From NCBI GenBank assembly GCA_016935355.1, contig JAFGRC010000018.1, positions 284 to 64,283 of the forward strand: 64,000 nucleotides of DNA, in the 5' to 3' direction. Under the pieces are notes generated by a model that was not told where the DNA came from, did not search any database, and saw nothing but the letters and a program-made list of their open reading frames with translations. Position numbers and translations under genes: made by a program. The DNA is from Bacteroidales bacterium. Its GTDB lineage: Bacteria > Bacteroidota > Bacteroidia > Bacteroidales > UBA10428. Of this stretch, positions 1 through 64,000 are shown piece after piece; the first letter of the stretch is position 1; each line of letters starts with the position of its first letter.

Positions 1-1037
1 GCTCTGCAGGTTCATCCGTCATACTCATGGAAGACCAGGCCAATGCGGACATTCAGGTATCGCAACTGATCTTTAACGGTCAATACTGGATTGGCATACA
101 GACTGCCAAAATCGCCCGGCAAATATCCGAGCAGAATGTTACCAGGACTGAACTGGAAATCAAGGAAGGAGTCATCAGTACCTATTATCTGATACTGATC
201 TCGGAAAGATCACTGGATATCATCAACAGAAACATAGGAAACCTGAATGAGGTTTTGAAGCATACGCAGGATATGTATCAGGCAGGCATTCTGGAAGCTA
301 CAGATGTGGACCAGATACGGATCAATGTTTCACAGATTGAAAATACCAGAAAATCCATGCAAAGAAATGTTGAACTGAGTTACAATATGCTGCGGCTTCA
401 GCTGGGAATTGAACCTGAAACGGCTATTGAGCTGGCAGACAGTTTTTCCACACTGTTGGGAGAACTGGATGAAACCCAGGTACTGTCTCAGGATTTTGAT
501 AAACGCAACAATCCGAACTACCTTATCATGGAATCCCAGACTGAACTGAACAAAAAAATGGTTGATCTGAACAGGTGGGCGTATGCTCCTACTATTGCAG
601 GATTTTACAGTTATACCGAAAAGATCAAAACGACCGGATTTGACATCAGTCCGAATAATGCGGCCGGTGTTACCCTCACACTTCCTATTTTTTCCGGCGG
701 GGCCAAAAGAGCACAGCTCAGCCAGGCAAAAATAGAGCTCGAAAAAACCTTGCGCAGTAAGGCTCTTCTGGAAGACCAGCTTGCATTGCAGGAAAAACAG
801 CTCGTTTTTGAATACAACAGCGCACTGGAAAACTATTTTACCCAGGAAGAAAATATTGCGGTAGCCAAAAGGGTCTATGACAACAGTTACAATAAATACA
901 GGCAGGGGATGCTCTCCAGTCTTGATTTGACCCAGGCCAACTCCAACTACCTTCAGGCCGAAAACAATTATGTTTCTTCCGTTATGAACCTGTTGCAGGC
1001 AAAACTTGCACTTGAAAAATTATTTAACACTTTATAA
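1..1037 (+). CDS. TolC-family outer membrane efflux protein, 5' end cut by the window edge
   Basis: The reading frame is open from the window edge, with no in-frame stop before the ATG at 27. It has TolC-like helical repeat sequence (e.g. LDLTQANSNYLQAENNYVSSVMNLLQAKLALE). It lies directly upstream of the MFP and RND genes. Confidence 0.85.
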   Translation, partial: SAGSSVILMEDQANADIQVSQLIFNGQYWIGIQTAKIARQISEQNVTRTELEIKEGVISTYYLILISERSLDIINRNIGNLNEVLKHTQDMYQAGILEATDVDQIRINVSQIENTRKSMQRNVELSYNMLRLQLGIEPETAIELADSFSTLLGELDETQVLSQDFDKRNNPNYLIMESQTELNKKMVDLNRWAYAPTIAGFYSYTEKIKTTGFDISPNNAAGVTLTLPIFSGGAKRAQLSQAKIELEKTLRSKALLEDQLALQEKQLVFEYNSALENYFTQEENIAVAKRVYDNSYNKYRQGMLSSLDLTQANSNYLQAENNYVSSVMNLLQAKLALEKLFNTL

Positions 1038-1072
1038 AAATTGCAATCATTATCATTTTAAAAACAAAACAA

Positions 1073-2116
1073 ATGGGACTCAATAAACTATTTCCGATAC
1101 TGGCTGGTGCAGTCATTTTGGTTGCCTCCTGCAATTCAGAAAAAAAGGACACCACATCACTTGCCGAAGAAAGAGAATTTTCTGTCAAGGTCATGCCTCT
1201 TCAAAAAGAGGTCATTACCCGTTCAATAGAATACACTGCAAATCTGGAACCCTTTCAGGAAGTCCACATGGCACCTGCGTCACCCGGACGGGTAAATAGC
1301 ATCAAAGTTGAAATCGGCAGCCGTGTTGTAAAGGACCAACTGCTTGTCGAAATGGATAATACGCAGTTGCAGCAGTCCATGACGCAATTTCAAAACGCCC
1401 AGTCTGAATTTCTGCGGATTGATACACTTTACAAACTTGGAAGCATTTCAGAGCAGCAATATGAACAGGTGAAGACCCAGTATACTGTTGCCCGGACGAA
1501 TGTGGAATATCTTCAGGAGAATACAACGCTTAAGGCTCCATTCAACGGTATCATTACCGGCAAATACTTTGAGGACGGTGAGCTGTATTCCGGGGCACCC
1601 AATACACAGGCGGGCAAAGCAGCCATCGTTACCATCACCCAGATCCGACCGCTTAAAGCAGTTATTGACCTGCCGGAAAGTTATTTTCCATTGGTTAAAA
1701 AGGGCATGTCTGCTTCCCTGAGCACAGATACCTATTCTGACAGAACATTCAGCGGACAGGTATCCCTTGTTCACCCCACAATCAATGCCGGTGCACGTAC
1801 ATTCCAGGTTGAGATCCGGGTGGACAATCCCAATGAGATCCTGCGTCCGGGTATGTTTGCAAGGGTTACCCTTGAACTCGATGAGACAGAAGCCATTATC
1901 GTTCCTGTGAATGCTGTGATGCAACAGGAAGGGACAAACACACGGTATGTATTCATTTATGAAAATGGTGTGGCAAAAAAAGTAAATGTGAATCTCGGAA
2001 AACGCTTCGATGACAGGATCGAAATTGTTTCCGATGAACTTCAGATCGGCGCTGATCTGATAACGGCAGGTCAGTCCGCTTTAATTGACGGAATGCAGGT
2101 TAATGTTTCAGATTAA
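1073..2116 (+). CDS. Efflux RND transporter periplasmic adaptor subunit (MFP/HlyD family)
   Basis: Lipoprotein-type N-terminus (ILVASC). The length and sequence are typical of membrane fusion proteins. It sits between the TolC-like and RND genes. Confidence 0.9.
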   Translation: MGLNKLFPILAGAVILVASCNSEKKDTTSLAEEREFSVKVMPLQKEVITRSIEYTANLEPFQEVHMAPASPGRVNSIKVEIGSRVVKDQLLVEMDNTQLQQSMTQFQNAQSEFLRIDTLYKLGSISEQQYEQVKTQYTVARTNVEYLQENTTLKAPFNGIITGKYFEDGELYSGAPNTQAGKAAIVTITQIRPLKAVIDLPESYFPLVKKGMSASLSTDTYSDRTFSGQVSLVHPTINAGARTFQVEIRVDNPNEILRPGMFARVTLELDETEAIIVPVNAVMQQEGTNTRYVFIYENGVAKKVNVNLGKRFDDRIEIVSDELQIGADLITAGQSALIDGMQVNVSD

Positions 2117-2180
2117 TGGATGTGCAGATTTTATAGCCTTTTAATCTCAAATTTGTTTTATATTATTAAATTCTATCATT

Positions 2181-5100
2181 ATGAGCATCTATGCGAATGC
2201 GGTTAAAAAACCGATAACCACATTAATGATTTTTCTGGCTGTCGTTGTATTTGGAATATATTCCCTGATCAACCTGCCCATAGACTTATATCCCGATATC
2301 GAATTTCCTGCAATTACGGTTGTCACTACTTACAGCGGTGCAAATGCTTCAGATATAGAAACCAATATTTCAGTTCCCATCGAAGACGCATTGAATTCAG
2401 TCGATAAGCTTCAGGAAATAACATCAATTTCGCGTGACAACATTTCCGTCGTCTTTGCCGAATTTGAATATGAAACGGATCTCGATGAAGCAGCAAACGA
2501 AATACGGGACGGACTCTCATTCATTGAGGAAATACTGCCGGAGGGAGCGGGTAAACCGACCATCATCAAGTTGAATGCAAGCATGATGCCCATTCTGTTT
2601 TATGCGATCACTGCCGAGGAAAGCTATGAAGGAATAGAAAAGCTGCTGGAGGAGAAGATCATCAATCCGTTAAACCGGATCGAAGGCATCGGATCAATAG
2701 GTCTTGCAGGGACCCCGATCCGTCAGGTGCTGATCGATGTGGATCCAAAAAGGATGGAAGCATATAACGTGACCATTGAACAGATCGGTAGCGTTCTGCA
2801 GATGGAAAATATGAACATGCCAACCGGCAACATCAAAATGGGCATGTTGAACTATCCCCTTCGTGTTGAAGGAGAATTCAACAGCAGCGACGAGATCCGG
2901 GATATAGTGATCGGCAATCAGTCGGGACAACCCATATACCTGAGGGATGTCGCCACCGTGAAAGATTCCATCAGGGAAATGTCAATAGACCAAAGGATTA
3001 ATGGTCAGCGCGGGATCACCATGTATGTCATGAAGCAGTCAGGAGCCAATACGGTCAAAATTGCCCGCGAAATAAACAAGGAACTTCAAGAACTCCAGAA
3101 TACACTTCCGTCGGACATCAGTATAGAGGTGATTCTGGATTCCAGTGAATTTATAAGCGGTTCGATCAGGAATCTAACGGAAACCCTGATGTTTGCACTG
3201 TTCTTTGTAATGATGGTAGTTTTCTTTTTTCTCGGACGCTGGAGGGCAACCCTGATTATTGTCCTGACCATCCCCATTTCGCTTATTGTTGCCTTTATTT
3301 ATCTCTATATTACAGATAATACCATAAACATCATAAGCCTCTCTTCGCTTTCCATAGCCATCGGGATGGTGGTAGATGATGCCATTGTCGTGCTTGAGAA
3401 CATCAGCAAGCATATTGAAAGAGGAAGCAGTCCGAGGGAAGCTGCCATATATGCAACGAATGAAGTATGGCTGGCGGTTATCGTAACCACACTCACGGTC
3501 GTTGCTGTTTTTTTACCAATGACCATGATCGGAGGCATGACCGGAGTCCTGTTCCGTCAGCTTGGATGGATCGTTTCCATTACGGTCACCACATCTACCA
3601 TTGCGGCCATTACACTGACACCTATGCTGAGCTCAAAATTGCTTTCACTGAGGCCAAAGAATGGCTACAGGACCAGGATAAGCAAATACGAGCAAATCGT
3701 CATACCCTGGCTTAACGAGCTCGACAGCCGGTATGAAAAGGCATTACGTTGGAGTTTGCACAACAAGCTCTTGATCACGGTCATATCATTTATCATATTT
3801 TTCGGCAGCATATTGCTGGCAACAGGATTGAACACTTCATTCATTCCGGAGTCCGATGACGGTTATATAACCGTGGCAGCGGAATTGCAATCGGGCACCC
3901 GCATGGAAGAAAGTGCCCGTATCGCCAGGAAAATAGACAGTATTGCCGTTGCATTGTTACCTGATGAGCTGGAGTTGCTATCCTCCTCTGCCGGTTCTGA
4001 TGAAAGCGGTGGTATCATGGCTATTTTCCAGTCTTCAGGTTCCAACATCATCAATCACAGCATCAGCCTGACCAGTGCGGAGGACCGTGATGTGACGGTT
4101 TGGGACATTGCCGAACGGATCAGGCAGGAACTTCAGAAAATACCGGAGATCATCAAGTTCAACGTTACGACAGGCGGCGGAATGTCGATGAGCACAACGA
4201 CACTGGATGTTCAGATATTTGGTTATGACATAGAACAGACCACACTGCTGGCCGATCAGATTGCAGAGCATCTTGAAACGATCCCCGGGGCAAGGGATAT
4301 TGAGATCAGTCGTGAAAAATCCAAACCGGAGCTCAGGTTCGATATTGACCGCGAAAAAATGGCAGCCATGGGCTTAAACACAACAACTGTTGCCATGGCT
4401 TTAAACAACCGCATCAACGGTCTGATAGCAACCCAATACCGTGAAGGAGGCGATGAATATAATGTGGTGGTAAAATTCAATGAATCCTACAGGAACTCAA
4501 TTTCCGATATTGAGAATATTGCGATCACGAATCCACTGGGAAACAAAATCCGGCTCAGCGAAATCGGTACAATCAGGGAGTACTGGTCGACACCAAACAT
4601 TGAAAGACAGGGAAGACAAAGGGTGGTGACCGTCTCTACCACTCCCTATAAGGTATCCCTGGGGAAACTGGCAGCCGATGTCCAGACGGAGATCAACAAA
4701 ATGGATATTCCACCTGAAATCATCATTGAAGTAGGAGGTGCATTTGAGGATCTTCAGGAAAGCTTTACCGATCTGGCCATGCTGTTGATGTTGAGTCTTA
4801 TACTGGTGTATCTGGTGATGGCCTCACAATTCGAATCATTCAGAATGCCATTTATTATAATGTTCTCGATTCCATTTGCCTTTACAGGTGTCATTCTGGC
4901 CCTGTTCATCACCAATACCGATTTAAGTGTCATTGCCGGTCTGGGCGCCATCATGCTTGTTGGCATTGCCGTTAAAAATGCCATTGTTCTGGTTGATTAC
5001 ATCAACCTGATGCGTGACAGGGGATATGATATTGACGATGCCATAGCGCTTGCAGGAAAATCACGCCTGCGTCCGGTGCTGATGACTGCGATGACAACCA

Positions 5101-5306
5101 TACTCGGTATGATGCCTCTTGCGCTGAGTACCGGTGAAGGTTCTGAGATCTGGAGCCCGATGGGTATTTCGGTGATCGGAGGACTGGTGTTTTCTACTGT
5201 AGTGACCATGCTGATCGTTCCTGTGATTTACAGGGTATTTGCCCGCAGGGGGGAAAGGGATGAAAAAGCTCAGGTTCGCCGCAAGTTCGACTTTATGGAT
5301 AAATAA
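2181..5306 (+). CDS. RND efflux permease (AcrB/HAE1-like)
   Basis: 1041 aa with two large periplasmic loops and a 12-TM layout. TM4 motif is GMVVDDAIVVLEN and TM10 motif is GIAVKNAIVLVDY, which is the canonical Asp-Asp/Lys relay. The RLRPVLMT motif is present. Confidence 0.95.
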   Translation: MSIYANAVKKPITTLMIFLAVVVFGIYSLINLPIDLYPDIEFPAITVVTTYSGANASDIETNISVPIEDALNSVDKLQEITSISRDNISVVFAEFEYETDLDEAANEIRDGLSFIEEILPEGAGKPTIIKLNASMMPILFYAITAEESYEGIEKLLEEKIINPLNRIEGIGSIGLAGTPIRQVLIDVDPKRMEAYNVTIEQIGSVLQMENMNMPTGNIKMGMLNYPLRVEGEFNSSDEIRDIVIGNQSGQPIYLRDVATVKDSIREMSIDQRINGQRGITMYVMKQSGANTVKIAREINKELQELQNTLPSDISIEVILDSSEFISGSIRNLTETLMFALFFVMMVVFFFLGRWRATLIIVLTIPISLIVAFIYLYITDNTINIISLSSLSIAIGMVVDDAIVVLENISKHIERGSSPREAAIYATNEVWLAVIVTTLTVVAVFLPMTMIGGMTGVLFRQLGWIVSITVTTSTIAAITLTPMLSSKLLSLRPKNGYRTRISKYEQIVIPWLNELDSRYEKALRWSLHNKLLITVISFIIFFGSILLATGLNTSFIPESDDGYITVAAELQSGTRMEESARIARKIDSIAVALLPDELELLSSSAGSDESGGIMAIFQSSGSNIINHSISLTSAEDRDVTVWDIAERIRQELQKIPEIIKFNVTTGGGMSMSTTTLDVQIFGYDIEQTTLLADQIAEHLETIPGARDIEISREKSKPELRFDIDREKMAAMGLNTTTVAMALNNRINGLIATQYREGGDEYNVVVKFNESYRNSISDIENIAITNPLGNKIRLSEIGTIREYWSTPNIERQGRQRVVTVSTTPYKVSLGKLAADVQTEINKMDIPPEIIIEVGGAFEDLQESFTDLAMLLMLSLILVYLVMASQFESFRMPFIIMFSIPFAFTGVILALFITNTDLSVIAGLGAIMLVGIAVKNAIVLVDYINLMRDRGYDIDDAIALAGKSRLRPVLMTAMTTILGMMPLALSTGEGSEIWSPMGISVIGGLVFSTVVTMLIVPVIYRVFARRGERDEKAQVRRKFDFMDK

Positions 5307-5349
5307 TTGTATTTGAATCAATAACATTATTTAATAATCTTTTAACCTG

Positions 5350-5643
5350 ATGAAAGCAGTTCTGATCATATACAACCAGGCACATACCGAAAGGATAGAA
5401 TATATGCTTGACCGTCTTGGAATCAAAGGATACACTCAATGGCCAACTATAATGGGAAGAGGATCCGAGACCGGGGAGCCACGTATGGGGACCCATACAT
5501 GGCCTGAATTAAACTCAGCCACATTGACAATTATTGAGGATCAAAAGGTGGATGTTGTTCTTGAAAAAGTGAAGAAGCTTGATGCTGTAAATGAGGAAGT
5601 CGGCATCCGTGCCTTTGTCTGGGACATCCTTGATGCCGTATAA
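5350..5643 (+). CDS. Small PII-like transporter-associated protein (resembles the PG0541 family)
   Basis: 97 aa ORF starting 44 bp after the RND stop on the same strand. The sequence (MKAVLIIYNQAH...GYTQWP...GRGSETGEPRMGTHTWPE) resembles small proteins found downstream of Bacteroidota RND pumps. The family assignment is from memory. Confidence 0.6.
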   Translation: MKAVLIIYNQAHTERIEYMLDRLGIKGYTQWPTIMGRGSETGEPRMGTHTWPELNSATLTIIEDQKVDVVLEKVKKLDAVNEEVGIRAFVWDILDAV

Positions 5644-5752
5644 ATTTCAGGATTATTAACCAGTACCTGCGGAAAGTGAAATGTCCGGGTCATGAATGGT
5701 TTAATTGTGATGCATACGCTTTTCGGCAGGAAATGTAAATGGTTTAACGGTT

Positions 5753-7486
5753 TCAGTCGATTTTTTTAGCTTCATAACGGCTGATCTGATCCATGATCAA
5801 TCCGTTTACCATACCAGCCTGATTAATAATGAATTCAAATGTGATATCAACCGATTTAAGAAAAAATCTGGTATCACTTTCTGCAAATATCTCTTCTTTA
5901 TTCCCTCCTGAATATTCAATGAAAATACGATTACCCATTACGGATACGACTATAAAATCACCGTCCCCGAAATCATAGTTTCCCGTATAACGTTCAAGGA
6001 TTGCCTTGTCCAGTGTGATATAAGATTTTTCCGCAGGCAGCGGCAGGCTGGTTTTAAACTCTATCTGCATGGGACCATAATTCAGGGGTTCACTGATAAC
6101 CTCAAGCGAATGGATGCCCTCTTCGTAACCGCGGTTAAACTGTATCAGTATATTGCTGTACCCGATGGAATAAAGATCCTTGCTGACGGGCAGGAGCGGG
6201 AATTTTGAATCTCCAGTGATCTGGGAAAACAATGTATCGTTCCGGAGAGTAATGTATCTATACATTTTTTTATTACCGTAATTGCGTGCCATTCTTGTCC
6301 CGAGTCTCCGAATCTCATATACACCTACAAAATCATTCGGATCCTGAAAGTCCTGCTCAGGATATTGCCTTATTCTGATACTTGTCAGTGGTTCACCTGC
6401 AATCCTGAGTGCAATCTGATAGGCAAGGTTGGCCGGATTGAGTGTTTTGTTGGATAAAATGATTACAAATATCTGTCTGGAAGGTATGCGCACGGCATAG
6501 GACATGAAACCGTAAACCCCGCCCCCATGAGCGATAAGATCCAATCCGTTATATATGTTTGTCGAAAAACCATAACCATATTTGGTTTTCTGTCCGTTCG
6601 ACAAAATGTATGAAGACCAGGCTTTTTCGAGCCATTCTTTCCGGAGGATTCTTTCTCCGTACAGTGCTTCGTCCCATTTCAGGAGATCGTCCACGGTCGA
6701 TATGATATCTGCTGCGGCAAAGAGCCAGGTCCAGTTGAAATACGCCGCTTTTCTGTAATCATCATTTCCCAAGTGAGAATATCCCGTCACTGAAAGGGGC
6801 ACCAGCCGCTGATGCGTTGCTATTGAAGTATTTGTCATTTGCAGCGGACCAAATATGTTTTTCTGCATGAATTCTCCCAGTGTCATCCCTGTAACCTCTT
6901 CCACGATAAGTCCTGCCAGAAAATATCCGGAATTGCTGTAGCTCCAGTCACTCCCGGGTTCAAAGAGCAATGAGTCGTTCATAAAAAATTGTGCAACCTC
7001 GTATTTCGAATGCGGAATCATGATTTTGTTGATGAAACCCTCTTTCTCCGAATAACTTATGATGCCGCTTGTATGGCTCAACAAATGATCTATCGTGATC
7101 ACACGTCCGTGCGTATTATACCAGGGAAGGTATTGTCTTATATCGTCCTGCAGGAAAAGTTTTCCTTCCTGTGCCAGCTGAAGGACGGAAATTGCCGTAA
7201 ACTGTTTGGTCAATGAACCAATGGGAAAAACATATTCAGGTCTGTTCTGAACATGCAATTCCAGGTTTGCCAGACCGTATGCCCTTCTTATAAGAGTTTT
7301 TCCTTCCTGTGCGACCAGGATAACAGCCCCCGGTTCATTCCATGCATAATAACGGTTCATCAGGCTGTCAATATATACCAGATCCTGTCTTGAGGTCTTC
7401 TGCGGATAACCCTGAATCAGGGTAATTGTGGCAAAAATGATCAGAAATAATGGTTTCATGCAGCTGTACTTAATCATGCCCGTCAT
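5753..7486 (-). CDS. Serine hydrolase / beta-lactamase-family protein (secreted)
   Basis: SxxK active-site motif (GSLTKQF) and a YSN motif (YSNSGY). A signal-like N-terminus is present. An alternative start at MKPLF (7459) is possible. Confidence 0.85.
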   Translation of the reverse strand: MTGMIKYSCMKPLFLIIFATITLIQGYPQKTSRQDLVYIDSLMNRYYAWNEPGAVILVAQEGKTLIRRAYGLANLELHVQNRPEYVFPIGSLTKQFTAISVLQLAQEGKLFLQDDIRQYLPWYNTHGRVITIDHLLSHTSGIISYSEKEGFINKIMIPHSKYEVAQFFMNDSLLFEPGSDWSYSNSGYFLAGLIVEEVTGMTLGEFMQKNIFGPLQMTNTSIATHQRLVPLSVTGYSHLGNDDYRKAAYFNWTWLFAAADIISTVDDLLKWDEALYGERILRKEWLEKAWSSYILSNGQKTKYGYGFSTNIYNGLDLIAHGGGVYGFMSYAVRIPSRQIFVIILSNKTLNPANLAYQIALRIAGEPLTSIRIRQYPEQDFQDPNDFVGVYEIRRLGTRMARNYGNKKMYRYITLRNDTLFSQITGDSKFPLLPVSKDLYSIGYSNILIQFNRGYEEGIHSLEVISEPLNYGPMQIEFKTSLPLPAEKSYITLDKAILERYTGNYDFGDGDFIVVSVMGNRIFIEYSGGNKEEIFAESDTRFFLKSVDITFEFIINQAGMVNGLIMDQISRYEAKKID

Positions 7487-7550
7487 GGATATTCAAGGAT
7501 ATATCACCACGTTCACTGCTCATCCGTGCTTATGAATTGATATTTCTATG

Positions 7551-8522
7551 TTACTGTGACCACCTGGTAGGTTGCCTGTCCCATCGATGTTTTTTAAGTT
7601 CTTTCATCAGTCTTTTGTTCAGCGGACCTGCATCGCTGGCAGCCAGGTTCATTTCAACATGGCTTGTCTTTCGCATACCTGGTATTAACGTGCTTACTGC
7701 AGGTTCGCCCAGAATAAAGCGCAAAGCCATTTCCGGCATGGTCATTCCCTCGGGCAGCACTTGTTTCAGTGCATCTGCATGTTCCACGCTTGATTTCAAG
7801 TTTTCAGGAACGAAGTAGGTATTTCGCCAGTCGCCGTCAGGCCATTTGCTGTCCATGGTCAATGTACCTGTCAGGGATCCTTCATCAAAGGGAACCCTGG
7901 CGATTATGCCGACTTTGTTCTCGCGGCAGGCCGGGAAAAGCTCATCTTCCGGATTCTGGTCGAAAATATTGTATATTACCTGGACCGTATCGACGATCCC
8001 GCTTTTTACAGTCTTTATTCCATTCCATGGTTCCCACCTGTTCAGGCTGATTCCTATGGAATGAAAGTATCCCTGTGATTTCAGATCCATCATCTTAACA
8101 ATCCATCTGTCATCTTCCAGCCAGGTGTCTTCCCAGGTATGGAACTGCATGAGATCAATGGAATCCAGCTTGAAGTTTTCAAGACTTTTTTCGACATATT
8201 TCTCAATATGGTCAGGGGGGTAGCAATCATCAAGTGTATATTCCTTTTTGCCCGGCCATTTGAAATTCTTCGGGGGGATCTTTGTTGCGGTATAGATCTT
8301 CTTATCCTTGTTATTTCTCACCAGGTCTCCCAACAGACTTTCACTTTTACCGGCACCATAACCCCAGGCGGTATCAAAAAAATTGCAGCCGAGGTCAACA
8401 GCACGCTGCAAGGAAGCAACCGATTCATTATCATCCGAACCGGTCCATCCCCCCATCCCCCACATACCATATCCGATTTCACTTACATCCCAGTTTGTCC
8501 GTCCAAGTTTGCGGTATTTCAT
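7551..8522 (-). CDS. Aldo/keto reductase family oxidoreductase
   Basis: 323 aa. The N-terminus MKYRKLGRTNWDVSEIGYGMWGMG and the motifs DTAWGYG and LNRWEP are typical of the AKR family. Confidence 0.9.
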   Translation of the reverse strand: MKYRKLGRTNWDVSEIGYGMWGMGGWTGSDDNESVASLQRAVDLGCNFFDTAWGYGAGKSESLLGDLVRNNKDKKIYTATKIPPKNFKWPGKKEYTLDDCYPPDHIEKYVEKSLENFKLDSIDLMQFHTWEDTWLEDDRWIVKMMDLKSQGYFHSIGISLNRWEPWNGIKTVKSGIVDTVQVIYNIFDQNPEDELFPACRENKVGIIARVPFDEGSLTGTLTMDSKWPDGDWRNTYFVPENLKSSVEHADALKQVLPEGMTMPEMALRFILGEPAVSTLIPGMRKTSHVEMNLAASDAGPLNKRLMKELKKHRWDRQPTRWSQ

Positions 8523-8730
8523 ATTGATTCGTTTGTGATTTAAATTGTTATATTGAAATAATTTGCTTGAGTATTATCTGTAATCCCGGCAACTTCCGGT
8601 TTATGTTCATATGGAATTATAAAATTAATAAATTTATTTCGTAAAATAATCATTTATCTTTGGTCTGCAATTGCCCTTCTATATTCTGTTCAACCCAGAA
8701 GGGTTTATGGTTTACATTATTGGTTGTCAC

Positions 8731-10047
8731 ATGCCGCTGCTAATTGTCGCACTGGGAATCCTGCTTCTGATCCTGCTCATCACGGTTATTAAAATAGATG
8801 CCTTCATATCGTTTATTGTAGCATCCATTGCAATCGGCATTGCTGAAGGTATGCCCCTGCAGGATGTCGTGCAATCCGTCGAAAAAGGCATCGGAGATAC
8901 GCTGGGATCACTGGTAATGATACTCGGTTTCGGTGCAATGCTTGGTAAACTTGTCGCTGAAAGTGGTGCCGCACAAAGGATAGCATCCAAACTGATTCAG
9001 GTATTCGGCATCAGATATATTCAATGGGCTCTGGTGGTTACCGGATTTATTGTGGGTATCCCCATGTTTTATAATGTGGGATTTGTAATTCTTGTGCCGC
9101 TTATCTTCACCGTTTCAACTGCCACGGGTCTGCCACTTCTGTATGTCGGCATACCCATGCTTGCTTCACTATCCGTAACACACGGATTCCTGCCGCCTCA
9201 TCCTTCACCGACTGCAATCACGCTGATGTTTGACGCGAATATGGGTAAAACACTATTATTAGGCATGCTCATTGCCATACCTGTGATTATAATAGCCGGA
9301 CCGTTGTTTGCCAGGACCATAAAAAATATCAGGGCAACACCCCTGAAGGAGTTTGTGAATCCGCGCATATTGAAGGAAGAAGAACTGCCGGGCATGCTGA
9401 TCAGCATAGCCGCTGCACTTCTTCCGGTATTGCTGATCATCACTTCAACCTTGTTGGGTTTCATACTTCCGGAAGATACCCTGATCAGCGAAATCAATGC
9501 CTTTATCGGCAATCCATCCATCGCCATGCTTGTTTCCGTATTCTTTGCCATATATGCACTTGGTATCGCAAGGGGGAAAAAAATGAAAGCGATCATGGAA
9601 ATGACAACCGGATCGGTGATGAGCATTACCATGATTTTGCTGATTATTGCCGGGGCGGGAATCCTGAAACAGGTTCTGATTGACAGCGGTGTCGGGGATT
9701 ACATCGCAAATGCACTTGGAAAGACATCATTATCACCATTGCTTCTCGGCTGGATCATAGCTGCTGCCATAAGGGTCTGTGTAGGCTCAGCAACAGTGGC
9801 CGGATTGACGGCTGCAGGCATCGTTCTGCCTTTATTTTCAACGGTTGCAGTCAGTCCCGAACTGATGGTGCTTTCCATCGGATCCGGTAGCCTCATCCTT
9901 TCGCATGTAAACGATACCGGTTTCTGGATGTATAAAGAATATTTCAACCTCAGCATCCGGGATACGTTTTTAACCTGGACCGTAATGGAAACGCTGGTTG
10001 GTGTTCTGGGACTTGCAGGAGTGCTGATTCTCAGTTCATTCCTCTAA
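8731..10047 (+). CDS. GntP-family (gluconate:H+ symporter-like) permease
   Basis: Polytopic membrane protein. The ATG at 8731 gives MPLLIVALGILLLILL, a typical GntP N-terminus. The longer ORF from 8671 starts at a TTG and adds non-conserved residues. Confidence 0.85.
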   Translation: MPLLIVALGILLLILLITVIKIDAFISFIVASIAIGIAEGMPLQDVVQSVEKGIGDTLGSLVMILGFGAMLGKLVAESGAAQRIASKLIQVFGIRYIQWALVVTGFIVGIPMFYNVGFVILVPLIFTVSTATGLPLLYVGIPMLASLSVTHGFLPPHPSPTAITLMFDANMGKTLLLGMLIAIPVIIIAGPLFARTIKNIRATPLKEFVNPRILKEEELPGMLISIAAALLPVLLIITSTLLGFILPEDTLISEINAFIGNPSIAMLVSVFFAIYALGIARGKKMKAIMEMTTGSVMSITMILLIIAGAGILKQVLIDSGVGDYIANALGKTSLSPLLLGWIIAAAIRVCVGSATVAGLTAAGIVLPLFSTVAVSPELMVLSIGSGSLILSHVNDTGFWMYKEYFNLSIRDTFLTWTVMETLVGVLGLAGVLILSSFL

Positions 10048-10064
10048 ATGACCATCCCATCCTT

Positions 10065-12176
10065 TTAGTTCAACCCTCTTCTTTCAATCATAGCTTCGAC
10101 AGAAGGCATATTACCCCTGAATTTAACGTACTGCACCATGCTCTCGTCATCACCGGATTCTGCAAGGCAATATTTTCTGAATTTTGCAGCAAGTTCCTGG
10201 TTAAACAGGTCACCGGATTCTTTGAAAGCCATGAATGCATCTGCATCCAGCTGTTCAGCCCACAAATATACATAGTATCCGGCCGCATAACCTCCGTTAA
10301 AAATATGAGAAAAGTAAGTGGCACGGTAACGCGGAAGAATTTCCGGAATCAGGTCTATTCTCTCCATTGATGCATTCTCAAATGCCACCACATCAACATC
10401 CAAGGGAACATCCAGCGTATGAAAGTCCATATCCAGGATTGACGCTGCAATCAATTCAGTGCTTTCAAATCCCTGGTTAAATGTGCTGCTTCTTACGATC
10501 TTGGTGATCAATTCGTCAGGGATCACTTCACCGGTCTCAAAGTGCCGGGCATATGATCTCAATACCTCGGGTTCGCCTGCCCAGTTTTCCATGATCTGGG
10601 AAGGAAGTTCCACAAAATCACGTGCAACTTCACCGGCTGTGCGGTCATATTTCCCTTCCGTGAACAATACGTGCAATGCATGACCGAATTCATGGAACAA
10701 TGTCGTTACTTCGTCCCAGTTCAGCAGGGAAGGCAGATCTGCGTTCGGTGTCGTGAAATTGGTTACAACGGAAACCACCGGATGAATCCTTTCTCCGTCT
10801 TCCCAGCCCGGTGAACGGAATGTTGTACACCATGCACCGACACGTTTTCCTCCTCTCGGATAATAATCCAGATAAAGAATCCCGATGTGCCTCCCATCAC
10901 CTTCAGTCACCTCAAAAACTTCCACATCAGGATGGTACACCGGTATATCCGTGCTTTCTTGAAAGTTTATTCCGTAAAGTTCATGTGCAACCCTGAACAT
11001 GCCGTCCCTAACATTGGCCAGTTTGAAATAGGGCTTCAATTCATTTTCATCCAGATCGTACTTGTCTTTTCTCACCTTTTCAGCATAGTACCACCAGTCC
11101 CATGGCTGAAGTTTAAAATCACCGCCTTCCCGTTCAATAATTCCCTGCATCTCGGCCAATTCATTTCTGGCAAGAGACAGCGAAGGATTCCAGAGCTTCA
11201 GCAAAAAATCATAGACAGCATCAGGTGTTTTAGCCATGTTCTCTTCGATGATATAATCAGCATAGGTTTCATAACCCAACAATTTTGACTTTTCCACACG
11301 AAGCCGGATTATTTTTTGAACATTATCTTTATTATCATGTGCATTTTGATTGTCACCACGCATAAAGTAACCACGGTAAATCTTTTCCCTCAGATCCCGG
11401 TTTTCAGAAAACTGTAAAAAAGGTATCATGCTGGGTTTGGCCAGGGTAAAAACCCATTTGTCCGGCATGTTCAGTTCCTCCGCAGCAAGTAAAGCGCTCC
11501 GGATGATACTTTCGGACAAACCTTCAAGGTCGGCTGCATCTTCAATAACCAGTCTGAAATTATCATTGGTCTCGGCCAGCAAATTCTCTCCGAAAGTCAG
11601 CGAAAGCATGGACAGTTCAGCATTGATCCTGCGCAGCTCTTCCTGTTTTTCTGCCGGTAAATTGGAGCCGCGGCGCACAAAATCGTTGTAATATTTGTTC
11701 AATACCCGCATCTGTTGTGAATCAAGTTCCAGTTCGTTGCGTTTATTGTATACGGTTCTGATCCTGCCGAACAACTTTTCATTCATATAGATATCATCCC
11801 AATGCTGAGACAACAACGGATCAATCCGGCGTGCAACGGACTGCATCTGAGGATTTGTATTTGCGCTGTTCAGTGGATTGAATACCCGGGAAATCCGTGT
11901 CAAAAGTTTTCCCGATTGGTCATAAGCAAAAACCGTGTTCTCAAAATCAGGTTCCGCGGGATTGTTGACAATAGATTCTATCTCAGCATTGTGCTGATTG
12001 ATGCCTTCAATGAAGGCAGGAAAAAAATGCGTGGTGTCAATCAGATGAAAAGGAGGTACTTTAAATGGCGTATTATAATCAGATAGCAGAGGATTGTCAT
12101 CTTTTTTGCCGTTATCACACATATTGAATAAGAATAGTAAAATGAATATTAAACCTGAATAAAGCATTTTTTTCAT
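10065..12176 (-). CDS. dcp: M3-family peptidyl-dipeptidase (Dcp-like), lipoprotein/secreted
   Basis: HEFGH zinc motif (TTLFHEFGHALH). The start is chosen at MKKMLYSGLIFILLFLFNMC (ATG at 12176), which gives a signal peptide. The length and sequence are typical of Dcp/oligopeptidase A relatives. Confidence 0.85.
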   Translation of the reverse strand: MKKMLYSGLIFILLFLFNMCDNGKKDDNPLLSDYNTPFKVPPFHLIDTTHFFPAFIEGINQHNAEIESIVNNPAEPDFENTVFAYDQSGKLLTRISRVFNPLNSANTNPQMQSVARRIDPLLSQHWDDIYMNEKLFGRIRTVYNKRNELELDSQQMRVLNKYYNDFVRRGSNLPAEKQEELRRINAELSMLSLTFGENLLAETNDNFRLVIEDAADLEGLSESIIRSALLAAEELNMPDKWVFTLAKPSMIPFLQFSENRDLREKIYRGYFMRGDNQNAHDNKDNVQKIIRLRVEKSKLLGYETYADYIIEENMAKTPDAVYDFLLKLWNPSLSLARNELAEMQGIIEREGGDFKLQPWDWWYYAEKVRKDKYDLDENELKPYFKLANVRDGMFRVAHELYGINFQESTDIPVYHPDVEVFEVTEGDGRHIGILYLDYYPRGGKRVGAWCTTFRSPGWEDGERIHPVVSVVTNFTTPNADLPSLLNWDEVTTLFHEFGHALHVLFTEGKYDRTAGEVARDFVELPSQIMENWAGEPEVLRSYARHFETGEVIPDELITKIVRSSTFNQGFESTELIAASILDMDFHTLDVPLDVDVVAFENASMERIDLIPEILPRYRATYFSHIFNGGYAAGYYVYLWAEQLDADAFMAFKESGDLFNQELAAKFRKYCLAESGDDESMVQYVKFRGNMPSVEAMIERRGLN

Positions 12177-12319
12177 GATCGTGCGTGTCTTAATTTTTAA
12201 AATGGATAAAACGTTTCTGAAGCGAATATAAACCGTTATTATTGAAAAACAAATGATATTGTCTTTCAGAATCAACTGACTTGTAAAATTCAGGATAGAA
12301 AAAAAAATTTACCGGGAAA

Positions 12320-13423
12320 TCATTTCTCGGATGCCGGAAGGCTCACAAAAAAACTACTGCCCTTGCCTACCTTGCTTTTGATCCACAATTCACCATTGTT
12401 CAGGTTGATAAATTCCTTGCACAGCTGGATACCCAATCCCGATCCCTTTTCATTGTCAGTCCCGTAAGTTGTATAATGTATATTTCTGGTCAACAGCTTT
12501 TCTATTGATTCCGCCTGCATTCCCACACCATTATCTTTGATCTGAAGTACAACCTGATTCTTTCCGCGTATCTTTTTTGTGGAAACGGTTATTGTAACAT
12601 GTCCGTTACGGGGTGTGAATTTCAGGGCATTCGAAATCAGATTTCGTATCACGCTTGAGATCAATTCCCTGTCGACAAACGCATGTATTTCTTCAGGTCC
12701 CTCATATTTCAATTTGATGTTCTTATTTTCAGCCTGAATTTTAAAAAGTTTGATGATGATCTGGATCAGTCGCGGTATGTTTTCAGGCTGAGGCCTGCAA
12801 ATGATGTTACCTGACTGGCTCTTTGCCCAGTTGAGGAGATTTTCCAGCAGACTGAAAGCATTGTCCGCAAGTATATACAGGTCCTTGAGCAAAACCTGGG
12901 TATTTTTATCCAGCTCGTTTGTCACCATCAGGAAGGCATCAATATACGTACGAATGTTACCGACCGGACTGCGCAGATCATGACCGATCACCGAAAAGAT
13001 CTTCTTTTCATATACGTTTTTCTGTTCTATTTGTTTCCGCTGATGCTGGATGGTCAGATGAGTCTTGACGCGCATCTTCAATTCTTTGGTATTGAAAGGT
13101 TTGGTTATATAATCCACGGCTCCGGCCTCAAAACCTTTAATAATGCTTTCAGAATCAGCCTTTGCAGTCAGAAAAATGACAGCAATTTCACGTGTTGAAG
13201 GATTTTCTTTTATCTTACGGCATATATCGAAGCCATCCATTTCGGGCATCATAATATCCAGCAGGACAAGCTCAAAACGTTTTGAAGCAAGCCACTCCAG
13301 GGCTTCCTTACCGCTGGTTGCAAATTCCAGCTCATAATTCTCCTGTTTCAGAATGCTTCCCAGCAACTGTATATTCCTGGGAACATCATCAACGATCAGA
13401 ATGCTCTGTTCTTCCGGATTCAT
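12320..13423 (-). CDS. Hybrid response-regulator receiver + histidine kinase (REC-HisKA-HATPase)
   Basis: REC motifs (ILIVDD, LVLLDIMMPEMDG, LTAK), an H-box (FSVIGHDLRSPV), and N/G boxes (ISNALKFT, DNGVGM, GSGLGI). Confidence 0.85.
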   Translation of the reverse strand: MNPEEQSILIVDDVPRNIQLLGSILKQENYELEFATSGKEALEWLASKRFELVLLDIMMPEMDGFDICRKIKENPSTREIAVIFLTAKADSESIIKGFEAGAVDYITKPFNTKELKMRVKTHLTIQHQRKQIEQKNVYEKKIFSVIGHDLRSPVGNIRTYIDAFLMVTNELDKNTQVLLKDLYILADNAFSLLENLLNWAKSQSGNIICRPQPENIPRLIQIIIKLFKIQAENKNIKLKYEGPEEIHAFVDRELISSVIRNLISNALKFTPRNGHVTITVSTKKIRGKNQVVLQIKDNGVGMQAESIEKLLTRNIHYTTYGTDNEKGSGLGIQLCKEFINLNNGELWIKSKVGKGSSFFVSLPASEK

Positions 13424-13502
13424 TCGTTAGTTTTTTTGTCTGTTAAGGTTCCTGGTTTGTCGGGAGAACATCCAACTGATCGTTCTTATTTGTGAAAAAA
13501 AT

Positions 13503-15854
13503 TTACATGCGTGTCTCATGTGGTATCTTTTTCAGTTTATCCAGCAAACCTGGAAATTCTTCCAGTTTAAGCTGCATCTCCTCGATATCAAAATTTTCGA
13601 TGGTAAGATACAACTGTTCCCCGTATTCCTGAACATATTTCACCTTAAATTTTTTACCCAGTCTGACAACATCCTGTGCGAAAAATTTTATTTCCTTAAG
13701 TGGCTTTTTTGACTCAAACTGTTTCCATTGACGGTACATTTTGTTCTCAAATTTGTCCAGAAGGGAAATGAATTCGTCATGGCTCATTATGCTCACAGGT
13801 TTCTGGTCATCTTTTTTCCTTTCATGAACAGGACTGCCCGGATTGTATGCTGCTACCGTACGCGGGATTTTTCCGGACTTTTTGCTTCCCGGTTCAAATA
13901 CTGTTTGTTTTAGTGGTTCTTTGATATATTCTACGCCCGGAAATACAATGGTAAATGTAGTCCCTTTGCCCACCTCGCTTTCTAAAAAAATTTTACCATT
14001 CATGGCTTCCACGAAACGTTTGGTAATCGCCAGCCCTAGTCCCGTACCCTCGTATTTTCGCGCATCGAGTTTTAATTGTTGCCGGAATGAGTCAAAAATT
14101 ACCTGATATGAATCTTCAGGTATGCCAATACCGGTGTCCATGATGCTGATCTCCAGCTTCATCAACGCGCGATTCCCTTGTACCCTTTTCGTCCTGGCTT
14201 TAACAAGCAGATCCACATGCCCCTCATGTGTAAATTTTATTGCATTGCCCACCAGGTTGATAAGGATTTGCCTGAGTCTTGTTTCATCAAAAATGATCTC
14301 AGCCGGAAAATCCGCATCAATATGTTCATGATAAGCGATTCCCTTTTGATTTGCCTTCAGAAAAAATATATTGCGGATCTCATCAAGCATGTCCCTGACT
14401 TTAACAGAAGTATAATGCAGGTTAACTTTCCCTGCTTCAATTTTTGACAGGTCCAGCAAGTCGTTGATCAACGTCATCAGGTTTTCACCGCTGGACTTAA
14501 TGCTGTTCAGGTATTTAAGCTGCGTCTCATCCAGAGTCATGTTTTCGAGCAGTTCTGCGAAACCCAGAACAGTGTTGAGGGGAGTTCTGATCTCATGACT
14601 GATGTTTGCCAGAAATTCGCTTTTTGCTTTGTTGGCTTCTTCAGCGAGCTGTTTTGCTTTTTTAAGCTCTTCAAGTACATTGATCCTTTCAGAAATGTCA
14701 AAAATAAACCCGTCCAGCCATTTTACATTCTGATTCTGGTCATATACCGGTTTTCCGCTGTCAGACACCCACTTAACCTTATGATCAGCTGTCAGGATCC
14801 GGTACTCAACAGTATATTGTTTTGTTTTCAGCAATCCGGAATGGATTGTACTGAGCACCCTTTCCAGATCCTCCGGATGAATAATACTCGCGTATGACCT
14901 GCCGGCATTAAAAAGAAACACATTGGCTTTATAACCGGATAAGGTCTCAACTGCATCCGTAATGTAAAATATGGTACGGCTATGATCCAGAGCACATCTG
15001 TACAAAACTCCTGGTATGTTGGAAACCATTGATTTGTATTGCTCTTCACTTTCACGAAGCGACTGTTCTGCCTTCTTCTGTTTTGTAATGTCCTCTTTTA
15101 TTGCGATATAACGGACAATGTCTCCGTTCTTGTTTTTAACCGGCGTAATGGTTGCATATTCCCAGTATATTTCACCGTTCTTTTTCCGGTTCTGAAATTC
15201 ACCTGTCCACTGTTCTCCTTTCTTAAGCGTTTGCCACAGATCCTGATAAAATGATGAAGTCTGAATGCCGGATTTTAAAATCCTCGGATTCTTCCCTATC
15301 ACTTCATCCGGACTATAACCGGTCACTTTGGTGAAGGAACGGTTCACATACTCAATTTCTCCGTCGGTTCTGGTAATGATAATAATATTTGCGCTCTGAT
15401 CCACCGCAACCGTGAGCTTGCTTATTTCGTCCTCAACACTTCTGCGGCCTGAAATATCACGAACCGAAACAATATTGATGACTTCTTTTCCGCAAAGAAC
15501 TTTATGTGATTCCATCTCAACCGCAATGAGACTGCCATCCTTTCGCTCCAGCTCAATTTCAAACGGATCACGTTGAGTTGTTATCGATTCCTGGAAAAGT
15601 GACCTCTCGTGCTTATGCGGAATTGTATGCTCAATCCTTTTACCTTCGGTGATCTCCTCCCTGGTTAAGCCTGTAAGCCTTAAAACAGCTTCATTCACAA
15701 ATATTAAGGCACCCTTGCGGTAAAACATTATGCCTTCAAAAGAAAAATTGTCCAGCATCTGCAGCTTATCTTCGATTTCTTCAAAAGGTTCCGGTATGTG
15801 TTTATATTCTTTCATAAACCCTGTTTCATTGTCACTGCCACCTGTCAAGGTCAT
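13503..15854 (-). CDS. Multi-PAS sensor histidine kinase with a C-terminal HPt-like tail
   Basis: Several PAS-like repeats. The H-box is FLANISHEIRTPLN. ATPase boxes are present (LVGNAIKFT, DTGIGI, GTGLGL). A helical tail of about 94 aa follows. Confidence 0.85.
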   Translation of the reverse strand: MTLTGGSDNETGFMKEYKHIPEPFEEIEDKLQMLDNFSFEGIMFYRKGALIFVNEAVLRLTGLTREEITEGKRIEHTIPHKHERSLFQESITTQRDPFEIELERKDGSLIAVEMESHKVLCGKEVINIVSVRDISGRRSVEDEISKLTVAVDQSANIIIITRTDGEIEYVNRSFTKVTGYSPDEVIGKNPRILKSGIQTSSFYQDLWQTLKKGEQWTGEFQNRKKNGEIYWEYATITPVKNKNGDIVRYIAIKEDITKQKKAEQSLRESEEQYKSMVSNIPGVLYRCALDHSRTIFYITDAVETLSGYKANVFLFNAGRSYASIIHPEDLERVLSTIHSGLLKTKQYTVEYRILTADHKVKWVSDSGKPVYDQNQNVKWLDGFIFDISERINVLEELKKAKQLAEEANKAKSEFLANISHEIRTPLNTVLGFAELLENMTLDETQLKYLNSIKSSGENLMTLINDLLDLSKIEAGKVNLHYTSVKVRDMLDEIRNIFFLKANQKGIAYHEHIDADFPAEIIFDETRLRQILINLVGNAIKFTHEGHVDLLVKARTKRVQGNRALMKLEISIMDTGIGIPEDSYQVIFDSFRQQLKLDARKYEGTGLGLAITKRFVEAMNGKIFLESEVGKGTTFTIVFPGVEYIKEPLKQTVFEPGSKKSGKIPRTVAAYNPGSPVHERKKDDQKPVSIMSHDEFISLLDKFENKMYRQWKQFESKKPLKEIKFFAQDVVRLGKKFKVKYVQEYGEQLYLTIENFDIEEMQLKLEEFPGLLDKLKKIPHETRM

Positions 15855-16008
15855 TCATTTCATGATGAGCCCTGTCACGAAGGCCTGCAAAAACTTATCA
15901 TGATACAGTTTTCCACTGTTGCCCAAAGCAAAGCGATCCCGTATCCAAACTGAAAATTATGAAAAAAATAAAAAACCATGTCATATTAGTTATAAACATT
16001 ATGGTAAT

Positions 16009-16050
16009 AAAAAAAATGCCCTTCAGGCGTTGCAATCACTTGAAGGGCAT
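16009..16050 (-). terminator. Rho-independent terminator downstream of the 16074-16550 gene
   Basis: A 10-bp stem (atgcccttca at 16016-16025 pairing with tgaagggcat at 16041-16050). On the minus strand it is followed by a T-run, seen as forward A-run 16009-16015. Confidence 0.6.
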
Positions 16051-16073
16051 TTTCGGTTTCCGGGAATAAGACT

Positions 16074-16550
16074 TCACTCAATGATCACAGAATAACCATC
16101 TGTCCTAAGATTTTCCGCAACACTTTGTGCATATTCATAATCAAAATAAACCTTAGGTTTGTGCTTTGCGAAAACCGGGTATCTGCCAACGGCATCCTCA
16201 GAATTCAAATAATTGTAACCGACCAGATACAGGTCACTTCCATCCATCCTGACCTTGAAAACAGGACGATGCTTGCACAATTCAAGCACTTCAAACAATT
16301 CGAACTTCGTAATTTCAGGCTCTTGCTTTAGTTTTACGGTTTTTACAATTTCATCACTAAAGGGTTCCTTTGTGAAATGGAGATCAAAGTTCTTTACATA
16401 GCACGAAAGCACAATTGCCTCATCCTTGATAACAGCGGGTTTGTTCTCATCACCAACAAGACGTACATTGATTCCGAATCTCGAAAAAAGGCCCTTGAGC
16501 CTTTTGTTTCTTCGGACAACCATTTCTTCCAACGACTCATTCTTTCTCAT
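16074..16550 (-). CDS. Hypothetical protein (158 aa, no recognised family)
   Basis: Clean ORF with its own terminator and two exact TAnnTTTG motifs upstream. I recognise no motifs in the protein. Confidence 0.5.
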   Translation of the reverse strand: MRKNESLEEMVVRRNKRLKGLFSRFGINVRLVGDENKPAVIKDEAIVLSCYVKNFDLHFTKEPFSDEIVKTVKLKQEPEITKFELFEVLELCKHRPVFKVRMDGSDLYLVGYNYLNSEDAVGRYPVFAKHKPKVYFDYEYAQSVAENLRTDGYSVIIE

Positions 16551-16569
16551 AAATTACCTACTATGTATT

Positions 16570-16588
16570 CAAAATTAATTCAAAAATA
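16570..16588 (-). promoter_or_regulatory. Candidate Bacteroidota -7 promoter elements (TAATTTTG and TATTTTTG on the minus strand)
   Basis: Forward caaaatta (16570-16577) and caaaaata (16581-16588) are reverse complements of TAnnTTTG. They lie 20-38 nt upstream of the start at 16550. Confidence 0.3.
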
Positions 16589-16632
16589 GTGATTTTTTAA
16601 ATTTATCAATTATTATCATTGTTTATATTCCA

Positions 16633-16640
16633 TATTTTTG
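16633..16640 (+). promoter_or_regulatory. Candidate -7 promoter element TATTTTTG
   Basis: Exact TAnnTTTG match 9 nt upstream of the ATG at 16649. This is unusually close, so the assignment is uncertain. Confidence 0.25.
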
Positions 16641-16648
16641 AGGCTGAT

Positions 16649-17081
16649 ATGTATGCAATTATTGATACCGAAACAACAGGCGGGAATCCAAGGAAGGACA
16701 AACTTACCGAAATCGCAATTGTTATATACAACTGCCGGGAATTGTTTCCATTATGAAATCGGCTGTTGCAGAGGCGCCTGTCTGGGAAAGGAAGAACCCG
16801 GACAATACAACATCAGGGTCTTGCAGGCGATCAGGGATCACAGCCTGGAAAACCGCAATCTTCTTATTATTGATGGCGGAAGAAATGTTGAAGAAAGATC
16901 GGCCGTCAAAATAGAAAACGGTAAATATAGGGGCTTTGGCTATTTCAGTACGGAATATGCACCGGATCATCCCGAAATTATAATGGATTGTATCACAGGA
17001 TATTCCGATAGCCGTGAAACGCGCAACATCATTATTCAGTACCTCCGCAACCATCCGGTTGAAAAAATCCTGGTGTATTAA
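16649..17081 (+). pseudogene. Remnant of a DnaQ-type exonuclease / GIY-YIG (Cho/UvrC-like) fusion gene with a large internal deletion and frameshift
   Basis: The ATG at 16649 encodes MYAIIDTETTGGNPRKDKLTEIAIVIYN (DEDD ExoI motif), but this frame stops at 16754-16756 after 35 codons. A different frame (ORF 16638-17081) continues with CFHYEIGCCRGACLGKEEPGQYNIRV..., which resembles the end of a GIY-YIG nuclease domain plus a C-terminal tail. Confidence 0.55.
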
Positions 17082-17160
17082 TTCCGCATCAATAAAGGCA
17101 CATTGCAGAATACCGCATTTCGAAAGAAACCCTGAGTCGGTTTGTTCACCATTCTTTTGC

Positions 17161-17168
17161 TATTTTTG
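17161..17168 (+). promoter_or_regulatory. Candidate -7 promoter element TATTTTTG for purL
   Basis: Exact TAnnTTTG match 23 nt upstream of the purL ATG. A TTTG occurs at 17141-17144, although the spacing is shorter than the textbook value. Confidence 0.35.
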
Positions 17169-17190
17169 CGCTGGAATGTAACGAAACAGA

Positions 17191-20100
17191 ATGATACACT
17201 TTTTTAAAACGACAGGGAATCAACTTTATGCGCTGGAATCAAGAACGCAATTGGCATCAGATTCCATTTTCAAACTGGAATGGCTTTTTGGAAACGCGCA
17301 GATGCTTGGCCAAAGCGCTTTATCCGGTCGGCACATTGGACCGCGCAGGGAAATGATCACACCGTGGAGTACCAATGCGGTCGAGATCACCCAGAACATG
17401 GGAATTACCGGAATTTTACGGATTGAAGTCTTTATACCATATTCCGGAAAGCTTCATGATCCCATGCTGGAGGAAGTCTATGAAGGACTGGACCAGTATA
17501 TTTTCACCGTTGACAGGAAGTCGGAACCGGTCTACTATATTGACGATATTGATGCATATAATAAAAGTGAAGGACTGGCACTGAGTTCAGATGAGATCCG
17601 TTACCTGGAAGATTTAAGTCATAAACTTGAAAGAAGACTGACCGATTGCGAAATATTCGGATTCTCACAGGTAAACTCAGAACATTGCCGCCACAAAATA
17701 TTCAACGGTACGTTTATTGTTGACGGTATAAAAAAGGATTACAGTCTGTTCGAACTGATCAGGCATACTACACAATACAATACAAACCGCGTCATATCGG
17801 CATATCAAGATAATTGTGCGTTCCTGAGGGGACCTGAAATACAATTGTTTACAACACGATCATGCAATAAACCCGGTTATTTCGAATTCAGACCATTATC
17901 TGCAGCAATTTCCTTAAAAGCTGAAACACATAATTTTCCTACAACCGTTGAGCCGTTTAATGGTGCGGCTACCGGAACTGGCGGCGAGATCCGTGATCGT
18001 GTAGCAGGAGGTAAAGGTGCATTTCCGCTGGCCGGAACAGCTGTCTACATGACTTCCTATCCAAGATTGAACGGTGGCCGCAGGTGGGAACAGTTAACGG
18101 CCGAAAGAAGATGGCTGTATCATAAACCGGCAGAAATACTGATCAGGGCTTCCAACGGAACAAGCGATTTTGGCAATAAATTCGGACAACCCCTGATTTG
18201 TGGAAGCCTTTTCACTTTCGAACATTCTGAACACAACAGGATATGGGCTTTTGATAAAGTGATCATGCTGGCCGGAGGTGTCGGATATACCAGTATGGAA
18301 TACAGCACCAAAGATGAACCTGCAAAAGGCAACATCATTGTTCTGTTGGGAGGCGACAATTACCGGATCGGTATGGGTGGCGGAGCGGTTTCATCTGTCG
18401 CTACCGGTGAGTACGGTAATGTAATTGAACTAAACGCAGTACAACGTTCGAATCCCGAAATGCAAAAACGGATATGCAATGTTATACGTCTGCTGGCGGA
18501 ATCTGCTAAAAACCCGATCATCTCGATTCATGATCATGGTGCCGGGGGACACCTGAACTGCCTGTCAGAACTGGTTGAAAATACAGGTGGCCATATTGAT
18601 ATGGACAAACTGCCCATCGGTGATCCAACCCTGTCGGCCAAAGAAATCATCGGAAATGAATCTCAGGAACGTATTGGATTGATAATCAGTCAGGATGATG
18701 CCATTTGGGTACGAGAGATCTGTGAACGGGAAAGAGCTCCGTTTTACATCATCGGTGAAGTAACGGGAGACATGCAGTTTGTTTTTCAGGATAAAGACGC
18801 TAATTGTCCCATTAACCTCAGGCTGGAAGATCTTTTTGGCAACCCGCCCGGAACTGTGATCAGGGATGATACGGATAAATTGAAATTTAGGGAACCCGGG
18901 TATTCCCCGACTAAAATACATGATTACATTGAACATGTCCTGCAACTCGAAGCTGTTGCGTGCAAGGACTGGCTTACCAATAAAGTCGACCGCAGTGTAA
19001 CCGGACTGGTGGCCAAACAGCAGACATGCGGGAAATTACAGTTGCCTTTGAACAATCTGGGAGTTGTTGCACTCGACTATGTAAGCCACAGTGGTATCGC
19101 GACGGCAATCGGTCATGCTCCGGCCGCAGCAATGGTTGATCCCGCAAAGGGTTCCATTCTGGCCATTGCCGAAGCACTGACCAATATCATGTGGGGTCCT
19201 GTCCAGGACGGTATAAGAGGGATCTCACTTAGTGCCAACTGGATATGGCCAGGCAGAAACCCCGGTGAAGATGCCAGATTGTACGCGGCGGTCAGTGCGG
19301 CAAGTGATTTTGCAATAGCGCTTGGCATCAACATACCAACCGGTAAGGACTCTCTTTCCATGACCCAGAAGTATCCCGATGGCAGTGAGGTATATGCCCC
19401 GGGGACTGTGATCATATCTGCGGCAGGTGAAGTTACCGATATCCGGAATGTTGTTGAGCCTGTGATACAGATGTCTGAAGATTCGGAACTGATGTATGTC
19501 GACCTGTCACTCTGCGGTTTTGAAATGGGCGGCAGCGCTTTTTACCAGTCAATGAACTGCATCGGATCTACTGCTCCCACTGTGCTGAATCCCGGGTATT
19601 TTGCAGATTCCTTTGATACCATACAGGAACTGATCCTGAATCATGATATTGTTGCCGGTCACGATATATCCACTGGCGGAATGATCGTGACCCTTCTTGA
19701 AATGTGCTTTTCACAACCCGGTTCCGGGATGAAACTGAATCTGGATCCCGTTGCGGAAAATGATCTGGTAAAGATCCTGTTCAGCGAAAAACCAGGAATT
19801 GTCATTCAGGTTAGAAATAATACAAATACCCGGGAGATTCTACAAAAAAACGGAATTGTATTTTACAGAATAGGAAGTGTCTCAAATTCAGGTAAAATAG
19901 AAATTAACAAACAAAAACAGAAAATATCCCTGATTGTTGATAACTTTCGAAAGCATTGGTTTAAAACTTCTTATGAACTTGATAAGGAACAGAGCGGTAC
20001 CCTGCACGCAGAAAAAAGATTTCGCAATTTTGCCCGGCATCCGCTCGAATTTAATTTTTGTCACACCTTCTCAGGAAAATTCGCTCAGTACACGATAAAT

Positions 20101-20907
20101 CCTGTGCGAAGGACTTCAACCGGAATTAAATCTGCCATTATTCGCGAAAAAGGAGTGAACGGTGACCGTGAAATGGCATACGTTATGCATCTTGCTGGTT
20201 TTGATGTAAAAGACGTCCACATGACCGATCTGATCTCGGGCAGGGAAACCCTGGATGACGTCAACCTGATTGTTTTTGTCGGGGGGTTTTCCAATTCTGA
20301 TGTACTGGGTAGTGCCAAAGGCTGGGCAGGAGCATTTCTTTACAATGAAAGGGCAAAAATAGCACTTGACCGGTATTATGCCCGCAATGACACGCTCAGT
20401 CTGGGTGTGTGCAACGGCTGCCAGCTTATGGCAGAACTGGACCTGATTATGCCCGAACATGAAAAAAAGCCTGGAATGCATCACAACCATTCACATAAGT
20501 TTGAATCGGCTTTTCTGAGTGTTGACATTCCTGAAAATCACTCCGTCATGCTCAATTCACTATCCGGCAGCAGGCTGGGCATATGGATTGCCCACGGTGA
20601 AGGCAGGTATAGTCTTCCTTACGATGCCCGGCATTACCACATTGTCATGAAGTATTCCCATACTGATTACCCGTTCAATCCGAACGGTTCCGATTATGAT
20701 GCAGCCGCATTGTGTTCCTCAGATGGCAGGCATCTGGCAATGATGCCACATATTGAACGTTCGGCCTTCCCCTGGAATTGGGCATATTATCCCGGGAACA
20801 GGTCAGCCGATGAGATCAGTCCCTGGATTGAAGCATTCATCAATGCAAAGAACTGGATCAGGGATCTGAATACCGGAAAATCAGATGTGAATGGTAATGT
20901 GGTTTAA
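17191..20907 (+). CDS. purL: Phosphoribosylformylglycinamidine synthase, single-chain large form
   Basis: 1238 aa. It has FGAM synthase AIR-synthase-like repeats and a C-terminal class I glutaminase with the catalytic Cys context LGVCNGCQLM and a later HGEG motif. Confidence 0.97.
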   Translation: MIHFFKTTGNQLYALESRTQLASDSIFKLEWLFGNAQMLGQSALSGRHIGPRREMITPWSTNAVEITQNMGITGILRIEVFIPYSGKLHDPMLEEVYEGLDQYIFTVDRKSEPVYYIDDIDAYNKSEGLALSSDEIRYLEDLSHKLERRLTDCEIFGFSQVNSEHCRHKIFNGTFIVDGIKKDYSLFELIRHTTQYNTNRVISAYQDNCAFLRGPEIQLFTTRSCNKPGYFEFRPLSAAISLKAETHNFPTTVEPFNGAATGTGGEIRDRVAGGKGAFPLAGTAVYMTSYPRLNGGRRWEQLTAERRWLYHKPAEILIRASNGTSDFGNKFGQPLICGSLFTFEHSEHNRIWAFDKVIMLAGGVGYTSMEYSTKDEPAKGNIIVLLGGDNYRIGMGGGAVSSVATGEYGNVIELNAVQRSNPEMQKRICNVIRLLAESAKNPIISIHDHGAGGHLNCLSELVENTGGHIDMDKLPIGDPTLSAKEIIGNESQERIGLIISQDDAIWVREICERERAPFYIIGEVTGDMQFVFQDKDANCPINLRLEDLFGNPPGTVIRDDTDKLKFREPGYSPTKIHDYIEHVLQLEAVACKDWLTNKVDRSVTGLVAKQQTCGKLQLPLNNLGVVALDYVSHSGIATAIGHAPAAAMVDPAKGSILAIAEALTNIMWGPVQDGIRGISLSANWIWPGRNPGEDARLYAAVSAASDFAIALGINIPTGKDSLSMTQKYPDGSEVYAPGTVIISAAGEVTDIRNVVEPVIQMSEDSELMYVDLSLCGFEMGGSAFYQSMNCIGSTAPTVLNPGYFADSFDTIQELILNHDIVAGHDISTGGMIVTLLEMCFSQPGSGMKLNLDPVAENDLVKILFSEKPGIVIQVRNNTNTREILQKNGIVFYRIGSVSNSGKIEINKQKQKISLIVDNFRKHWFKTSYELDKEQSGTLHAEKRFRNFARHPLEFNFCHTFSGKFAQYTINPVRRTSTGIKSAIIREKGVNGDREMAYVMHLAGFDVKDVHMTDLISGRETLDDVNLIVFVGGFSNSDVLGSAKGWAGAFLYNERAKIALDRYYARNDTLSLGVCNGCQLMAELDLIMPEHEKKPGMHHNHSHKFESAFLSVDIPENHSVMLNSLSGSRLGIWIAHGEGRYSLPYDARHYHIVMKYSHTDYPFNPNGSDYDAAALCSSDGRHLAMMPHIERSAFPWNWAYYPGNRSADEISPWIEAFINAKNWIRDLNTGKSDVNGNVV

Positions 20908-22066
20908 GGACAGCATAGTATACCACATCATGGTCGACCGTTTTGCCGGTTATAATTTACACCGGGACTGGCAAAAGCCGGTCTTTATAGGCGGAAACCT
21001 TAAAGGCATCCGGGAAAAGCTTCCATATCTCCGGAAACTGGGAATCAACACGATCTGGTTGTCTCCCGTCAATGAAACTTCTGCATACCACGGATATCAC
21101 ATAACAGATTATTATAGTATTGACCGTCATTTCGGAACTGAAAAAGATCTTACAACACTGGTAGAATCAGCCCACTCGATGAACATACGGATCATCCTGG
21201 ATTTTGTCCCCAACCATTGTTCCCGTTGGCATCCATTTTTTCAGGAAGCACTGATCAACCGTAAAAGCAGATACAGGAAATGGTTTTACTTCAAACCCTG
21301 GAGCAACCATTATCTTTGTTTTCTGGACTTCAGGGAATTACCCAAGATCAGACTCGATAACAGAGATGCCAGGAACCATGTCATCGGAGCTGCCCTTTAC
21401 TGGCTTGGCAAAGGTGTTGACGGATTCAGGCTTGATCATGCCATAGGTCCGGGACATAACTTCTGGAAAGCATTTTCCAGGGTGGTGAAAGCCCGGAATC
21501 CCGAAGCCGTGCTGATCGGTGAAGCCTGGATGGAAGGCATAAAGCTTTCACACCTGAACACAATCCGTTTAAGAAACAAATATTTGAGGTGGCTGTATGA
21601 CCTCAGACCACAACAGATTCAACGCGAATACACGGGCGAACTGGACGGTGTGCTGGATTTCTATTTCAGGTACCTGATAACGGAATGCATTGCCTGGAAA
21701 GACAATCCGGATGATCACCATGAACAGCTGCTGAACAGACTGGCAGAACATTATGCCTTCTTTCCAGAAGAATATTTTCTACCCTCTTTTGTTGACAATC
21801 ATGATATGAGCCGGTTCATATATGAAGCCGGACAAAAAAAGGCAAAGCTAAAGCAGGCACTGGAAATTCAATTCAGTCTGCCGCAACCCCCAATTCTCTA
21901 TTATGGAACGGAAACGGCCCTTTCGCATGAAGTTCCGGTTGATCTTGCAATTCCCTTTTCCGACCTGCAGGCCAGAAAACCCATGCCATGGAATTCACTG
22001 GATATGGAAATGGTCTCTTTTTGTAGAGAGCTGATAGCAAAACGAAAAAAAAAGACCCTGCAATGA
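20891..22066 (+). CDS. GH13 alpha-amylase-family glycoside hydrolase
   Basis: Conserved GH13 regions are present: DFVPNH, GFRLDHA, GEAWME and FVDNHDMSRF. The start overlaps the purL 3' end by 17 nt. Confidence 0.9.
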   Translation: MVMWFKDSIVYHIMVDRFAGYNLHRDWQKPVFIGGNLKGIREKLPYLRKLGINTIWLSPVNETSAYHGYHITDYYSIDRHFGTEKDLTTLVESAHSMNIRIILDFVPNHCSRWHPFFQEALINRKSRYRKWFYFKPWSNHYLCFLDFRELPKIRLDNRDARNHVIGAALYWLGKGVDGFRLDHAIGPGHNFWKAFSRVVKARNPEAVLIGEAWMEGIKLSHLNTIRLRNKYLRWLYDLRPQQIQREYTGELDGVLDFYFRYLITECIAWKDNPDDHHEQLLNRLAEHYAFFPEEYFLPSFVDNHDMSRFIYEAGQKKAKLKQALEIQFSLPQPPILYYGTETALSHEVPVDLAIPFSDLQARKPMPWNSLDMEMVSFCRELIAKRKKKTLQ

Positions 22067-22073
22067 AATGCTG

Positions 22074-22991
22074 CTATTTGATCTCATTGATGTTATAGGG
22101 CGTCATCTGGTAAACATAATAGTTCAGCCAGTTGTAGTAAAGCAGGTTGGCGTGACTTTTCCAGCGTGCAAGCGGACGCCGGGAAGGGTCGTCATTTGGA
22201 AAATAGTTCACAGGCAGGTCGATCTGCAATCCTTTTTTAAGATCTCTTTCATATTCATCCTTAAGTGTGTCCGGATCATATTCCGAATGTCCGGTGATGA
22301 AAATCTGACGGCCTCTTTTTGACTTTACCATATATACACCTGCCACAAGTGATTCGGAAACGATCTCAAGATCGCTGATGCGTTCTATATCAGACCTTCT
22401 GACTTCCGTATGCCGGGAATGCGGAGCCATAAAATCCTCATCAAAACCTCTGACAAGAGGGATCCTGGGATTGTTGATCCGGTGGCTGAAAACGCCGAAC
22501 ATTTTTTTGGGCAACGGATATTTGGGAATGTTATAGAAATGGTACAGACCGGCCTGTGCACCCCAGCAGATGAACATGGTTGAAGTAACATGATGCTGTG
22601 TCCAGTCCATGATCTCCTTCAGCTCATCCCAATAATCGACCTGCTCAAATTCAAGATGCTCAATTGGCGCACCTGTTATGATCATGCCATCATAATTGTG
22701 TTTCCGGATCTGGTTGAAGGTTTTGTAAAATGCCCTCAAATGTTCAATTGAAGTATTCTTTGAAGCATGTTTTAAGGTATGAAGCAATGTTATCTCCACC
22801 TGCAGGGGTGTATTGGACAGCAAACGCAGTATGTGTGTCTCGGTTGTAATTTTAACCGGCATCAGATTCAGGATCACAATGCGTAAAGGCCTGATATCCT
22901 GATGAATGGCCGTAGTCTCACGCATTACGAAAATATTCTCTTCCTGCAGGATCTCTACAGCTGGTAATCCGTCCGGGATATTTAAAGGCAT
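22074..22991 (-). CDS. metA: Homoserine O-acyltransferase MetA
   Basis: 305 aa. The N-terminus [23 protein letters not shown] and the ILNLMP and CWGAQA motifs are characteristic of MetA. Confidence 0.92.
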
Positions 22992-23014
22992 CTGTATAGT
23001 TTTTTAATGAACTG

Positions 23015-23022
23015 CAAATTTA
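23015..23022 (-). promoter_or_regulatory. Candidate -7 promoter element TAAATTTG for metA
   Basis: Forward caaattta is the reverse complement of TAAATTTG. It lies 23 nt upstream of the metA start codon. Confidence 0.35.
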
Positions 23023-23117
23023 AAAATTATATCCGTATCTTATACAGGTGCAATACTTACAGTCAATGCTTTTAAGACATCATCTGAAGCAGTTTCGGTC
23101 ATCAATGAAATAATTTA

Positions 23118-23125
23118 TAGTTTTG
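23118..23125 (+). promoter_or_regulatory. Candidate -7 promoter element TAGTTTTG for rlmN
   Basis: Exact TAnnTTTG match 36 nt upstream of the ATG at 23161, in the divergent metA/rlmN intergenic region. Confidence 0.35.
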
Positions 23126-23160
23126 TAATTTCTTTTTCTGATAAGACAACATTATTGGGT

Positions 23161-24171
23161 ATGCAGGAAGAACTGTTTGGCAGTACTATAAAAGAACTGG
23201 AAGAAGTGGTAAGAGTCAATCATTTGCCCTCCTATACGGCTTTACAGATCAGCCGGTGGCTGTATCAGAAAAAGATTCATTCCTTTTCCGGCATGACAAA
23301 TTTATCCAAAGCAGCCCGGAAAGCCTTGAACGAAAAATATTCCATTCATGTTTCACCCCCGGTTCAGGAACAGCTTTCAAAGGATGGTACCAGAAAATAC
23401 CTCTTCCGTGTTCAACTAAACCGCTATATCGAAACCGTATTCATACCGGAAAAAAACAGAAATACACTTTGCGCATCAACACAGGTCGGTTGTAAAATGG
23501 GTTGCGTGTTCTGCATGACCGGCAAACAAGGATTTCAGGGAAACCTTTCATCCGGGGAAATTTTAAATCAGATCATATCCGTTCCGGAGGCCGGAAGCAT
23601 TACCAACATTGTTTTCATGGGAATGGGTGAACCCATGGACAATATTGAAAATGTGCTGAAAGCGCTGGAAATATTAACTTCTCCCTGGGGTTTTGCCATG
23701 AGCCCGTCAAGGATAACGGTATCAACAATTGGACTGATGCCCGGTATGCATGAATTTATACTCAAAACCAGATGTCATCTTGCAATCAGCCTGAACTCCC
23801 CCTTTCAGGAGGAGCGACAAAAACTGATGCCAGCTGAAAAAGCATATCCGGCCGTTGCAATTGTAAAATTCCTGAAAGAACAATCCATTGAAAGACAAAG
23901 GAGGATCTCTTTTGAATACATCATGTTCCGTGGTCTGAACGACACACCGCGTCATGTTAAAGGGTTGACGCGACTGCTTAACGGACTCAGGTGCCGTATC
24001 AACCTCATTCGTTTTCATCCGGTACCCGGCATACCGCTGCAAACTTCTGATGAAACCACCATTCAATGGTTCAGGGAAAAGCTGAACGAAAAAGGTTTGC
24101 TGACCACGATCAGGGCATCCAGAGGACAGGATATCATGGCGGCATGTGGCATGTTATCCACACAATTCTAG
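23161..24171 (+). CDS. rlmN: 23S rRNA (adenine2503-C2)-methyltransferase RlmN (radical SAM)
   Basis: Radical SAM CxxxCxxC motif (CKMGCVFCMTG), a conserved GMGEP motif and a C-terminal catalytic Cys (AACGML). The ATG at 23161 is preferred over the TTG at 23155. Confidence 0.92.
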   Translation: MQEELFGSTIKELEEVVRVNHLPSYTALQISRWLYQKKIHSFSGMTNLSKAARKALNEKYSIHVSPPVQEQLSKDGTRKYLFRVQLNRYIETVFIPEKNRNTLCASTQVGCKMGCVFCMTGKQGFQGNLSSGEILNQIISVPEAGSITNIVFMGMGEPMDNIENVLKALEILTSPWGFAMSPSRITVSTIGLMPGMHEFILKTRCHLAISLNSPFQEERQKLMPAEKAYPAVAIVKFLKEQSIERQRRISFEYIMFRGLNDTPRHVKGLTRLLNGLRCRINLIRFHPVPGIPLQTSDETTIQWFREKLNEKGLLTTIRASRGQDIMAACGMLSTQF

Positions 24172-25169
24172 TTTTTCAATCCCAATTTTTTCTCATATAT
24201 GTCGATGGCTTCCTGTGTGCCAATCTTTTTTCCTTCCTGGTAGGCAATAACAAAAGCTTTGCTAACATTGCATTCCCGTCGTGTAGCTTCTGCCTCATCA
24301 TAACTTCTGTATCTGCCGATTGAGTATTTATACCAGTTTTCTTCATATATCAGATCGATCCTCATGCCACCATTATAAAGCTTTGTAAGATATTCTTCCG
24401 ACAACGGTTCGGTATGCGCTGCGATCTGGACTTTAAAAATGATTTCTTTCAACCATGAAGAGTCAACAGCATGATCCTGTTTCACCGTGGCAAAAATATC
24501 TTCAGGTGGTTCATTGATATTCGGATCCCTCATTAATGCAATGATCTCTTCGAGGGTCTTATCATCTTCCCAGCCGTAGTTGTATTCCACAGGATAATCC
24601 GTACAGATCTGAACTGTACGAGAGGCATCACGGACGGCAAGCCTTCCAAGCTTAACCGCATCTTCCAGAATCTTTAATGAATATTCATACCGGTCACTTT
24701 CCAGTACCTGTGCATGTCTGATTAAAGAACGGTTCATGTTTTTACCTGAAACGTTCTCATAATACCGGGCTTTGTCCATTCCGGCAGCCCGGTGATTCGC
24801 CTTGTCCATTTTCTTCCAGAAATCATCGCTCCGGGATCTGAAAACCGAATATGCCTCGCCCAAAGCTTCTTTATATGTGCCTGATACATTAAAAAGCATT
24901 TTCAGGACATCTTCATAACGGACAGACATCCTTTCTTTGATTTCAAGCTCGGAAAGTTCACTATAAGAAAGATTTGCACGGTTGAGTAACGCATCAGCCT
25001 CTTCCAGTAATACGGCAGCATTTTCCAGTTTTTTAATTTCCCTGTTGGTGAACGAAATGTTCAGATCTGCGGTAAACTGCCTGTAACGTTCCTGCGATAA
25101 AGCCGGAAATATGCCGGCAACAATCAAAATCGCAGACAATACAAAGGTGTTTTTGCGCATGATATTCAT
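24168..25169 (-). CDS. Secreted hypothetical protein with a SPOR-like C-terminal domain
   Basis: Signal peptide (FVLSAILIVAGIFPALSQ). The C-terminal ~75 aa (FKVQIAAH...YKYSIGRYRSYDEAEA...AFVIAY) look like a SPOR peptidoglycan-binding repeat. The family call is tentative. Confidence 0.5.
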   Translation of the reverse strand: MNIMRKNTFVLSAILIVAGIFPALSQERYRQFTADLNISFTNREIKKLENAAVLLEEADALLNRANLSYSELSELEIKERMSVRYEDVLKMLFNVSGTYKEALGEAYSVFRSRSDDFWKKMDKANHRAAGMDKARYYENVSGKNMNRSLIRHAQVLESDRYEYSLKILEDAVKLGRLAVRDASRTVQICTDYPVEYNYGWEDDKTLEEIIALMRDPNINEPPEDIFATVKQDHAVDSSWLKEIIFKVQIAAHTEPLSEEYLTKLYNGGMRIDLIYEENWYKYSIGRYRSYDEAEATRRECNVSKAFVIAYQEGKKIGTQEAIDIYEKKLGLKN

Positions 25170-25223
25170 GGTATCGTATGTTTCTTTGTCTTTTACGCAA
25201 AATATCAGTTACGGTTCTGTTTA

Positions 25224-28181
25224 TCAGGAAGCAATTTCATTCAACGCATCAAACAATACTTCCACAGGATGGTAAGCCTTTCTGGCCGTACCATCTTCAA
25301 TCTGCTGCCTGCAGCTTGTTCCACCGGCACATATTATGGTCTGTGCATCCGCTTTCCTCACAGAAGGAAACAAGATCAGCTCACCAATTTTCATTGAGAG
25401 TTCATAATGTTTTTTTTCATAACCGAAGGATCCGGCCATTCCGCAACAACCGGATTTAATTTCTTCAACCGTATAATTTTCAGGTATTGAAAGCATTTTT
25501 ATGGTAGCTTCAGTAGAAGCAACAGCCTTTTGCTGACAGTGACCATGCAGCAGGATGTGCTGCTTTTTTCGGGTAAAAATATGGCTGCTGACGTTTCCGG
25601 CGTCATATTCCCGTGCAATAAATTCATCCACCAGAAAAGTGTTGTCGGCAATCTGTTTTGCATCCTCACGTATATTACTGTCTGCCAAATCAATATACTC
25701 GTCACGAAACGAAAGTATTGCCGAGGGTTCAATACCCAGAAGCGGAGTTTGCTCATTGATGAGGGGGGCAAAAAACTTCACATTTGCTTTGGCAATCTGC
25801 TTTGCTTTACGAAGCATCCCTTTTGAAATATAAGTTCTGCCGCTTTCGGCATGCGGTATTGTATTTACACTATAGCCCAGCTTTGTGAGCAGAAGGATTG
25901 CAGATATTCCGATCCCTGCATCAATATAGTTGGTAAATTCATCAAGGAATAAATAAACTTTCCGGAGTGGTTTGCTTTCAGTAACGGTAACCTTACCGGT
26001 TCTTAAATTTTGCGTGATCCATCTGTCAAGACTCAGATCTGACATTCGTGGTATTTTCCGCCTGTTTGAAAATCCCATGAATGCTTTCAGAAGAGTTCCC
26101 GTGAATTTATTTTCAACCATGATGTTAAACAAAACGGGAAAGTGTGAATTGATCTTATGGATAGCGGGTAAATGGGAAACAAGCCATGAACGTAAAGGGA
26201 CACCACGGATATCATAATAATGCTGTAAAAATTCGGCTTTAAGTTTTGCCATATCAACATTTGAGGGGCACTCCGATTTGCATCCCTTGCAGGACAGACA
26301 GAGATCCAGTATCTCATAAACCTCACGTGCACTACAGGATCCCGGACCGGCTCTGCCGGTAAGATATTCCCTCAGAAGATTGGCCCTGGCCCGGGTCGTC
26401 TTGTTTTCATCAAGTGTTGCCATATAGCTGGGGCACATGGTGCCTCCCATCCTGACTGATTTCCGGCAATCTCCGGAACCATTGCACATCTCAACATGAT
26501 GCAGCATACCCGGGGCAGGAGTATAATCAAAAACAGCAGGGAATGGCATGACCTTTTTGGGTTCCACATACCGCAAAGATGAAGTCATTGGTGGAGGGTC
26601 GATGATCTTTCCCCTGTTGAAAATACCTTGCGGATCCCACGTATTTTTAATGCTGCGCATCAGGTTATAGTTCTTTTCCCCCACCATAACCGGAATGAAT
26701 TCACTGCGAACCCTGCCGTCACCATGTTCACCGCTGAGCGACCCGCGGTATATTTTTACAAGATCTGCTACATCCTTCACCAGATCGTGCATGAGCCTAA
26801 TTCCGTCCCGGGTCTTAAGATTGATTATGGGACGCATGTGCAATTCACCGGTTCCTACATGTGCATGAAAGACACAATTGAGACCATAATAGTCGAGGAT
26901 CTTTTTAAAATCGGTAATGTACCCGGGCAGCAAATCCGGTCTCACAGCCGTATCCTCTACCAGCGAAAGGGGCCTGGCATCTCCTGGTATATTGGAAAGA
27001 ACACCCAGTCCGGATTTACGCAATGCCCAGACTCTCTCAATATCTTCACCGGTAATAAGCGGATAATAATATCCCAGTCCCTTTTGTACAAGAGCCTGTT
27101 CCAGACGTTCCTTCTGTTCAACGACCTCTTTCATGGAATTGCAGGCAAACTCGACGATCAGGATGGCTCCGGGCTCTCCATTAAGAAAGAACCGGTTCTT
27201 TCGCTGTTCAATATTTGCTTTTGTACATTCCAATATTGTATGGTCCATTAATTCCACTGCGCGGGGATCATGCTCCAGGCACACAAGATTGGCTTCCAAT
27301 GCTTCCTCCAGAGTGTTTACATGTATGCAAACCAAACCTTTGATCCTGGGAGGCAAAGGAACCAGGTTCAGTTTAAGCTCTGTAATAAAGGCTAATGTTC
27401 CTTCGGATCCGGCCAGCAAAGTACAGAAATTAAAGGGCACACCGTCACGCTTAAAGGGTATCATGTTCAGCAATAAATCCAGTGCGTATCCCGTATTGCG
27501 CCTTTTTACAAGCGGATCGGGAAATTCCCGTTGAATTTCAGTCTGGTTAACCGGATCTTTAAGTATGTCGTATATATTTTGATATATTTTGTTTTCGAGA
27601 CGATGACCGCTGATCCTGTTCATAAAATCAGCCTCATCGGTCAACGGTCCTAATTCCGCTTCGGAACCATCACTCAGAATGGCTTTTATACCGATCAGAT
27701 GTTCCCGGGTACTTCCATAAATCAATGAATGTGAACCGCATGCGTTGTTACCGACCATACCACCGATCATGCACCTGTTTGAGGTTGAAGTCTCCGGCGC
27801 GAAAAACAATCCCCTTTCAGCCAGCAATAAATTCAGTTCATCAGGAATCACACCGGGCTGAACAGTAACCCATTTTTCCGTTTCATTGATCTCCAGTATC
27901 CTAGTGAAGTATTTCGATACATCGACTACAATGCCGTTTCCCACTACCTGTCCCGCAAGCGATGTACCCGCAGTTCTGGGTATCAGGGTTATATGGTTAT
28001 CATGTGCAAATGCAACTAGCTTTTTTATATCGGAAACAGTTGCCGGTCGGGCAACCGCTGCAGGCAACTCCCTGTATATGGATGCATCGGTTGCATAAAG
28101 CCGCCTGGTTACAGTATCTGTGTACAGATCGCCTTCCAGGTCCCGGGAAAGTCTGCGGAATAATCCTGAATTATCTGACAT
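25224..28181 (-). CDS. FAD-binding + (Fe-S)-binding oxidoreductase (GlcD/GlcF-like fusion; D-lactate/2-hydroxyacid dehydrogenase-like)
   Basis: 985 aa with an N-terminal PCMH-type FAD domain. It has two ferredoxin-like Cys clusters (CNGSGDCRKS...CP and CLSCKGCKSECP) and C-terminal CCG-type motifs (GHCQQK, GCCGMAGSFG, CAGGTSCRQQ). Confidence 0.9.
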   Translation of the reverse strand: MSDNSGLFRRLSRDLEGDLYTDTVTRRLYATDASIYRELPAAVARPATVSDIKKLVAFAHDNHITLIPRTAGTSLAGQVVGNGIVVDVSKYFTRILEINETEKWVTVQPGVIPDELNLLLAERGLFFAPETSTSNRCMIGGMVGNNACGSHSLIYGSTREHLIGIKAILSDGSEAELGPLTDEADFMNRISGHRLENKIYQNIYDILKDPVNQTEIQREFPDPLVKRRNTGYALDLLLNMIPFKRDGVPFNFCTLLAGSEGTLAFITELKLNLVPLPPRIKGLVCIHVNTLEEALEANLVCLEHDPRAVELMDHTILECTKANIEQRKNRFFLNGEPGAILIVEFACNSMKEVVEQKERLEQALVQKGLGYYYPLITGEDIERVWALRKSGLGVLSNIPGDARPLSLVEDTAVRPDLLPGYITDFKKILDYYGLNCVFHAHVGTGELHMRPIINLKTRDGIRLMHDLVKDVADLVKIYRGSLSGEHGDGRVRSEFIPVMVGEKNYNLMRSIKNTWDPQGIFNRGKIIDPPPMTSSLRYVEPKKVMPFPAVFDYTPAPGMLHHVEMCNGSGDCRKSVRMGGTMCPSYMATLDENKTTRARANLLREYLTGRAGPGSCSAREVYEILDLCLSCKGCKSECPSNVDMAKLKAEFLQHYYDIRGVPLRSWLVSHLPAIHKINSHFPVLFNIMVENKFTGTLLKAFMGFSNRRKIPRMSDLSLDRWITQNLRTGKVTVTESKPLRKVYLFLDEFTNYIDAGIGISAILLLTKLGYSVNTIPHAESGRTYISKGMLRKAKQIAKANVKFFAPLINEQTPLLGIEPSAILSFRDEYIDLADSNIREDAKQIADNTFLVDEFIAREYDAGNVSSHIFTRKKQHILLHGHCQQKAVASTEATIKMLSIPENYTVEEIKSGCCGMAGSFGYEKKHYELSMKIGELILFPSVRKADAQTIICAGGTSCRQQIEDGTARKAYHPVEVLFDALNEIAS

Positions 28182-28398
28182 TTAATGAATATCTCTGTTC
28201 AAAGAATGCAATCCTGCAAAACTAATCAAAAGGATCCAATGGATGATGAACCGATTCAGCATGAAATATTAACAAACGAATGTAAACATTCAATTCGATG
28301 GAAATTTAATGAAATAAATCATTGTCGGCTTGCATGGAATTTAGCTTTTTTACGTTATCTTTATAACGCAGAACAATTTACATAATTAATTGATTTAG

Positions 28399-29403
28399 AT
28401 GAAGTTAATTGAAGACATCAAAGAAAACGCCCGAAAATACAAGCAAAGGATCGTGTTGCCGGAAAGTCATGAAGAACGCACACTCTTTGCAGCTGATATT
28501 GCTTTGAATGAAGATCTTGCGAACATCATTCTGATCGGAAACCGGGAACAGATCCTCCGGCATGGGACAAAACTGGGTTTAAAGAACATCGGTCAGGCAA
28601 TCTTTATTGATCCTTTGAAAAATGAAAAAACGGAAGCATATGCAGAACTTATGCTCGACCTGAGGCAGTCAAAAGGTCTTACACGTCCGGAAGCCTTAAA
28701 ACTACTGAAGGATCCGCTGTACCTGGGCGCAGTCATGATAAAGCACGGTGACGCGGACGGTGAAGTAGCAGGCGCCGATAATGCAACCGGAGATGTGCTG
28801 CGTCCCGCATTTCAGTATGTAAAGACACAGCCTGGTATCAGCGTTGTTTCCGGAGCCTTTCTGATGTTCCTGAAAGACAGTATTTACGGGGAAAACGGAC
28901 TGATGGTCTTTGCAGATTGTGCCGTAAATCCTGATCCCACGGAAAAACAGCTTGCTGAAATTGCCGTTGCAACAGCAAAAACAACCAGGGCAATTGCAAA
29001 GACGGAACCAAGGATCGCTATGCTGAGCTTTTCGACAAAGGGCAGTGCAACACATGAGCTTGTTGATAAAGTGCAAAAAGCAACACTGATCGCACAGGAA
29101 ATGGATCCTTCCCTTGAAATCGACGGTGAACTTCAGGCTGATGCCGCCATCGTTGAATCAGTCGGAAAGAAAAAAGCCCCCGGTAGCAAAATTGCAGGAA
29201 GGGCTAACGTTCTGATCTTTCCCAATCTGGAAAGCGGAAATATTGCCTATAAACTGGTACAACGCCTGGGACATGCAGAGGCAATAGGTCCGATCCTGCA
29301 GGGAATGGCTGCTCCGGTCAATGATCTGTCCAGGGGCTGTTCGGTCAGTGATATCATAGATCTGATTGCAATTACCGCCAATCAGGCAATTGATTTAAAA
29401 TAA
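28399..29403 (+). CDS. pta: Phosphate acetyltransferase
   Basis: 334 aa with the short-form Pta sequence (RIVLPESHEERTL..., ...SRGCSVSDI...). Confidence 0.92.
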   Translation: MKLIEDIKENARKYKQRIVLPESHEERTLFAADIALNEDLANIILIGNREQILRHGTKLGLKNIGQAIFIDPLKNEKTEAYAELMLDLRQSKGLTRPEALKLLKDPLYLGAVMIKHGDADGEVAGADNATGDVLRPAFQYVKTQPGISVVSGAFLMFLKDSIYGENGLMVFADCAVNPDPTEKQLAEIAVATAKTTRAIAKTEPRIAMLSFSTKGSATHELVDKVQKATLIAQEMDPSLEIDGELQADAAIVESVGKKKAPGSKIAGRANVLIFPNLESGNIAYKLVQRLGHAEAIGPILQGMAAPVNDLSRGCSVSDIIDLIAITANQAIDLK

Positions 29404-29432
29404 TATATCTAATTCTTTACAAATCATAAACC

Positions 29433-30383
29433 ATGGGAGAAGTAATCGTTGAACCAATAGAGAAATTCGGATTGGGTGAGAAAAGCCGTTCCAAAACGTT
29501 GTTTTCAAAAGTCGGAATAGTTGGTTGCGGAAATGTGGGTCAGAATATTGCCCTTATAATCAGTCAGAAAGAATTGGAAGTGGTTTTTATTGAATTGTCT
29601 GAAGAAAAGATAAAACGTGCATTTCTTGAAATTGAAAATGAGCTGGATAATATGATAGACCACTGGGGGATGACGCCGGGTGAGAAACGCGCCATACTGT
29701 CCAGAATCAGCGGCCATTTGGGTTATGAGCATCTCCGGGGTTGTGATCTGGTTATCGAAGTGATCCGTTCAAAAACACGTGAACAACGGATCAGTTCCCG
29801 TAAGGAAGTATTCAAGAATATTGAGAAATATGTTTCCCCGGATACGATCATCGCTACCAATGCTGCCACACTTGCCATTACTGAGCTGTCATCAGAACTT
29901 GAACATAAGGAAAGAAGCGTTAACCTTCATTTTCTGACGAATGCTCCCAATGCCAAAATGATTGAGGTCGCCAGAAGCATATATACAAGCGATGAAGTAT
30001 ATGACAGGGTATCCAAGTTTGTGAATATGATGGGAAAGGTTCTGGTACCTGTGCAGGAATCTCCTGGTCTGATCAGCATCCGTGTATTTACTACGATGGT
30101 GAATGAAGCCTGTGAGATTTTAATGGAAGGTGTCGCGACCAAGTCCGATGTTGATACCACAATGCGGATCGGGCTTGGGCTAACCATGGGTCCTTTTGAA
30201 CTTGCCGACAAGATCGGACTCGATAAGGTTGAAAGATGGATGGACAACCTGTATTATGAATTCGGCGATATTAAATACAAAGCGTCCCCTGTAATCAAAA
30301 GGCTTGTGCGCGCTCATCAATATGGCCACCTTACGCGAAAGGGTTTCTATGAATATGATGAATCCGGGAAAAAAATCGGATAG
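29433..30383 (+). CDS. 3-hydroxyacyl-CoA (3-hydroxybutyryl-CoA-like) dehydrogenase
   Basis: Rossmann motif VGIVGCGNVG. It has the NAD-binding and C-terminal dimerisation domain pattern of the HBD/FadB family (PMGPFELADKIGLD). Confidence 0.85.
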   Translation: MGEVIVEPIEKFGLGEKSRSKTLFSKVGIVGCGNVGQNIALIISQKELEVVFIELSEEKIKRAFLEIENELDNMIDHWGMTPGEKRAILSRISGHLGYEHLRGCDLVIEVIRSKTREQRISSRKEVFKNIEKYVSPDTIIATNAATLAITELSSELEHKERSVNLHFLTNAPNAKMIEVARSIYTSDEVYDRVSKFVNMMGKVLVPVQESPGLISIRVFTTMVNEACEILMEGVATKSDVDTTMRIGLGLTMGPFELADKIGLDKVERWMDNLYYEFGDIKYKASPVIKRLVRAHQYGHLTRKGFYEYDESGKKIG

Positions 30384-30427
30384 AAATTCTGATATGTTAT
30401 GAAATCAATAAAAAAAGTCAATTTATA

Positions 30428-31651
30428 ATGAAGGTATTAGTACTTAACTGCGGCAGTTCTTCCATAAAATTTCAGCTGTTTGACATGACGGATAAGAGTA
30501 TACTGACAAAAGGCATCGCTGAAAAAGTCGGCATGAAGGGCTCGTTCGTCAGACTCGATAAAGAAAACGGAGAAAAGGTAAGATTTGAAGGGGAAATACT
30601 GGATCACGAAACCGGAATTGAATACATACTCGGAATCATTACCAGTGAAAAGCACGGTTCTATTAAAGGCCTTGATGAAATAGATGCTGTGGGACACCGC
30701 GTGGTGAACGGAGGCGAAAAATTCAGCAAAAGTGTATTGATAACCGATGAAGTTCAGGCTGAAGTCGAGAAATACATTGATCTGGCTCCCCTGCATAATC
30801 CTGCAAATCTGAAAGGTATTTATGCCATCAGGAACCTTCTGCCGGGTTTGCCTCAGGTGGGTGTTTTTGATACGGCCTTTCATCAGACATTGCCTGATTA
30901 TGCCTTTATGTATGCAATACCTTATTCACTTTATAAGAAATATGGTATCCGAAGGTACGGTTTTCATGGCACCAGTCATTATTACGTCAGCAAACGGGCA
31001 TGTGAGATTCTAAATCTTGATATAAAAAGTCAGCGTATCATCACGGTTCATCTGGGTAACGGAGCTTCCATGGCAGCAGTTAAATATGGCGAATCTGTCG
31101 ATACAAGCATGGGCTTCACACCTGTTGAGGGCTTGATCATGGGCACGCGGTCGGGTGATCTTGACATCGGTGTGATCACATACATCATGCAAAAAGAGCA
31201 GATCGGCATTTCCCAGATTGGCACCCTGGTTAACAAACAAAGCGGTATACTCGGGATAACCGGTATTGCTTCAGACATGCGCGAAATTGAAGAAGCATCG
31301 ATAAAGGACAGGAATCCAAGAGCCATTCTTGGACTCGAAATGTACCATTACAGGATCAAGAAATACCTGGGCGCGTATGCCGCTGCCATGGGTGGGGTTG
31401 ATATGATCGTTTTTGCCGGGGGGATTGGAGAAAACGCTCCTTCCACAAGGAAAGCGATATGCACCAATCTGGAATTCATGGGTATTGAGATCGATCCTAA
31501 AAAGAATGACGGACTGAGGTCTGAAGAAGCTGTTATCAGTCGGGATAACGCCAAAGTCAGGATTCTGGTTGTCCCGACCAATGAAGAACTGGTGATTGCA
31601 GAAGATACTGCAAAAATTGTATCCGCATTAAAAGAATCCGGAACTTCATAA
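30428..31651 (+). CDS. ackA: Acetate kinase
   Basis: MKVLVLNCGSSSIKFQLF N-terminus, plus the GHRVVNGG, FHGTSH and HLGNGAS motifs. Confidence 0.93.
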   Translation: MKVLVLNCGSSSIKFQLFDMTDKSILTKGIAEKVGMKGSFVRLDKENGEKVRFEGEILDHETGIEYILGIITSEKHGSIKGLDEIDAVGHRVVNGGEKFSKSVLITDEVQAEVEKYIDLAPLHNPANLKGIYAIRNLLPGLPQVGVFDTAFHQTLPDYAFMYAIPYSLYKKYGIRRYGFHGTSHYYVSKRACEILNLDIKSQRIITVHLGNGASMAAVKYGESVDTSMGFTPVEGLIMGTRSGDLDIGVITYIMQKEQIGISQIGTLVNKQSGILGITGIASDMREIEEASIKDRNPRAILGLEMYHYRIKKYLGAYAAAMGGVDMIVFAGGIGENAPSTRKAICTNLEFMGIEIDPKKNDGLRSEEAVISRDNAKVRILVVPTNEELVIAEDTAKIVSALKESGTS

Positions 31652-32550
31652 TGCAGGTCAAAAAAATACAGGATCTGATCGGTCAGGCAAGTGGCAATGC
31701 TGTAAGAAGGCTGGCTGTTGCTGCGGCACAGGACCCTGACCTCATAGAAGCGCTCATCCGGGCCATGAAAGCAGGTTTTATAAGTCCCTTGCTTATCGGC
31801 AATAAAACCGAGATCATTAAGATTGCAGAATCTGCTGAATTGAATCTGTCACAGGTTGAGATCATACATGAACCTGACGCATTCAGAGCCTGTGAATTGT
31901 CCGTTAGACTGGTCAGGCAGGGGCATGCGGATCTTATTATGAAAGGTCATGTAAGCACCAGTATTTTTATAAAACACATACTCGATAAAGAAAACGGCCT
32001 TATGCAGGGCAATTTGCTGAGTCATGTTGCTTTCTTTGAAACGCAGTATTATCACAAGATGCTCGGGATAACGGATGCAGCATTGAACATATCGCCTGGT
32101 CTGGATGACAAGATTGAGATCATTAACAATGCGGTGTCAACATGCAAAAAACTGGGTATCATGAATCCCAAGATCGGTATTCTTGCCGCGGTTGAAGTCG
32201 TAAATGAAAAAATGGAGGCCACGGTGCATGCAGCCCGGCTGAAAAGTCTGAACCGGGAGGGCCGGCTTAAGGGATGCATTGTTGACGGACCGCTGGCGCT
32301 GGACAATGCAATATCGGCTGCTGCTGCAAAACACAAAGGTATTGTCTCAGACGTGGCAGGAGATGCAGATGTACTGGTTGCACCCGATATCAACAGCGGT
32401 AATATACTCTATAAATCCCTGAGTTTCCTTGGGGGTGCTTCAGTTGCAGCGGTGGTTGCCGGTGCCAGGGTGCCGGTGGTCCTGACCTCAAGATCGGATT
32501 CTGACAGCAACAAGTTTTATTCAATTGTGCTTGCCGCTGCATTATTGTAA
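31651..32550 (+). CDS. ptb: Phosphate butyryltransferase-like phosphotransacylase
   Basis: 299 aa PTA_PTB-family protein of Ptb length. Its ATG shares one nucleotide with the ackA stop (TAATG), and buk lies immediately downstream. Confidence 0.85.
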   Translation: MQVKKIQDLIGQASGNAVRRLAVAAAQDPDLIEALIRAMKAGFISPLLIGNKTEIIKIAESAELNLSQVEIIHEPDAFRACELSVRLVRQGHADLIMKGHVSTSIFIKHILDKENGLMQGNLLSHVAFFETQYYHKMLGITDAALNISPGLDDKIEIINNAVSTCKKLGIMNPKIGILAAVEVVNEKMEATVHAARLKSLNREGRLKGCIVDGPLALDNAISAAAAKHKGIVSDVAGDADVLVAPDINSGNILYKSLSFLGGASVAAVVAGARVPVVLTSRSDSDSNKFYSIVLAAALL

Positions 32551-32587
32551 TATTTGAGCCTGTTTTATAATTTAAATCAGTTTGGCC

Positions 32588-33715
32588 ATGAACCATAAAA
32601 TCCTTGCCATCAATCCGGGTTCGACTTCTACAAAGATTGCCGTATATCACAACGCAAAGCCGGCTTTCCTGAAAAGCATACCGCATAAACCTGAACAACT
32701 GGCCGGTTATAAGCAAATCAGTGAACAATATATATTCAGGAAAGATGTTATTCTTCAGGAACTCAAAGATTCTCACATCAATATTGAAATCATTGAAGCT
32801 GTGGTTGGCAGAGGAGGACTGATACACCCCATCGAATCAGGCGTATACAATATCAATGAAAGGATGCGGAAGGACCTGCTTGAAGGACTCATGGGAGAAC
32901 ATGCCAGCAATCTTGGAGGGCTTATTGCACATGATATTGCCAAAACACTGCCGAATTGCCGTGCCTTTATTGCCGACCCTGTCGTTGTTGATGAGTTGCA
33001 GGATGTTGCGCGCATTTCAGGACACCCTGATTTTCACCGCCTCTCCATATTTCATGCCCTGAACCAGAAGGCAACGGCAAGATCCTATGCCAGACTGACC
33101 AACCATAAATATGAAGACCTGAACCTTGTCATTGCACATATGGGTGGCGGTATTTCAGTCGGTGCACACAGAAAAGGCAAAGTGATTGACGTCAACCAGG
33201 CACTTGACGGAGAAGGACCCTTTTCACCGGAAAGGGCCGGTACATTACCTGCCGGGGCACTTATCAGAGTATGTTACGAAGGTAAACACACCTTTGACCA
33301 GATCAGAAAAAAGATAACGGGCGAAGGAGGATATGTGGCATATATGGGTACCAACAGTGCTTATGAAGTGGAGCTTATGGCTCAGGACGGTGATGAGAAG
33401 GCCCGGTTGATCCAGGATGCGATGTCCTATCAGATTGGCAAGGAGATCGCGGCCATGTGTTCAGCATTGCACGGTGAAGTTGATGCCATTATCCTGACAG
33501 GAGGAATATCCAACAATCCTATGGTTGTGGAATATGTGAAAAAAATGGTATCTTTTATTGCTCCGGTCGTCATTTATCCGGGGGAGGACGAAATGCATGC
33601 ACTGGCAATGAACGGTCTTATGGTACTGAAAGGACAGATCATTCCAAAGGAATACGATGAGACAACAATGGTAAATGTGAAATTACCCTGCTGGCAGGAC
33701 AATTCTCAATGCTGA
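32588..33715 (+). CDS. buk: Butyrate kinase
   Basis: MNHKILAINPGSTSTKIAVY N-terminus, an ASKHA fold pattern and the HMGGGISV motif. The ATG at 32588 is preferred over the TTG at 32582. Confidence 0.92.
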   Translation: MNHKILAINPGSTSTKIAVYHNAKPAFLKSIPHKPEQLAGYKQISEQYIFRKDVILQELKDSHINIEIIEAVVGRGGLIHPIESGVYNINERMRKDLLEGLMGEHASNLGGLIAHDIAKTLPNCRAFIADPVVVDELQDVARISGHPDFHRLSIFHALNQKATARSYARLTNHKYEDLNLVIAHMGGGISVGAHRKGKVIDVNQALDGEGPFSPERAGTLPAGALIRVCYEGKHTFDQIRKKITGEGGYVAYMGTNSAYEVELMAQDGDEKARLIQDAMSYQIGKEIAAMCSALHGEVDAIILTGGISNNPMVVEYVKKMVSFIAPVVIYPGEDEMHALAMNGLMVLKGQIIPKEYDETTMVNVKLPCWQDNSQC

Positions 33716-33778
33716 GCTGGAACAGATATTTTGCATTATAAAAAAAAATGACTATATTAACGGATAAACAAGCTGCAA

Positions 33779-35131
33779 ATGGGGGATAAAGTTCACAAAT
33801 ACAAGGCCTATACATTAAGAAATTTCTTGCAGATCAAACAATTAACCAAGCTTTCCAGGACGGAAAGCAGAGATATTGAGGTTGCCGGTAATATACTTCC
33901 TTTTCGTGTGAACAATTATGTTATCGATGAATTAATTGACTGGGATCATTACGATGATGATCCGATCTTCAATCTGACCTTTCCCAGAAAGGAAATGCTT
34001 ACACCTGAGCACTTCAGGATGATGGACTCAGCATTGAAAGACAAGAAAGATCCCGAACAGATAAAACTGACCAAACAGAAAATTTATAACCAGCTCAATC
34101 CGCATCCGGCCGGGCAGCTTGACCTGAACGTCCCGGAGATCAACGGGCAAAAATTACACGGCGTTCAGCACAAATACCGGGAAACTGTATTATTTTTCCC
34201 CAGTGCCGGACAGACCTGTCACAGTTATTGTACATTTTGTTTCAGATGGGCACAGTTTATTGGAATTGAGAAGCTGAAATTTGCAACACAAGATTCGGAA
34301 CTGCTTGCTGAGTACATTCAGAAACATAACAGCATTACCGACGTGTTGTTTACCGGTGGCGATCCTATGGTTATGAATTATAAGACTTTTGAAAAATACA
34401 TTGATCCGCTGATTAAAATATATAAGACCTGTGGACTTCAAACCATCAGAATCGGAACCAAGTCTCTCTCCTACTGGCCTTATAAATATACATCCGACGA
34501 ACAGGCAGATGATTTCATCCGGATTTTTGAAAAGATCGTAAAAACCGGTATCAATCTGGCCATAATGGCTCATTTTTCTCATCCCAGAGAGCTGGAAACA
34601 AATGCAGTGGATCAGGCCATCAGGAGGATCCGGTCAACGGGGGCACAAATCCGCACTCAATCTCCCATCCTCAGGCATATTAACGATAAACCCGAAATCT
34701 GGTCTGCAATGTGGAGAAAACAGGTAAATCTGAATTGTATCCCTTATTACATGTTCATTGCACGCGATACCGGGGCAAAACATTATTTTGAGCTTCCCCT
34801 GGTGAAAGCATGGGAAATTTACCGGCATGCCTATCAAAATGTAAGCGGTGTATGCAGAACGGTAAGAGGTCCCAGTATGTCATGCACTCCGGGGAAGGTG
34901 CAGATTCTCGGAGTATCGGAAACGGGACATGAAAAAGTGATGGTTTTGCGGTTTATTCAGGGCAGGAATCCCGACTGGGTTGCAAAACCGTTTTTTGCAC
35001 GTTACAATCCCGAAGCAACCTGGATGAGTGAGCTCAAGCCGGCGTATGGCGACAAATTCTTTTTCGAAGAAGAGCTGGAAAGTTTATACAAACACAAAAC
35101 AGTGGACAGCGAACTGTTTAATTTCGAATAA
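33779..35131 (+). CDS. KamA-family (lysine/amino-acid 2,3-aminomutase-like) radical SAM protein
   Basis: 450 aa. The radical SAM cluster motif is CHSYCTFCFRW. The surrounding sequence (HKYRETVLFF..., FTGGDP) is typical of the KamA family. The substrate cannot be assigned from sequence. Confidence 0.8.
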   Translation: MGDKVHKYKAYTLRNFLQIKQLTKLSRTESRDIEVAGNILPFRVNNYVIDELIDWDHYDDDPIFNLTFPRKEMLTPEHFRMMDSALKDKKDPEQIKLTKQKIYNQLNPHPAGQLDLNVPEINGQKLHGVQHKYRETVLFFPSAGQTCHSYCTFCFRWAQFIGIEKLKFATQDSELLAEYIQKHNSITDVLFTGGDPMVMNYKTFEKYIDPLIKIYKTCGLQTIRIGTKSLSYWPYKYTSDEQADDFIRIFEKIVKTGINLAIMAHFSHPRELETNAVDQAIRRIRSTGAQIRTQSPILRHINDKPEIWSAMWRKQVNLNCIPYYMFIARDTGAKHYFELPLVKAWEIYRHAYQNVSGVCRTVRGPSMSCTPGKVQILGVSETGHEKVMVLRFIQGRNPDWVAKPFFARYNPEATWMSELKPAYGDKFFFEEELESLYKHKTVDSELFNFE

Positions 35132-35187
35132 AAAAAACAATTGGTTCCAGGACCCTGCCCCGGGATTCATGCCCGTGACTGCTGCAT

Positions 35188-35901
35188 TCATGGTGTGGAT
35201 GATGATACCGGGATGATCTTTCCCCTGAAATACTGATGCCCGGTGAGCGCAAAATTTCCGATAAATTCGGCCATCCGGGCAGGTGAAAGACCATCCCTGA
35301 AACCAGGAAAGGCTTCCTCCACCATTTCTGTCTGCACAGATCCCAGAGCAAGACAATTGAATACTATGTCTGAACCTTTATATTCCTGGCTTAAACATTC
35401 CGTCAGGCACGCGAGTGATGCTTTGCTGGAGCTGTAAAAGGCAAGTCCCGCAAATTTTACGCTGCCCTGGTAACCTCCCATGCTCCCAATATTGATGATG
35501 TGGGAGATACCCTTTTTACCCAAAACGGGCATCAATTCTTTTATGAGCAATGCAGGAATCAGGAAATTCACCCGGTACATCCGTTCGATATCCTGCAGGT
35601 TTTGTTGTTCAAATGGCTTATTGACAAGAAAACCGGCATTGTTGATCAGTATATCTACATGCTGAATGTCAGCTGGCAGAACCTCCCAAATTTTTTCAGG
35701 CTTTGACAGCATCTGCTCCAGATCATAAACAACAGGGTATAATCTGTGGGCTATGCCTTTTCCCTTACAGACAGCAACAAGCTGGTCAAGCCCTTCCCGG
35801 TTCCGTGATAACGCATAAATGTCCAGATCCGTATGTTGAATAAAAAATTTTGCGGTTTCAAATCCGATACCTCGACTGGCACCAGTAATAAGAGCGATCA
35901 T
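35188..35901 (-). CDS. SDR-family short-chain oxidoreductase
   Basis: TGASRGIG cofactor motif, NNAG, and a YSSSK catalytic motif. Confidence 0.88.
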   Translation of the reverse strand: MIALITGASRGIGFETAKFFIQHTDLDIYALSRNREGLDQLVAVCKGKGIAHRLYPVVYDLEQMLSKPEKIWEVLPADIQHVDILINNAGFLVNKPFEQQNLQDIERMYRVNFLIPALLIKELMPVLGKKGISHIINIGSMGGYQGSVKFAGLAFYSSSKASLACLTECLSQEYKGSDIVFNCLALGSVQTEMVEEAFPGFRDGLSPARMAEFIGNFALTGHQYFRGKIIPVSSSTP

Positions 35902-35964
35902 ATGGAAATATGTTTACGAATTTGTATTTTTACACACTTGAAGTGATAAAGTTACTAAAGTAAT

Positions 35965-36558
35965 ATGATTTTAAGACGATCGCTCCTGGTATTTGCCATA
36001 TCCCTGTCCTCGGTGGTAGCGTCCGCCCAGGTCGAGGAACCGGTCAGAAGCAGTGGCAGCAAGGACAAGACTCCTATCTCACGGCGCCTGGTTTTCGGAG
36101 GTGATATTGGTCTGAGTTTCGGCACCATAACGTATATCAAACTGGCACCTTTGGTCGGGTACAGGATTACAGACCGTCTGACGGCAGGTCTGGGACCCAT
36201 TTACATTTTCGAGAAATACAAGAATTACGGCCTGCAAACATCCACATATGGCGGCAAAGCAATCCTTTCCTTTACGATCATCAGGGGAACAGGCGGATCA
36301 GGCTTTTTAGGGCTGGGAGATATTGTATTGCATGCAGAGAATGAACTGATCAATGTTGAACCTCTGTTTTTCAACCCGTCCACATACCATTACTTTTTCG
36401 GTGACAGACTCTGGATCGACAATCTGCTTGTAGGCGGGGGTCTCAGCCAGTCACTCGGAGGCAGTTTCGGAATCTCCATGTTCATCCTGTGGGACGTAAC
36501 ACAGAATCCTTATTCACCTTACAGCAATCCGGTCATAAAATTCGGCTTTTACTTTTAG
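35965..36558 (+). CDS. Hypothetical secreted / outer-membrane beta-barrel-like protein
   Basis: Signal peptide (LLVFAISLSSVVASAQ). The sequence has alternating hydrophobic Gly/aromatic-rich strands and a C-terminal aromatic residue (FGFYF). Confidence 0.5.
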   Translation: MILRRSLLVFAISLSSVVASAQVEEPVRSSGSKDKTPISRRLVFGGDIGLSFGTITYIKLAPLVGYRITDRLTAGLGPIYIFEKYKNYGLQTSTYGGKAILSFTIIRGTGGSGFLGLGDIVLHAENELINVEPLFFNPSTYHYFFGDRLWIDNLLVGGGLSQSLGGSFGISMFILWDVTQNPYSPYSNPVIKFGFYF

Positions 36559-36617
36559 TCGCAGCAACCCCGCCAGGATGACAGGAGTAATTGATCCCAA
36601 TGATCGGTGTGTTTATA

Positions 36618-37694
36618 TTATCTGATGGAAACTCCAAATCCTCCGGTTAATATACTGTAATTGGCCCAACTGTAATCAACGTGCAGGGTAATGACCGCAA
36701 ACTTAAACCGGACACCGGCATTTAATCTTGGCTTGGTGAAGCCTCCATCCCTGTAAGTGATTTCCATATTGATCGGATCACCAACAGCCTTCACGCTGGG
36801 GATAACATCATCCAGATAAACGGTTGGAAAATCACCTTCAAGTTTCAGATTGGTTTTGGTCGTCACAAATCCCAAACCGCCGTAAAAACAGACAACCGGC
36901 AAATTCGCCGATACAATCAGATTGGCAGTATGACTTTGTGTCACAAGCCTGAACCACTGATCATCCCAGTCACTGCTATTGGCTCCCGGCAAAGTTTCAG
37001 CCCCGATATCTTCAGGCTCAACCTCGAGCTGCAAGTAGGTATGCAATTTGGTGTATCCGTATAGGACCGAAATGTTGAGGACCGGTAAATTCTTTAATCC
37101 CGGTATCCATTGTTTGATATCGTGTTTTCCGCCCAGTCCCCACAATCCGATTTCATTCTCTTCGATTTTAATATTTGGAAGGAATCTGACCATCAGCTCA
37201 GTCCCCCTGATCAGACCTATACCGGCCTGTACCATAGGAGCCGGTATATAGTTCGTATTCAAACCCTGTGGCATGTTAAAAGCCGGTTCGGAATAACCTT
37301 CGATATTGTAATTGATCTGTGGCCCCGCTTCTGTTGATCCTGCTATCGTCGGCGTATTGTTACTGGCAGGATCATTGAGTTGCAGGAAAGTCAGTGCATC
37401 GCCATCTATGTCAAAGGTTTCATATTTTTTTGGAACGATGCCTGTATTTAATGTAATTGTAATATCAAAACCTCCAAGCTGATGCGGCTTGGCAGTATTG
37501 TACCATCCGCTTCCAAGTCCCGCTCCGAAAGCATCAACGGCAGGGGCAATATAGGGCTGCAACAACAGCCTGCCATCATCTGCACCGGCTGCAATAATTT
37601 CACCGATATCATTTACCTGTGCCCTGCATGTATGATCCATGGAAAACACAATCAGGAAAAAAGCTGCGATTAACGATGTCTGAATCTTCTTCAT
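36618..37694 (-). CDS. Hypothetical outer-membrane beta-barrel-like protein
   Basis: The start is chosen at MKKIQTSLIAAFFLIVFSM (ATG at 37694), which gives a signal peptide. The sequence is beta-strand-rich. The longer ORF to 37823 adds an unlikely leader. Confidence 0.5.
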   Translation of the reverse strand: MKKIQTSLIAAFFLIVFSMDHTCRAQVNDIGEIIAAGADDGRLLLQPYIAPAVDAFGAGLGSGWYNTAKPHQLGGFDITITLNTGIVPKKYETFDIDGDALTFLQLNDPASNNTPTIAGSTEAGPQINYNIEGYSEPAFNMPQGLNTNYIPAPMVQAGIGLIRGTELMVRFLPNIKIEENEIGLWGLGGKHDIKQWIPGLKNLPVLNISVLYGYTKLHTYLQLEVEPEDIGAETLPGANSSDWDDQWFRLVTQSHTANLIVSANLPVVCFYGGLGFVTTKTNLKLEGDFPTVYLDDVIPSVKAVGDPINMEITYRDGGFTKPRLNAGVRFKFAVITLHVDYSWANYSILTGGFGVSIR

Positions 37695-37889
37695 ATCTGT
37701 TGATTTTTTATTATTGAAATTGAACATCATTAAAAATGAATTTTTATAATGACAAATGACCTTTATTAATACGGATTTTTGCACATATTGTTCCACATCC
37801 GTGACAAAATATGACCTTGCCATGCGTGTCCGTGTAGCAAAAACCTTAATTTTACGGTGAATTTATTTTCACGGTAAAGAATTAGATAC

Positions 37890-37897
37890 TATATTTG
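37890..37897 (+). promoter_or_regulatory. Candidate -7 promoter element TATATTTG upstream of tRNA-Lys
   Basis: Exact TAnnTTTG match about 70 nt upstream of the mature tRNA 5' end. Confidence 0.3.
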
Positions 37898-37966
37898 CAG
37901 CTCTTTAAAAAAAGCTGTTTCACAATATTTTCAGGGTTGGAAAACAACGGGAAACAACGCGTTTCA

Positions 37967-38042
37967 GATCCAGTAGCTCAGCAGGTAGAGCACATCCCTT
38001 TTAAGGATGGGGTCCAGGGTTCGAATCCCTGCTGGATCACCA
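37967..38042 (+). tRNA. tRNA-Lys (anticodon UUU), CCA encoded
   Basis: Hand-folded cloverleaf. The acceptor stem is GATCCAG/CTGGATC, the D arm GCTC-AGCAGGTA-GAGC, and the anticodon arm CATCC-CTTTTAA-GGATG (anticodon TTT). The variable loop is GGGTC and the T arm CAGGG-TTCGAAT-CCCTG. The discriminator is A, followed by CCA. Confidence 0.93.
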
Positions 38043-38048
38043 ATGATT

Positions 38049-38078
38049 AAGGCAGCTAATGGCTGCCTTTCTTATTTT
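38049..38078 (+). terminator. Rho-independent terminator after tRNA-Lys
   Basis: An 8-bp stem (aaggcagc at 38049-38056 pairing with gctgcctt at 38062-38069) followed by a T-rich tract (tcttatttt). Confidence 0.7.
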
Positions 38079-38239
38079 AAAAAATATCTGTTCCTTCGAC
38101 AATTGCAGTATATTTACAGATGAATTTTGACAGACTTGTGGAAATAGGAAGAAACAGATTGAATAAATTAATGACCAAAAGTATCAGGTAACATTGGTCC
38201 AATATCAATCCGCCTGGGCACAGCAAAAATAAAGCGAAA

Positions 38240-39400
38240 ATGGCAAACAGTTCCATAACAGTTTTAGAAGGAGTACTAATTGGTTTGATAGGATTATATT
38301 TTGTTCGCATCATAATCACTTACGTTATTAGTCAGTATTACTTTGCTCAAAATCTCTGTCCGGATTCTTCCGGGTATTATACCCCTAAAATATCTGTTAT
38401 TAAATCGATCTGGGGTTTGGATGACTACGCACTGGATAATTTCCGGAGCTTTTGCGAACAGGATTATCCGAACGATTACGAAATTGTTTTCTGTGTCGAA
38501 AATCGGACCGATCCTGCAATTCCTTTGATCAGTAAAGTCATCAGCGAATATCCTGAACGTGATATTCGTTTGATTTTCAGTGATCCTGAGGACAGAAGGA
38601 GGTTCGGTAAAATCAAGAACATGATTGCAGGGCTCATGGAAAGCAAGTATGAAGTGATTATGTTCAGTGATTCTGATGTTCATGCCCCGAAGACATTTAT
38701 CCGGAAATCTGTGAGATGTTTTAATAATCCGAAAACAGGACTCGCTTTTAATCCACCCCTGGCAGAAGGTGCAGAGGACTGGACAGCTGCCATGTTAAAT
38801 ATGGCAGTCAATGAAAATACGATCAACCTGGCACTTTTGTATTTCTTTATTAAGGGATTTGGAGCTGTTGGAACGACCATGACAATACGAAAAAAAGTGA
38901 TTGACGAAATCGGAGGGCTTGATCAATTCGGCCGTCAGGTAACGGATGATATTCCCCTGGCCCGGGCAATTTATAAAAAAGGTTATGGAATTCATTTGCT
39001 TAAAGAACCTGCACGGATATACCATCCTCACGATAATTTTGGAGAGTGGTGGCAGCATATGGTCCGCTGGATGGTGATGATACGCCGTTATAAACCCTGT
39101 ATTGTTTATTTAGCATTCCTGACAGATTTACCATTTCTTCTCAGTATATTGTATTTAAGTATTTCGGAAAATACCCTTTTTGGTCTTTGTCTGGTATGCG
39201 GAGTCTTGTTCTTCCGGCTTGGATTTTCTTCACTGATTAATCTGACATTTGTCCGTGATAAAAAATTCCTGAAATTCATCTGGGCGGTTCCTGTCATGGA
39301 CTTGCTTAAGCTGCCTTTATTCATTCATGCCTGTTTCACCAATAATATTGTATGGAGGGGAAGGAAGATGCGCGTTAACCGTGACGGATCCGTTTCATGA
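38240..39400 (+). CDS. Family-2/21-like membrane glycosyltransferase (ceramide glucosyltransferase-like architecture)
   Basis: N-terminal TM segment, a DSD motif (IMFSDSDV), a DD motif (QVTDDIPLA), a Q/RxxRW-like motif (QHMVRW) and C-terminal TM segments. Confidence 0.8.
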   Translation: MANSSITVLEGVLIGLIGLYFVRIIITYVISQYYFAQNLCPDSSGYYTPKISVIKSIWGLDDYALDNFRSFCEQDYPNDYEIVFCVENRTDPAIPLISKVISEYPERDIRLIFSDPEDRRRFGKIKNMIAGLMESKYEVIMFSDSDVHAPKTFIRKSVRCFNNPKTGLAFNPPLAEGAEDWTAAMLNMAVNENTINLALLYFFIKGFGAVGTTMTIRKKVIDEIGGLDQFGRQVTDDIPLARAIYKKGYGIHLLKEPARIYHPHDNFGEWWQHMVRWMVMIRRYKPCIVYLAFLTDLPFLLSILYLSISENTLFGLCLVCGVLFFRLGFSSLINLTFVRDKKFLKFIWAVPVMDLLKLPLFIHACFTNNIVWRGRKMRVNRDGSVS

Positions 39401-39595
39401 ACTTTAAAGAATAAATTCCGGGCAATACCATGATGCAAAAGTGAGGCTCAGTATCCACCGAAATGGATCAGCAGTAAAATAAACTGTAAGCCATACACTT
39501 ACTGAAAATAATAAAGACAGTTTATTGGGCGTAACGATAAAATATATACGCTGAAAAACACAGACCTGATGGAAAGGTAAGGAAGGATTTGCTGA

Positions 39596-39787
39596 TTACA
39601 GGTAATTGATATAAATGTTTACAATCTCTGATATGTCATGATAACAATGAATGCATTCCCCCCTTACATCTTCAAGCCAGAGTTTAAAATCTTCAGGTCG
39701 CCGAAGTACTCCCCTGTCAATTAAATCATTCATTTCAGCAACAAACTCCGACAGCTCAATTTCCTTATGCAACGGTTCATACCCCAT
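39596..39787 (-). CDS. Small hypothetical ORF (63 aa)
   Basis: This is the only ORF without an obvious overlap in a gene-poor stretch. I recognise no family and see no clear promoter or RBS. It may not be expressed. Confidence 0.25.
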   Translation of the reverse strand: MGYEPLHKEIELSEFVAEMNDLIDRGVLRRPEDFKLWLEDVRGECIHCYHDISEIVNIYINYL

Positions 39788-40138
39788 CCCCTACAGTATT
39801 AAATTCCGCATAAAAAGCCAGTCTTTAATAACGGATACGCAGCACAGACCCTGATGTTGGTTTTGTTTGATCAATTGGAATATTCCGGTGATGAGCTGCT
39901 GCGAACGGAGGTTGGTATTGGTGCAAAGATCTCTGATTTGAGGATGCGTGTGTATTGTGCAACCGAAGCATTAATTTTATAAAGAAAAAAGGAAGCAGGG
40001 TTGATTGAGGATCATTCCCCGGCCCGTCAGGGATTTTTTCTTTCAGCTTGTCGCGAAACACCGGCACCGGATGTAAATTTCAAACCCGTTCCGCAGTCAT
40101 GAAAAAATTCTTGCCAGGGCTATGCAGAACAATATTCA

Positions 40139-41680
40139 TTATTTTATTGTTACCTGATAGTTGGCCTCTCGCTGAGCAGCAGTCTCAAACCAAACAGGTA
40201 TCACCTCCTCCAGGAACTTTTGTTTTTCCCGGTTCATCTGCTGCATGTCCAGCCTGATGTATTGCTGTGCTTTTTCTTTTGTATCGATATCAGGATATGG
40301 AACAGGTTCATTGTGTTCATGGCGGGCCATTAGCCGGACAAGTTCGATACGGGCTTCCTGAACAATTGTTATGGCAGATGAAATTACACGGCCGGTTTCC
40401 ACCGGTGAATGGAATGATGCTCCGTGGCCTGCGGCTGCATAATCCCAGCGCCATTGTGCGTGCCTTATGCCGGTCAATATATCCGACATTTGCTCCTCTG
40501 TCGCTCCCAGGTCCCACGCCTGTTTTGCTTCCACATGAGCACGCACCAGGAGTTCTTCCAGCTTATCCCTGTTTTCAATGATCTTATCCTGCCTCGAATA
40601 TACATCCCGGACAAGCTGACCGGATTCTTCACGGTGACAAACCTGGCAGGAGCTCGAAACATTGTTCAGGGGACTTTGCACATGATGGTCCGTGAATTTC
40701 TGTCCTCCCTCGCTGATATAAGGCATGTGACAATCGGCACAGGATACTCCCCTGGTGGCATGTGTTCCCGTAAGGTAAATCTCATATCCCGGATGCTGTG
40801 CTTTCAGCATGGGCGCCTTGCTGATCGCATGCGTCCAGTCTGAAAACCCGATCGCATCGTAATATGCTTCCATTTCTTCTGCCGTGAAGCCGCTGTCCCA
40901 CGGATGAACCAAATAATCAACACCTTCAATAACGTTCTTGTTAAAGTAATATTCCACATGACACTGGGCACAGACCAGTGAGCGCATTTCCTGGTGCGAT
41001 GAACGGTTCACATCAATTCCGATCCTGCTGAACGCTTCAATCAGTGCAGGTCGCGAAATACGAAGGTTCATGGTTTTCGCATCATGACAATCGGCGCAAC
41101 CTATGGCATTGACAATTTCACTCCCCTTCTCTTCCCATGTTCCGCTGTAAAAAGCCGCCACGCCAGCCGTGAAATCTCCCGTTTCCCTGATGTATTGATC
41201 CATCAGGCGGGGTACATCCGGACTTTTGCAGGTCCAGCATGTATTGGGCATGGGACTGACCGTTCCCTGGACGGGTGCTCCTGTCCTTAAAGTGTTCCAC
41301 AGGTCTTCCACAGCATAAAAATGGCCTCTTGCCTGGTTGTAGTCTTTCGAGAAACTGTATCCTGCCCACAAAACTGCCATACGGGGATCTGTTTCGAGCA
41401 TATCGATCATGGCAGAACCATTGTATTTACTTCTGAATGAAGTATCTGAAGTTTCCAGAAAGGACTGGTACTCACGCGGAAAATTGGTTCCCCAGATTTC
41501 GTTTCTGGGCTCAAAATTAGAATGTTCAGTTTGAGGAGTATAAGCGAAAACAGCTTCAGCTCTTCGTTCTATTATTGATGATGCCAGCAGTCCGAGCAAA
41601 AATACAACAACAATCGTAGCGCCAAACAGCAGCCAGCCCAGCCATGACTTTTGTTTTATCAATTCATTAATAGGCATCAT
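40139..41680 (-). CDS. nrfA: Ammonia-forming cytochrome c nitrite reductase, pentaheme catalytic subunit
   Basis: Active-site heme motif CxxCK (CWTCKS) plus four CxxCH motifs (CADCH, CAQCH, CADCH, CQVCH). An N-terminal membrane anchor is present. The start is chosen at MMPINEL (41680), 11 nt after the nrfH stop. Confidence 0.93.
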   Translation of the reverse strand: MMPINELIKQKSWLGWLLFGATIVVVFLLGLLASSIIERRAEAVFAYTPQTEHSNFEPRNEIWGTNFPREYQSFLETSDTSFRSKYNGSAMIDMLETDPRMAVLWAGYSFSKDYNQARGHFYAVEDLWNTLRTGAPVQGTVSPMPNTCWTCKSPDVPRLMDQYIRETGDFTAGVAAFYSGTWEEKGSEIVNAIGCADCHDAKTMNLRISRPALIEAFSRIGIDVNRSSHQEMRSLVCAQCHVEYYFNKNVIEGVDYLVHPWDSGFTAEEMEAYYDAIGFSDWTHAISKAPMLKAQHPGYEIYLTGTHATRGVSCADCHMPYISEGGQKFTDHHVQSPLNNVSSSCQVCHREESGQLVRDVYSRQDKIIENRDKLEELLVRAHVEAKQAWDLGATEEQMSDILTGIRHAQWRWDYAAAGHGASFHSPVETGRVISSAITIVQEARIELVRLMARHEHNEPVPYPDIDTKEKAQQYIRLDMQQMNREKQKFLEEVIPVWFETAAQREANYQVTIK

Positions 41681-41691
41681 CTTGATTTTTT

Positions 41692-42303
41692 TTAATCCTT
41701 TGTAATCAAAACCTTCAGCCATGCAGGGACAGGACTTTGCGGAACCGGGACACGTGCATTGGGAACACTGGCAAGACTGTTAACCGTACCGTGCGGTGTC
41801 TCCCTGTGACATTCCCAGCATTTTCTGTCGGTCTTTGCCAGGTTTTCATTTCCAGTCATGGCCAACAACCTGTCATCCTTTAACAATTCACCGTGACAAT
41901 AGATGCAGTTACGGTGCACCACCTTCTGTCCGGCTTCTTTAATAAATATTACCTGCGGTTCCTTCCGTAATGTAAAAATGGTGGCATGTCTCAGTCCATC
42001 CTTCGCCTTGAAATAATATTTACTGAAAACATTATCCTGAGGTACATGGCACTCATTGCAACTGGTCCATTCACGATGTGAACTGTGAAACCAGGTCGCA
42101 TACTGGGGGGCCATAATATGGCAGTTTACGCAAGTTTCCGGTTTGTCGCCGAGATACGAAGGTGCCTTTGATATATAAAATACATAAAGAATCAATCCTG
42201 CAAGGATGCCTGAAATGATAATAACCGGTATTTTCCATTTTTCCGGTGGACTCAGGAAACGGATAAGTCTTTTGAATGGTGAGATGATGACTGGATCTGC
42301 CAT
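41692..42303 (-). CDS. nrfH: Tetraheme NapC/NirT-family quinol dehydrogenase NrfH
   Basis: N-terminal TM helix and four CxxCH motifs (CVNCH, CNECH, CIYCH, CWECH). It lies immediately upstream of nrfA. Confidence 0.9.
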   Translation of the reverse strand: MADPVIISPFKRLIRFLSPPEKWKIPVIIISGILAGLILYVFYISKAPSYLGDKPETCVNCHIMAPQYATWFHSSHREWTSCNECHVPQDNVFSKYYFKAKDGLRHATIFTLRKEPQVIFIKEAGQKVVHRNCIYCHGELLKDDRLLAMTGNENLAKTDRKCWECHRETPHGTVNSLASVPNARVPVPQSPVPAWLKVLITKD

Positions 42304-42417
42304 GAGGGTCCGGTTTATCGCATAAAAATTACAAAAACTCCGGAAAAGAACAAAATATTTACATATTTATTCGCTGAATCACCTGCCTGCTGATCCGGTG
42401 GCAGGCAGAACAGGAAT

Positions 42418-42455
42418 GAAAAAACCCTTCAGGGATTACCGTCCGGCTGAAGGGT
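42418..42455 (-). terminator. Rho-independent terminator after the peroxiredoxin gene
   Basis: A 9-bp stem (acccttcag at 42424-42432 pairing with ctgaagggt at 42447-42455). On the minus strand it is followed by a T-run, seen as forward aaaaaa at 42419-42424. A second 8-bp hairpin (ctgcctgc/gcaggcag, 42383-42408) lies just downstream. Confidence 0.65.
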
Positions 42456-42502
42456 CTCATGATCTGTTAAATGTCTTGAAAGTTCACTGAAATTTTCTCA
42501 GG

Positions 42503-43213
42503 TTAAGATTTCTTCAGAATGGCATCCATAACCTGATCTTTGCCAAGTTTCCTGGTGCAGAAGAACCAGTCATAACAAGTCAGATCGTTTTTACTTTCCA
42601 TGCGTTCCTTTGCAACACCACAGGATCCTGCAGTAGGAACGATCACATCGTCACCCGGACGCCAGTCGGCCGGCATGGCAACCGAAAATTTATCGGCTGC
42701 CTGCAGGGCAATCAATACCCTGTACAGTTCATCAAAATTCCTGCCCAGACTGAGCGGATAATAAAGAATGGTACGAATAACGCCTTTCGGATCAACATAA
42801 AATACCGCTCGCACAGCTTTGGTACTGCTTTCACCGGGTTGAATCATTCCGTATTTTTTGGCAACTTCCATTGTGATGTCTTCAATCAATGGAAATTTCA
42901 CCTCAACATCCTTCATTCCTTTATATTCGATCTTGTCCTTAATTGTTCGCAACCAGGCAATATGGCTGTAAAGTCCGTCGACCGAAAGACCAACCAGCTT
43001 GCAGTTGGCCTCGGCAAATTTGTCTTCCATGGTAGCGAATGTCATGAATTCCGAGGTGCAAACGGGCGTGAAATCAGCCGGATGACTGAATAGTATTACC
43101 CAGGAGCCTTTATAATCATCAGGGAAATTAATATCACCCTGAGTCGTGACAGCTTTGAATTCAGGTGCCGCCTCACCGATGCGTGGCATTGAAACTACTT
43201 GTTTTTCTTCCAT
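42503..43213 (-). CDS. Peroxiredoxin (Prx6-like / 1-Cys-type AhpC-TSA family)
   Basis: Peroxidatic Cys motif FTPVCTSEF, and the HIAW and RNFDE motifs typical of Prx6-type enzymes. Confidence 0.92.
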   Translation of the reverse strand: MEEKQVVSMPRIGEAAPEFKAVTTQGDINFPDDYKGSWVILFSHPADFTPVCTSEFMTFATMEDKFAEANCKLVGLSVDGLYSHIAWLRTIKDKIEYKGMKDVEVKFPLIEDITMEVAKKYGMIQPGESSTKAVRAVFYVDPKGVIRTILYYPLSLGRNFDELYRVLIALQAADKFSVAMPADWRPGDDVIVPTAGSCGVAKERMESKNDLTCYDWFFCTRKLGKDQVMDAILKKS

Positions 43214-43239
43214 ATGAGTTTATTTTAAAAGGTTAATAA

Positions 43240-43662
43240 TCATTCTTTGTCCAGGAATTTGCCCATGATCTGAAGCTTTATCTCTTCTATTCTGAAATCT
43301 GGTATGTCTTTCTTTTCAAAATAATCTCTGAGCAACTGATCGAGTTCTTCATCAAAATAATTTTCTATTCTTTCAGATTGGGCACTATACAGGTGGTGGT
43401 GGTTGTACAGTATCGCATCGTACCGCATAATATCCTTATCAGTTTTTACTTTCATGATCAATTTATTGTCAACCAGTTTTTCAAGTATTTTATATACGGT
43501 TCCTGTTGCAATATCCGGATGGTCCTTCCTGATATATTCTGCAATTCTTTCTGCAGTCGGATGGTCTTTGAGAATTGTAACAGCTTCGAGGACGGCTATC
43601 CGCTGTGGTGTGACTTTCAGTCCCCTGCCCTTTAGTTTGTTTCTGATCTCTGTAATATTCAC
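43240..43662 (-). CDS. Fur-family metalloregulator (PerR/Fur-like), GTG start
   Basis: LKVTPQRIAVLE winged-helix region and an HHH motif (LYNHHHLY). It starts at a GTG (forward cac, 43660-43662). The protein contains no cysteine. Confidence 0.85.
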   Translation of the reverse strand: MNITEIRNKLKGRGLKVTPQRIAVLEAVTILKDHPTAERIAEYIRKDHPDIATGTVYKILEKLVDNKLIMKVKTDKDIMRYDAILYNHHHLYSAQSERIENYFDEELDQLLRDYFEKKDIPDFRIEEIKLQIMGKFLDKE

Positions 43663-43678
43663 AAAGAATTATTATTAA

Positions 43679-43695
43679 ATAAGAAATATTCTTAT
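43679..43695. promoter_or_regulatory. Inverted repeat ATAAGAA-ata-TTCTTAT, candidate operator of the Fur-family gene
   Basis: Perfect 7-bp arms separated by 3 nt. It is located between the candidate -7 box (43707-43714) and the GTG start (43662). Confidence 0.35.
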
Positions 43696-43706
43696 CAAAG
43701 ACTGAA

Positions 43707-43714
43707 CAAATTTA
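43707..43714 (-). promoter_or_regulatory. Candidate -7 promoter element TAAATTTG for the fur-prx unit
   Basis: Forward caaattta is the reverse complement of TAAATTTG. It lies 45 nt upstream of the GTG start. Confidence 0.35.
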
Positions 43715-43749
43715 AGATTTATTGGAAATAAATCAAATATTTTAAGCTT

Positions 43750-43950
43750 TTAGTTGACCAGCGGAGTCTTCACAAAATTGTGCGATTCATCTTCTATCCA
43801 GGTAGCCGTACTGTTACTCGGGGCATAATTTTCCCCCGGTAATCCGGTCCTGTCCGTTTTTACACTGACATCAAGCCTGCCCGGTATCTGGGACAAAACC
43901 ACACTGTACAGCATGGCGGACATTATCGCCATCAGAATGTTTCTCTTCAT
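43750..43950 (-). CDS. Small putative secreted protein (66 aa)
   Basis: ORF with a signal-peptide-like N-terminus (MKRNILMAIMSAMLYSVVLSQ). I recognise no family. Confidence 0.3.
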   Translation of the reverse strand: MKRNILMAIMSAMLYSVVLSQIPGRLDVSVKTDRTGLPGENYAPSNSTATWIEDESHNFVKTPLVN

Positions 43951-44263
43951 TTAGTGTTCTTTTTAAATTGACAATTTAGCATCTGAATGAGCAATGTATA
44001 TTACCTCTTTTGATTGACGAGCAGCATTCATTTCCAGACATCAAATCTAAAATTCAAAAGCTGCAACCCGTTAAAATTGGGAGTTAAAATAATGCTTTAT
44101 CACTTCTCCAGCAATACATTACAGCGGTTTTAGCGTTAAAAAAGTTAAAATTAATGCGCCAATTAACCTGCAAAGTGATTTATTGTTTTCAGATTATGTT
44201 GAAAAGAAGTACTTTTAATGGTGTTATCCCGGGTTTTATGGTTACCATTGCTTAAACAAGTTC

Positions 44264-44638
44264 ATGAAAATCATCGGCAACATCATCTGGCTCGCCTTCG
44301 GGGGGATCATCATATCCATTGAATATGCCGTTTCCAGTCTCGCATTGATGGTTACCATCATCGGAATACCTTTTGGCCTGCAGACTCTGAAACTTGCAAT
44401 ACTGGCACTATGGCCTTTCGGTAGTGATGTCAGGCAAAGGGATGAAGCGACAGGCTGCCTTTATATCGTTATGAACGTGCTTTGGATTCTTCTGGGCGGC
44501 ATCTGGATCTTCCTGACCCATATGATCTTCGGCATTTTATTGGGCATAACCATCATTGGCATACCCTTTGCGATGCAACATTTTAAGCTGGCAGGTCTTG
44601 CTTTCACACCCTTTGGGAAAGATATTGTAAAAACATAA
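44264..44638 (+). CDS. YccF-family inner membrane protein
   Basis: 124 aa with a duplicated motif (GNIIWLAFGG...IIGIPFGLQTLKLA and NVLWILLGG...IIGIPFAMQHFKLA) characteristic of YccF. Confidence 0.85.
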   Translation: MKIIGNIIWLAFGGIIISIEYAVSSLALMVTIIGIPFGLQTLKLAILALWPFGSDVRQRDEATGCLYIVMNVLWILLGGIWIFLTHMIFGILLGITIIGIPFAMQHFKLAGLAFTPFGKDIVKT

Positions 44639-44683
44639 CCTGATTTTAAATAAAGATATCCTAACCACTAAAATAATCTGTTA

Positions 44684-45307
44684 ATGATGAAAAAACTGTT
44701 TTATATGTCCCTGTGGCTGTTCGCGCTTAATGCTGCGGTCATCGGACAGGACACCCTGTTGCTGTTCAACGGGGTTTCCCTTGAAGGCTGGGAGGAAACC
44801 TATTTTGACGGACAGGGCAAAGTGTCGGTTAAAGATGGCATGATCTCTCTTGGAGCAGGTAACGACCTGACCGGTATAACTTGGATCCGGGATTATCCGG
44901 TAAGCAACTATGAGATACATCTTGAAGCTATGCGGATAGAGGGTAATGATTTCTTTTGCGGACTGACATTTCCGGTGAAGGGATCTTTCTGTACGCTTGT
45001 TCTGGGCGGATGGGGAGGTTCTGTTCTCGGACTTTCCAGCATTGATGGTTATGACGCCTATAACAATTTTACGGGTGATTCAAGAACTTTCAGGAACGGC
45101 CGTTGGTACAAGATAAAACTCAGGGTAACGGATGATAAAATTGAGGCCTGGCTGGATGAATCTGACCGTATTGTTGATTTCACGATCGGTAATTACAGGT
45201 TATCCCTCAGATGGGAGGTTGAGCCTTCAATACCTCTGGGAATCGCAACATACAAGACAACCGGAGCCATACGCAACATACAGATGGTATTGCTTACGGA
45301 AGAGTAA
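44684..45307 (+). CDS. DUF1080-type (3-keto-disaccharide hydrolase-like) secreted protein
   Basis: Signal peptide. LFNGVSLEGW near the N-terminus and a concanavalin-like beta-sandwich pattern. The family call is from memory. Confidence 0.75.
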   Translation: MMKKLFYMSLWLFALNAAVIGQDTLLLFNGVSLEGWEETYFDGQGKVSVKDGMISLGAGNDLTGITWIRDYPVSNYEIHLEAMRIEGNDFFCGLTFPVKGSFCTLVLGGWGGSVLGLSSIDGYDAYNNFTGDSRTFRNGRWYKIKLRVTDDKIEAWLDESDRIVDFTIGNYRLSLRWEVEPSIPLGIATYKTTGAIRNIQMVLLTEE

Positions 45308-45309
45308 GA

Positions 45310-45772
45310 ATATCAAAGCACCGCACACCAACTTAAAATCCTGAAGCACAGGACTGCCGCTGCGGTTGAAATAATATGCTTTGATGCATGCATCAGCAAT
45401 TGCCATGAACGGATTTTCTGTGATGGTGAAATATGTGACCGCATCGGTTCCGGGTATTGTGAAATGATAGTCTCCGTGAAGATCAAGCGGTGAAAAATCC
45501 CCAAACTGAACCCATTCATCGGAAAATGACCAGTATCCGGTTTCATCCAGCTTGCCCCTGAACATCACGGTATTTTCGTCATTGAGTAGCAGAAAAGAAT
45601 CTGCTTCAGTTCTTACAACTGCCGTTTTATTGAAACCAGCCGCAAACCCGTTTTGCGGCACCAGCAAGGGTTCCCTGTCGTTCTCCGAATCACCGGTAAA
45701 AGAAGAAATTTGCGGTATGGAGATCAACCATATGATGAAGACCGGTGCATTTATGGCTGAGCTAATCCACAC
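45310..45772 (-). pseudogene. Probable 5' fragment of a GH9-type glycoside hydrolase (N-terminal Ig-like domain only)
   Basis: ORF 45227-45772 encodes ...VPQNGFAAGFNKTAVV...FGDFSPLDLHGDYHFTIPG...YFTI...ACIKAYYFNRSG. This matches the pattern of the CelD_N Ig-like domain that precedes GH9 catalytic domains. No catalytic domain follows. The ORF runs antisense into the DUF1080 gene 3' end and overlaps the SMP-30 gene stop. Confidence 0.4.
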
Positions 45773-46661
45773 CTTTCACTTTCATCCGAAGCGTATAGAC
45801 CGATGTTCTTGCGGTGATGAACAATGTACTGCGTTCCTTTCCCCCGAAACATACATTGGCTGGAAATTCCGGAACAGAAATATCACCAATTTTTTCACCG
45901 GTTTTATTGTATACAGCAACCGTCCGTGCCGTTAAATAAACATTGCCCTCATGGTCAATGGTCATGCCGTCGGATCCGCTCGGAGCGAATGATGTTTTGT
46001 TGGTTAAGGTACCGTCCGGGTTGATGTCATATTTCCAGATAGTTCTGCTTCCCTGATCCGCAACATAGAGTGTTTTGCCGTCAGGCGTGCCGATAATCCC
46101 GTTTGGCTGCTTATAATCGTCAATCACACGGACCAGCCCGCCGGAGGGTGCTAGATAATATACACCACGTGTATCCTGAAGCTCCTCATGTCCTTCTTCC
46201 CAGTAATCCCGCCTGAAAAAAGGATCCGTAAAATATATACCTCCTTTGTTGTCCGGCCAAAGGTCGTTTGGCCCGTTCAGGTGTTTGCCGTCGTACCCTT
46301 CGCTGTATACATCGATCATCTTACCCCCGGGAGTGAACTTCACAAGTTTGTTGAACTGATCGGCACACGCCAGCAGATTGCCCTCACGGTCAAAATAGGT
46401 TCCGTTAGAGCGTTCACATGCTTCAACAAAAATACTTGTTCCGGAATCTTCATCCCAGATGAAAATCTTATCATTCGGCTGATCAGTAAAATATACACGG
46501 CCGTCAGGTGCGCATGCCGGTCCCTCGGTAAAGGCAAAACCCGAATCGGCCTTAATAACAGTTGCTCCGTCCGCAACAATGGATGAAGGCAGTGTATCAT
46601 CCTGGGCAAAGACAATAATGCAAAAATAAAGCAGTATAAGCGTTAAGATCTGGTGCTTCAT
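45762..46661 (-). CDS. SMP-30/gluconolactonase/LRE-family beta-propeller protein (secreted)
   Basis: Signal peptide. The FTEGPA, NGPNDL and PNGI motifs are typical of the SGL family. Confidence 0.88.
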   Translation of the reverse strand: MKHQILTLILLYFCIIVFAQDDTLPSSIVADGATVIKADSGFAFTEGPACAPDGRVYFTDQPNDKIFIWDEDSGTSIFVEACERSNGTYFDREGNLLACADQFNKLVKFTPGGKMIDVYSEGYDGKHLNGPNDLWPDNKGGIYFTDPFFRRDYWEEGHEELQDTRGVYYLAPSGGLVRVIDDYKQPNGIIGTPDGKTLYVADQGSRTIWKYDINPDGTLTNKTSFAPSGSDGMTIDHEGNVYLTARTVAVYNKTGEKIGDISVPEFPANVCFGGKERSTLFITARTSVYTLRMKVKGVD

Positions 46662-46690
46662 GTCAATTTATTTATTTATCAGTTAAGGTT

Positions 46691-46764
46691 ATATGAATTT
46701 GTCAGGCTAAATTTATAAGCTTATTCATTAATGTCATATGAATTTGCTCAGCTAAAGTTATGAG
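46691..46764. repeat. Two imperfect ~29-bp direct repeats, 45 bp apart
   Basis: Copy 1 is atatgaatttgtcaggctaaatttataag (46691-46719). Copy 2 is atatgaatttgctcagctaaagttatgag (46736-46764). Both lie in the intergenic region upstream of the SMP-30 gene. Confidence 0.5.
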
Positions 46765-46802
46765 AATTTATTCTTATTTCAAAAGATGCTGCATCATAAT
46801 AA

Positions 46803-46834
46803 GACAAGCCGGCTCTAAAGGACACCGGCTTGTC
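46803..46834 (-). terminator. Hairpin terminator at the 3' end of the ABC/RND operon
   Basis: A 10-bp stem (gacaagccgg at 46803-46812 pairing with ccggcttgtc at 46825-46834). On the minus strand it is followed by a T-rich tract (cttattat). Confidence 0.5.
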
Positions 46835-46864
46835 AGCAAATAAAAAATCAAAACAGACAAACGA

Positions 46865-47587
46865 TCAAATGAATTTTTCGCGTTTCTGCAGGTTAAAAAG
46901 TCCGTAAACCAGACTTACCACAATACCGATCGACAGAAAGATCCGGTTATCACTTACCGTTCCGGCCCATATAAGCTCGTTGGTATTCGAAGGCATAGCA
47001 AAGGGATTCAAAAAGATATTCCACTTTGATTCGGCAAGCTGATCAGTCAATATGAAGATGAACAGGCCGATCAGGACCATAACCACGGCTGTTCCGTTTC
47101 CGTTCTTGATGATTGTGGAAAACATAAAAGAAAGACTTCCGATAAAGAGAATCGGATACATAATCTGATAGGTCATTTCCAGCTTGTTAATGGGTATGAG
47201 CAAAACCGATAACAGCCAGGAATAAATCAGAAGCAGCACGAATACCACGACAAAAACCATGATCAACCGGGCAAACCATACCTTGTAGCGGTAATCGGGA
47301 ATCCCGAACAGGATCTCAATGACACCTGCATCATCATCACTCTGGATCCCGAATACCGTTGGATAAAATATCAGCAATATTCCCGGTAACAAGAGAATGT
47401 TGTATATATTATCTTCCGTAATGATTTCACTTTCCAGCACGTTTTGAACGGAAAAAAAGATCATCAGCACAAGGGAAGCCAGTAAAAACCAGATGAATTT
47501 ATTGGCAAAAATGATGCCGACATTGTAACGTGCCAGTTTCGCAGCCAAAATTGCGTTATTTTTTAATTTTGATTTTGTACTCATCAT
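46865..47587 (-). CDS. ABC-2-type transporter permease (about six hydrophobic segments)
   Basis: 240 aa polytopic membrane protein. Its N-terminal region (LARYNVGIIFANKFIWFLLASLVLMIF) parallels the N-terminus of the 1152-aa permease (IARYERKTLFRSWFFRIFSSLSMLVLF). It starts 28 nt after the fused NBD gene. Confidence 0.7.
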   Translation of the reverse strand: MMSTKSKLKNNAILAAKLARYNVGIIFANKFIWFLLASLVLMIFFSVQNVLESEIITEDNIYNILLLPGILLIFYPTVFGIQSDDDAGVIEILFGIPDYRYKVWFARLIMVFVVVFVLLLIYSWLLSVLLIPINKLEMTYQIMYPILFIGSLSFMFSTIIKNGNGTAVVMVLIGLFIFILTDQLAESKWNIFLNPFAMPSNTNELIWAGTVSDNRIFLSIGIVVSLVYGLFNLQKREKFI

Positions 47588-47615
47588 TCAAAGTAAAAAT
47601 TGTATTCGATCATCA

Positions 47616-50600
47616 TCAGGCAATATCCTTAAGCAGGCATAAATAGGCATCTTCCAGCAACGGATGCGCCTGCTGGGCATCCGGATGGGGTTTTTCCACG
47701 GAAATGCAGCGAACCTTGATCTTACTTCCTTCACGCATATGATGCACTATAAGCTGTTTGTTGGCAAAATCATCGAATTCCTTTACCGTCATACTAAAGG
47801 TCCATACAAATTTTTCACCAAGCTTCGCCATCCCTTTTGGTGTGCCTGTATACTTCAACACACCTTTGTTCAGCACTGCAACATTATTACAGGAACTTGA
47901 AATGTCCTCAATAATGTGCGTCGAGAATATTACGATCCTTTCGCGGCTCAGCTCTACCAGAAGGTTTCTGAACCGGATCCGTTCCCTTGGATCCAGTCCC
48001 GCTGTTGGTTCATCCACAACCAGAATGCGCGGGAGGTTCAGCAATATCTGTGCAATACCGATACGCTGCTTCATACCCCCGGAATAGGAACCGATTTTAT
48101 CGTCTTTCTTGTCATGCATATGAACCGACTTCAGCACGTAATCGATGCGGGCTTCCCGGGTTGACTTGTCCGTTATCCCCTTCAGTATGGACTGATAATC
48201 GAGATAATCCCATGCTGTCATGTTTTCATATGTCCCGAATGCCTGAGGCAGATAACCCATTAATCCCTGCAATTCTTCACGGTATTTCTGGGTATCAAGT
48301 CCGTTGATAAAAATCTTACCATAGCTCTGTTCGTAAATACCGCAAATGATCCGCATCAGGGTAGTCTTACCCGCCCCGTTGGGACCCAACAATCCGAACA
48401 TACCCGTCCCGATCATCATTGAGGCACCGTTAAGCGCCCTGAAAGGGACCTTCTGTTTACCGATGACGGGTATTTGCTTGATCATCCGTAAAAATCTGCG
48501 ACGCAGGATGCCAAAACGTCCTGTGATCCTTTCAATATTCACATTCTTTTCATACAGATATCTGGATGTTGTATAGATGATCAGACAGCATAGCCAGATC
48601 ACACCGACAAATATTACAACTCCCAGAGTATCCCAGCGTTTTGAAAAGATGTACAGGAATACAAGCGGGGTGCCCCACATGAGTATGTTTGTAATGATTT
48701 TGCTGATCCTGAGATAAACCTGATTGTCCTGCTCCCCGGCACGATTTGCCAGAACCGTCTTAAAGGGTTTCCATATTGCAAACTGGAGGAAATAAATGGC
48801 ATGGCATAAAACAAACATCCAGAAATTGCTATCGATAAAGATGAAAATAAAATATGCAATAAATCCGGTCAACGGAATCTGCCACATGAGATCATAAAAA
48901 TCACGCAGTTTGTCATATTTTTTCTCCAGGCCTGCACGCTTCCTGACCTGGATACCACCTTTCCACTCCCTTGTGAACCTGGAATCGCGATCATATACCT
49001 TTACAATTTTCCTGATGTTAATATTAATGGGATCGGTGTCTCCGATCAGTTTTGTACTGGCACGCCGCAGACTGGTCATGAGGAAATAAGTGACACCCGG
49101 TATCAGGATCAGCAAAAGGATAAAGTCGGCCAGCTGCCAGATAAAGGTATCCACTTTAAAATAAATGAACAGAATGCCGATAACAAAAATTACCGCGTGG
49201 ATCGTTTTAATTTTCCAGTTCAGTGATTTCATCCACTTCAGTGCATTCTCCAGACCAAAATACATGGTGGGAATGAAAATAAGGGTCAGCAGTGTACTGA
49301 CCGCCAGTCCACCAATGACGGTTATTGCAAAAGGTGCACCGATGATGGAAACATATCCCCCCTGTCCCATGGCAAGCGGAAACATTGCAACGATGGTGGT
49401 TATTGCAGTAATTAAAATGGGACGGACACGGGAAATCCCTGCAGTGATTAATGCCCTGGAATGACCGTAACCACGTTTGCGCAGAATGTTCGTATAATCG
49501 ATCAGGATGATGCCGTTGTTTACCACAACACCCAGCAGAATTAAAAATCCCGTAATGGTATTGGCATTGAGTATGCTGTTATTGGTAAAGATCAGGGCCA
49601 GAAATGAACCAATGGCCGCCATGGGTATTGAAAACAATATCACGAACGGAGTCATGAGCGATTCGAAAACAGAAGCCAGTATCATAAAGATAAAAACCAG
49701 TGCAGCGATGATCAGAACATAGTATTCGCTGAACAAATCCTCTTCGTGAATAACTTCAATGGCTACACCGGCAGGAAGGTTATAAGCTGCCACGATCTGG
49801 TCGATCTCGAGACGGTAAGCTTCGAGTATATCATTCGATTCCTCGGCCTCTTCTTCAAAGCGGTAAGTCACTTCAATCTGTTTTTCCTGGTTTTCCCGGG
49901 TTATATTTGACATTCCTTCCGCATAATAAATGTCGGCCAGATCCTGAAGCATATAGTAGCCCGTATTGTCGTTACCGATTTGCAGGGTCTGCAATTCAAA
50001 AAGGGTCTTTTCATCCTCTTCATCTTCATCTTCATCCGCATCCTTTTCCTTGATCGTGATGTCATATTCCTCATCACCCTGCTTAAATGTCACACCTGCT
50101 GTAAATTCGCTTGAAAAAGAATTCAGTTCACTGGAAATATCATTTAAGGCCAGCCCGTATTCCGTAAGCAATAGCTGATTGAATTCCATGTGCACTTCCG
50201 GCCGGTTTGTTGATACCGTGGTGCTGACACTCCTGATTGATTCCAGGTCCTCCAGATAATACTCCAGATCTTCGGCAACTCCCTGCATCACATCAAAATC
50301 CTCACCCTTGATAACGATCCGCTCCTGGTTCGTTCCGATTCCCACGAAACTGCTGAAATTGCTGCTCATGCCGCTTCCCCCTATGGCAGTCATTGCACTT
50401 CCGCCCCCTGAAGATGATTCCGTAAGGCTTATTCCCCCGCTTCCGATCCTTCTTCCAAGTTCTTCTTCAACAGCAGACTTGATTTCAGCCATATTGCGTC
50501 TGGCAATATCCTGGTAATCTTCCTTTAACGCCACGGTTACCGTAGCTTCTTCTTCCTCGACCCTGGTAACGATTTCTTTCTTTTCCTCGAGATCTTCCAG

Positions 50601-52340
50601 TCTGGATTCCACTTCGCGTACGATGGCATCGGTTGATTCCAGCGTTGCTCCCGTCGGCATGCTAATATAAACATCAAATTGTTCTTCTTCCACTTCAGAC
50701 AAATTGCTCACACTAAGGGCAAGAACAACCAGTATGGTGATAAAAAATACAACAAGTGCACCGATAATTGTACCTGCAGGATTTCTGAGACTTTGTTTCA
50801 GCAGAAGTACATAAATCTGAATGACCCGGTTATTGGTGGTGACTTTTTCATAGAAAATATTATGCGCTTTCCTTCTTCTCAGAAGAAGATGGCTTCCCAT
50901 TGGAATCAGCAAAAGTGCTACGAACAAAGACATGCTTATCGTGGAAATCACGGAAACACCGACATTATTTCCTATGAGCCTTACATTATCATCGGAGGCA
51001 AAAATAAAAGGGAGAAATACAGTAATGGTTGTAAGGGTTGCTGCAAGAATGGACCTCCATACTTCCTTAGCGCCCTGCGTAACAGCTTTTTCCGGATCAA
51101 ACCCGTTTCCGGATAACCTGTAGATATTTTCCATTACCACAATACTGTTGTCCAGCAACATTCCAATTGCCATCGCCATACCGATCAATGTAAAACTGTT
51201 AATGCTTATTCCGAGGGCATAAAAGAAATTGAAAGCAGAAAATATGGAAACCGGAATGGCCAGCGCAACAAAAATGACAAGCCGCAGGTTCTTCAGGAAT
51301 ACCCACAGGATAAAAACCGCAAGCAATCCTCCGAAAAGGGCCAGTTGAATAATCTGATTGATATTGGTCTCCATGGTCTCCGCCGAATTCGACTGAACCA
51401 CTATTTCAACGTCTCTGGATTTAAGCTTCTGGTTGAGGACTTCAATCTGCTCCAAAGTACGGTGCGAAAGGTCAATCAAATTGGACTGCGTGTCGCTGAT
51501 CAATGTGGCGGACACAGCATCCAGTCCGTTTACACGACTGTAGGAAGTGACTTCCTTTACGCCAAAGTATACATCGGCGACATCTTTAAGCAGTATAGGA
51601 CCTTCCTTCAGGACAATGTTTTCGATATCACCAACGCTTCCGTATTCGGCAGTCACGTGGACGAAATATCTTTTATCAGGTTCATGGACATGGCCCGTAA
51701 AAGTCCGGCTTTGGGCATATTGTCCGATTGCAGAACTGATTTGGGCAGGCGTGATGTTATATGCTTCACAGGCACCCATATCGAGAATTACCTCGACTGA
51801 TTTTTCCTGTCCACCGTAGACATTCACAGCTGCAATTCCGTCAATGTTCTCCAGCTGGTTCACAATTTCTTCATCGACAATGTTGCGGATGCGGTCGGTT
51901 CCGCCGGAGCCTCTGATCTGCAATTCCATGAAATCACTGGTCGTTTGCAGGGTATTAGCCTGTACAACCTGGACTGTGAAATTTTCATCAAGGTTCTGCC
52001 TGATCTGATTGATCCTTTCCTCAAGTTTAAGATATGCCAGCTGGGTATTGATATCACTTTTGAAACTTACGGTTACAGTGGCCTGACGGTTGGTGATCTG
52101 GGATGAAATGTTTTCCACACCATCGAGGGTTCCTATTGCACCTTCAACTGGAATAACCGCTTGATTTTCAAGATAATTAGGCTCGACTTCCATTCTGGAG
52201 CTGATCTGGACGAAAAGCGTCTGCAGTTCCAAAGAGGGCATTAACTCGACTGACAGTTGTCTATAGGATATGTATCCGAGAACGGACAGGCCAATAAACA
52301 ACATGCTTATAAAAATCTTTCTATGTAAAATGAATTTCAT
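47616..52340 (-). CDS. Fusion protein: complete RND (AcrB-like) permease + ~260-aa multi-TM linker + ABC transporter ATP-binding domain
   Basis: Single uninterrupted 1574-aa ORF.
- aa 1-~1035 form a full 12-TM RND layout (TM4 GMLLDNSIVVMEN, TM10 GVVVNNGIILIDY, RVRPILIT).
- aa ~1040-1297 contain about six further hydrophobic segments.
- aa ~1298-1574 form a complete NBD: Walker A GPNGAGKT (nt 48363-48386), signature SGGMKQR, Walker B ILVVDEP, and H-loop STH. Confidence 0.85.
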   Translation of the reverse strand: MKFILHRKIFISMLFIGLSVLGYISYRQLSVELMPSLELQTLFVQISSRMEVEPNYLENQAVIPVEGAIGTLDGVENISSQITNRQATVTVSFKSDINTQLAYLKLEERINQIRQNLDENFTVQVVQANTLQTTSDFMELQIRGSGGTDRIRNIVDEEIVNQLENIDGIAAVNVYGGQEKSVEVILDMGACEAYNITPAQISSAIGQYAQSRTFTGHVHEPDKRYFVHVTAEYGSVGDIENIVLKEGPILLKDVADVYFGVKEVTSYSRVNGLDAVSATLISDTQSNLIDLSHRTLEQIEVLNQKLKSRDVEIVVQSNSAETMETNINQIIQLALFGGLLAVFILWVFLKNLRLVIFVALAIPVSIFSAFNFFYALGISINSFTLIGMAMAIGMLLDNSIVVMENIYRLSGNGFDPEKAVTQGAKEVWRSILAATLTTITVFLPFIFASDDNVRLIGNNVGVSVISTISMSLFVALLLIPMGSHLLLRRRKAHNIFYEKVTTNNRVIQIYVLLLKQSLRNPAGTIIGALVVFFITILVVLALSVSNLSEVEEEQFDVYISMPTGATLESTDAIVREVESRLEDLEEKKEIVTRVEEEEATVTVALKEDYQDIARRNMAEIKSAVEEELGRRIGSGGISLTESSSGGGSAMTAIGGSGMSSNFSSFVGIGTNQERIVIKGEDFDVMQGVAEDLEYYLEDLESIRSVSTTVSTNRPEVHMEFNQLLLTEYGLALNDISSELNSFSSEFTAGVTFKQGDEEYDITIKEKDADEDEDEEDEKTLFELQTLQIGNDNTGYYMLQDLADIYYAEGMSNITRENQEKQIEVTYRFEEEAEESNDILEAYRLEIDQIVAAYNLPAGVAIEVIHEEDLFSEYYVLIIAALVFIFMILASVFESLMTPFVILFSIPMAAIGSFLALIFTNNSILNANTITGFLILLGVVVNNGIILIDYTNILRKRGYGHSRALITAGISRVRPILITAITTIVAMFPLAMGQGGYVSIIGAPFAITVIGGLAVSTLLTLIFIPTMYFGLENALKWMKSLNWKIKTIHAVIFVIGILFIYFKVDTFIWQLADFILLLILIPGVTYFLMTSLRRASTKLIGDTDPININIRKIVKVYDRDSRFTREWKGGIQVRKRAGLEKKYDKLRDFYDLMWQIPLTGFIAYFIFIFIDSNFWMFVLCHAIYFLQFAIWKPFKTVLANRAGEQDNQVYLRISKIITNILMWGTPLVFLYIFSKRWDTLGVVIFVGVIWLCCLIIYTTSRYLYEKNVNIERITGRFGILRRRFLRMIKQIPVIGKQKVPFRALNGASMMIGTGMFGLLGPNGAGKTTLMRIICGIYEQSYGKIFINGLDTQKYREELQGLMGYLPQAFGTYENMTAWDYLDYQSILKGITDKSTREARIDYVLKSVHMHDKKDDKIGSYSGGMKQRIGIAQILLNLPRILVVDEPTAGLDPRERIRFRNLLVELSRERIVIFSTHIIEDISSSCNNVAVLNKGVLKYTGTPKGMAKLGEKFVWTFSMTVKEFDDFANKQLIVHHMREGSKIKVRCISVEKPHPDAQQAHPLLEDAYLCLLKDIA

Positions 52341-52375
52341 GAGATCACTACTGTTAAAATGATTACAATCCCTGT

Positions 52376-55300
52376 TTATGCCTCCGCGGATGACGTCTTT
52401 CCTCTCAGTCTGTCCAGTACGTCATATACACACGGTATGACAACCAGCGTCAGCAGGGTTGATGTCACCAACCCGCCTATCACGGCAAGAGCCATAGGTG
52501 AGCGTAATGCAACACTCTCCCCGAAACCGAAAGTCAACGGCAGCAATGCCAGAATTGTGGTCAGGCTGGTCATGATGATCGGTCTGATCCTTTGCTGACC
52601 TGCCATAATAATGGCATCCTTCCGGTTCATCCCTTCCCTTAGCAATTGATTGATCCTGTCCACCAGTATAATGGAATTGTTAACAGCAATACCGACCAGC
52701 AGGATGATTCCGATCAATGCCATAATGTTGAAAGTCTTGCCCAACAATAAGAAAACGAGAATGCTTCCAACCACGGCAAGCGGAATTGTTAAGATAATTG
52801 TGAAAGGATGGATCAGTGATTCAAACTGCGCTGCAAGTACCATATACACCAGGACCAGTGCCAATATTAATGCAAACCTCAGATTCAGCATCGATTCTTC
52901 CCGCATTTCCTCCTCTCCGGTGACCAGAATCCTGTAATCTGCAGGCAGGTAAATACCGTCCAGATTTTCCCGCACTTTATCAGCAATCTTATTGAGCGAT
53001 GTGTTGTTTGCAATTTCTGCCGTAACCCTGCCAATCCTGGTTTGGTTGGTATGCCGCACTTCTTTCGGTGATACAGAATAACTGATCGTTGCTATTTCGT
53101 CCAGCCTGTATGTCTGGTCACCCGAAGTAATCGTAAGTTCATTTATCTCATTGAGCGTCCGTTCCGGAAGTTCAATCGTGATATCGTTCATTTCCCCTTC
53201 ATATTCAACTTCACCTGCATTCTGTCCCTCAAGCTGGTTCTGAATCTGGGTAATGATGTTGCTCGGATTGAGCCCGAAAATGCCTGCACGGTACTGATCA
53301 ATGACCACTTCAACTTCCGGTGCCCCTGCCTCAATGGATGACTGAAGATCATAAAGATCTTCCATGTTGGCCATACGGGCCTTAACCTCTTCAGTGATCA
53401 GTTCAATCTGATCCAGTTCCTCACCCCGTACTTCAACAACCACAGGTGATCCGCCAGTGCCCAGGATCGTATTCAAAGCCGTCTGTTCCTGGGAAAATGT
53501 TATTTCCAGACCGGGTACACTGTCTGTTAACTGTGTAATAACCGATATGAGGTCGTTCGTTGTCCGTTTTGAGTCTTTGTTCAGCGCAATACGGATCTCA
53601 CTGGTGTTTTCTCCTTCAAATACGGATTCCAGATTCGTAGAAATGCTGGTTTCAGGTCCTACATGACTGTAAATCAAATCAATTTCGTCACCGAAATAAC
53701 TGTTCACGATTGAAACGATGTTTTGAGTTGTCGATTCAGTCCGGAACAACTTGGTTCCCTCCTGCAGTTTCAAATTTACGGTAAGTTCCCTGGATTCCGT
53801 CCTGGGCATAAATTCTGTACCAATGACCGGTACAAGTGCCAGTGATCCGGCTACAAGTATGGTGGCAGTTATGATCACCAGAGCTTTTCTATCAAGGACT
53901 TTCTTTAGGAAGTTACCGTAACCGGTAAATTTGATCGATCTCTTCACAGTAGGAACAGGTCGCTTCAAATAAAACCGGTGGTATAACATGGGTATTACAA
54001 ATATTGCCACAAAAAGTGAAGAAATCAGTGAAAATGCGACAGTCCATGCTTCATCCTTAAACAATTCCCCGGATGCCCCTTCAAGATATATGATGGGAAG
54101 AAAGACCACAATGGTTGTGATGGTGGATGCTGTTATCGCCCCGGCTACCTGTGAGGTACCGACTACTGCAGATTCTTTCAGTGACATGCCGCTTTCGTGA
54201 TTCCTGAATATGTTTTCCAGTACCACTATTGCATTATCCACCAGCATACCTGCCCCAAGGGCCAGTCCTCCCAATGTCATGATATTAATGGTAAGGTCAT
54301 TAAAATACATCAGATTGAAGGTTGCTATGATGGATATCGGAATGGCGGCACTGACAATCAATGTGGATTCAATCCGCTTGAGAAACAGGAACAATACGAA
54401 AACTGCAAGCAATATGCCAATCAGGGCTGTATTCATAACCTCCCTGATGGCGGCACTGATAAACCTGCCCTGATCACTTACAAATATCAGCTCATAACCC
54501 GGCAGGGCCCTTCCCAGGTTTACAAGCGCGTCATTAACCTCATCAACTGCCTTGATGGTATTGTATTTTGTTTCTTTATAGATTGACAGACCTATGCATC
54601 GCTGACCATTTATCGTTACGATATTGGCCGGTTCCTTGTTTGCAAATGATATTGTAGCAACATCTTTAAGATAAATTGGCGCCCGGCCGATCACTCTTAA
54701 TCCGGCAGTTTCAGATACCACCGGTTCATATCCGACGATCAGGTTTTCAAAATCCGAGATACTGGTTAACATTGAAACACCTTTTACCACATACTGCATA
54801 CCCATTTCAGTGATGCTGCCGCCTGAAATATTCCGGTTAAAGTTTTGCAACTGCTGACTCAACACGTCGACAGTAAGTCTGAACGACTGCAGCCTGTAAG
54901 GATCTGTTTTAACAAGGACTTCCCGCTTCTCCTGGCCGGATAATTCAACTTCAGCAATACCGTCAAGCCGCACAAGCTCATTCCTGATATAATTTTCAGC
55001 AACTTTTCTCAGCTCATTCATATCGGTGATCTCCGGATGTGTGAGTCCGATGATCATCACAGGATCTGCATTGGGATCATACTGCATGATCTGCATTTCA
55101 TCAATATCCTGATTTTGTGTAAATGAGTTCAGGGCTTTCTGCAGGTCCAGGAACGCTTCGTCCATGTCCTTTTTCCATTTGTACTCAATAATGATCTGTG
55201 CGGTCCCGATCCTGGATACTGACGTAACCTGAACGACATCTTTCTGTCTGATGGCTGTTGCCTCGATGTCATCAACAAACCGTTCTTCCATTTCTTCAGG

Positions 55301-55468
55301 GGGCCGTTCGCCCGACTGGATCTCCACATATATCCGTGGTGAATTCAGATCCGGAAACAAATCAATGCCCAGTTTACCAAATGAGATAAATCCAAGCAGG
55401 ACAATTGCAAGAACAATCATGAGAATCGTAACCGGATAATTGATGGAAAATTGCGTTAATTTATTCAT
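52376..55468 (-). CDS. RND efflux permease (AcrB-like), paralog 1 of the composite operon
   Basis: 1030 aa with a 12-TM RND layout. TM4 is GMLVDNAIVVLEN, TM10 is GIAVNNSIILVDR, and the RIRPIIMT motif is present. Confidence 0.95.
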   Translation of the reverse strand: MNKLTQFSINYPVTILMIVLAIVLLGFISFGKLGIDLFPDLNSPRIYVEIQSGERPPEEMEERFVDDIEATAIRQKDVVQVTSVSRIGTAQIIIEYKWKKDMDEAFLDLQKALNSFTQNQDIDEMQIMQYDPNADPVMIIGLTHPEITDMNELRKVAENYIRNELVRLDGIAEVELSGQEKREVLVKTDPYRLQSFRLTVDVLSQQLQNFNRNISGGSITEMGMQYVVKGVSMLTSISDFENLIVGYEPVVSETAGLRVIGRAPIYLKDVATISFANKEPANIVTINGQRCIGLSIYKETKYNTIKAVDEVNDALVNLGRALPGYELIFVSDQGRFISAAIREVMNTALIGILLAVFVLFLFLKRIESTLIVSAAIPISIIATFNLMYFNDLTINIMTLGGLALGAGMLVDNAIVVLENIFRNHESGMSLKESAVVGTSQVAGAITASTITTIVVFLPIIYLEGASGELFKDEAWTVAFSLISSLFVAIFVIPMLYHRFYLKRPVPTVKRSIKFTGYGNFLKKVLDRKALVIITATILVAGSLALVPVIGTEFMPRTESRELTVNLKLQEGTKLFRTESTTQNIVSIVNSYFGDEIDLIYSHVGPETSISTNLESVFEGENTSEIRIALNKDSKRTTNDLISVITQLTDSVPGLEITFSQEQTALNTILGTGGSPVVVEVRGEELDQIELITEEVKARMANMEDLYDLQSSIEAGAPEVEVVIDQYRAGIFGLNPSNIITQIQNQLEGQNAGEVEYEGEMNDITIELPERTLNEINELTITSGDQTYRLDEIATISYSVSPKEVRHTNQTRIGRVTAEIANNTSLNKIADKVRENLDGIYLPADYRILVTGEEEMREESMLNLRFALILALVLVYMVLAAQFESLIHPFTIILTIPLAVVGSILVFLLLGKTFNIMALIGIILLVGIAVNNSIILVDRINQLLREGMNRKDAIIMAGQQRIRPIIMTSLTTILALLPLTFGFGESVALRSPMALAVIGGLVTSTLLTLVVIPCVYDVLDRLRGKTSSAEA

Positions 55469-55506
55469 TACTAAGGATTCCTGTTAAATTGTAAAAGACA
55501 TAATAT

Positions 55507-56562
55507 TTATCGGACAACATTTACCCTTGATCCGTTGCGCAGGGTCTCATAGCCACTGGTCACCAGCTGATCGTTTACGGTCAGTCCGGATACCACTTCC
55601 ACCTGTTCGGCATTTTCAATACCGGTTTCAATTCTCCTTTCCCTGGCTGCATTTCTGTCAACCACAAAAACTGTCCTGCCCCTTGTACCGGAAATAATCA
55701 CATCTTTGGGTATGACAATCACACTGTCTTTTTGAGTAACAACGATATCGGCCTTTACGAACATGCCGGGACGCAATTTTAATTCCGGGTTATCAATCAG
55801 CAGTTTTCCCTGGAATGTCCTTGTTTCGCTGCTTACAACAGGAGATAGCTCATTCACGGTACCAACAATGGTATCATCCGGAATGTTGTAATTGGTAATC
55901 CATACTTCCTGTCCGATCTTTACTTCAGAAAGGTTCTTTTCCGGAAGGTTGATCCCCATATACATATCGCTGTAATTCATAATGGTGGCCATCAGGCTTC
56001 CTGAAGAGACTGCAATGTTCTGTGTATAAAAGGGAAGTTCCACGATCACCCCGTCAAAAGGTGCCGTTATGTTCATCTTTTCCAGCTGTATGAGCGCAGT
56101 TTCATAGCTGTACTTCGCGCTGGTCATTGAAACTTCAGCATCACGCAATTCACGAAGCGTTACACCGCCCTTTTCATAAAGTGATTCCTGTTTCTGATAC
56201 TCCTGCTCGGATAGCTCAAGCTGAAGTTTTTTTGATTCAATGGCAATACCATTTTCGTATTCTTCATTTTCCAGACGGATGATAACCTGTCCCTTTCGTA
56301 CCTGGTCGCCAAGTTTGAAAGGCCTGCCTGTCGCCGGATTCGTTCTGAGATTGTACCTGCCTAACGTTTCCGAATTCATAATCGCTTCATTGATCGCGTA
56401 CACGGTACCGGAAGTATTGATGAATTTTCGGATGGTCAGTGGTTTGATATCCGTTACGGAGACCGGGCTCGACAATTCAGTTTCCACATTCTGAGTCTGG
56501 CTGCTGCAGCCAATCAAAGTCCCTATGGTCAATAAAAACAATAAAGTTCTAATCGGTTTCAT
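55507..56562 (-). CDS. Efflux periplasmic adaptor subunit (MFP/HlyD family), lipoprotein
   Basis: Lipobox (TLIGCSS), MFP-like hairpin and barrel segments, and a position between the TolC and RND genes. Confidence 0.9.
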   Translation of the reverse strand: MKPIRTLLFLLTIGTLIGCSSQTQNVETELSSPVSVTDIKPLTIRKFINTSGTVYAINEAIMNSETLGRYNLRTNPATGRPFKLGDQVRKGQVIIRLENEEYENGIAIESKKLQLELSEQEYQKQESLYEKGGVTLRELRDAEVSMTSAKYSYETALIQLEKMNITAPFDGVIVELPFYTQNIAVSSGSLMATIMNYSDMYMGINLPEKNLSEVKIGQEVWITNYNIPDDTIVGTVNELSPVVSSETRTFQGKLLIDNPELKLRPGMFVKADIVVTQKDSVIVIPKDVIISGTRGRTVFVVDRNAARERRIETGIENAEQVEVVSGLTVNDQLVTSGYETLRNGSRVNVVR

Positions 56563-56581
56563 GTTAAATTATTTTCAGTGA

Positions 56582-58081
56582 TTAATTATTGATACTATAC
56601 AATTCCGAAGGAATAATTTCCTGGTCATTTTCAAAATCATAAAGACTCTGGATCTTCAGGTTCAGCAATTCGATCTTGTAATTGATCAGCGCCTGTGCAC
56701 TGGAGATCTTTCTTTCGGACAGCTGGGTCTGATACAGGTTCAGGTCCATTCCCGTAAGGTCGCCGTTTTCATAACGCTGCAGATTGATCTCATACGTCAG
56801 CTGTGCATTGGTTTCACTCTGCCTTGCAATTTCAATCTGGTTGAGCTGATTCTGCAGGTTTCTGTATACCTGTCGTATGTCTATGATGATCTGCTGTTTC
56901 TCTTCTGAAAGATTGATTTCGGCCGACTGGATGTTGGCTTCCTGTGCCCCGATCCTGGCTTTTCTTTCGCCCCAGTCAAAAATCGGGATATTGAAAGAAA
57001 GCGACACCTGTGGATTTCTTGTCGGTGTTTCATAAATCTGTCCGATAGCCTCGTTATCACCGGTAATGCCCACCGAAAGACTTACATTGCCACTGAATTC
57101 ATTCATCGCCTTCGTCTGGATCAATGAGAACTGGCTGTTCTCAATATCAATTTCCCGTTGACGGATTTCCATACGGGATGCCAATCCGTGTTCTATCGCC
57201 CTTTCCAGGTCAACCTGAACAGTATCTACTTCAACTTCAGCCATAATAACGATATCGGTATACAGATCCATACCCAGATACAGTTTGAGCTGGTCTTTCG
57301 CATTCTCATAGGATACCTGGCTGTTTTGAAGAGACGACTTTGAAGTGGACAGGTTCAGCTCAGCCTGATACAATTCCTCCTGAGCGACAAGTCCGGCCTC
57401 CACCTTATTTTTTATAATATCATAGCTGTTCTGTGTATTGGAAAGCTCTTCCTGAGCGATTTCAAGATTCAGCTGGGACATGTATACATTATAGAAAAAC
57501 TGGGTGATGTTTCTTTCAAGATTCAACCGCTGCATGGCATAGCTGATCCGGGCATTCTCAAAGTTCAGCTCCAGTTGTTTCAGGTTCATTTGCTGTCTGT
57601 TGTAAGTGAATACGGGCTGTTCCAGGCTCAGATACAGATTGTTCGTGAAAGCTTTGTTTGCACCTTCACTGCCGCCGAAGTCCGAGCTGGTGTTCTGCCA
57701 TCCGAACCGGTTGACCAGTGAGATGGTTCCGTCTGTCCACAGGATCGGTTGCGATACCCTCAGGGTTGAGTTTGTGGAAAATGACTCACTTGTATACCAT
57801 TGCTGAGTGCGGTCATCAAATTGCCGTGAATTGGAATAGTTCACCGGATTCAAAGTCAGGCTGAATTGTGATTTCAAGGATGCCCGCTGGGCTTCCAGAT
57901 TTTTCTGGTAGCGTTCCAGGTTCAGCAGTTGAAGTTGTATCGTCGGACTGGTCGACTCCCCGATTTCCAAAGCCCTTTCCAGTGTAAGTACCTCCTGGGC
58001 CTTCAGCATATTAAAGCCCGCAATTAAAGCAATAAACAATATTGTCTTCAAAAATTTAAAAAAAAGTTGAAAGGTTTTCAT
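56582..58081 (-). CDS. TolC-family outer membrane efflux protein
   Basis: 499 aa with a signal peptide. It has two tandem OEP-type helical repeats rich in Q/N/L/E. Confidence 0.9.
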   Translation of the reverse strand: MKTFQLFFKFLKTILFIALIAGFNMLKAQEVLTLERALEIGESTSPTIQLQLLNLERYQKNLEAQRASLKSQFSLTLNPVNYSNSRQFDDRTQQWYTSESFSTNSTLRVSQPILWTDGTISLVNRFGWQNTSSDFGGSEGANKAFTNNLYLSLEQPVFTYNRQQMNLKQLELNFENARISYAMQRLNLERNITQFFYNVYMSQLNLEIAQEELSNTQNSYDIIKNKVEAGLVAQEELYQAELNLSTSKSSLQNSQVSYENAKDQLKLYLGMDLYTDIVIMAEVEVDTVQVDLERAIEHGLASRMEIRQREIDIENSQFSLIQTKAMNEFSGNVSLSVGITGDNEAIGQIYETPTRNPQVSLSFNIPIFDWGERKARIGAQEANIQSAEINLSEEKQQIIIDIRQVYRNLQNQLNQIEIARQSETNAQLTYEINLQRYENGDLTGMDLNLYQTQLSERKISSAQALINYKIELLNLKIQSLYDFENDQEIIPSELYSINN

Positions 58082-58104
58082 TTTTATTGATTTGTTAATT
58101 TATT

Positions 58105-61100
58105 TTATAGCTTAACCAGTTTGATCGCATCGGCATATACAATTCTTTGTTCTGATTTATTGGACAGCTGGATCACTGCACCATCACCCGATGAAAACTG
58201 ATATGAGCCCAGTAAAACCCAGCCATTATTAGATGCACCTACATTAAGAATTTGTTCTTCCTCTCCTTCATCGTGAAAGATGTTAAAATAATAGTAATAA
58301 TCACGTTGACGTCCCAAATCACCGCGTCCACCAAAATCACCGCCAACCGGAGGGCCGCCTCCCGTAAAACCTCCCCTCATCACCATGGGTGAATTGTATA
58401 CATAATAATATACATCATAGTAACCCGGTTCATCAATGGGAACGGTCCATGTGGCCTTTTGATTGCCGTCTCCCGATTTGATATAGTATGCCGATCTGAC
58501 GATATGCCCGTAAAAATCCGAGCTTGTTGTTGCAGTCCAGCTTGCAGGCGGGCGAAACTGATTCACTCCGGAATATTTTTCTGCCGATTCATCCTCCTTA
58601 ATGAGCCATTTCCGGAGCAGACTGGTATTGGTCAATGTGCTGATCTGAAAACCAGGATCTTCATTATCAACAATTATTTCACCCGGCAGTACCAGGTTCA
58701 CAGGAGTTTCAGATATTCTTTCCCCTTCATATGCTGTTATCTTTGTGTTTTCAACAATATTTGAAAAAGGATTTGACAAAGTCTGGGGTATGTTTTCCGA
58801 TGTCAGGGTATTGATATCGGCCATTCTGGGTTCGCTGGGTAACAGAAAACTGAATTCCTTTGTCTGGTTGGCTTCCAGGTATAATATCTCATCTACCTGT
58901 TCATCAACATTTGAACTCCCGCCAAAACCTCCGGATCCTCTTCCTCCTCCCGACATTCCGCCACCAAAGCTCCCGGGCATACCACCACTGGTGCTCAGTC
59001 TGAATGACAATAAAATGACACCGTCAACATCTGACAGGTTCGACACCTTCAGGCTGACCATCGTTTTTAACTGATCTCCTGTCTTGACTTTCACCGCATT
59101 CAATGAGGAAATCAGATATTTGGGCAATTCCCTTTGATTGAACCAGTTTTCAACGAACTGGCCGAGCTCAATGCCAAAATGTTCCTGTGTTTTATTTTCG
59201 AATTCTTCGAATGACAAATTTTTAAATCTGTTTTCAACCAATACGGCTTTTAGAAAATCTCCAAGCACTTCTTCACTGGTCTGAGATTGAAGCATTACGA
59301 AAAATACCTGACTTTTGAGTGAAATCAGATCCGGAATGATATCCTTGCTGTTCAGATCCGTCAGGATTTCAACAAATGACTTATCCTGTAAAGCAATGTT
59401 TGCATCTTCCTCACCGCTTGATCCCGTAATATTCCTCATAAAGGAAGACCGCATATCGGTTCCCACACTGCTTCTTAAATAGTATTCGAAAATACGATTC
59501 ATAACAGGCCATTTGTCGGACCTGATATCATTCTGAAAGTTATATAATTGAGGGAAAAGATAATAGGGACTGGTTTCTGCTGTGCTTGTAATTTGTCCTG
59601 CCCCTGCAATCCTGATCATCATATCAGGGCGCTGCTGTGCATCCGTGAAATTTGCCATGAAATTATTCACGACCCTGAGCTGATAATCCCTGTCTGTCAG
59701 GCTTTCATCTCGGTTTCTGCCCTGCCGCTGTTGTCTTTTGATCATGAACCTGAAATCAGCGTCTGACAGCTGGTATGCTTTTTCAGGCATGTATACCTGC
59801 TCTGGTTGCACGTATTCCGAATAAGACCTCCAGATTCTGTCAAATGATTTGAACTGTGCCGGAACCTCCACAACGGAAATGCGGTTAAAGGCATAAGTAA
59901 GATCAAACTCGCGTTCAAGGTCATTCAGCTTGCCGGCAATTAAATTGGGAACCGTATCATTGATATCGGTCAGGACGTCTGAAAAATAATCGTGGCCTTT
60001 AAAATGCCATAAAGAAAACCTGATGTTGTCGGCTTCAAATGATTTTTCCTCATAATTTCCAATGGTGAGACTGATTTGTGTCAGGGATTGTTCAGGCCTG
60101 AACAGGAAGTTGCCTGAACCCTCCTGAGTGCTTACTCCCTGTGATATCGCGACAAGCGATTCACCGGTTGTTACATGAAGCGTATAATCCGTATAATTTC
60201 TCTTATCCCATCCCACATGTTCGGTCGAATAGCTCACTCCCGGTACCGGATACCAGTTTGCCTCCGGTGTCAGCAATACATAATTGGGTGTGACAAAAGC
60301 ATACCGCTTGTCGGCATTCATCAGAAGGTCGCCAAACATTTCTTCACGCTCCTCCCTGTCGATATCCAGATAACAGGCTGCTTCATTAACCTTGCCTGAA
60401 TAATCCAAACTGAGGCGTATTTCTTCACCCGGTTCAATTGCGGGATCAAGTCCGATGATCAGCAGATGATGTTTTCTTTCAAACTGCCTTTCCTGACCCT
60501 CAATGGTTATGCTGTTTGCCTGCAATCCCGGATTGAGGTGCAAAATGATTTCACCGAGGTCATTTGCGGAATTATTTTGCAGCAACATTTCTGATTCGAC
60601 CTCGAGCTGTTCACCGGTATGACTTAATTGAAGATCGTGTTGAATGACTTCCGGAGTGTATTCCCTGAAATACTGGTTGTTCAGTTCAACCATTTCCTTT
60701 CTCAGCCTTTCATCACCTTTAAAATTACTGATGTATTTGTATCCCAGGAAAAAACCTGCAATAATAAAAAGAATGCTGCCAATCAGGCTTATCAGGGTCA
60801 TGGATTCCGATTGTGGCAGACGTTTTAATATATACATGGTCATGAACACACATCCGACTCCCAGACTGAAGTATATTCCCCGGTGAAGCAGGATTTCCGG
60901 AAGATTTCCGAATCCGGTTACCTGAGACTGCAATAAGGGAATCTTAAATGCCATATAATCAAATAAATAATAGAATTTTTCCTGAAGCAGAAACAGGGTT
61001 ATCCCGATGTAACCCAGGATCAGAACAAAGGTAACGGCCTGATTCTGAATAACGCTCATGATCAAAAAGGACAATCCGATGATAAAAACCAGTGTTGGTA

Positions 61101-61563
61101 TGCTGATCAGCAACAGGTAAAGGGCATAAGATACCCAGTTCACTGCCGCCCCGGGAGCAAGAAGGTTAAAAACAAGTGCCATACCCAGAATCAGTATGTT
61201 CAGAAGCAGGAACACCTCAATATTTCCCCAGGTTTTACCGACCACATATTCCGCGTTGGTCATCGGACGCATATAAATGACTTCTGTAGTATCCAGTTTT
61301 TTATCCCTTTTCAGAAAGTCAGAGGCAAGAAATACCGCAATGATAGCCTGTGCAACGTTCAGGATCAGCAGGTTGAAATATGGAATTGTCGAGGGTATTG
61401 CACTGAAAACCCAGCGTGACATGCCTGCTTCTGACAGAAGAGCAAAGTTTACAATAAACAGCACCAGCATGGAAAGACTGCTGAAAATACGAAAGAACCA
61501 GCTCCGGAATAAGGTCTTCCTTTCGTATCTGGCAATTGATAATATATTATGCAAAGAGATCAT
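58105..61563 (-). CDS. ABC-2-type permease fused to an M1-aminopeptidase-like ectodomain (no HExxH) and a golvesin-like C-terminal domain
   Basis: 1152 aa.
- aa 1-~280 are polytopic and ABC-2-like.
- aa ~300-820 resemble the permease/M1-aminopeptidase fusion architecture (LHLNPGL...IRLSLDYSGKV, ...RISVVEVP...), but the protein contains no His-Glu dipeptide, so no HExxH motif.
- aa ~965-1152 match the golvesin-type pattern (GNQKATWTVPIDEPGYYDVYYY...NNGWVLLGSYQFSSGDGAVIQLSN...ADAIKLV). Confidence 0.7.
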   Translation of the reverse strand: MISLHNILSIARYERKTLFRSWFFRIFSSLSMLVLFIVNFALLSEAGMSRWVFSAIPSTIPYFNLLILNVAQAIIAVFLASDFLKRDKKLDTTEVIYMRPMTNAEYVVGKTWGNIEVFLLLNILILGMALVFNLLAPGAAVNWVSYALYLLLISIPTLVFIIGLSFLIMSVIQNQAVTFVLILGYIGITLFLLQEKFYYLFDYMAFKIPLLQSQVTGFGNLPEILLHRGIYFSLGVGCVFMTMYILKRLPQSESMTLISLIGSILFIIAGFFLGYKYISNFKGDERLRKEMVELNNQYFREYTPEVIQHDLQLSHTGEQLEVESEMLLQNNSANDLGEIILHLNPGLQANSITIEGQERQFERKHHLLIIGLDPAIEPGEEIRLSLDYSGKVNEAACYLDIDREEREEMFGDLLMNADKRYAFVTPNYVLLTPEANWYPVPGVSYSTEHVGWDKRNYTDYTLHVTTGESLVAISQGVSTQEGSGNFLFRPEQSLTQISLTIGNYEEKSFEADNIRFSLWHFKGHDYFSDVLTDINDTVPNLIAGKLNDLEREFDLTYAFNRISVVEVPAQFKSFDRIWRSYSEYVQPEQVYMPEKAYQLSDADFRFMIKRQQRQGRNRDESLTDRDYQLRVVNNFMANFTDAQQRPDMMIRIAGAGQITSTAETSPYYLFPQLYNFQNDIRSDKWPVMNRIFEYYLRSSVGTDMRSSFMRNITGSSGEEDANIALQDKSFVEILTDLNSKDIIPDLISLKSQVFFVMLQSQTSEEVLGDFLKAVLVENRFKNLSFEEFENKTQEHFGIELGQFVENWFNQRELPKYLISSLNAVKVKTGDQLKTMVSLKVSNLSDVDGVILLSFRLSTSGGMPGSFGGGMSGGGRGSGGFGGSSNVDEQVDEILYLEANQTKEFSFLLPSEPRMADINTLTSENIPQTLSNPFSNIVENTKITAYEGERISETPVNLVLPGEIIVDNEDPGFQISTLTNTSLLRKWLIKEDESAEKYSGVNQFRPPASWTATTSSDFYGHIVRSAYYIKSGDGNQKATWTVPIDEPGYYDVYYYVYNSPMVMRGGFTGGGPPVGGDFGGRGDLGRQRDYYYYFNIFHDEGEEEQILNVGASNNGWVLLGSYQFSSGDGAVIQLSNKSEQRIVYADAIKLVKL

Positions 61564-61575
61564 ATCAATAGAATT

Positions 61576-62481
61576 TTATTTAAAATCATCACTGTCCGTC
61601 CATTCACCAAGTTTTGCCTCCATAAAATACACATATGCATGTTCCAGGTTGGGATCAATATTGATCCCTGAATATCCGTTAATACTGTCGGCAACGACCT
61701 GTATCTCCCAGCCGTCCACTTCAGGGATGGTTGAAATAACGGGATATTTTTCGCTGATTTCCCGATATTCGTTTTCGGTTGCATTAATAAGCCATACCCG
61801 ACCCCTGGCTTCCTTTACCAGATCATCAGGGGACCCGTTAAAGGCCACGGATCCTTTGTCAAGCAAGGCCATATTTTCGCATGTACTGGAGATATCGCCC
61901 ACAATATGTGTGGAAAGAATGATAATGACATTTTTGGTGCTGATCGTGGATAGCAGGTTGCGGAACCTGATCCGCTCTTCCGGATCCAGTCCGGTAGTAG
62001 GCTCATCCACAATGATCAACCTCGGATCATTGATCAGGGCCTGAGCTATTCCCAGCCGTCTTTTCATACCACCCGACAGTTTGTTGGCCTGACGGTCGCG
62101 TGCTTCAAAAAGCCCGACTTCCTCCAGCATTTTCTCAACCGCAGACCTTCTTTTGGAGGCATCTTTCATTCCGGACAGACGGGCAGCATAATCCAGGAAT
62201 TCATAAGTTTTCAGCTTGGAAAAAAAGCGAAAATCCTGAGGTAAATAACCCAGCATCTTTCTGATCTCTTTCCTGTTTTTCCTGAGATCATATCCATCTA
62301 TGGTGACCCTGCCACTTGTAGGTCTCATCAGTGTCACCAGAATGCGCATCAGGGTCGATTTGCCGGCACCGTTCGGTCCCAGTAATCCGAACATGCCGTT
62401 CGGAATGGTCAGGTTGATATCCTTTAACGCCTTGTTGCCATTCCGGTATGTTTTATCCAGATTTTCAATGATAATTTCCAC
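61576..62481 (-). CDS. ABC transporter ATP-binding protein (stand-alone), GTG start
   Basis: Walker A GPNGAGKST, signature LSGGMKRR, Walker B LIIVDEPT, and H-loop STH. It starts at a GTG (forward cac, 62479-62481). It is a close paralog of the NBD fused to the RND gene. Confidence 0.93.
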   Translation of the reverse strand: MEIIIENLDKTYRNGNKALKDINLTIPNGMFGLLGPNGAGKSTLMRILVTLMRPTSGRVTIDGYDLRKNRKEIRKMLGYLPQDFRFFSKLKTYEFLDYAARLSGMKDASKRRSAVEKMLEEVGLFEARDRQANKLSGGMKRRLGIAQALINDPRLIIVDEPTTGLDPEERIRFRNLLSTISTKNVIIILSTHIVGDISSTCENMALLDKGSVAFNGSPDDLVKEARGRVWLINATENEYREISEKYPVISTIPEVDGWEIQVVADSINGYSGINIDPNLEHAYVYFMEAKLGEWTDSDDFK

Positions 62482-62710
62482 GGTTTGATGGTATTTGAAT
62501 TACATTAATGATTAAACAGATTTTTTGATATCCGGTTTTTCCAATCAACCACAACTTAAACTTGTCTTAATCCGGTACACTGGATTCGTCATTTAAATAA
62601 AATAACCGGAATAAAATTATGAACTATAGACATACAATTGCAAAATAACTATACCAATACCGGAAATTCATAGATAGATGGAATATTTCTGCCTATTCAT
62701 CGCTTATTCT

Positions 62711-62749
62711 AAAAAGATAAGGTGCCTCAACGTGAGACACCTTTATCTT
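62711..62749 (-). terminator. Imperfect hairpin terminator after the Gfo/Idh/MocA gene
   Basis: The stem is aagataaggtg / cacctttatctt with one bulge. On the minus strand it is followed by a T-run, seen as forward aaaaa at 62711-62715. It separates the oxidoreductase gene from the ABC/RND operon. Confidence 0.5.
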
Positions 62750-62768
62750 GAAACATTTAAGAAATCAA

Positions 62769-64000
62769 TTACATTGACCAGCCCGGACGGTATTCATAAT
62801 GGAACAGATCGTTGGCCTCGGGAAGATTGGTGATCTTCATATTGGCTGCATCATATTCCAGTGTTGTATTTGACCTTTGGGACAATACAGCTATGTTGGT
62901 CAACAGCATGATTTCAGTCAGTTTTGCCGAAACGGAGAAATCATTGCTTGATTTCTTTCCATTCTTGATGGCATCAATCCAGTCCTCAAAAATATTCCCG
63001 GTTCGTGGTATCCAGGGATCCGGACCCGTAAAATCGGGATCTGCAGGCACAAGTTCAGGATTTGCCCCATGGCTGCCGTGCATGATTATACCCTTTTCAC
63101 CAATGTAGGTTGCATCCCTGACTGAGCGACCCGGTTCCAGTCCGGCAGGACGTTCAGGTCTGAGGCCACCGTCACACCAGGTTACCTTGACAGCCGGCAT
63201 ATATCCTATGCCTGCTTCAAAGCGTTCCGGAAACTCATAAACCACCGTTTCAGCGAGAGGCAGGTACTCATCATTGTAAGGTGTTGAGGTTGCATGGATT
63301 TTGGTTGGGAATCCGAGATTTAAAGCCCAGATCGGTGCATCGAAAATGTGTGCACCCATGTCACCCATGGCACCGGTTCCGTAATCCCACAGACCACGCC
63401 AGAAAAAATGCAGTGTATCTGCGTTATAGGGTTTATATGGTGCGGGACCCAGCCAGATATCATAGTTCAGTGATTTGGGAATTTTCATAGCCCCGGGGCG
63501 TTCCAGATCACCCTGTGGCCAGAAGCCCAGAGGCCTGTTGGTCGACAGCCGTACTTCCTTTACCAGACCGATTACACCGGACTGGATCCACTCAACGGTT
63601 TGCCGGGTACCTTCAGTTGCATGTCCCTGATTGCCCATCTGTGTCACAACATCCATTTCTTTGGCAATTTCAGCAAGTCTGCGGCATTCATAGATGGTCT
63701 TGGCCATGGGTTTTTCAATGTAAATATGCTTCTTTGCCCTCATGAAAGCAGCAGCAATGGGAGCATGGTTGTGATCGGGCGTGCCGATGACCACGGCATC
63801 GATCGAAGGCTCCCTTTCCAGCATCTCACGCCAGTCCGTATAAATTTTGGCCTTGGGATAACCCTTGAATATATGCCCTGCATACTGGGTATCTACATCG
63901 CAAAGTGCATAAATGTTTGCCAGTTTTACGGGTTCCCTTTCAGCAGCGCCCATCTGCATGATGGCATTCGTATCCCGGACAGCAGCTCCGCCTGCCGCAG
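62769..64000 (-). CDS. Gfo/Idh/MocA-family oxidoreductase, 5' end beyond the window
   Basis: ALCDVD, GTPDHNH and EKP motifs of the NAD-binding domain. The frame stays open upstream of the listed ATG (63959) to the window edge (...AAGGAAVRDTNAIMQMG), so the true start is probably outside the window. Confidence 0.88.
   Translation of the reverse strand, partial: AAGGAAVRDTNAIMQMGAAEREPVKLANIYALCDVDTQYAGHIFKGYPKAKIYTDWREMLEREPSIDAVVIGTPDHNHAPIAAAFMRAKKHIYIEKPMAKTIYECRRLAEIAKEMDVVTQMGNQGHATEGTRQTVEWIQSGVIGLVKEVRLSTNRPLGFWPQGDLERPGAMKIPKSLNYDIWLGPAPYKPYNADTLHFFWRGLWDYGTGAMGDMGAHIFDAPIWALNLGFPTKIHATSTPYNDEYLPLAETVVYEFPERFEAGIGYMPAVKVTWCDGGLRPERPAGLEPGRSVRDATYIGEKGIIMHGSHGANPELVPADPDFTGPDPWIPRTGNIFEDWIDAIKNGKKSSNDFSVSAKLTEIMLLTNIAVLSQRSNTTLEYDAANMKITNLPEANDLFHYEYRPGWSM

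What the first reader, a model, noticed from the sequence alone, without database searches (positions are those of the whole stretch)
46865..62481. Seven-gene operon interleaving two ABC modules with a TolC/MFP/two-RND efflux machine
All seven genes are on the minus strand, with gaps of only 12, 23, 19, 38, 35 and 28 bp. The transcription order is: ABC ATPase, ABC-2 permease/ectodomain fusion, TolC, MFP, RND-1, RND-2::ABC-ATPase fusion, ABC-2 permease. Hairpins flank the block at 62711-62749 and 46803-46834. Known tripartite pumps are energised either by an RND (proton-motive force) or by an ABC (ATP, MacAB-type) inner-membrane component. Here one TolC and one adaptor are encoded together with two RND paralogs and two complete ABC sets, which implies a single assembly or pathway using both. 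I do not recognise this as a described system.
Basis: partly seen in the sequence, partly recalled or inferred. Interest (0 to 1): 0.85.

Follow-up and report, generated by a model that had tools for sequence, protein, structure and literature searches.

The report
Efflux pump fusing RND and ABC
A seven-gene operon encodes a pump spanning both membranes in which a transporter of the proton-driven type (RND) is permanently fused to an ATP-burning motor (ABC); the design is conserved from human gut Bacteroides to several other phyla, and I found no paper that describes it.

Summary

Of 80 species-level genomes found through the adaptor protein, 52 carry the complete block in the same order. Another 23 are collinear up to a contig end, 4 lack only a detectable C-terminal lectin-like domain, and 1 deviates.

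The RND::ABC fusion is in frame in 65 of 67 cases. Its roughly 255-residue membrane linker occurs nowhere else among 1.84 billion representative proteins. The family reaches Acidobacteriota, Zixibacteria, Latescibacterota and Hydrogenedentota.

New details:
- The fused ATPase is split: its first strand sits about 175 residues and four membrane helices before the rest.
- Both RND paralogs lack the second Asp and the Lys of the canonical proton relay. A conventional RND in the same window keeps both.
- The 1152-aa permease carries a periplasmic M1-aminopeptidase fold without zinc motifs, plus a carbohydrate-binding-like domain.
- Six-gene (no TolC) and four-gene variants exist.

The B. thetaiotaomicron ortholog (inferred BT0295-BT0302) has been treated as an ordinary bile-induced RND cluster.

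Most likely this is one integrated ABC-plus-RND export machine. Its substrate and physical assembly are untested.

The parts
62719..62743 (-). Terminator hairpin of the upstream Gfo/Idh/MocA oxidoreductase gene (62769-63959). It marks the upstream edge of the block and is followed by a 237-nt untranslated leader.
61576..62481 (-). ABC1: a stand-alone ABC ATPase of 301 aa (GTG start). It is of the DrrA/NosF/ABCA-like type, has a C-terminal domain of about 70 aa, and all its catalytic motifs are canonical.
60670..61563 (-). Perm1 membrane domain (aa 1-298): an N-terminal interfacial helix, a NosY-like ABC-2 core, and an extra seventh helix that puts the C-terminal part in the periplasm.
   Evidence: Topology is inferred from hydropathy, charge distribution and the AlphaFold2 helices.
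58684..60666 (-). Perm1 periplasmic domain with an M1-aminopeptidase fold (about aa 300-960). It lacks HExxH and GxMEN and is therefore a predicted pseudopeptidase.
58108..58566 (-). Perm1 C-terminal Golvesin_C / xanthan-lyase-CBD-like beta domain, a predicted carbohydrate-binding module.
   Evidence: PMC9166713
56582..58081 (-). Outer-membrane factor (TolC family), 499 aa, with two OEP repeats and a signal peptide without a lipobox.
55507..56562 (-). Periplasmic adaptor (MFP), 351 aa. It scores above the TIGR01730 cut-off and has the lipobox LIGC.
52376..55468 (-). RND1, 1030 aa, full-length ACR_tran. Its best solved relative is MdtB. TM4 reads VDN and TM10 reads VNN, so the proton relay is non-canonical.
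49236..52340 (-). RND2 domain of the fusion protein (aa 1-1035), 29% identical to RND1. TM4 reads LDN and TM10 reads VNN.
49068..49196 (-). First extra membrane hairpin of the fusion (TM13-14, aa 1049-1091).
48990..49022 (-). Displaced first strand and A-loop of the fused ATPase (aa 1107-1117, NINIRKIVKVY). It is homologous to residues 2-12 of ABC1.
48549..48902 (-). Insertion of four membrane helices (aa about 1147-1264) between the first and second strands of the fused ATPase.
47619..48473 (-). Remainder of the fused ATPase (aa 1290-1574): Walker A through H-loop plus the C-terminal domain. It is 40% identical to ABC1.
46865..47587 (-). Perm2: a 240-aa protein with six predicted membrane helices and an N-terminal amphipathic helix, the presumed ABC-2-type partner of the fused ATPase. 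It has no Pfam hit itself.
46803..46834 (-). Terminator-like hairpin (10-bp GC-rich stem) 31 nt after the Perm2 stop codon.

Best explanation
The block encodes one functionally integrated export machine that spans the cell envelope.

Its core is a tripartite RND-type pump: a TolC-family channel, a lipoprotein adaptor and two RND paralogs, laid out as in MdtABC or MuxABC-OpmB.

The second RND subunit continues, through six extra membrane helices, into an ABC ATPase of the ABC-2/NosF/ABCA type. That ATPase pairs with the small six-helix protein encoded next to it (Perm2). A paralogous free ATPase (ABC1) pairs with a giant NosY-like permease (Perm1). Perm1's periplasmic part is a catalytically dead M1-aminopeptidase fold plus a carbohydrate-binding-like module.

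The mechanism I think most likely is a hard-wired two-step relay. The ATP-driven modules extract or flip an amphiphilic substrate from the cytoplasm or inner leaflet to the periplasmic face, or capture it there with the Perm1 ectodomain. They hand it to the RND porter domains, which expel it through the adaptor and TolC channel.

Shown here: gene content, domain identities, the conserved fusion, the split ATPase, intact ATPase motifs, the non-canonical RND relay, the dead peptidase fold, and deep conservation of the gene set.

Inferred: mixed RND trimers, which ATPase pairs with which permease, physical hand-off, the direction of transport and the nature of the substrate.
For: 1. The seven genes are tightly packed on one strand between two strong hairpins.

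2. Gene order is conserved. In 80 genomes of different species, 52 have the complete block, 23 are collinear until the contig ends, 4 lack only a detectable Golvesin segment and 1 deviates. No flanking gene family is present in more than 13 loci.

3. The fusion is in frame in 65 of 67 loci. The linker has 99 hits among 1.84 billion representatives, and every full-length hit is 1550-1587 aa with the linker at about residues 1025-1295.

4. Members are named from Zixibacteria, Acidobacteriota, Latescibacterota, Hydrogenedentota and Aminicenantes as well as Bacteroidota. Distant loci with 33-64% GC keep ABC1, Perm1, MFP, RND1, RND2::ABC and Perm2 even without a TolC gene.

5. Walker A, Walker B, signature, Q-loop and H-loop are conserved in both ATPases across orthologs.

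6. A four-gene variant (MFP, RND1, RND2::ABC, Perm2) shows that the fused ATPase and Perm2 travel with the RND pair on their own.

7. Perm1 has an M1 fold (Foldseek probability 1.0, about 660 aligned columns) but no HExxH or GxMEN in 120 of 120 homologs. Its NosY-like membrane domain and the NosF-like fold of the ATPases fit a mechanotransducing ABC.

8. The inferred B. thetaiotaomicron ortholog cluster BT0297-0300 is induced about four-fold by bile (PMC11078008). This is consistent with an amphiphile-responsive exporter.
Against: - No physical interaction, transcript map or transport assay exists for any member.
- Perm2 has no significant family match of its own.
- In B. thetaiotaomicron RNA-seq, the first ATPase gene (BT0295) has a base mean of 422 and log2FC -0.5. 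BT0296-0299 have base means of 28-71 and log2FC +1.1 to +2.8. This hints at separate regulation or processing of gene 1.
- Deleting BT0297-0300 gave no clear biofilm phenotype.
- One variant lacks ABC1 and Perm1 next to the pump, and one Prevotellaceae contig lacks ABC1, Perm1 and OMF upstream of the adaptor. The first ABC set may therefore be an accessory.
- Three RND protomers per trimer and two ATPase domains per ABC dimer do not match unless the trimer is mixed.
- Both RNDs lack the canonical D408/K940 equivalents. The assumption that the RND half is proton-driven is therefore itself uncertain.
Confidence: 0.5

Rival explanations
1. ATP-powered or ATP-gated RND. The fused ATPase is not a transporter in its own right. 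Instead it drives or gates the conformational cycle of the RND subunits, which have lost the canonical proton relay. Perm2 and the six extra helices would be the mechanical coupling.
For: Both RND paralogs read D-N in TM4 and N-N or N-D in TM10, where MdtB and the conventional RND in the same window (2181-5306) read D-D and K. This holds family-wide, in loci from 33 to 64% GC. The fusion and the unusual split of the ATPase by membrane helices are strictly conserved. ATPase motifs are intact.
Against: The TM4 Asp and TM11 Arg are retained. An Asp-Arg pair suffices for proton coupling in SecDF (my own knowledge, not tested here). RND1 has the same relay but no ATPase. The presence of Perm2, an ABC-2-like six-helix protein, is more simply explained as the ATPase's own membrane partner. 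No precedent exists.
Confidence: 0.18
2. This is not drug efflux but envelope biogenesis or surface export. The ABC modules act as mechanotransducers (as in NosDFY, LolCDE or MacB) that extract or present a glycoconjugate, lipid or peptide. The Perm1 ectodomain binds it and the RND/TolC route passes it to the outer membrane or the exterior.
For: Perm1 has a NosY-like membrane domain, a large periplasmic substrate-binding-type fold (a dead M1 fold) and a CBM6/35/36-like Golvesin_C module (PMC9166713). The ATPase fold is closest to TM_1403, NosF and lipid-transporting ABCA proteins. The block is conserved as a single copy across free-living and host-associated lineages.
Against: No biosynthetic genes are conserved next to the block. 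Bile induction in B. thetaiotaomicron looks like a stress-efflux response. Bacteroides orthologs lack a detectable Golvesin segment.
Confidence: 0.15
3. Only one ABC machine is present. ABC1 and the fused ATPase form a heterodimer, and Perm1 and Perm2 form a heterodimeric membrane domain, so the 'two ABC sets' are the two halves of a single asymmetric ABC-2 transporter docked to RND2.
For: The two ATPases are paralogs, 40% identical over their whole length including the C-terminal domain. All four parts co-occur in nearly all loci. A single fused ATPase per RND2 would then need no second copy.
Against: The four-gene variant has the fused ATPase and Perm2 without ABC1 and Perm1. Both ATPases keep fully canonical motifs, with no degenerate site. 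Gene adjacency pairs ABC1 with Perm1 and the fused ATPase with Perm2. Perm1 and Perm2 are barely alignable.
Confidence: 0.09
4. The systems are independent neighbours: an ABC1-Perm1 transporter, a two-RND tripartite pump and an ABC-Perm2 transporter that are merely co-regulated. The fusion would be a neutral tether with no mechanistic coupling.
For: The core TolC/MFP/RND/RND layout works alone in MdtABC and MuxABC (PMC8277102). B. thetaiotaomicron RNA-seq shows unequal levels along the block.
Against: The fusion is conserved in frame across several phyla, down to 24% linker identity. The linker evolves under constraint, with invariant residues in alignment A2, and is never found outside the fusion. 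The ABC genes stay with the pump while the TolC gene and all flanks come and go.
Confidence: 0.08

Closest known systems
MdtABC-TolC (E. coli) and MuxABC-OpmB (P. aeruginosa): tripartite RND pumps with two RND paralogs
   Same: One adaptor gene is followed by two adjacent RND paralog genes, with an outer-membrane factor in the operon as in MuxABC-OpmB. MdtB is the best solved-structure match for both RND1 and RND2. MdtBC is a documented heterotrimer (PMC8277102).
   Different: These are not orthologs: the MdtB and MdtC equivalog scores are 349 and 387 bits against cut-offs of 1584 and 1774. Those systems have no ABC parts. Here RND2 carries six extra helices and an ATPase, and both RNDs lack the second TM4 Asp and the TM10 Lys that MdtB has.
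MacAB-TolC type ABC tripartite pumps
   Same: An ABC ATPase, an adaptor and a TolC-family channel are encoded together. The transporter is a mechanotransducer type with a large periplasmic domain.
   Different: MacB has an FtsX-type four-helix membrane domain with a MacB_PCD periplasmic domain and an N-terminal fused ATPase. Here the permeases are ABC-2-like, no FtsX or MacB_PCD hit exists, and two RND subunits are present.
NosDFY (NosF ATPase, NosY ABC-2 permease, periplasmic NosD)
   Same: The ATPase fold with a C-terminal domain matches NosF (28-29% identity; Foldseek E about 1e-15). The Perm1 membrane domain is NosY-like (COG name given by JGI and PF12679 hits on orthologs). A large periplasmic partner domain is served by a cytoplasmic ATPase.
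   Different: The periplasmic part is fused to the permease and has an M1-peptidase fold, not a beta-helix. There is no link to N2O reductase genes. It is associated with an RND/TolC pump.
HlyD + ABC-2 operons such as YbhGFSR or B. uniformis BACUNI_01926-01932
   Same: They are multi-gene operons combining an outer-membrane factor, an adaptor, ABC ATPases and ABC-2 permeases. The B. uniformis operon also has seven genes and is drug-induced (PMC12694919).
   Different: Those operons contain no RND subunit and no fusion. BACUNI_01926-01932 is annotated as transporter, HlyD adaptor, ABC ATPase and ABC-2 permeases, so it is not an ortholog.
M1 zinc aminopeptidases (IRAP, ERAP1/2, aminopeptidase N, LTA4H)
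   Same: The fold of the Perm1 ectodomain matches (Foldseek probability 1.0, E about 1e-17, about 660 aligned columns). Faint to clear Peptidase_M1 Pfam hits occur on orthologs.
   Different: There is no HExxH-E zinc site and no GxMEN motif in any of 120 homologs. Identity is 11%. The domain is anchored to an ABC-2 membrane domain and followed by a CBM-like domain.
Cooperative two-step efflux, in which single-component inner-membrane pumps feed AcrAB-TolC (my own knowledge: Tal and Schuldiner 2009)
   Same: The logic is the same: an inner-membrane transporter moves substrate to the periplasm and an RND pump removes it across the outer membrane.
   Different: In E. coli the partners are separate, unlinked proteins. 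Here the two stages would be encoded together and partly fused. This is a functional analogy only and was not tested.

Membership tests
Tripartite RND efflux system (HAE-1-like RND + MFP + OMF) | RND permease with 12 membrane helices and two large periplasmic loops (full-length ACR_tran) | tested here: met
   RND1 covers 5-1018 of 1021 profile positions (E 1.9e-216). RND2 covers 2-1028 (E 1.7e-164).
Tripartite RND efflux system (HAE-1-like RND + MFP + OMF) | Periplasmic adaptor of the RND_mfp family and a TolC-family outer-membrane factor encoded with it | tested here: met
   TIGR01730 scores 202.7 bits against a cut-off of 94.9. OEP appears twice, E 2.4e-44.
Tripartite RND efflux system (HAE-1-like RND + MFP + OMF) | Canonical proton relay (AcrB D407, D408, K940, R971 equivalents) | tested here: not met
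   TM4 reads D-N and TM10 reads N-N (N-D in many RND1 orthologs). Only the first Asp and the TM11 Arg are kept. MdtB and the window's other RND read D-D and K.
Tripartite RND efflux system (HAE-1-like RND + MFP + OMF) | Membership of NCBI multidrug RND permease subfamilies | tested here: not met
   NF033617 scores 604.8 bits (RND1) and 430.3 bits (RND2) against a cut-off of 1250. These are divergent RNDs.
MdtABC / MuxABC-OpmB (heteromeric two-RND pumps) | Two RND paralog genes in tandem after a single adaptor gene | tested here: met
   (29% identity between the paralogs)
MdtABC / MuxABC-OpmB (heteromeric two-RND pumps) | Orthology to MdtB and MdtC | tested here: not met
   Equivalog scores are far below the cut-offs. 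MdtB is only the nearest solved relative.
MdtABC / MuxABC-OpmB (heteromeric two-RND pumps) | Formation of mixed RND trimers | not testable with these tools
   Needs co-purification, cryo-EM or a multimer prediction.
MacAB-TolC type | FtsX-type permease with a MacB periplasmic core domain | tested here: not met
   No FtsX or MacB_PCD hit in any of the seven proteins.
ABC-2 / type V ABC exporter (DrrAB, NosFY, ABCA-like) | ATPase of the DrrA/NosF/ABCA kind with all catalytic motifs | tested here: met
   The best NCBIfam hits are drrA and GldA, both below their cut-offs. The fold matches TM_1403, NosF and ABCA. The motifs are conserved.
ABC-2 / type V ABC exporter (DrrAB, NosFY, ABCA-like) | Six-helix ABC-2 family membrane domain | tested here: inconclusive
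   Perm1 hits ABC2_membrane_2 at E 3e-4, below the gathering score, although many orthologs carry PF12679. Perm2 has no hit itself, weak ABC2_membrane_2/3 hits on distant orthologs, and an hhalign E of 0.056 against Perm1.
ABC-2 / type V ABC exporter (DrrAB, NosFY, ABCA-like) | Contiguous ATPase domain | tested here: not met
   In the fused copy the first strand and A-loop lie 203-213 residues before Walker A, against 33 in ABC1, with four membrane helices between. This holds in 64 of 65 orthologs.
GldAFG gliding-motility ABC transporter | GldA equivalog score | tested here: not met
   193 bits against a cut-off of 402.6. No GldG-like protein is present.
M1 zinc aminopeptidase | HExxH-(18)-E zinc site and GxMEN exopeptidase motif | tested here: not met
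   Absent in the window protein and in 120 of 120 homologs. Only the fold is shared.

The most novel reading that the evidence does not exclude
This is a new class of transporter in which an RND pump is driven or gated by ATP hydrolysis, alone or together with the proton gradient. The link would be a membrane-embedded split ATPase that mechanically couples a dimerising ABC motor to a mixed RND trimer, for example two RND2::ABC protomers plus one RND1. The loss of the canonical Asp-Asp-Lys relay in both RND paralogs would be the signature of that change of energy source.
Probability: 0.22. Interest if true: 0.92.

Novelty: new variant of a known kind. Interest (0 to 1): 0.78.

Why it matters
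- Textbook tripartite pumps use either an RND (proton-driven) or an ABC (ATP-driven) inner-membrane engine. A conserved covalent RND-ABC hybrid that always travels with extra ABC-2 parts would be the first hard-wired combination of the two energy modes.
- It would make an old question directly testable: how cytoplasmic or inner-leaflet substrates reach periplasm-facing RND pumps.
- The system is present in prominent human-associated bacteria for which genetics exists or is feasible: Bacteroides thetaiotaomicron, B. faecis, Parabacteroides, Alistipes and Tannerella forsythia. It is also present in many environmental phyla.
- It has been counted as just another RND cluster in gut-microbe efflux studies, so its contribution to bile, drug or envelope physiology may have been overlooked.
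- Two parts are structural novelties in their own right: the split ATPase, with four membrane helices inserted in its first hairpin, and the dead M1-peptidase ectodomain on an ABC permease.

Tried and rejected
- **Literature.** Six full-text searches for RND/ABC fusions, Bacteroidota ABC-2/TolC systems, 'xanthan lyase' annotations and ABC-2/M1 permeases found no description.
[quoted passage not shown] It is an HlyD/ABC-2 operon without an RND.
- **Fusion as an assembly or annotation artefact.** Rejected: it is in frame in 65 of 67 loci. The two exceptions (L023, L067) are long-read MAGs with many split alignments. The linker is found only inside 1550-1587-aa proteins.
- **Perm1 as an active peptidase.** Rejected: no zinc or exopeptidase motifs.
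- **Perm2 homology to Perm1.** BLASTP and hhalign show only a weak TM5 motif. Pfam scans of 26 Perm2 orthologs and a PDB profile search gave nothing.
- **Sequence search of Perm1 against PDB.** Nothing significant.
- **RNA elements.** Rfam found none in 45500-64000.
- **Promoters and terminators.** The Bacteroidetes -7 motif TAnnTTTG has no match in the leader or in any intergenic gap and is not enriched in the window. The sigma-70 and terminator scan was uninformative.
- **Conserved neighbouring regulator.** None found; the best flanking family is in 13 loci.
- **B. thetaiotaomicron locus tags.** The cluster look-up returned no tags. The BT0295-BT0302 mapping was instead inferred from flanking YjbH genes and published annotations.
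- **Model coordinates.** These are not available, so pairing of the displaced strand with the ATPase sheet could not be measured directly. It rests on the DSSP strand assignment and the profile test.

Full report
**1.

The ORF list reproduces the seven minus-strand genes at exactly the stated coordinates. The gaps are 12, 23, 19, 38, 35 and 28 bp.

Pfam and NCBIfam assign the genes as follows:
- Gene 1: an ABC ATPase.
- Gene 2: a weak ABC2_membrane_2 hit plus Golvesin_C.
- Gene 3: two OEP repeats.
- Gene 4: an RND-type adaptor, above its cut-off.
- Genes 5 and 6: full-length ACR_tran.
- Gene 6 also has ABC_tran at residues 1314-1447.

Gene 7 has no family hit, only six predicted membrane helices.

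Both flanking hairpins fold far better than shuffles (z -3.9 and -4.2). The upstream one terminates the preceding oxidoreductase gene. Rfam finds nothing in the region. Neither sigma-70-type nor Bacteroidetes-type promoter motifs are informative.

**2. The gene set is a conserved unit**

A scan of one genome per species, using an alignment of the adaptor, returned 80 loci with 49-89% adaptor identity. They come from Prolixibacteraceae, Tangfeifania, Maribellus, Draconibacterium, Proteiniphilum, Dysgonomonadaceae, Tannerella forsythia, Parabacteroides, Bacteroides thetaiotaomicron, B. faecis, Alistipes, Rikenellaceae and Cyclobacteriaceae.

I ran tblastn with eleven segments of the window proteins:
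- 52 loci have every segment in the same order and strand.
- 23 are collinear until the contig ends.
- 4 (the Bacteroides group and one other) lack only a detectable Golvesin segment.
- 1 (L069, a Prevotellaceae contig) lacks ABC1, Perm1 and OMF upstream of the adaptor.

Flanking genes differ between lineages; the most widespread neighbour family occurs in 13 loci.

**3. The fusion is real, old and exclusive**

RND2, linker and ATPase are in one frame in 65 of 67 loci. The two exceptions are frameshift-ridden long-read MAGs.

I searched the 271-residue linker against 1.84 billion representative proteins. It gave 99 hits. All full-length ones are 1550-1587 aa with the linker at about residues 1025-1295, and the rest are metagenomic fragments.

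Searching with a distant member named further carriers: Zixibacteria, Acidobacteriota, Latescibacterota, Hydrogenedentota, Aminicenantes and a Spirochaetales MAG.

Loci of distant members show modular variants:
- L086 and L088 have all seven genes.
- L084 (64% GC) and L087 (next to a flagellin gene) keep six genes but no TolC gene.
- L085 (33% GC) has only the adaptor, RND1, RND2::ABC and Perm2.

The invariant core is therefore adaptor + RND1 + RND2::ABC + Perm2. ABC1 and Perm1 are nearly always attached, and the TolC gene is optional, as is common for RND operons.

**4. Anatomy of the fusion**

After the twelfth RND helix come two membrane helices. Next is a cytoplasmic stretch containing NINIRKIVKVY, then four more membrane helices, then the ATPase from its second strand onward.

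AlphaFold2 (mean pLDDT 83) models residues 1107-1116 as a beta strand. The only other strands in the model belong to the ATPase.

I built a position-specific profile from the first twelve residues of ABC1 orthologs (consensus SISIRNLNKIY). It finds its best linker match at this same site in 64 of 65 fusion orthologs ([HR]I.[IV]R.LVK[IV]YD), with a median z of 4.8 against shuffles. The site lies 203-213 residues before Walker A, against 33 in ABC1. The same holds in the distant loci.

The fused ATPase is therefore split: its first strand and A-loop tyrosine are separated from the rest by a four-helix membrane insertion.

ABC1 and the fused ATPase are 40% identical, including a C-terminal domain of about 70 residues. 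Their fold is closest to TM_1403, NosF and ABCA ATPases. Walker A, Walker B, signature, Q-loop and H-loop are conserved in both.

**5. The RND pair**

RND1 and RND2 are 29% identical. Both have MdtB as their nearest solved relative but score far below all NCBI equivalog and subfamily cut-offs.

Aligned to MdtB, the TM4 motif reads VDN where MdtB reads VDD. The TM10 motif reads VNN where MdtB reads KKN.

Across orthologs and distant variants the pattern is constant: D-N in TM4, N-N or N-D in TM10, and Arg kept in TM11. The conventional three-gene RND operon at window 27-5306 reads VDD and VKN.

Whether this relay still couples protons cannot be decided here.

**6. Perm1 and Perm2**

Perm1 homologs number at least 1841, and many carry PF12679 and faint Peptidase_M1 hits.

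The AlphaFold2 model (pLDDT 72.7, highest in the ectodomain) shows an interfacial helix, an ABC-2-like core and a seventh helix leading to a long stalk. Positive charges sit on the predicted cytoplasmic loops.

The ectodomain matches IRAP, ERAP1/2, aminopeptidase N and LTA4H with Foldseek probability 1.0 over about 660 columns at 11% identity. HExxH and GxMEN are absent from all 120 homologs.

The C-terminal Golvesin_C domain belongs to a CBM6/35/36-like family, of which Bacteroides members act as lectins (PMC9166713).

Perm2 shares only a TM5 motif with Perm1. Its distant orthologs carry weak ABC2_membrane_2/3 hits.

**7. What is known about it**

In the B. thetaiotaomicron MAG locus L036 the genes run: YjbH, YjbH, CarboxypepD_reg, ABC1, Perm1, OMF, adaptor, RND1, RND2::ABC, Perm2, then an Omp85-like gene on the other strand.

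Three published annotations fit this order:
- BT0293 is a YjbH protein and BT0299 an RND permease (PMC10434189).
- BT0297 is 'outer membrane lipoprotein SilC' (PMC4380924).
- BT0299 and BT0300 are the two RND genes of cluster BT0297-0300 (PMC11078008).

I therefore infer that the ortholog is BT0295-BT0302.

That cluster was one of 21 'RND-type' clusters studied. It was induced about four-fold by bile, and its deletion did not clearly change bile-dependent biofilm. The RNA-seq table shows BT0295 at a much higher level and not induced, unlike BT0296-0299.

Source databases name the fusion simply 'efflux RND transporter permease subunit' or 'AcrB / ABC ATPase'. No paper I could find mentions the ABC parts.

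**8. Interpretation**

Three findings argue for one integrated machine rather than neighbours. The fusion is conserved. Perm2 is invariably associated with it. The ABC1-Perm1 pair persists while TolC and the flanks vary.

The simplest mechanism is a two-step relay. ABC modules deliver substrate to the periplasmic face and the RND/adaptor/TolC route expels it. The Perm1 ectodomain would serve as a binding or docking platform.

A 2:1 mixed trimer (two RND2::ABC plus one RND1) would supply exactly two ATPase domains. That stoichiometry is my inference, not a result.

The degenerate proton relay keeps open the bolder reading that ATP drives the RND cycle itself. The substrate is unknown. Bile induction in one gut species points to amphiphiles, and the CBM-like domain points to a glycan contact.

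All of this needs the experiments listed under next steps.

Noticed in passing
window 27-5306 (+): A conventional three-gene RND operon: OMF (cut by the window start), a 347-aa adaptor and a 1041-aa RND. Its RND keeps the canonical VDD (TM4) and VKN (TM10) relay, which makes it a useful internal contrast to the RNDs of the seven-gene block.
   Followed up: partly
window 52376-55468 and 49236-52340 (-); also L004-L088: Both RND paralogs of the block lack the second TM4 Asp and the TM10 Lys of the AcrB/MdtB proton relay. They read D-N, and N-N or N-D. This holds family-wide, in loci from 33 to 64% GC.
   Followed up: partly
window 58903-58992 and 58306-58386 (-): Two glycine-rich, low-complexity loops in Perm1 (aa 858-887 and 1060-1086) have pLDDT below 50. 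They fall in alignment gaps of most homologs, so they look like lineage-specific insertions.
   Followed up: no
L036 (B. thetaiotaomicron MAG) 4205-19600; published RNA-seq of VPI-5482: In the supplementary table of PMC11078008, BT0295 (inferred ABC1) has a base mean of 422 and is not bile-induced. BT0296-0299 have base means of 28-71 and are induced. BT_RS01475 is missing from the table, and the value printed for 'BT0300' is that of BT_RS01480 (old tag BT0302). The annotation of the fusion gene in the reference strain may be split or marked as a pseudogene.
   Followed up: partly
L084 1329-15506; L087 1400-15423; L085 1038-10591: Modular variants of the block exist. L084 and L087 are six-gene forms without a TolC gene, in non-Bacteroidota-like contigs (64% GC in one, a flagellin gene nearby in the other). 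L085 is a four-gene form (adaptor, RND1, RND2::ABC, Perm2) in a 33% GC contig.
   Followed up: partly
L001 7422-8793 and 12 other Prolixibacteraceae-type loci: One or two small proteins of about 190 aa, with DUF3244 and a Por_Secre_tail (type IX secretion signal), lie just upstream of ABC1 in 13 loci. The window has nothing comparable there.
   Followed up: no
L023 and L067: These two long-read MAG loci show many broken alignments in several genes of the block, including the fusion. They look like uncorrected frameshift errors rather than real pseudogenes.
   Followed up: no
L069 7793-12668: A Prevotellaceae contig has an unrelated ABC ATPase (33% identity) directly upstream of the orthologous adaptor and RND1. 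No Perm1 or OMF is detectable in 8.5 kb upstream. The contig ends before RND2.
   Followed up: no
window 40139-42303 (-): A NrfA (cytochrome c552) gene and a NapC/NirT-type NrfH gene, a nitrite-ammonifying pair. Nearby at 42503-43213 is a 1-Cys peroxiredoxin gene.
   Followed up: no
window 61277-62044 (+): A 255-aa ORF runs antisense across the ABC1/Perm1 junction. It is most likely a chance ORF on the opposite strand of conserved coding sequence.
   Followed up: no

Follow-up and report, generated by a model that had tools for sequence, protein, structure and literature searches.

A conserved RND–ABC fusion protein in Bacteroidales and its possible place in a seven-component envelope exporter

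In textbooks, RND pumps exemplify proton-driven secondary transport and ABC systems ATP-driven primary transport, and reviews of tripartite efflux present the two as alternative inner-membrane engines. Within the ABC systems, the NBD of YbhF belongs to the DrrA/ABC-2 class. The YbhGFSR system of Escherichia coli comprises two NBDs, two non-identical 6-TM permeases and an MFP (PMC7190983). On the RND side, MdtBC is a rare HAE-1 heterotrimer and the relay triad of AcrB consists of D407, D408 and K940, while in MacAB, as a precedent, ATP drives mechanotransmission to periplasmic domains (PMC8277102). Literature searches aimed at an RND–ABC fusion or an ATP-driven RND found no description of a published RND–ABC hybrid. 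A conserved protein of this type would show that both engines can be combined in one machine, and would be a natural system for studying how an RND pump receives substrates from the cytoplasmic membrane.

In this study, a window of 64,000 nucleotides from a Bacteroidales contig was analyzed computationally, following a preliminary description of one gene that joins an RND permease to an ABC ATPase. The gene is the sixth of seven in an operon with the order free ATPase, putative 1152-aa ABC-2 permease, OMF, MFP, RND-1, fusion and TMD240, in which only 12–38 nt separate the genes (Table 1). Paired RND paralog genes and one MFP are shared with MdtABC–TolC of E. coli, which makes a mixed trimer with divided labour plausible, and MdtB is the top PDB sequence match for the RND module of the fusion. 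However, MdtB has a canonical DD/K relay and no ATPase, whereas here an NBD and six additional TM helices belong to one of the paralogs, which share only 29% identity. AcrAB–TolC and MexAB–OprM (HAE-1) likewise combine a full-length ACR_tran fold, an RND-type MFP and a TolC-like OMF in one operon, but the relay triad of the fusion is incomplete, its TM helices number 18 rather than 12, and an NBD is attached. As in YbhGFSR, two NBDs and an MFP are encoded together with two different membrane proteins, here putative ABC-2 permeases; the YbhF NBDs, however, are fused to each other, and that system has neither an RND nor a permease with a large ectodomain. With type V ABC systems (NosDFY, PmtCD, ABCA, ABCG and Wzm–Wzt) the fusion shares a regulatory-type C-terminal domain and an NBD nearest to those of ABCA and NosF, and the model of TMD240 is nearest to the TMDs of PmtCD, NosY and ABCG; none of these systems is known to have TM helices between strands beta1 and beta2 of the NBD or to be joined to an RND. 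Finally, ATP-powered tripartite efflux through an MFP and TolC is a point of likeness to MacAB–TolC (type VII), whereas in MacB an N-terminal NBD from a different class is combined with four TM helices and a periplasmic domain; none of the seven operon proteins matched FtsX or MacB_PCD.

Table 1. Features of the operon and domains of the fusion, in window coordinates.
Feature	Coordinates	Strand	Basis or remark
Terminator-like hairpin, 11-bp stem	62719..62743	(-)	After upstream GFO/IDH gene
Gene 1, free ABC ATPase, 301 aa, GTG start	61576..62481	(-)	Pfam ABC_tran, E 6e-35
Gene 2, 1152-aa membrane protein	58105..61563	(-)	ABC2_membrane_2, Peptidase_M1 tail, Golvesin_C; TM scan
Gene 3, TolC-like OMF, 499 aa	56582..58081	(-)	Pfam OEP, E 2e-44; syntenic
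Gene 4, RND-type MFP, 351 aa	55507..56562	(-)	HlyD_D23, E 6e-23; syntenic
Gene 5, RND-1, unfused RND permease, 1030 aa	52376..55468	(-)	ACR_tran, E 2e-216
Gene 6, RND–ABC fusion, 1574 aa + stop, ATG start	47616..52340	(-)	
Fusion RND module, aa 1-1028, complete 12-TM	49257..52340	(-)	ACR_tran, alignment to MdtB, residue census
TM13-14, aa ~1042-1095, two extra helices from RND TM12 to NBD	49056..49217	(-)	Hydropathy, AF2 helices
NBD strand beta1 + A-loop Tyr1116, aa 1105-1118	48987..49028	(-)	AF2 strand, conservation
TM15-18, aa ~1151-1264, four-TM block between beta1 and beta2	48549..48890	(-)	Hydropathy, AF2, alignments
NBD core, aa 1296-1500: Walker A, Q-loop, signature, Walker B, D-loop, H-loop	47841..48455	(-)	
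C-terminal beta-rich domain, aa 1501-1574	47619..47840	(-)	AF2 secondary structure, pairwise alignment
Gene 7, TMD240, 240 aa, 6-TM	46865..47587	(-)	AF2/Foldseek, hhalign to positional equivalents

The preliminary description had reported a single polypeptide of 1574 aa and had considered a missed stop codon unlikely. The ORF was recovered at exactly the position described, and an open frame of 4.7 kb at 45% GC is far beyond chance. The same uninterrupted and collinear frame occurs in more than 55 species genomes, including those of cultured Parabacteroides and Marinifilum, and it is retained in more than 100 independent assemblies, isolate genomes among them, with a linker nearly free of indels. 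In the ortholog scan, which returned 65 species loci, each locus with sufficient contig held one frame of 1544–1648 aa that aligned to fusion residues 1–1570, and an exhaustive search returned fusions that group into ~40 clusters at 50% identity, with identity to the fusion as low as 32%. The fusion ORF is a genuine and ancient joining of RND and ABC. That it is an artefact or pseudogene, in which a missed stop, a frameshift or a chimeric assembly fused two genes, has a vanishingly small probability. A few database entries do resemble separate RND and NBD pieces, such as P0006 (931 aa) and P0194 (539 aa), which were considered as stand-alone linker-plus-NBD genes; however, both are frameshift fragments that overlap an upstream ACR_tran ORF, their source assemblies show frameshifts among overlapping ORFs, and RND-1 is split there too. 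The split cases examined, at L001 and at L071 (where the contig has 2x coverage), were all frameshift fragments, and separate encoding by orthologs, a possibility to which the earlier account had pointed, was never seen in clean assemblies. A missed stop or an assembly chimera is refuted by the collinear frame in the species genomes together with the metagenome loci that reach the fusion.

The permease half had been called AcrB-like and complete, which the profile match bears out: Pfam ACR_tran covers aa 2–1028 (E 1.7e-164) and profile positions 3–1018 of 1021, and a hydropathy scan detected 11 of the 12 expected TM segments. The module scores far below the curated NCBIfam subfamily cut-offs (430 bits against 1250 for the best of RND_permease_1/2, 294 against 940 for TIGR00915 HAE1 and 285 against 701 for TIGR00914 HME), and therefore represents a divergent RND subfamily. 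Its relay positions are occupied by D397-N398 (TM4), N941 (TM10), R973 (TM11) and A979; D397 and R973, which correspond to AcrB D407 and R971, are invariant, whereas T978 is missing in addition to the two triad residues. The adjacent unfused RND paralog anticipated in the preliminary description is present as RND-1, and its relay is also non-canonical, with D-N in TM4, N-N in TM10, the Arg kept and a Ser at the T978 position; an extra Asp is found in TM10 of RND-1 in 49 of the 57 species. Relay loss peculiar to the fusion was thereby ruled out, since it is common to RND-1. AcrB D408 and K940 are absent from both cassette RNDs in all 57 species, and D-N/S plus N stand at these positions in 224 of 224 cassette RNDs, whereas the DD/K relay is kept by the conventional RND of the same window, which is the sole background RND for this contrast. 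As both RNDs lack two of the three triad residues, the NBD, acting mechanically via TM13–18, may drive or gate the RND step; alternatively, a reduced Asp/Arg proton route may power it. Proton coupling in SecDF uses an Asp/Arg pair; given this precedent, the invariant D397 and R973 and the TM10 Asp of RND-1, proton drive is possible.

The ATPase half required more revision. A complete NBD had been placed at aa ~1298–1574, after ~260 aa of additional membrane sequence. All catalytic motifs and the extra TM helices are present, but the NBD begins at aa 1105 and the RND-to-NBD connector is therefore only ~75 aa long, with four TM helices lying inside the NBD. The segment ININIRKIVKVYD (aa 1105–1117), ~200 residues before Walker A, contains beta1 and the A-loop; its residues I1107, V1113, K1114 and Y1116 do not vary among 57 species, and it aligns with beta1 of the short-linker fusions described below and of the free paralog ATPase. 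On these alignments and the AF2 model, beta1 and the A-loop are assigned to the fused NBD, and a predicted four-TM block is inserted between beta1 and beta2. Typical NBDs have a contiguous N-terminal beta-subdomain and an A-loop aromatic residue ~25 residues before Walker A; Tyr1116 stands 203 residues ahead of Walker A because of this insertion. In total, six extra TM helices are predicted in the fusion. The TM15–18 block is its least conserved segment and the NBD core its most conserved (57 species), TM13–14 are missing from the short-linker class, and a structure search returned no solved relative of the six-TM linker.

Pfam ABC_tran matches aa 1314–1447 (E 3.5e-27). The motifs lie at 1319–1327 (Walker A, K1325), 1363–1366 (Q-loop), 1419–1426 (signature), 1439–1450 (Walker B, E1444) and H1475 (H-loop), and their sequences (GPNGAGKT, YLPQ, YSGGMKQR, VVDEPTAGLD and STH) are invariant across the 57 species; judged by these motifs, the fused NBD is predicted to be catalytically intact. 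The closest PDB sequences are the NBDs of ABCA4, ABCA3 and ABCA1, followed by NosF, the Foldseek neighbours are TM_1403, ABCA and NosF, and among the NCBIfam models DrrA and GldA rank first, each with a score under its equivalog cut-off. Sequence and model comparisons thus assign the fused NBD to type V (DrrA/ABCA class). A PLLEDAY motif at the C-terminal end of the fusion is common to the free ATPase.

The free ATPase shares 40% identity with the fused NBD across 272 aa, a stretch that takes in the C-terminal domain, and the five catalytic motifs are all kept in 68 of 68 free ATPase orthologs. In metagenome loci where the contig extends, it lies upstream of the 1152-aa gene at 69–79% identity. 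In a neighbor-joining tree without support values, a single clade unites the fused NBDs of the two classes and leaves out the free NBDs. The 1152-aa protein comprises a probable N-terminal ABC-2-type permease domain (~7 predicted TM helices), a large M1-aminopeptidase-like domain and Golvesin_C, with Pfam E values of 0.015 for the Peptidase_M1 tail and 3e-15 for Golvesin_C. Its own match to ABC2_membrane_2 reaches 20.5 bits (E 3e-4) against a cut-off of 27.2, and its homolog at locus L159 reaches 27.9 bits over profile positions 1–277 of 283. An active M1 peptidase was considered and rejected, as HExxH and GxMEN are lacking and the matches to ERAP1 and glutamyl aminopeptidase are merely weak. 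The C-terminus of a homolog lies just upstream of the OMF in all 41 fusion-anchored loci with enough upstream DNA, and 80 of 80 loci anchored on the 1152-aa protein show the order free NBD, 1152-aa protein, OMF, MFP, RND-1 and fusion, read only as far as the contig extends. The MFP exceeds the cut-off of NCBIfam RND_mfp TIGR01730 (202.7 bits against 94.9, E 7e-60).

TMD240 follows the fusion immediately on its 3' side in 58 loci. No Pfam or NCBIfam match was found for it, and a lax scan with 40 members gave a best E of ~0.5 (ABC2_membrane_3/5). Its AF2 model (pLDDT 71, shallow alignment) has as its top Foldseek matches the type V TMDs of PmtCD, NosY and ABCG, at E 0.03–0.5 and a TM-score of ~0.5. 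By hhalign, TMD240 matches its positional equivalent at L159 with a probability of 95% and an ABC2_membrane_2 protein of L158 with E 1e-4; the small TMDs of L158 (the TMD240 positional equivalent) and L157 exceed the ABC2_membrane_2 cut-off. No significance was obtained with a bona fide 267-aa ABC-2 TMD of L075 by hhalign, or with the N-terminal domain of the 1152-aa protein by BLASTP. The cytoplasmic TM2–TM3 loop is highly conserved and by eye resembles the ABC-2 permease loops of L075 and L158. From these comparisons, TMD240 is probably an ABC-2 (type V) permease partner.

In operons of the window type, the fusion is always co-encoded with RND-1, the MFP, the free NBD, TMD240 and the 1152-aa protein, and usually with the OMF. 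The terminator-like hairpin after the upstream GFO/IDH gene marks the predicted 5' boundary of the operon. A sigma-70 scan gave 47 sites compared with 36.5 ± 6.3 in shuffled sequences, a count restricted to sigma-70 promoters; promoters of Bacteroidota differ from the sigma-70 consensus. For several components of the operon, current annotation gives no more than 'hypothetical protein' or a generic RND or ABC subunit label.

A second class of fusions has a short linker without any extra TM helices. Its operons contain the same parts as the window operon in a permuted order, namely MFP, NBD, ABC-2 TMD, RND, a ~900-aa protein, RND–NBD fusion and OMF. The 902-aa protein of these operons is homologous to the 1152-aa family (97.7% by hhalign); a 921-aa protein at L074 showed no significant homology to it. 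The NBD–TMD adjacency is swapped, in that the free NBD adjoins the small TMD and the large protein adjoins the fusion. Sparser loci also occur. At L158, the fusion is accompanied by the small ABC-2 TMD only, with no free NBD nearby; at L073, a short-linker fusion stands alone, with neither a free NBD nearby nor an ABC-2 gene beside it; and downstream of short-linker fusions of the P0177/P0391 type (L072 and L160), no ABC-2 gene was found.

RND pumps are trimers and ABC NBDs dimers, and the symmetry problem that the preliminary description saw in joining them is real. Its suggested solution, an MdtBC-like heterotrimer with two copies of the fusion, stands in part: the heterotrimer is plausible, as RND-1 adjoins the fusion at every locus with one MFP each, but self-pairing of the fused NBD is not required, since the operon supplies a free paralogous NBD with which it could pair instead. 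The arrangement proposed here, to which we give an even chance, is a seven-component envelope-spanning exporter in which a type V ABC module is covalently tethered to a two-paralog RND/MFP/OMF pump. RND-1 and the fusion would form a mixed trimer in the manner of MdtB and MdtC, docking the MFP and OMF. The fused NBD would dimerize with a second NBD, for which the free paralog is the most economical partner here; this pairing would give (RND-1)2(fusion)1, with a single fusion protomer per trimer and two NBDs. The NBD pair would rest on TMD240 and the 1152-aa protein as a heteromeric ABC-2 transporter tethered to the RND trimer. ATP hydrolysis would bring an amphipathic substrate, taken from the inner leaflet or the cytoplasm, to the periplasmic side, where the attached RND/MFP/OMF conduit would expel it across the outer membrane. 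The stoichiometry, NBD pairing and NBD–TMD contacts of this scheme are deduced from gene content.

The closest competitor keeps two ABC transporters apart. In it, the complex is (fusion)2(RND-1)1, the fused NBDs homodimerize on a TMD240 homodimer, and a separate homodimeric ABC-2 transporter is built from the free NBD and the 1152-aa protein; this second transporter would merely have its operon in common with the first, and possibly the MFP and OMF as well. Each NBD gene of the window is followed immediately by one ABC-2-type gene, as in classic NBD–TMD pairs, and both NBDs are fully canonical, with no degenerate site of the type common in obligate heterodimers. Furthermore, the fused NBDs of L158 and L073 apparently work without a free NBD nearby, and a heterodimer of fused and free NBDs is therefore not universal. 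However, the swapped adjacency in short-linker operons is more easily explained if all four proteins are subunits of one transporter, and the ABC-2 genes of these operons are interleaved among the MFP and RND genes, which argues for one machine rather than two adjacent operons. We regard the two-transporter arrangement as unlikely, though a serious contender.

A different question is whether the NBD energizes the RND itself. The broader claim, that the NBD dimer powers or is obligatory for the RND cycle through motions transmitted via TM13–18 into a relay-less trimer, is rather doubtful; if true, this would be the first primary-active or dual ATP/PMF-energized RND pump and a previously unrecognized class of tripartite efflux machine, and an ATP-coupled RND cycle is raised here as a testable possibility. 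In its stricter form, the NBD dimer would drive the RND cycle via TM13–18 in place of the proton-motive force, leaving the ABC-2-type proteins as accessory stators or substrate feeders. D408 and K940 are missing in all NBD-associated RNDs examined, in both classes and both paralogs, T978 is gone from the fusion too, and the NBD is more constrained than the RND. In addition, TM helices flank beta1 and the A-loop on both sides and could form a mechanical link between nucleotide and membrane, and at L073 and in the P0177/P0391 type, the lack of an ABC-2 gene beside or downstream of the fusion leaves the NBD with only the RND to act on locally. However, the invariant D397 and R973 and the frequent TM10 Asp of RND-1 make a reduced proton pathway possible, the very conserved TM2–TM3 loop of TMD240 is as expected of a genuine NBD-coupled ABC permease, and no precedent is known; this stricter form is improbable. 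Still less probable, and in our judgment very unlikely, is a regulatory or tethering role in which the NBD senses ATP, acts as a gate or merely tethers and co-localizes two transporters that are otherwise independent, with no mechanistic coupling. Gene fusion commonly fixes stoichiometry or co-localization, and the C-terminal domain belongs to the regulatory type known from TM_1403, NosF and ABCA NBDs; however, the catalytic Glu, H-loop, Q-loop and signature are invariant down to 32% identity, which points to hydrolysis-coupled work, and such a role leaves the conserved TM insertion within the NBD and the systematic relay change without explanation.

The fusion family occurs in Bacteroidales of gut and sediment and extends to at least one further phylum, the latter on the basis of one Acidobacteria-labelled fragment. 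Among its hosts are cultured and genetically approachable organisms, such as Parabacteroides of the human gut and the marine Marinifilum, in which these questions are therefore directly testable.

The RND-ABC fusion is a genuine, ancient and widely distributed protein with an intact ATPase and a fixed set of partners. Its 1574 codons form one minus-strand reading frame that starts with ATG and, as claimed in the preliminary description, has no stop between the modules; no shift in base composition marks the junction. The AcrB-like permease is complete (ACR_tran, full length, E = 1.7e-164; ABC_tran, E = 3.5e-27; Pfam), and the Walker A (K1325), signature, Walker B (E1444) and H-loop (H1475) motifs reported earlier for the ABC ATPase domain (NBD) are all present, as are the Q-loop and D-loop. 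The adjacent unfused RND paralog, RND-1, likewise exists and shares 29% identity with the RND module of the fusion.

A query restricted to residues 1029-1574 (linker and NBD only) returned many relatives at 53-69% identity, many of which also carried ACR_tran. When one genome was scanned for each GTDB species, 65 related loci emerged, among them those of the cultured species Parabacteroides goldsteinii and P. segnis, five Marinifilum, Ancylomarina, Perlabentimonas, Roseimarinus, Marinilabilia, Geofilum and many Bacteroidales MAGs, the nearest being a Bacteroidales MAG from Zodletone spring (∼90% identity). All loci with enough contig contained a single stop-to-stop frame of 1544-1648 aa whose alignment to the window protein spans residues 1-1570, and the linker was nearly free of indels across 57 species. 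HMMER, run exhaustively against 1.84 billion representatives, gave ∼40 clusters of full-length fusions (50%-identity level), with identities down to 32%; one fragment with both domains bore an Acidobacteria label. Pieces that look like separately encoded modules are frameshifted or overlapping ORFs. Two such database entries were rejected: P0006, which in its source locus corresponds to overlapping ORFs of 652 and 931 aa with RND-1 split as well, and P0194, on a contig of 2x coverage with an overlapping 517-aa ACR_tran ORF. In the draft genome of Geofilum rubicundum JCM 15548 (locus L066, 10468-11301), a frameshift within the NBD interrupts the gene, which is a true pseudogene unless the sequence is in error.

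Genes of the window and segments of the fusion (window nucleotides unless marked aa)
Feature	Position	Strand	Description
Conventional RND pump	27-5306	+	OEP 27-1037, MFP 1073-2116, RND 2181-5306
nrfHA-like pair	40139-42303	-	cytochrome c552 nitrite reductase 40139-41722, NapC/NirT-type cytochrome 41692-42303
Fur/AhpC pair	42503-43662	-	AhpC/1-Cys peroxiredoxin 42503-43213, Fur-family regulator 43240-43662
SMP-30/gluconolactonase-family gene	45762-46661	-	
Gene 7	46865-47587	-	240-aa membrane protein (TMD240)
Gene 6	47616-52340	-	RND-ABC fusion
Gene 5	52376-55468	-	RND-1
Gene 4	55507-56562	-	RND-type periplasmic adaptor (MFP)
Gene 3	56582-58081	-	TolC-like outer membrane factor (OMF)
Gene 2	58105-61563	-	1152-aa membrane protein
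Gene 1	61576-62481	-	free ABC ATPase, 301 aa
Fusion, ACR_tran	aa 2-1028		AcrB-type permease
Fusion, Gly/Ser-rich stretch	aa ∼633-665 (within 50000-50450)	-	low complexity, RND porter domain
Fusion, acidic run	aa ∼765-778 (within 50000-50450)	-	RND porter domain
Fusion, TM13-14	aa ∼1042-1095		two TM helices after RND TM12
Fusion, beta-strand	aa 1107-1118		followed by short cytoplasmic helix
Fusion, TM15-18	aa ∼1151-1264		four TM helices, then basic helix
Fusion, ABC_tran	aa 1314-1447		
Fusion, remainder of NBD	after basic helix		beta-rich C-terminal domain at end
1152-aa protein, Gly-rich runs	aa ∼858-880, 1063-1080 (within 58105-58900)	-	low complexity

The anatomy of the fusion beyond RND TM12 was derived from hydropathy and an AlphaFold2 model of residues 1029-1574 (mean pLDDT 81.5); in all, 18 TM helices are predicted for the protein. 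The NBD had been placed from residue ∼1298 onwards, behind additional membrane sequence. TM13-18 are indeed predicted between the modules; however, the strand ININIRKIVKVYD at residues 1107-1118 is the canonical NBD beta1, including the A-loop aromatic residue, such that the NBD begins ahead of TM15-18 and these helices lie inside it. Within beta1, I1107, V1113, K1114 and Y1116 are invariant across the 57 species. Short-linker fusions (1389-1458 aa), which have no TM13-14, carry this strand too ('LxIxIxNLxKIY'), and in them beta2 ('ALxGVxL..G..GLLGPNGAGKT') comes 25-45 residues later, and only five residues separate these elements in the free ATPase of the window, whereas in the long-linker class a four-TM block of 150-170 residues lies between them. 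The NBD is thus split by a membrane insertion and departs from the contiguous domain expected of an ABC NBD. Mean identity to the window residue across the 57 species was 0.72 for the NBD, the most conserved segment, 0.52 for the RND module and 0.30 for TM15-18; a search for solved relatives of the linker found none. The Gly/Ser-rich stretch and acidic run (DADEDEDEEDEK) of the RND porter domain were without counterpart in RND-1 when a pairwise alignment was inspected by eye.

The ABC part belongs to the type V (ABC-2) lineage, the NBDs of which partner 6-TM ABC-2 permeases. DrrA and GldA are the closest NCBIfam models for both the fused and free NBDs, the closest solved sequences are TM0544, NosF and the NBDs of ABCA4, ABCA3, ABCA1 and ABCA7, and the AlphaFold2 model of the fused NBD matches TM_1403, ABCA and NosF. 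In a neighbour-joining tree, calculated without support values, the fused NBDs of both linker classes form one clade separate from the free NBDs, a pattern compatible with one ancient fusion event. The free ATPase and the fused NBD are paralogs: they share 40% identity across 272 aa, a stretch that takes in the C-terminal domain and its terminal P-x-LE-x-AY motif. The catalytic motifs of the free ATPase are complete in 68 of 68 orthologs.

Two further operon proteins are candidate ABC-2 permeases. TMD240 belongs to a family of 4691 matches, all of which are annotated as 'hypothetical protein' and lack Pfam domains. In its AlphaFold2 model (pLDDT 71), six TM helices accompany an amphipathic helix at the N-terminus, and its structural neighbours (PmtCD, NosY, ABCG2, ABCG5/G8 and ABCG25) are nearly all type V ABC permeases, with probabilities of 0.9-1.0 and TM-scores of ∼0.5 but weak E-values. 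Conservation peaks in the loop between TM2 and TM3, predicted to be cytoplasmic, where the coupling helix of type V permeases sits. Positional equivalents in other lineages point to membership of TMD240 in the ABC-2 family: a 252-aa protein in L159, a high-GC long-linker locus (hhalign probability 95%), and a 243-aa protein in locus L158, which exceeds the ABC2_membrane_2 cut-off and matches TMD240 with E = 1e-4. The 1152-aa protein begins with approximately seven TM helices and a weak ABC2_membrane_2 match, and its L159 homolog scores above the cut-off across the whole profile. Next comes a large domain weakly similar to M1 aminopeptidases, probably non-catalytic because the HExxH zinc motif is absent, and then a Golvesin_C domain; this ectodomain is the sole pointer to the substrate, and only as a hint. 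Gly-rich runs flank the Golvesin_C-like domain.

The seven genes are on one strand with gaps of 12-38 nt, bounded by a strong terminator-like hairpin ahead of gene 1 and a 203-nt gap behind gene 7, after which the SMP-30/gluconolactonase-family gene follows on the same strand. The order OMF, MFP, RND-1, fusion, TMD240 is kept in essentially all genome loci, and all 41 loci with enough DNA upstream of the OMF encode the C-terminal end of a 1152-aa-protein homolog there. The 1152-aa protein as query found 80 metagenome loci, many from human-gut samples, and as far as contig ends allow all of them read free NBD, large protein, OMF, MFP, RND-1, fusion. L159 reads free NBD, 1123-aa protein, MFP, RND, fusion, 252-aa protein. 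The short-linker class has the same parts in a different order: MFP, free NBD, small ABC-2 TMD, RND, ∼900-aa protein, RND-NBD, OMF in L075/L076 and L157, with the 902-aa protein of L075 homologous to the 1152-aa family (hhalign 97.7%, E = 2e-12), and RND, 872-aa Peptidase_M1 protein, RND-NBD in L160. Exceptions are L158, with only the fusion and a small ABC-2 TMD, and L073, with the fusion alone. Both the interleaving of ABC-2 with RND genes and the swapped NBD-TMD adjacency between linker classes favour a single multi-subunit machine over a pair of adjacent operons. The short-linker fusion of L074 is directly preceded by a 921-aa protein (617-3382) that gave a faint ABC-2 TMD signal only; homology to the 1152-aa family, seen for the L075 protein at the equivalent position, was not detected for it. 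One Tenuifilaceae and one Rikenellaceae MAG (L008, 13304-16342; L020, 13049-16087) carry an extra ∼1013-aa ORF ∼0.5 kb downstream of TMD240, with an NBD-like match at 26-28% identity to the fused NBD.

The proton-relay triad of AcrB consists of D407, D408 and K940, with R971 and T978 as associated residues (Chem Rev review, PMC8277102). AcrB has the full triad, whereas the fusion does not: aligned with MdtB, it has 'DN' for 'DD' in TM4 and Asn for Lys in TM10. Across the 57 species, both the fusion and RND-1 have D, N, N and R at AcrB positions 407, 408, 940 and 971, respectively, and position 978 is Ala in the fusion (55 of 57) and Ser or Thr in RND-1. An Asp follows position 940 directly in RND-1 of 49 of the 57 species, that of the window excepted. 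The D-N/S and N residues also occur in fusions of either linker class from diverse organisms, and a regular-expression census found the pattern in 224 of 224 RND proteins of such operons (fusion modules and RND-1-type paralogs); the relay control, the conventional RND of the window, has canonical 'VDDAIVV' and 'VKNAI' and is the one RND forming the comparison background. SecDF relies on an Asp/Arg pair, and D397 and R973 of the fusion might form a minimal proton pathway.

Taken together, the seven proteins probably constitute a single exporter that spans the envelope, its type V ABC module being tethered to what would be a mixed RND trimer. MdtABC likewise has two RND paralogs, and YbhGFSR has two NBDs, two different 6-TM permeases and one MFP (PMC7190983); type V ABC exporters resemble the cassette in part and MacAB-TolC in spirit. 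Tentatively, the fused NBD would pair with its free paralog and the two ABC-2 proteins with each other as the TMDs, giving one fusion protomer per trimer. The preliminary description, confirmed in its observation apart from the anatomy and partly supported in its interpretation, had speculated on two copies of the fusion with one RND-1; such a homodimer of fused NBDs, with two fusion protomers per trimer, is the somewhat less likely alternative. The chances are about even that ATP powers a first step, carrying the substrate to the periplasmic face out of the cytoplasm or the inner leaflet, and that the RND/MFP/OMF conduit would then complete export. An additional role of ATP in driving or gating the RND cycle is improbable; were such coupling demonstrated, the cassette would be categorically new.

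Tripartite efflux itself is known. The fusion falls outside every curated RND subfamily because its scores are far below the cut-offs, a literature search found no description of such an RND-ABC hybrid, and a comprehensive review does not mention one (PMC8277102). The cassette is an uncharacterised hybrid of both major efflux engines, and its fixed partners suggest concrete, testable mechanisms. A few kb downstream of the operon lies the Fur/AhpC pair, and the two genes of the nrfHA-like pair overlap.
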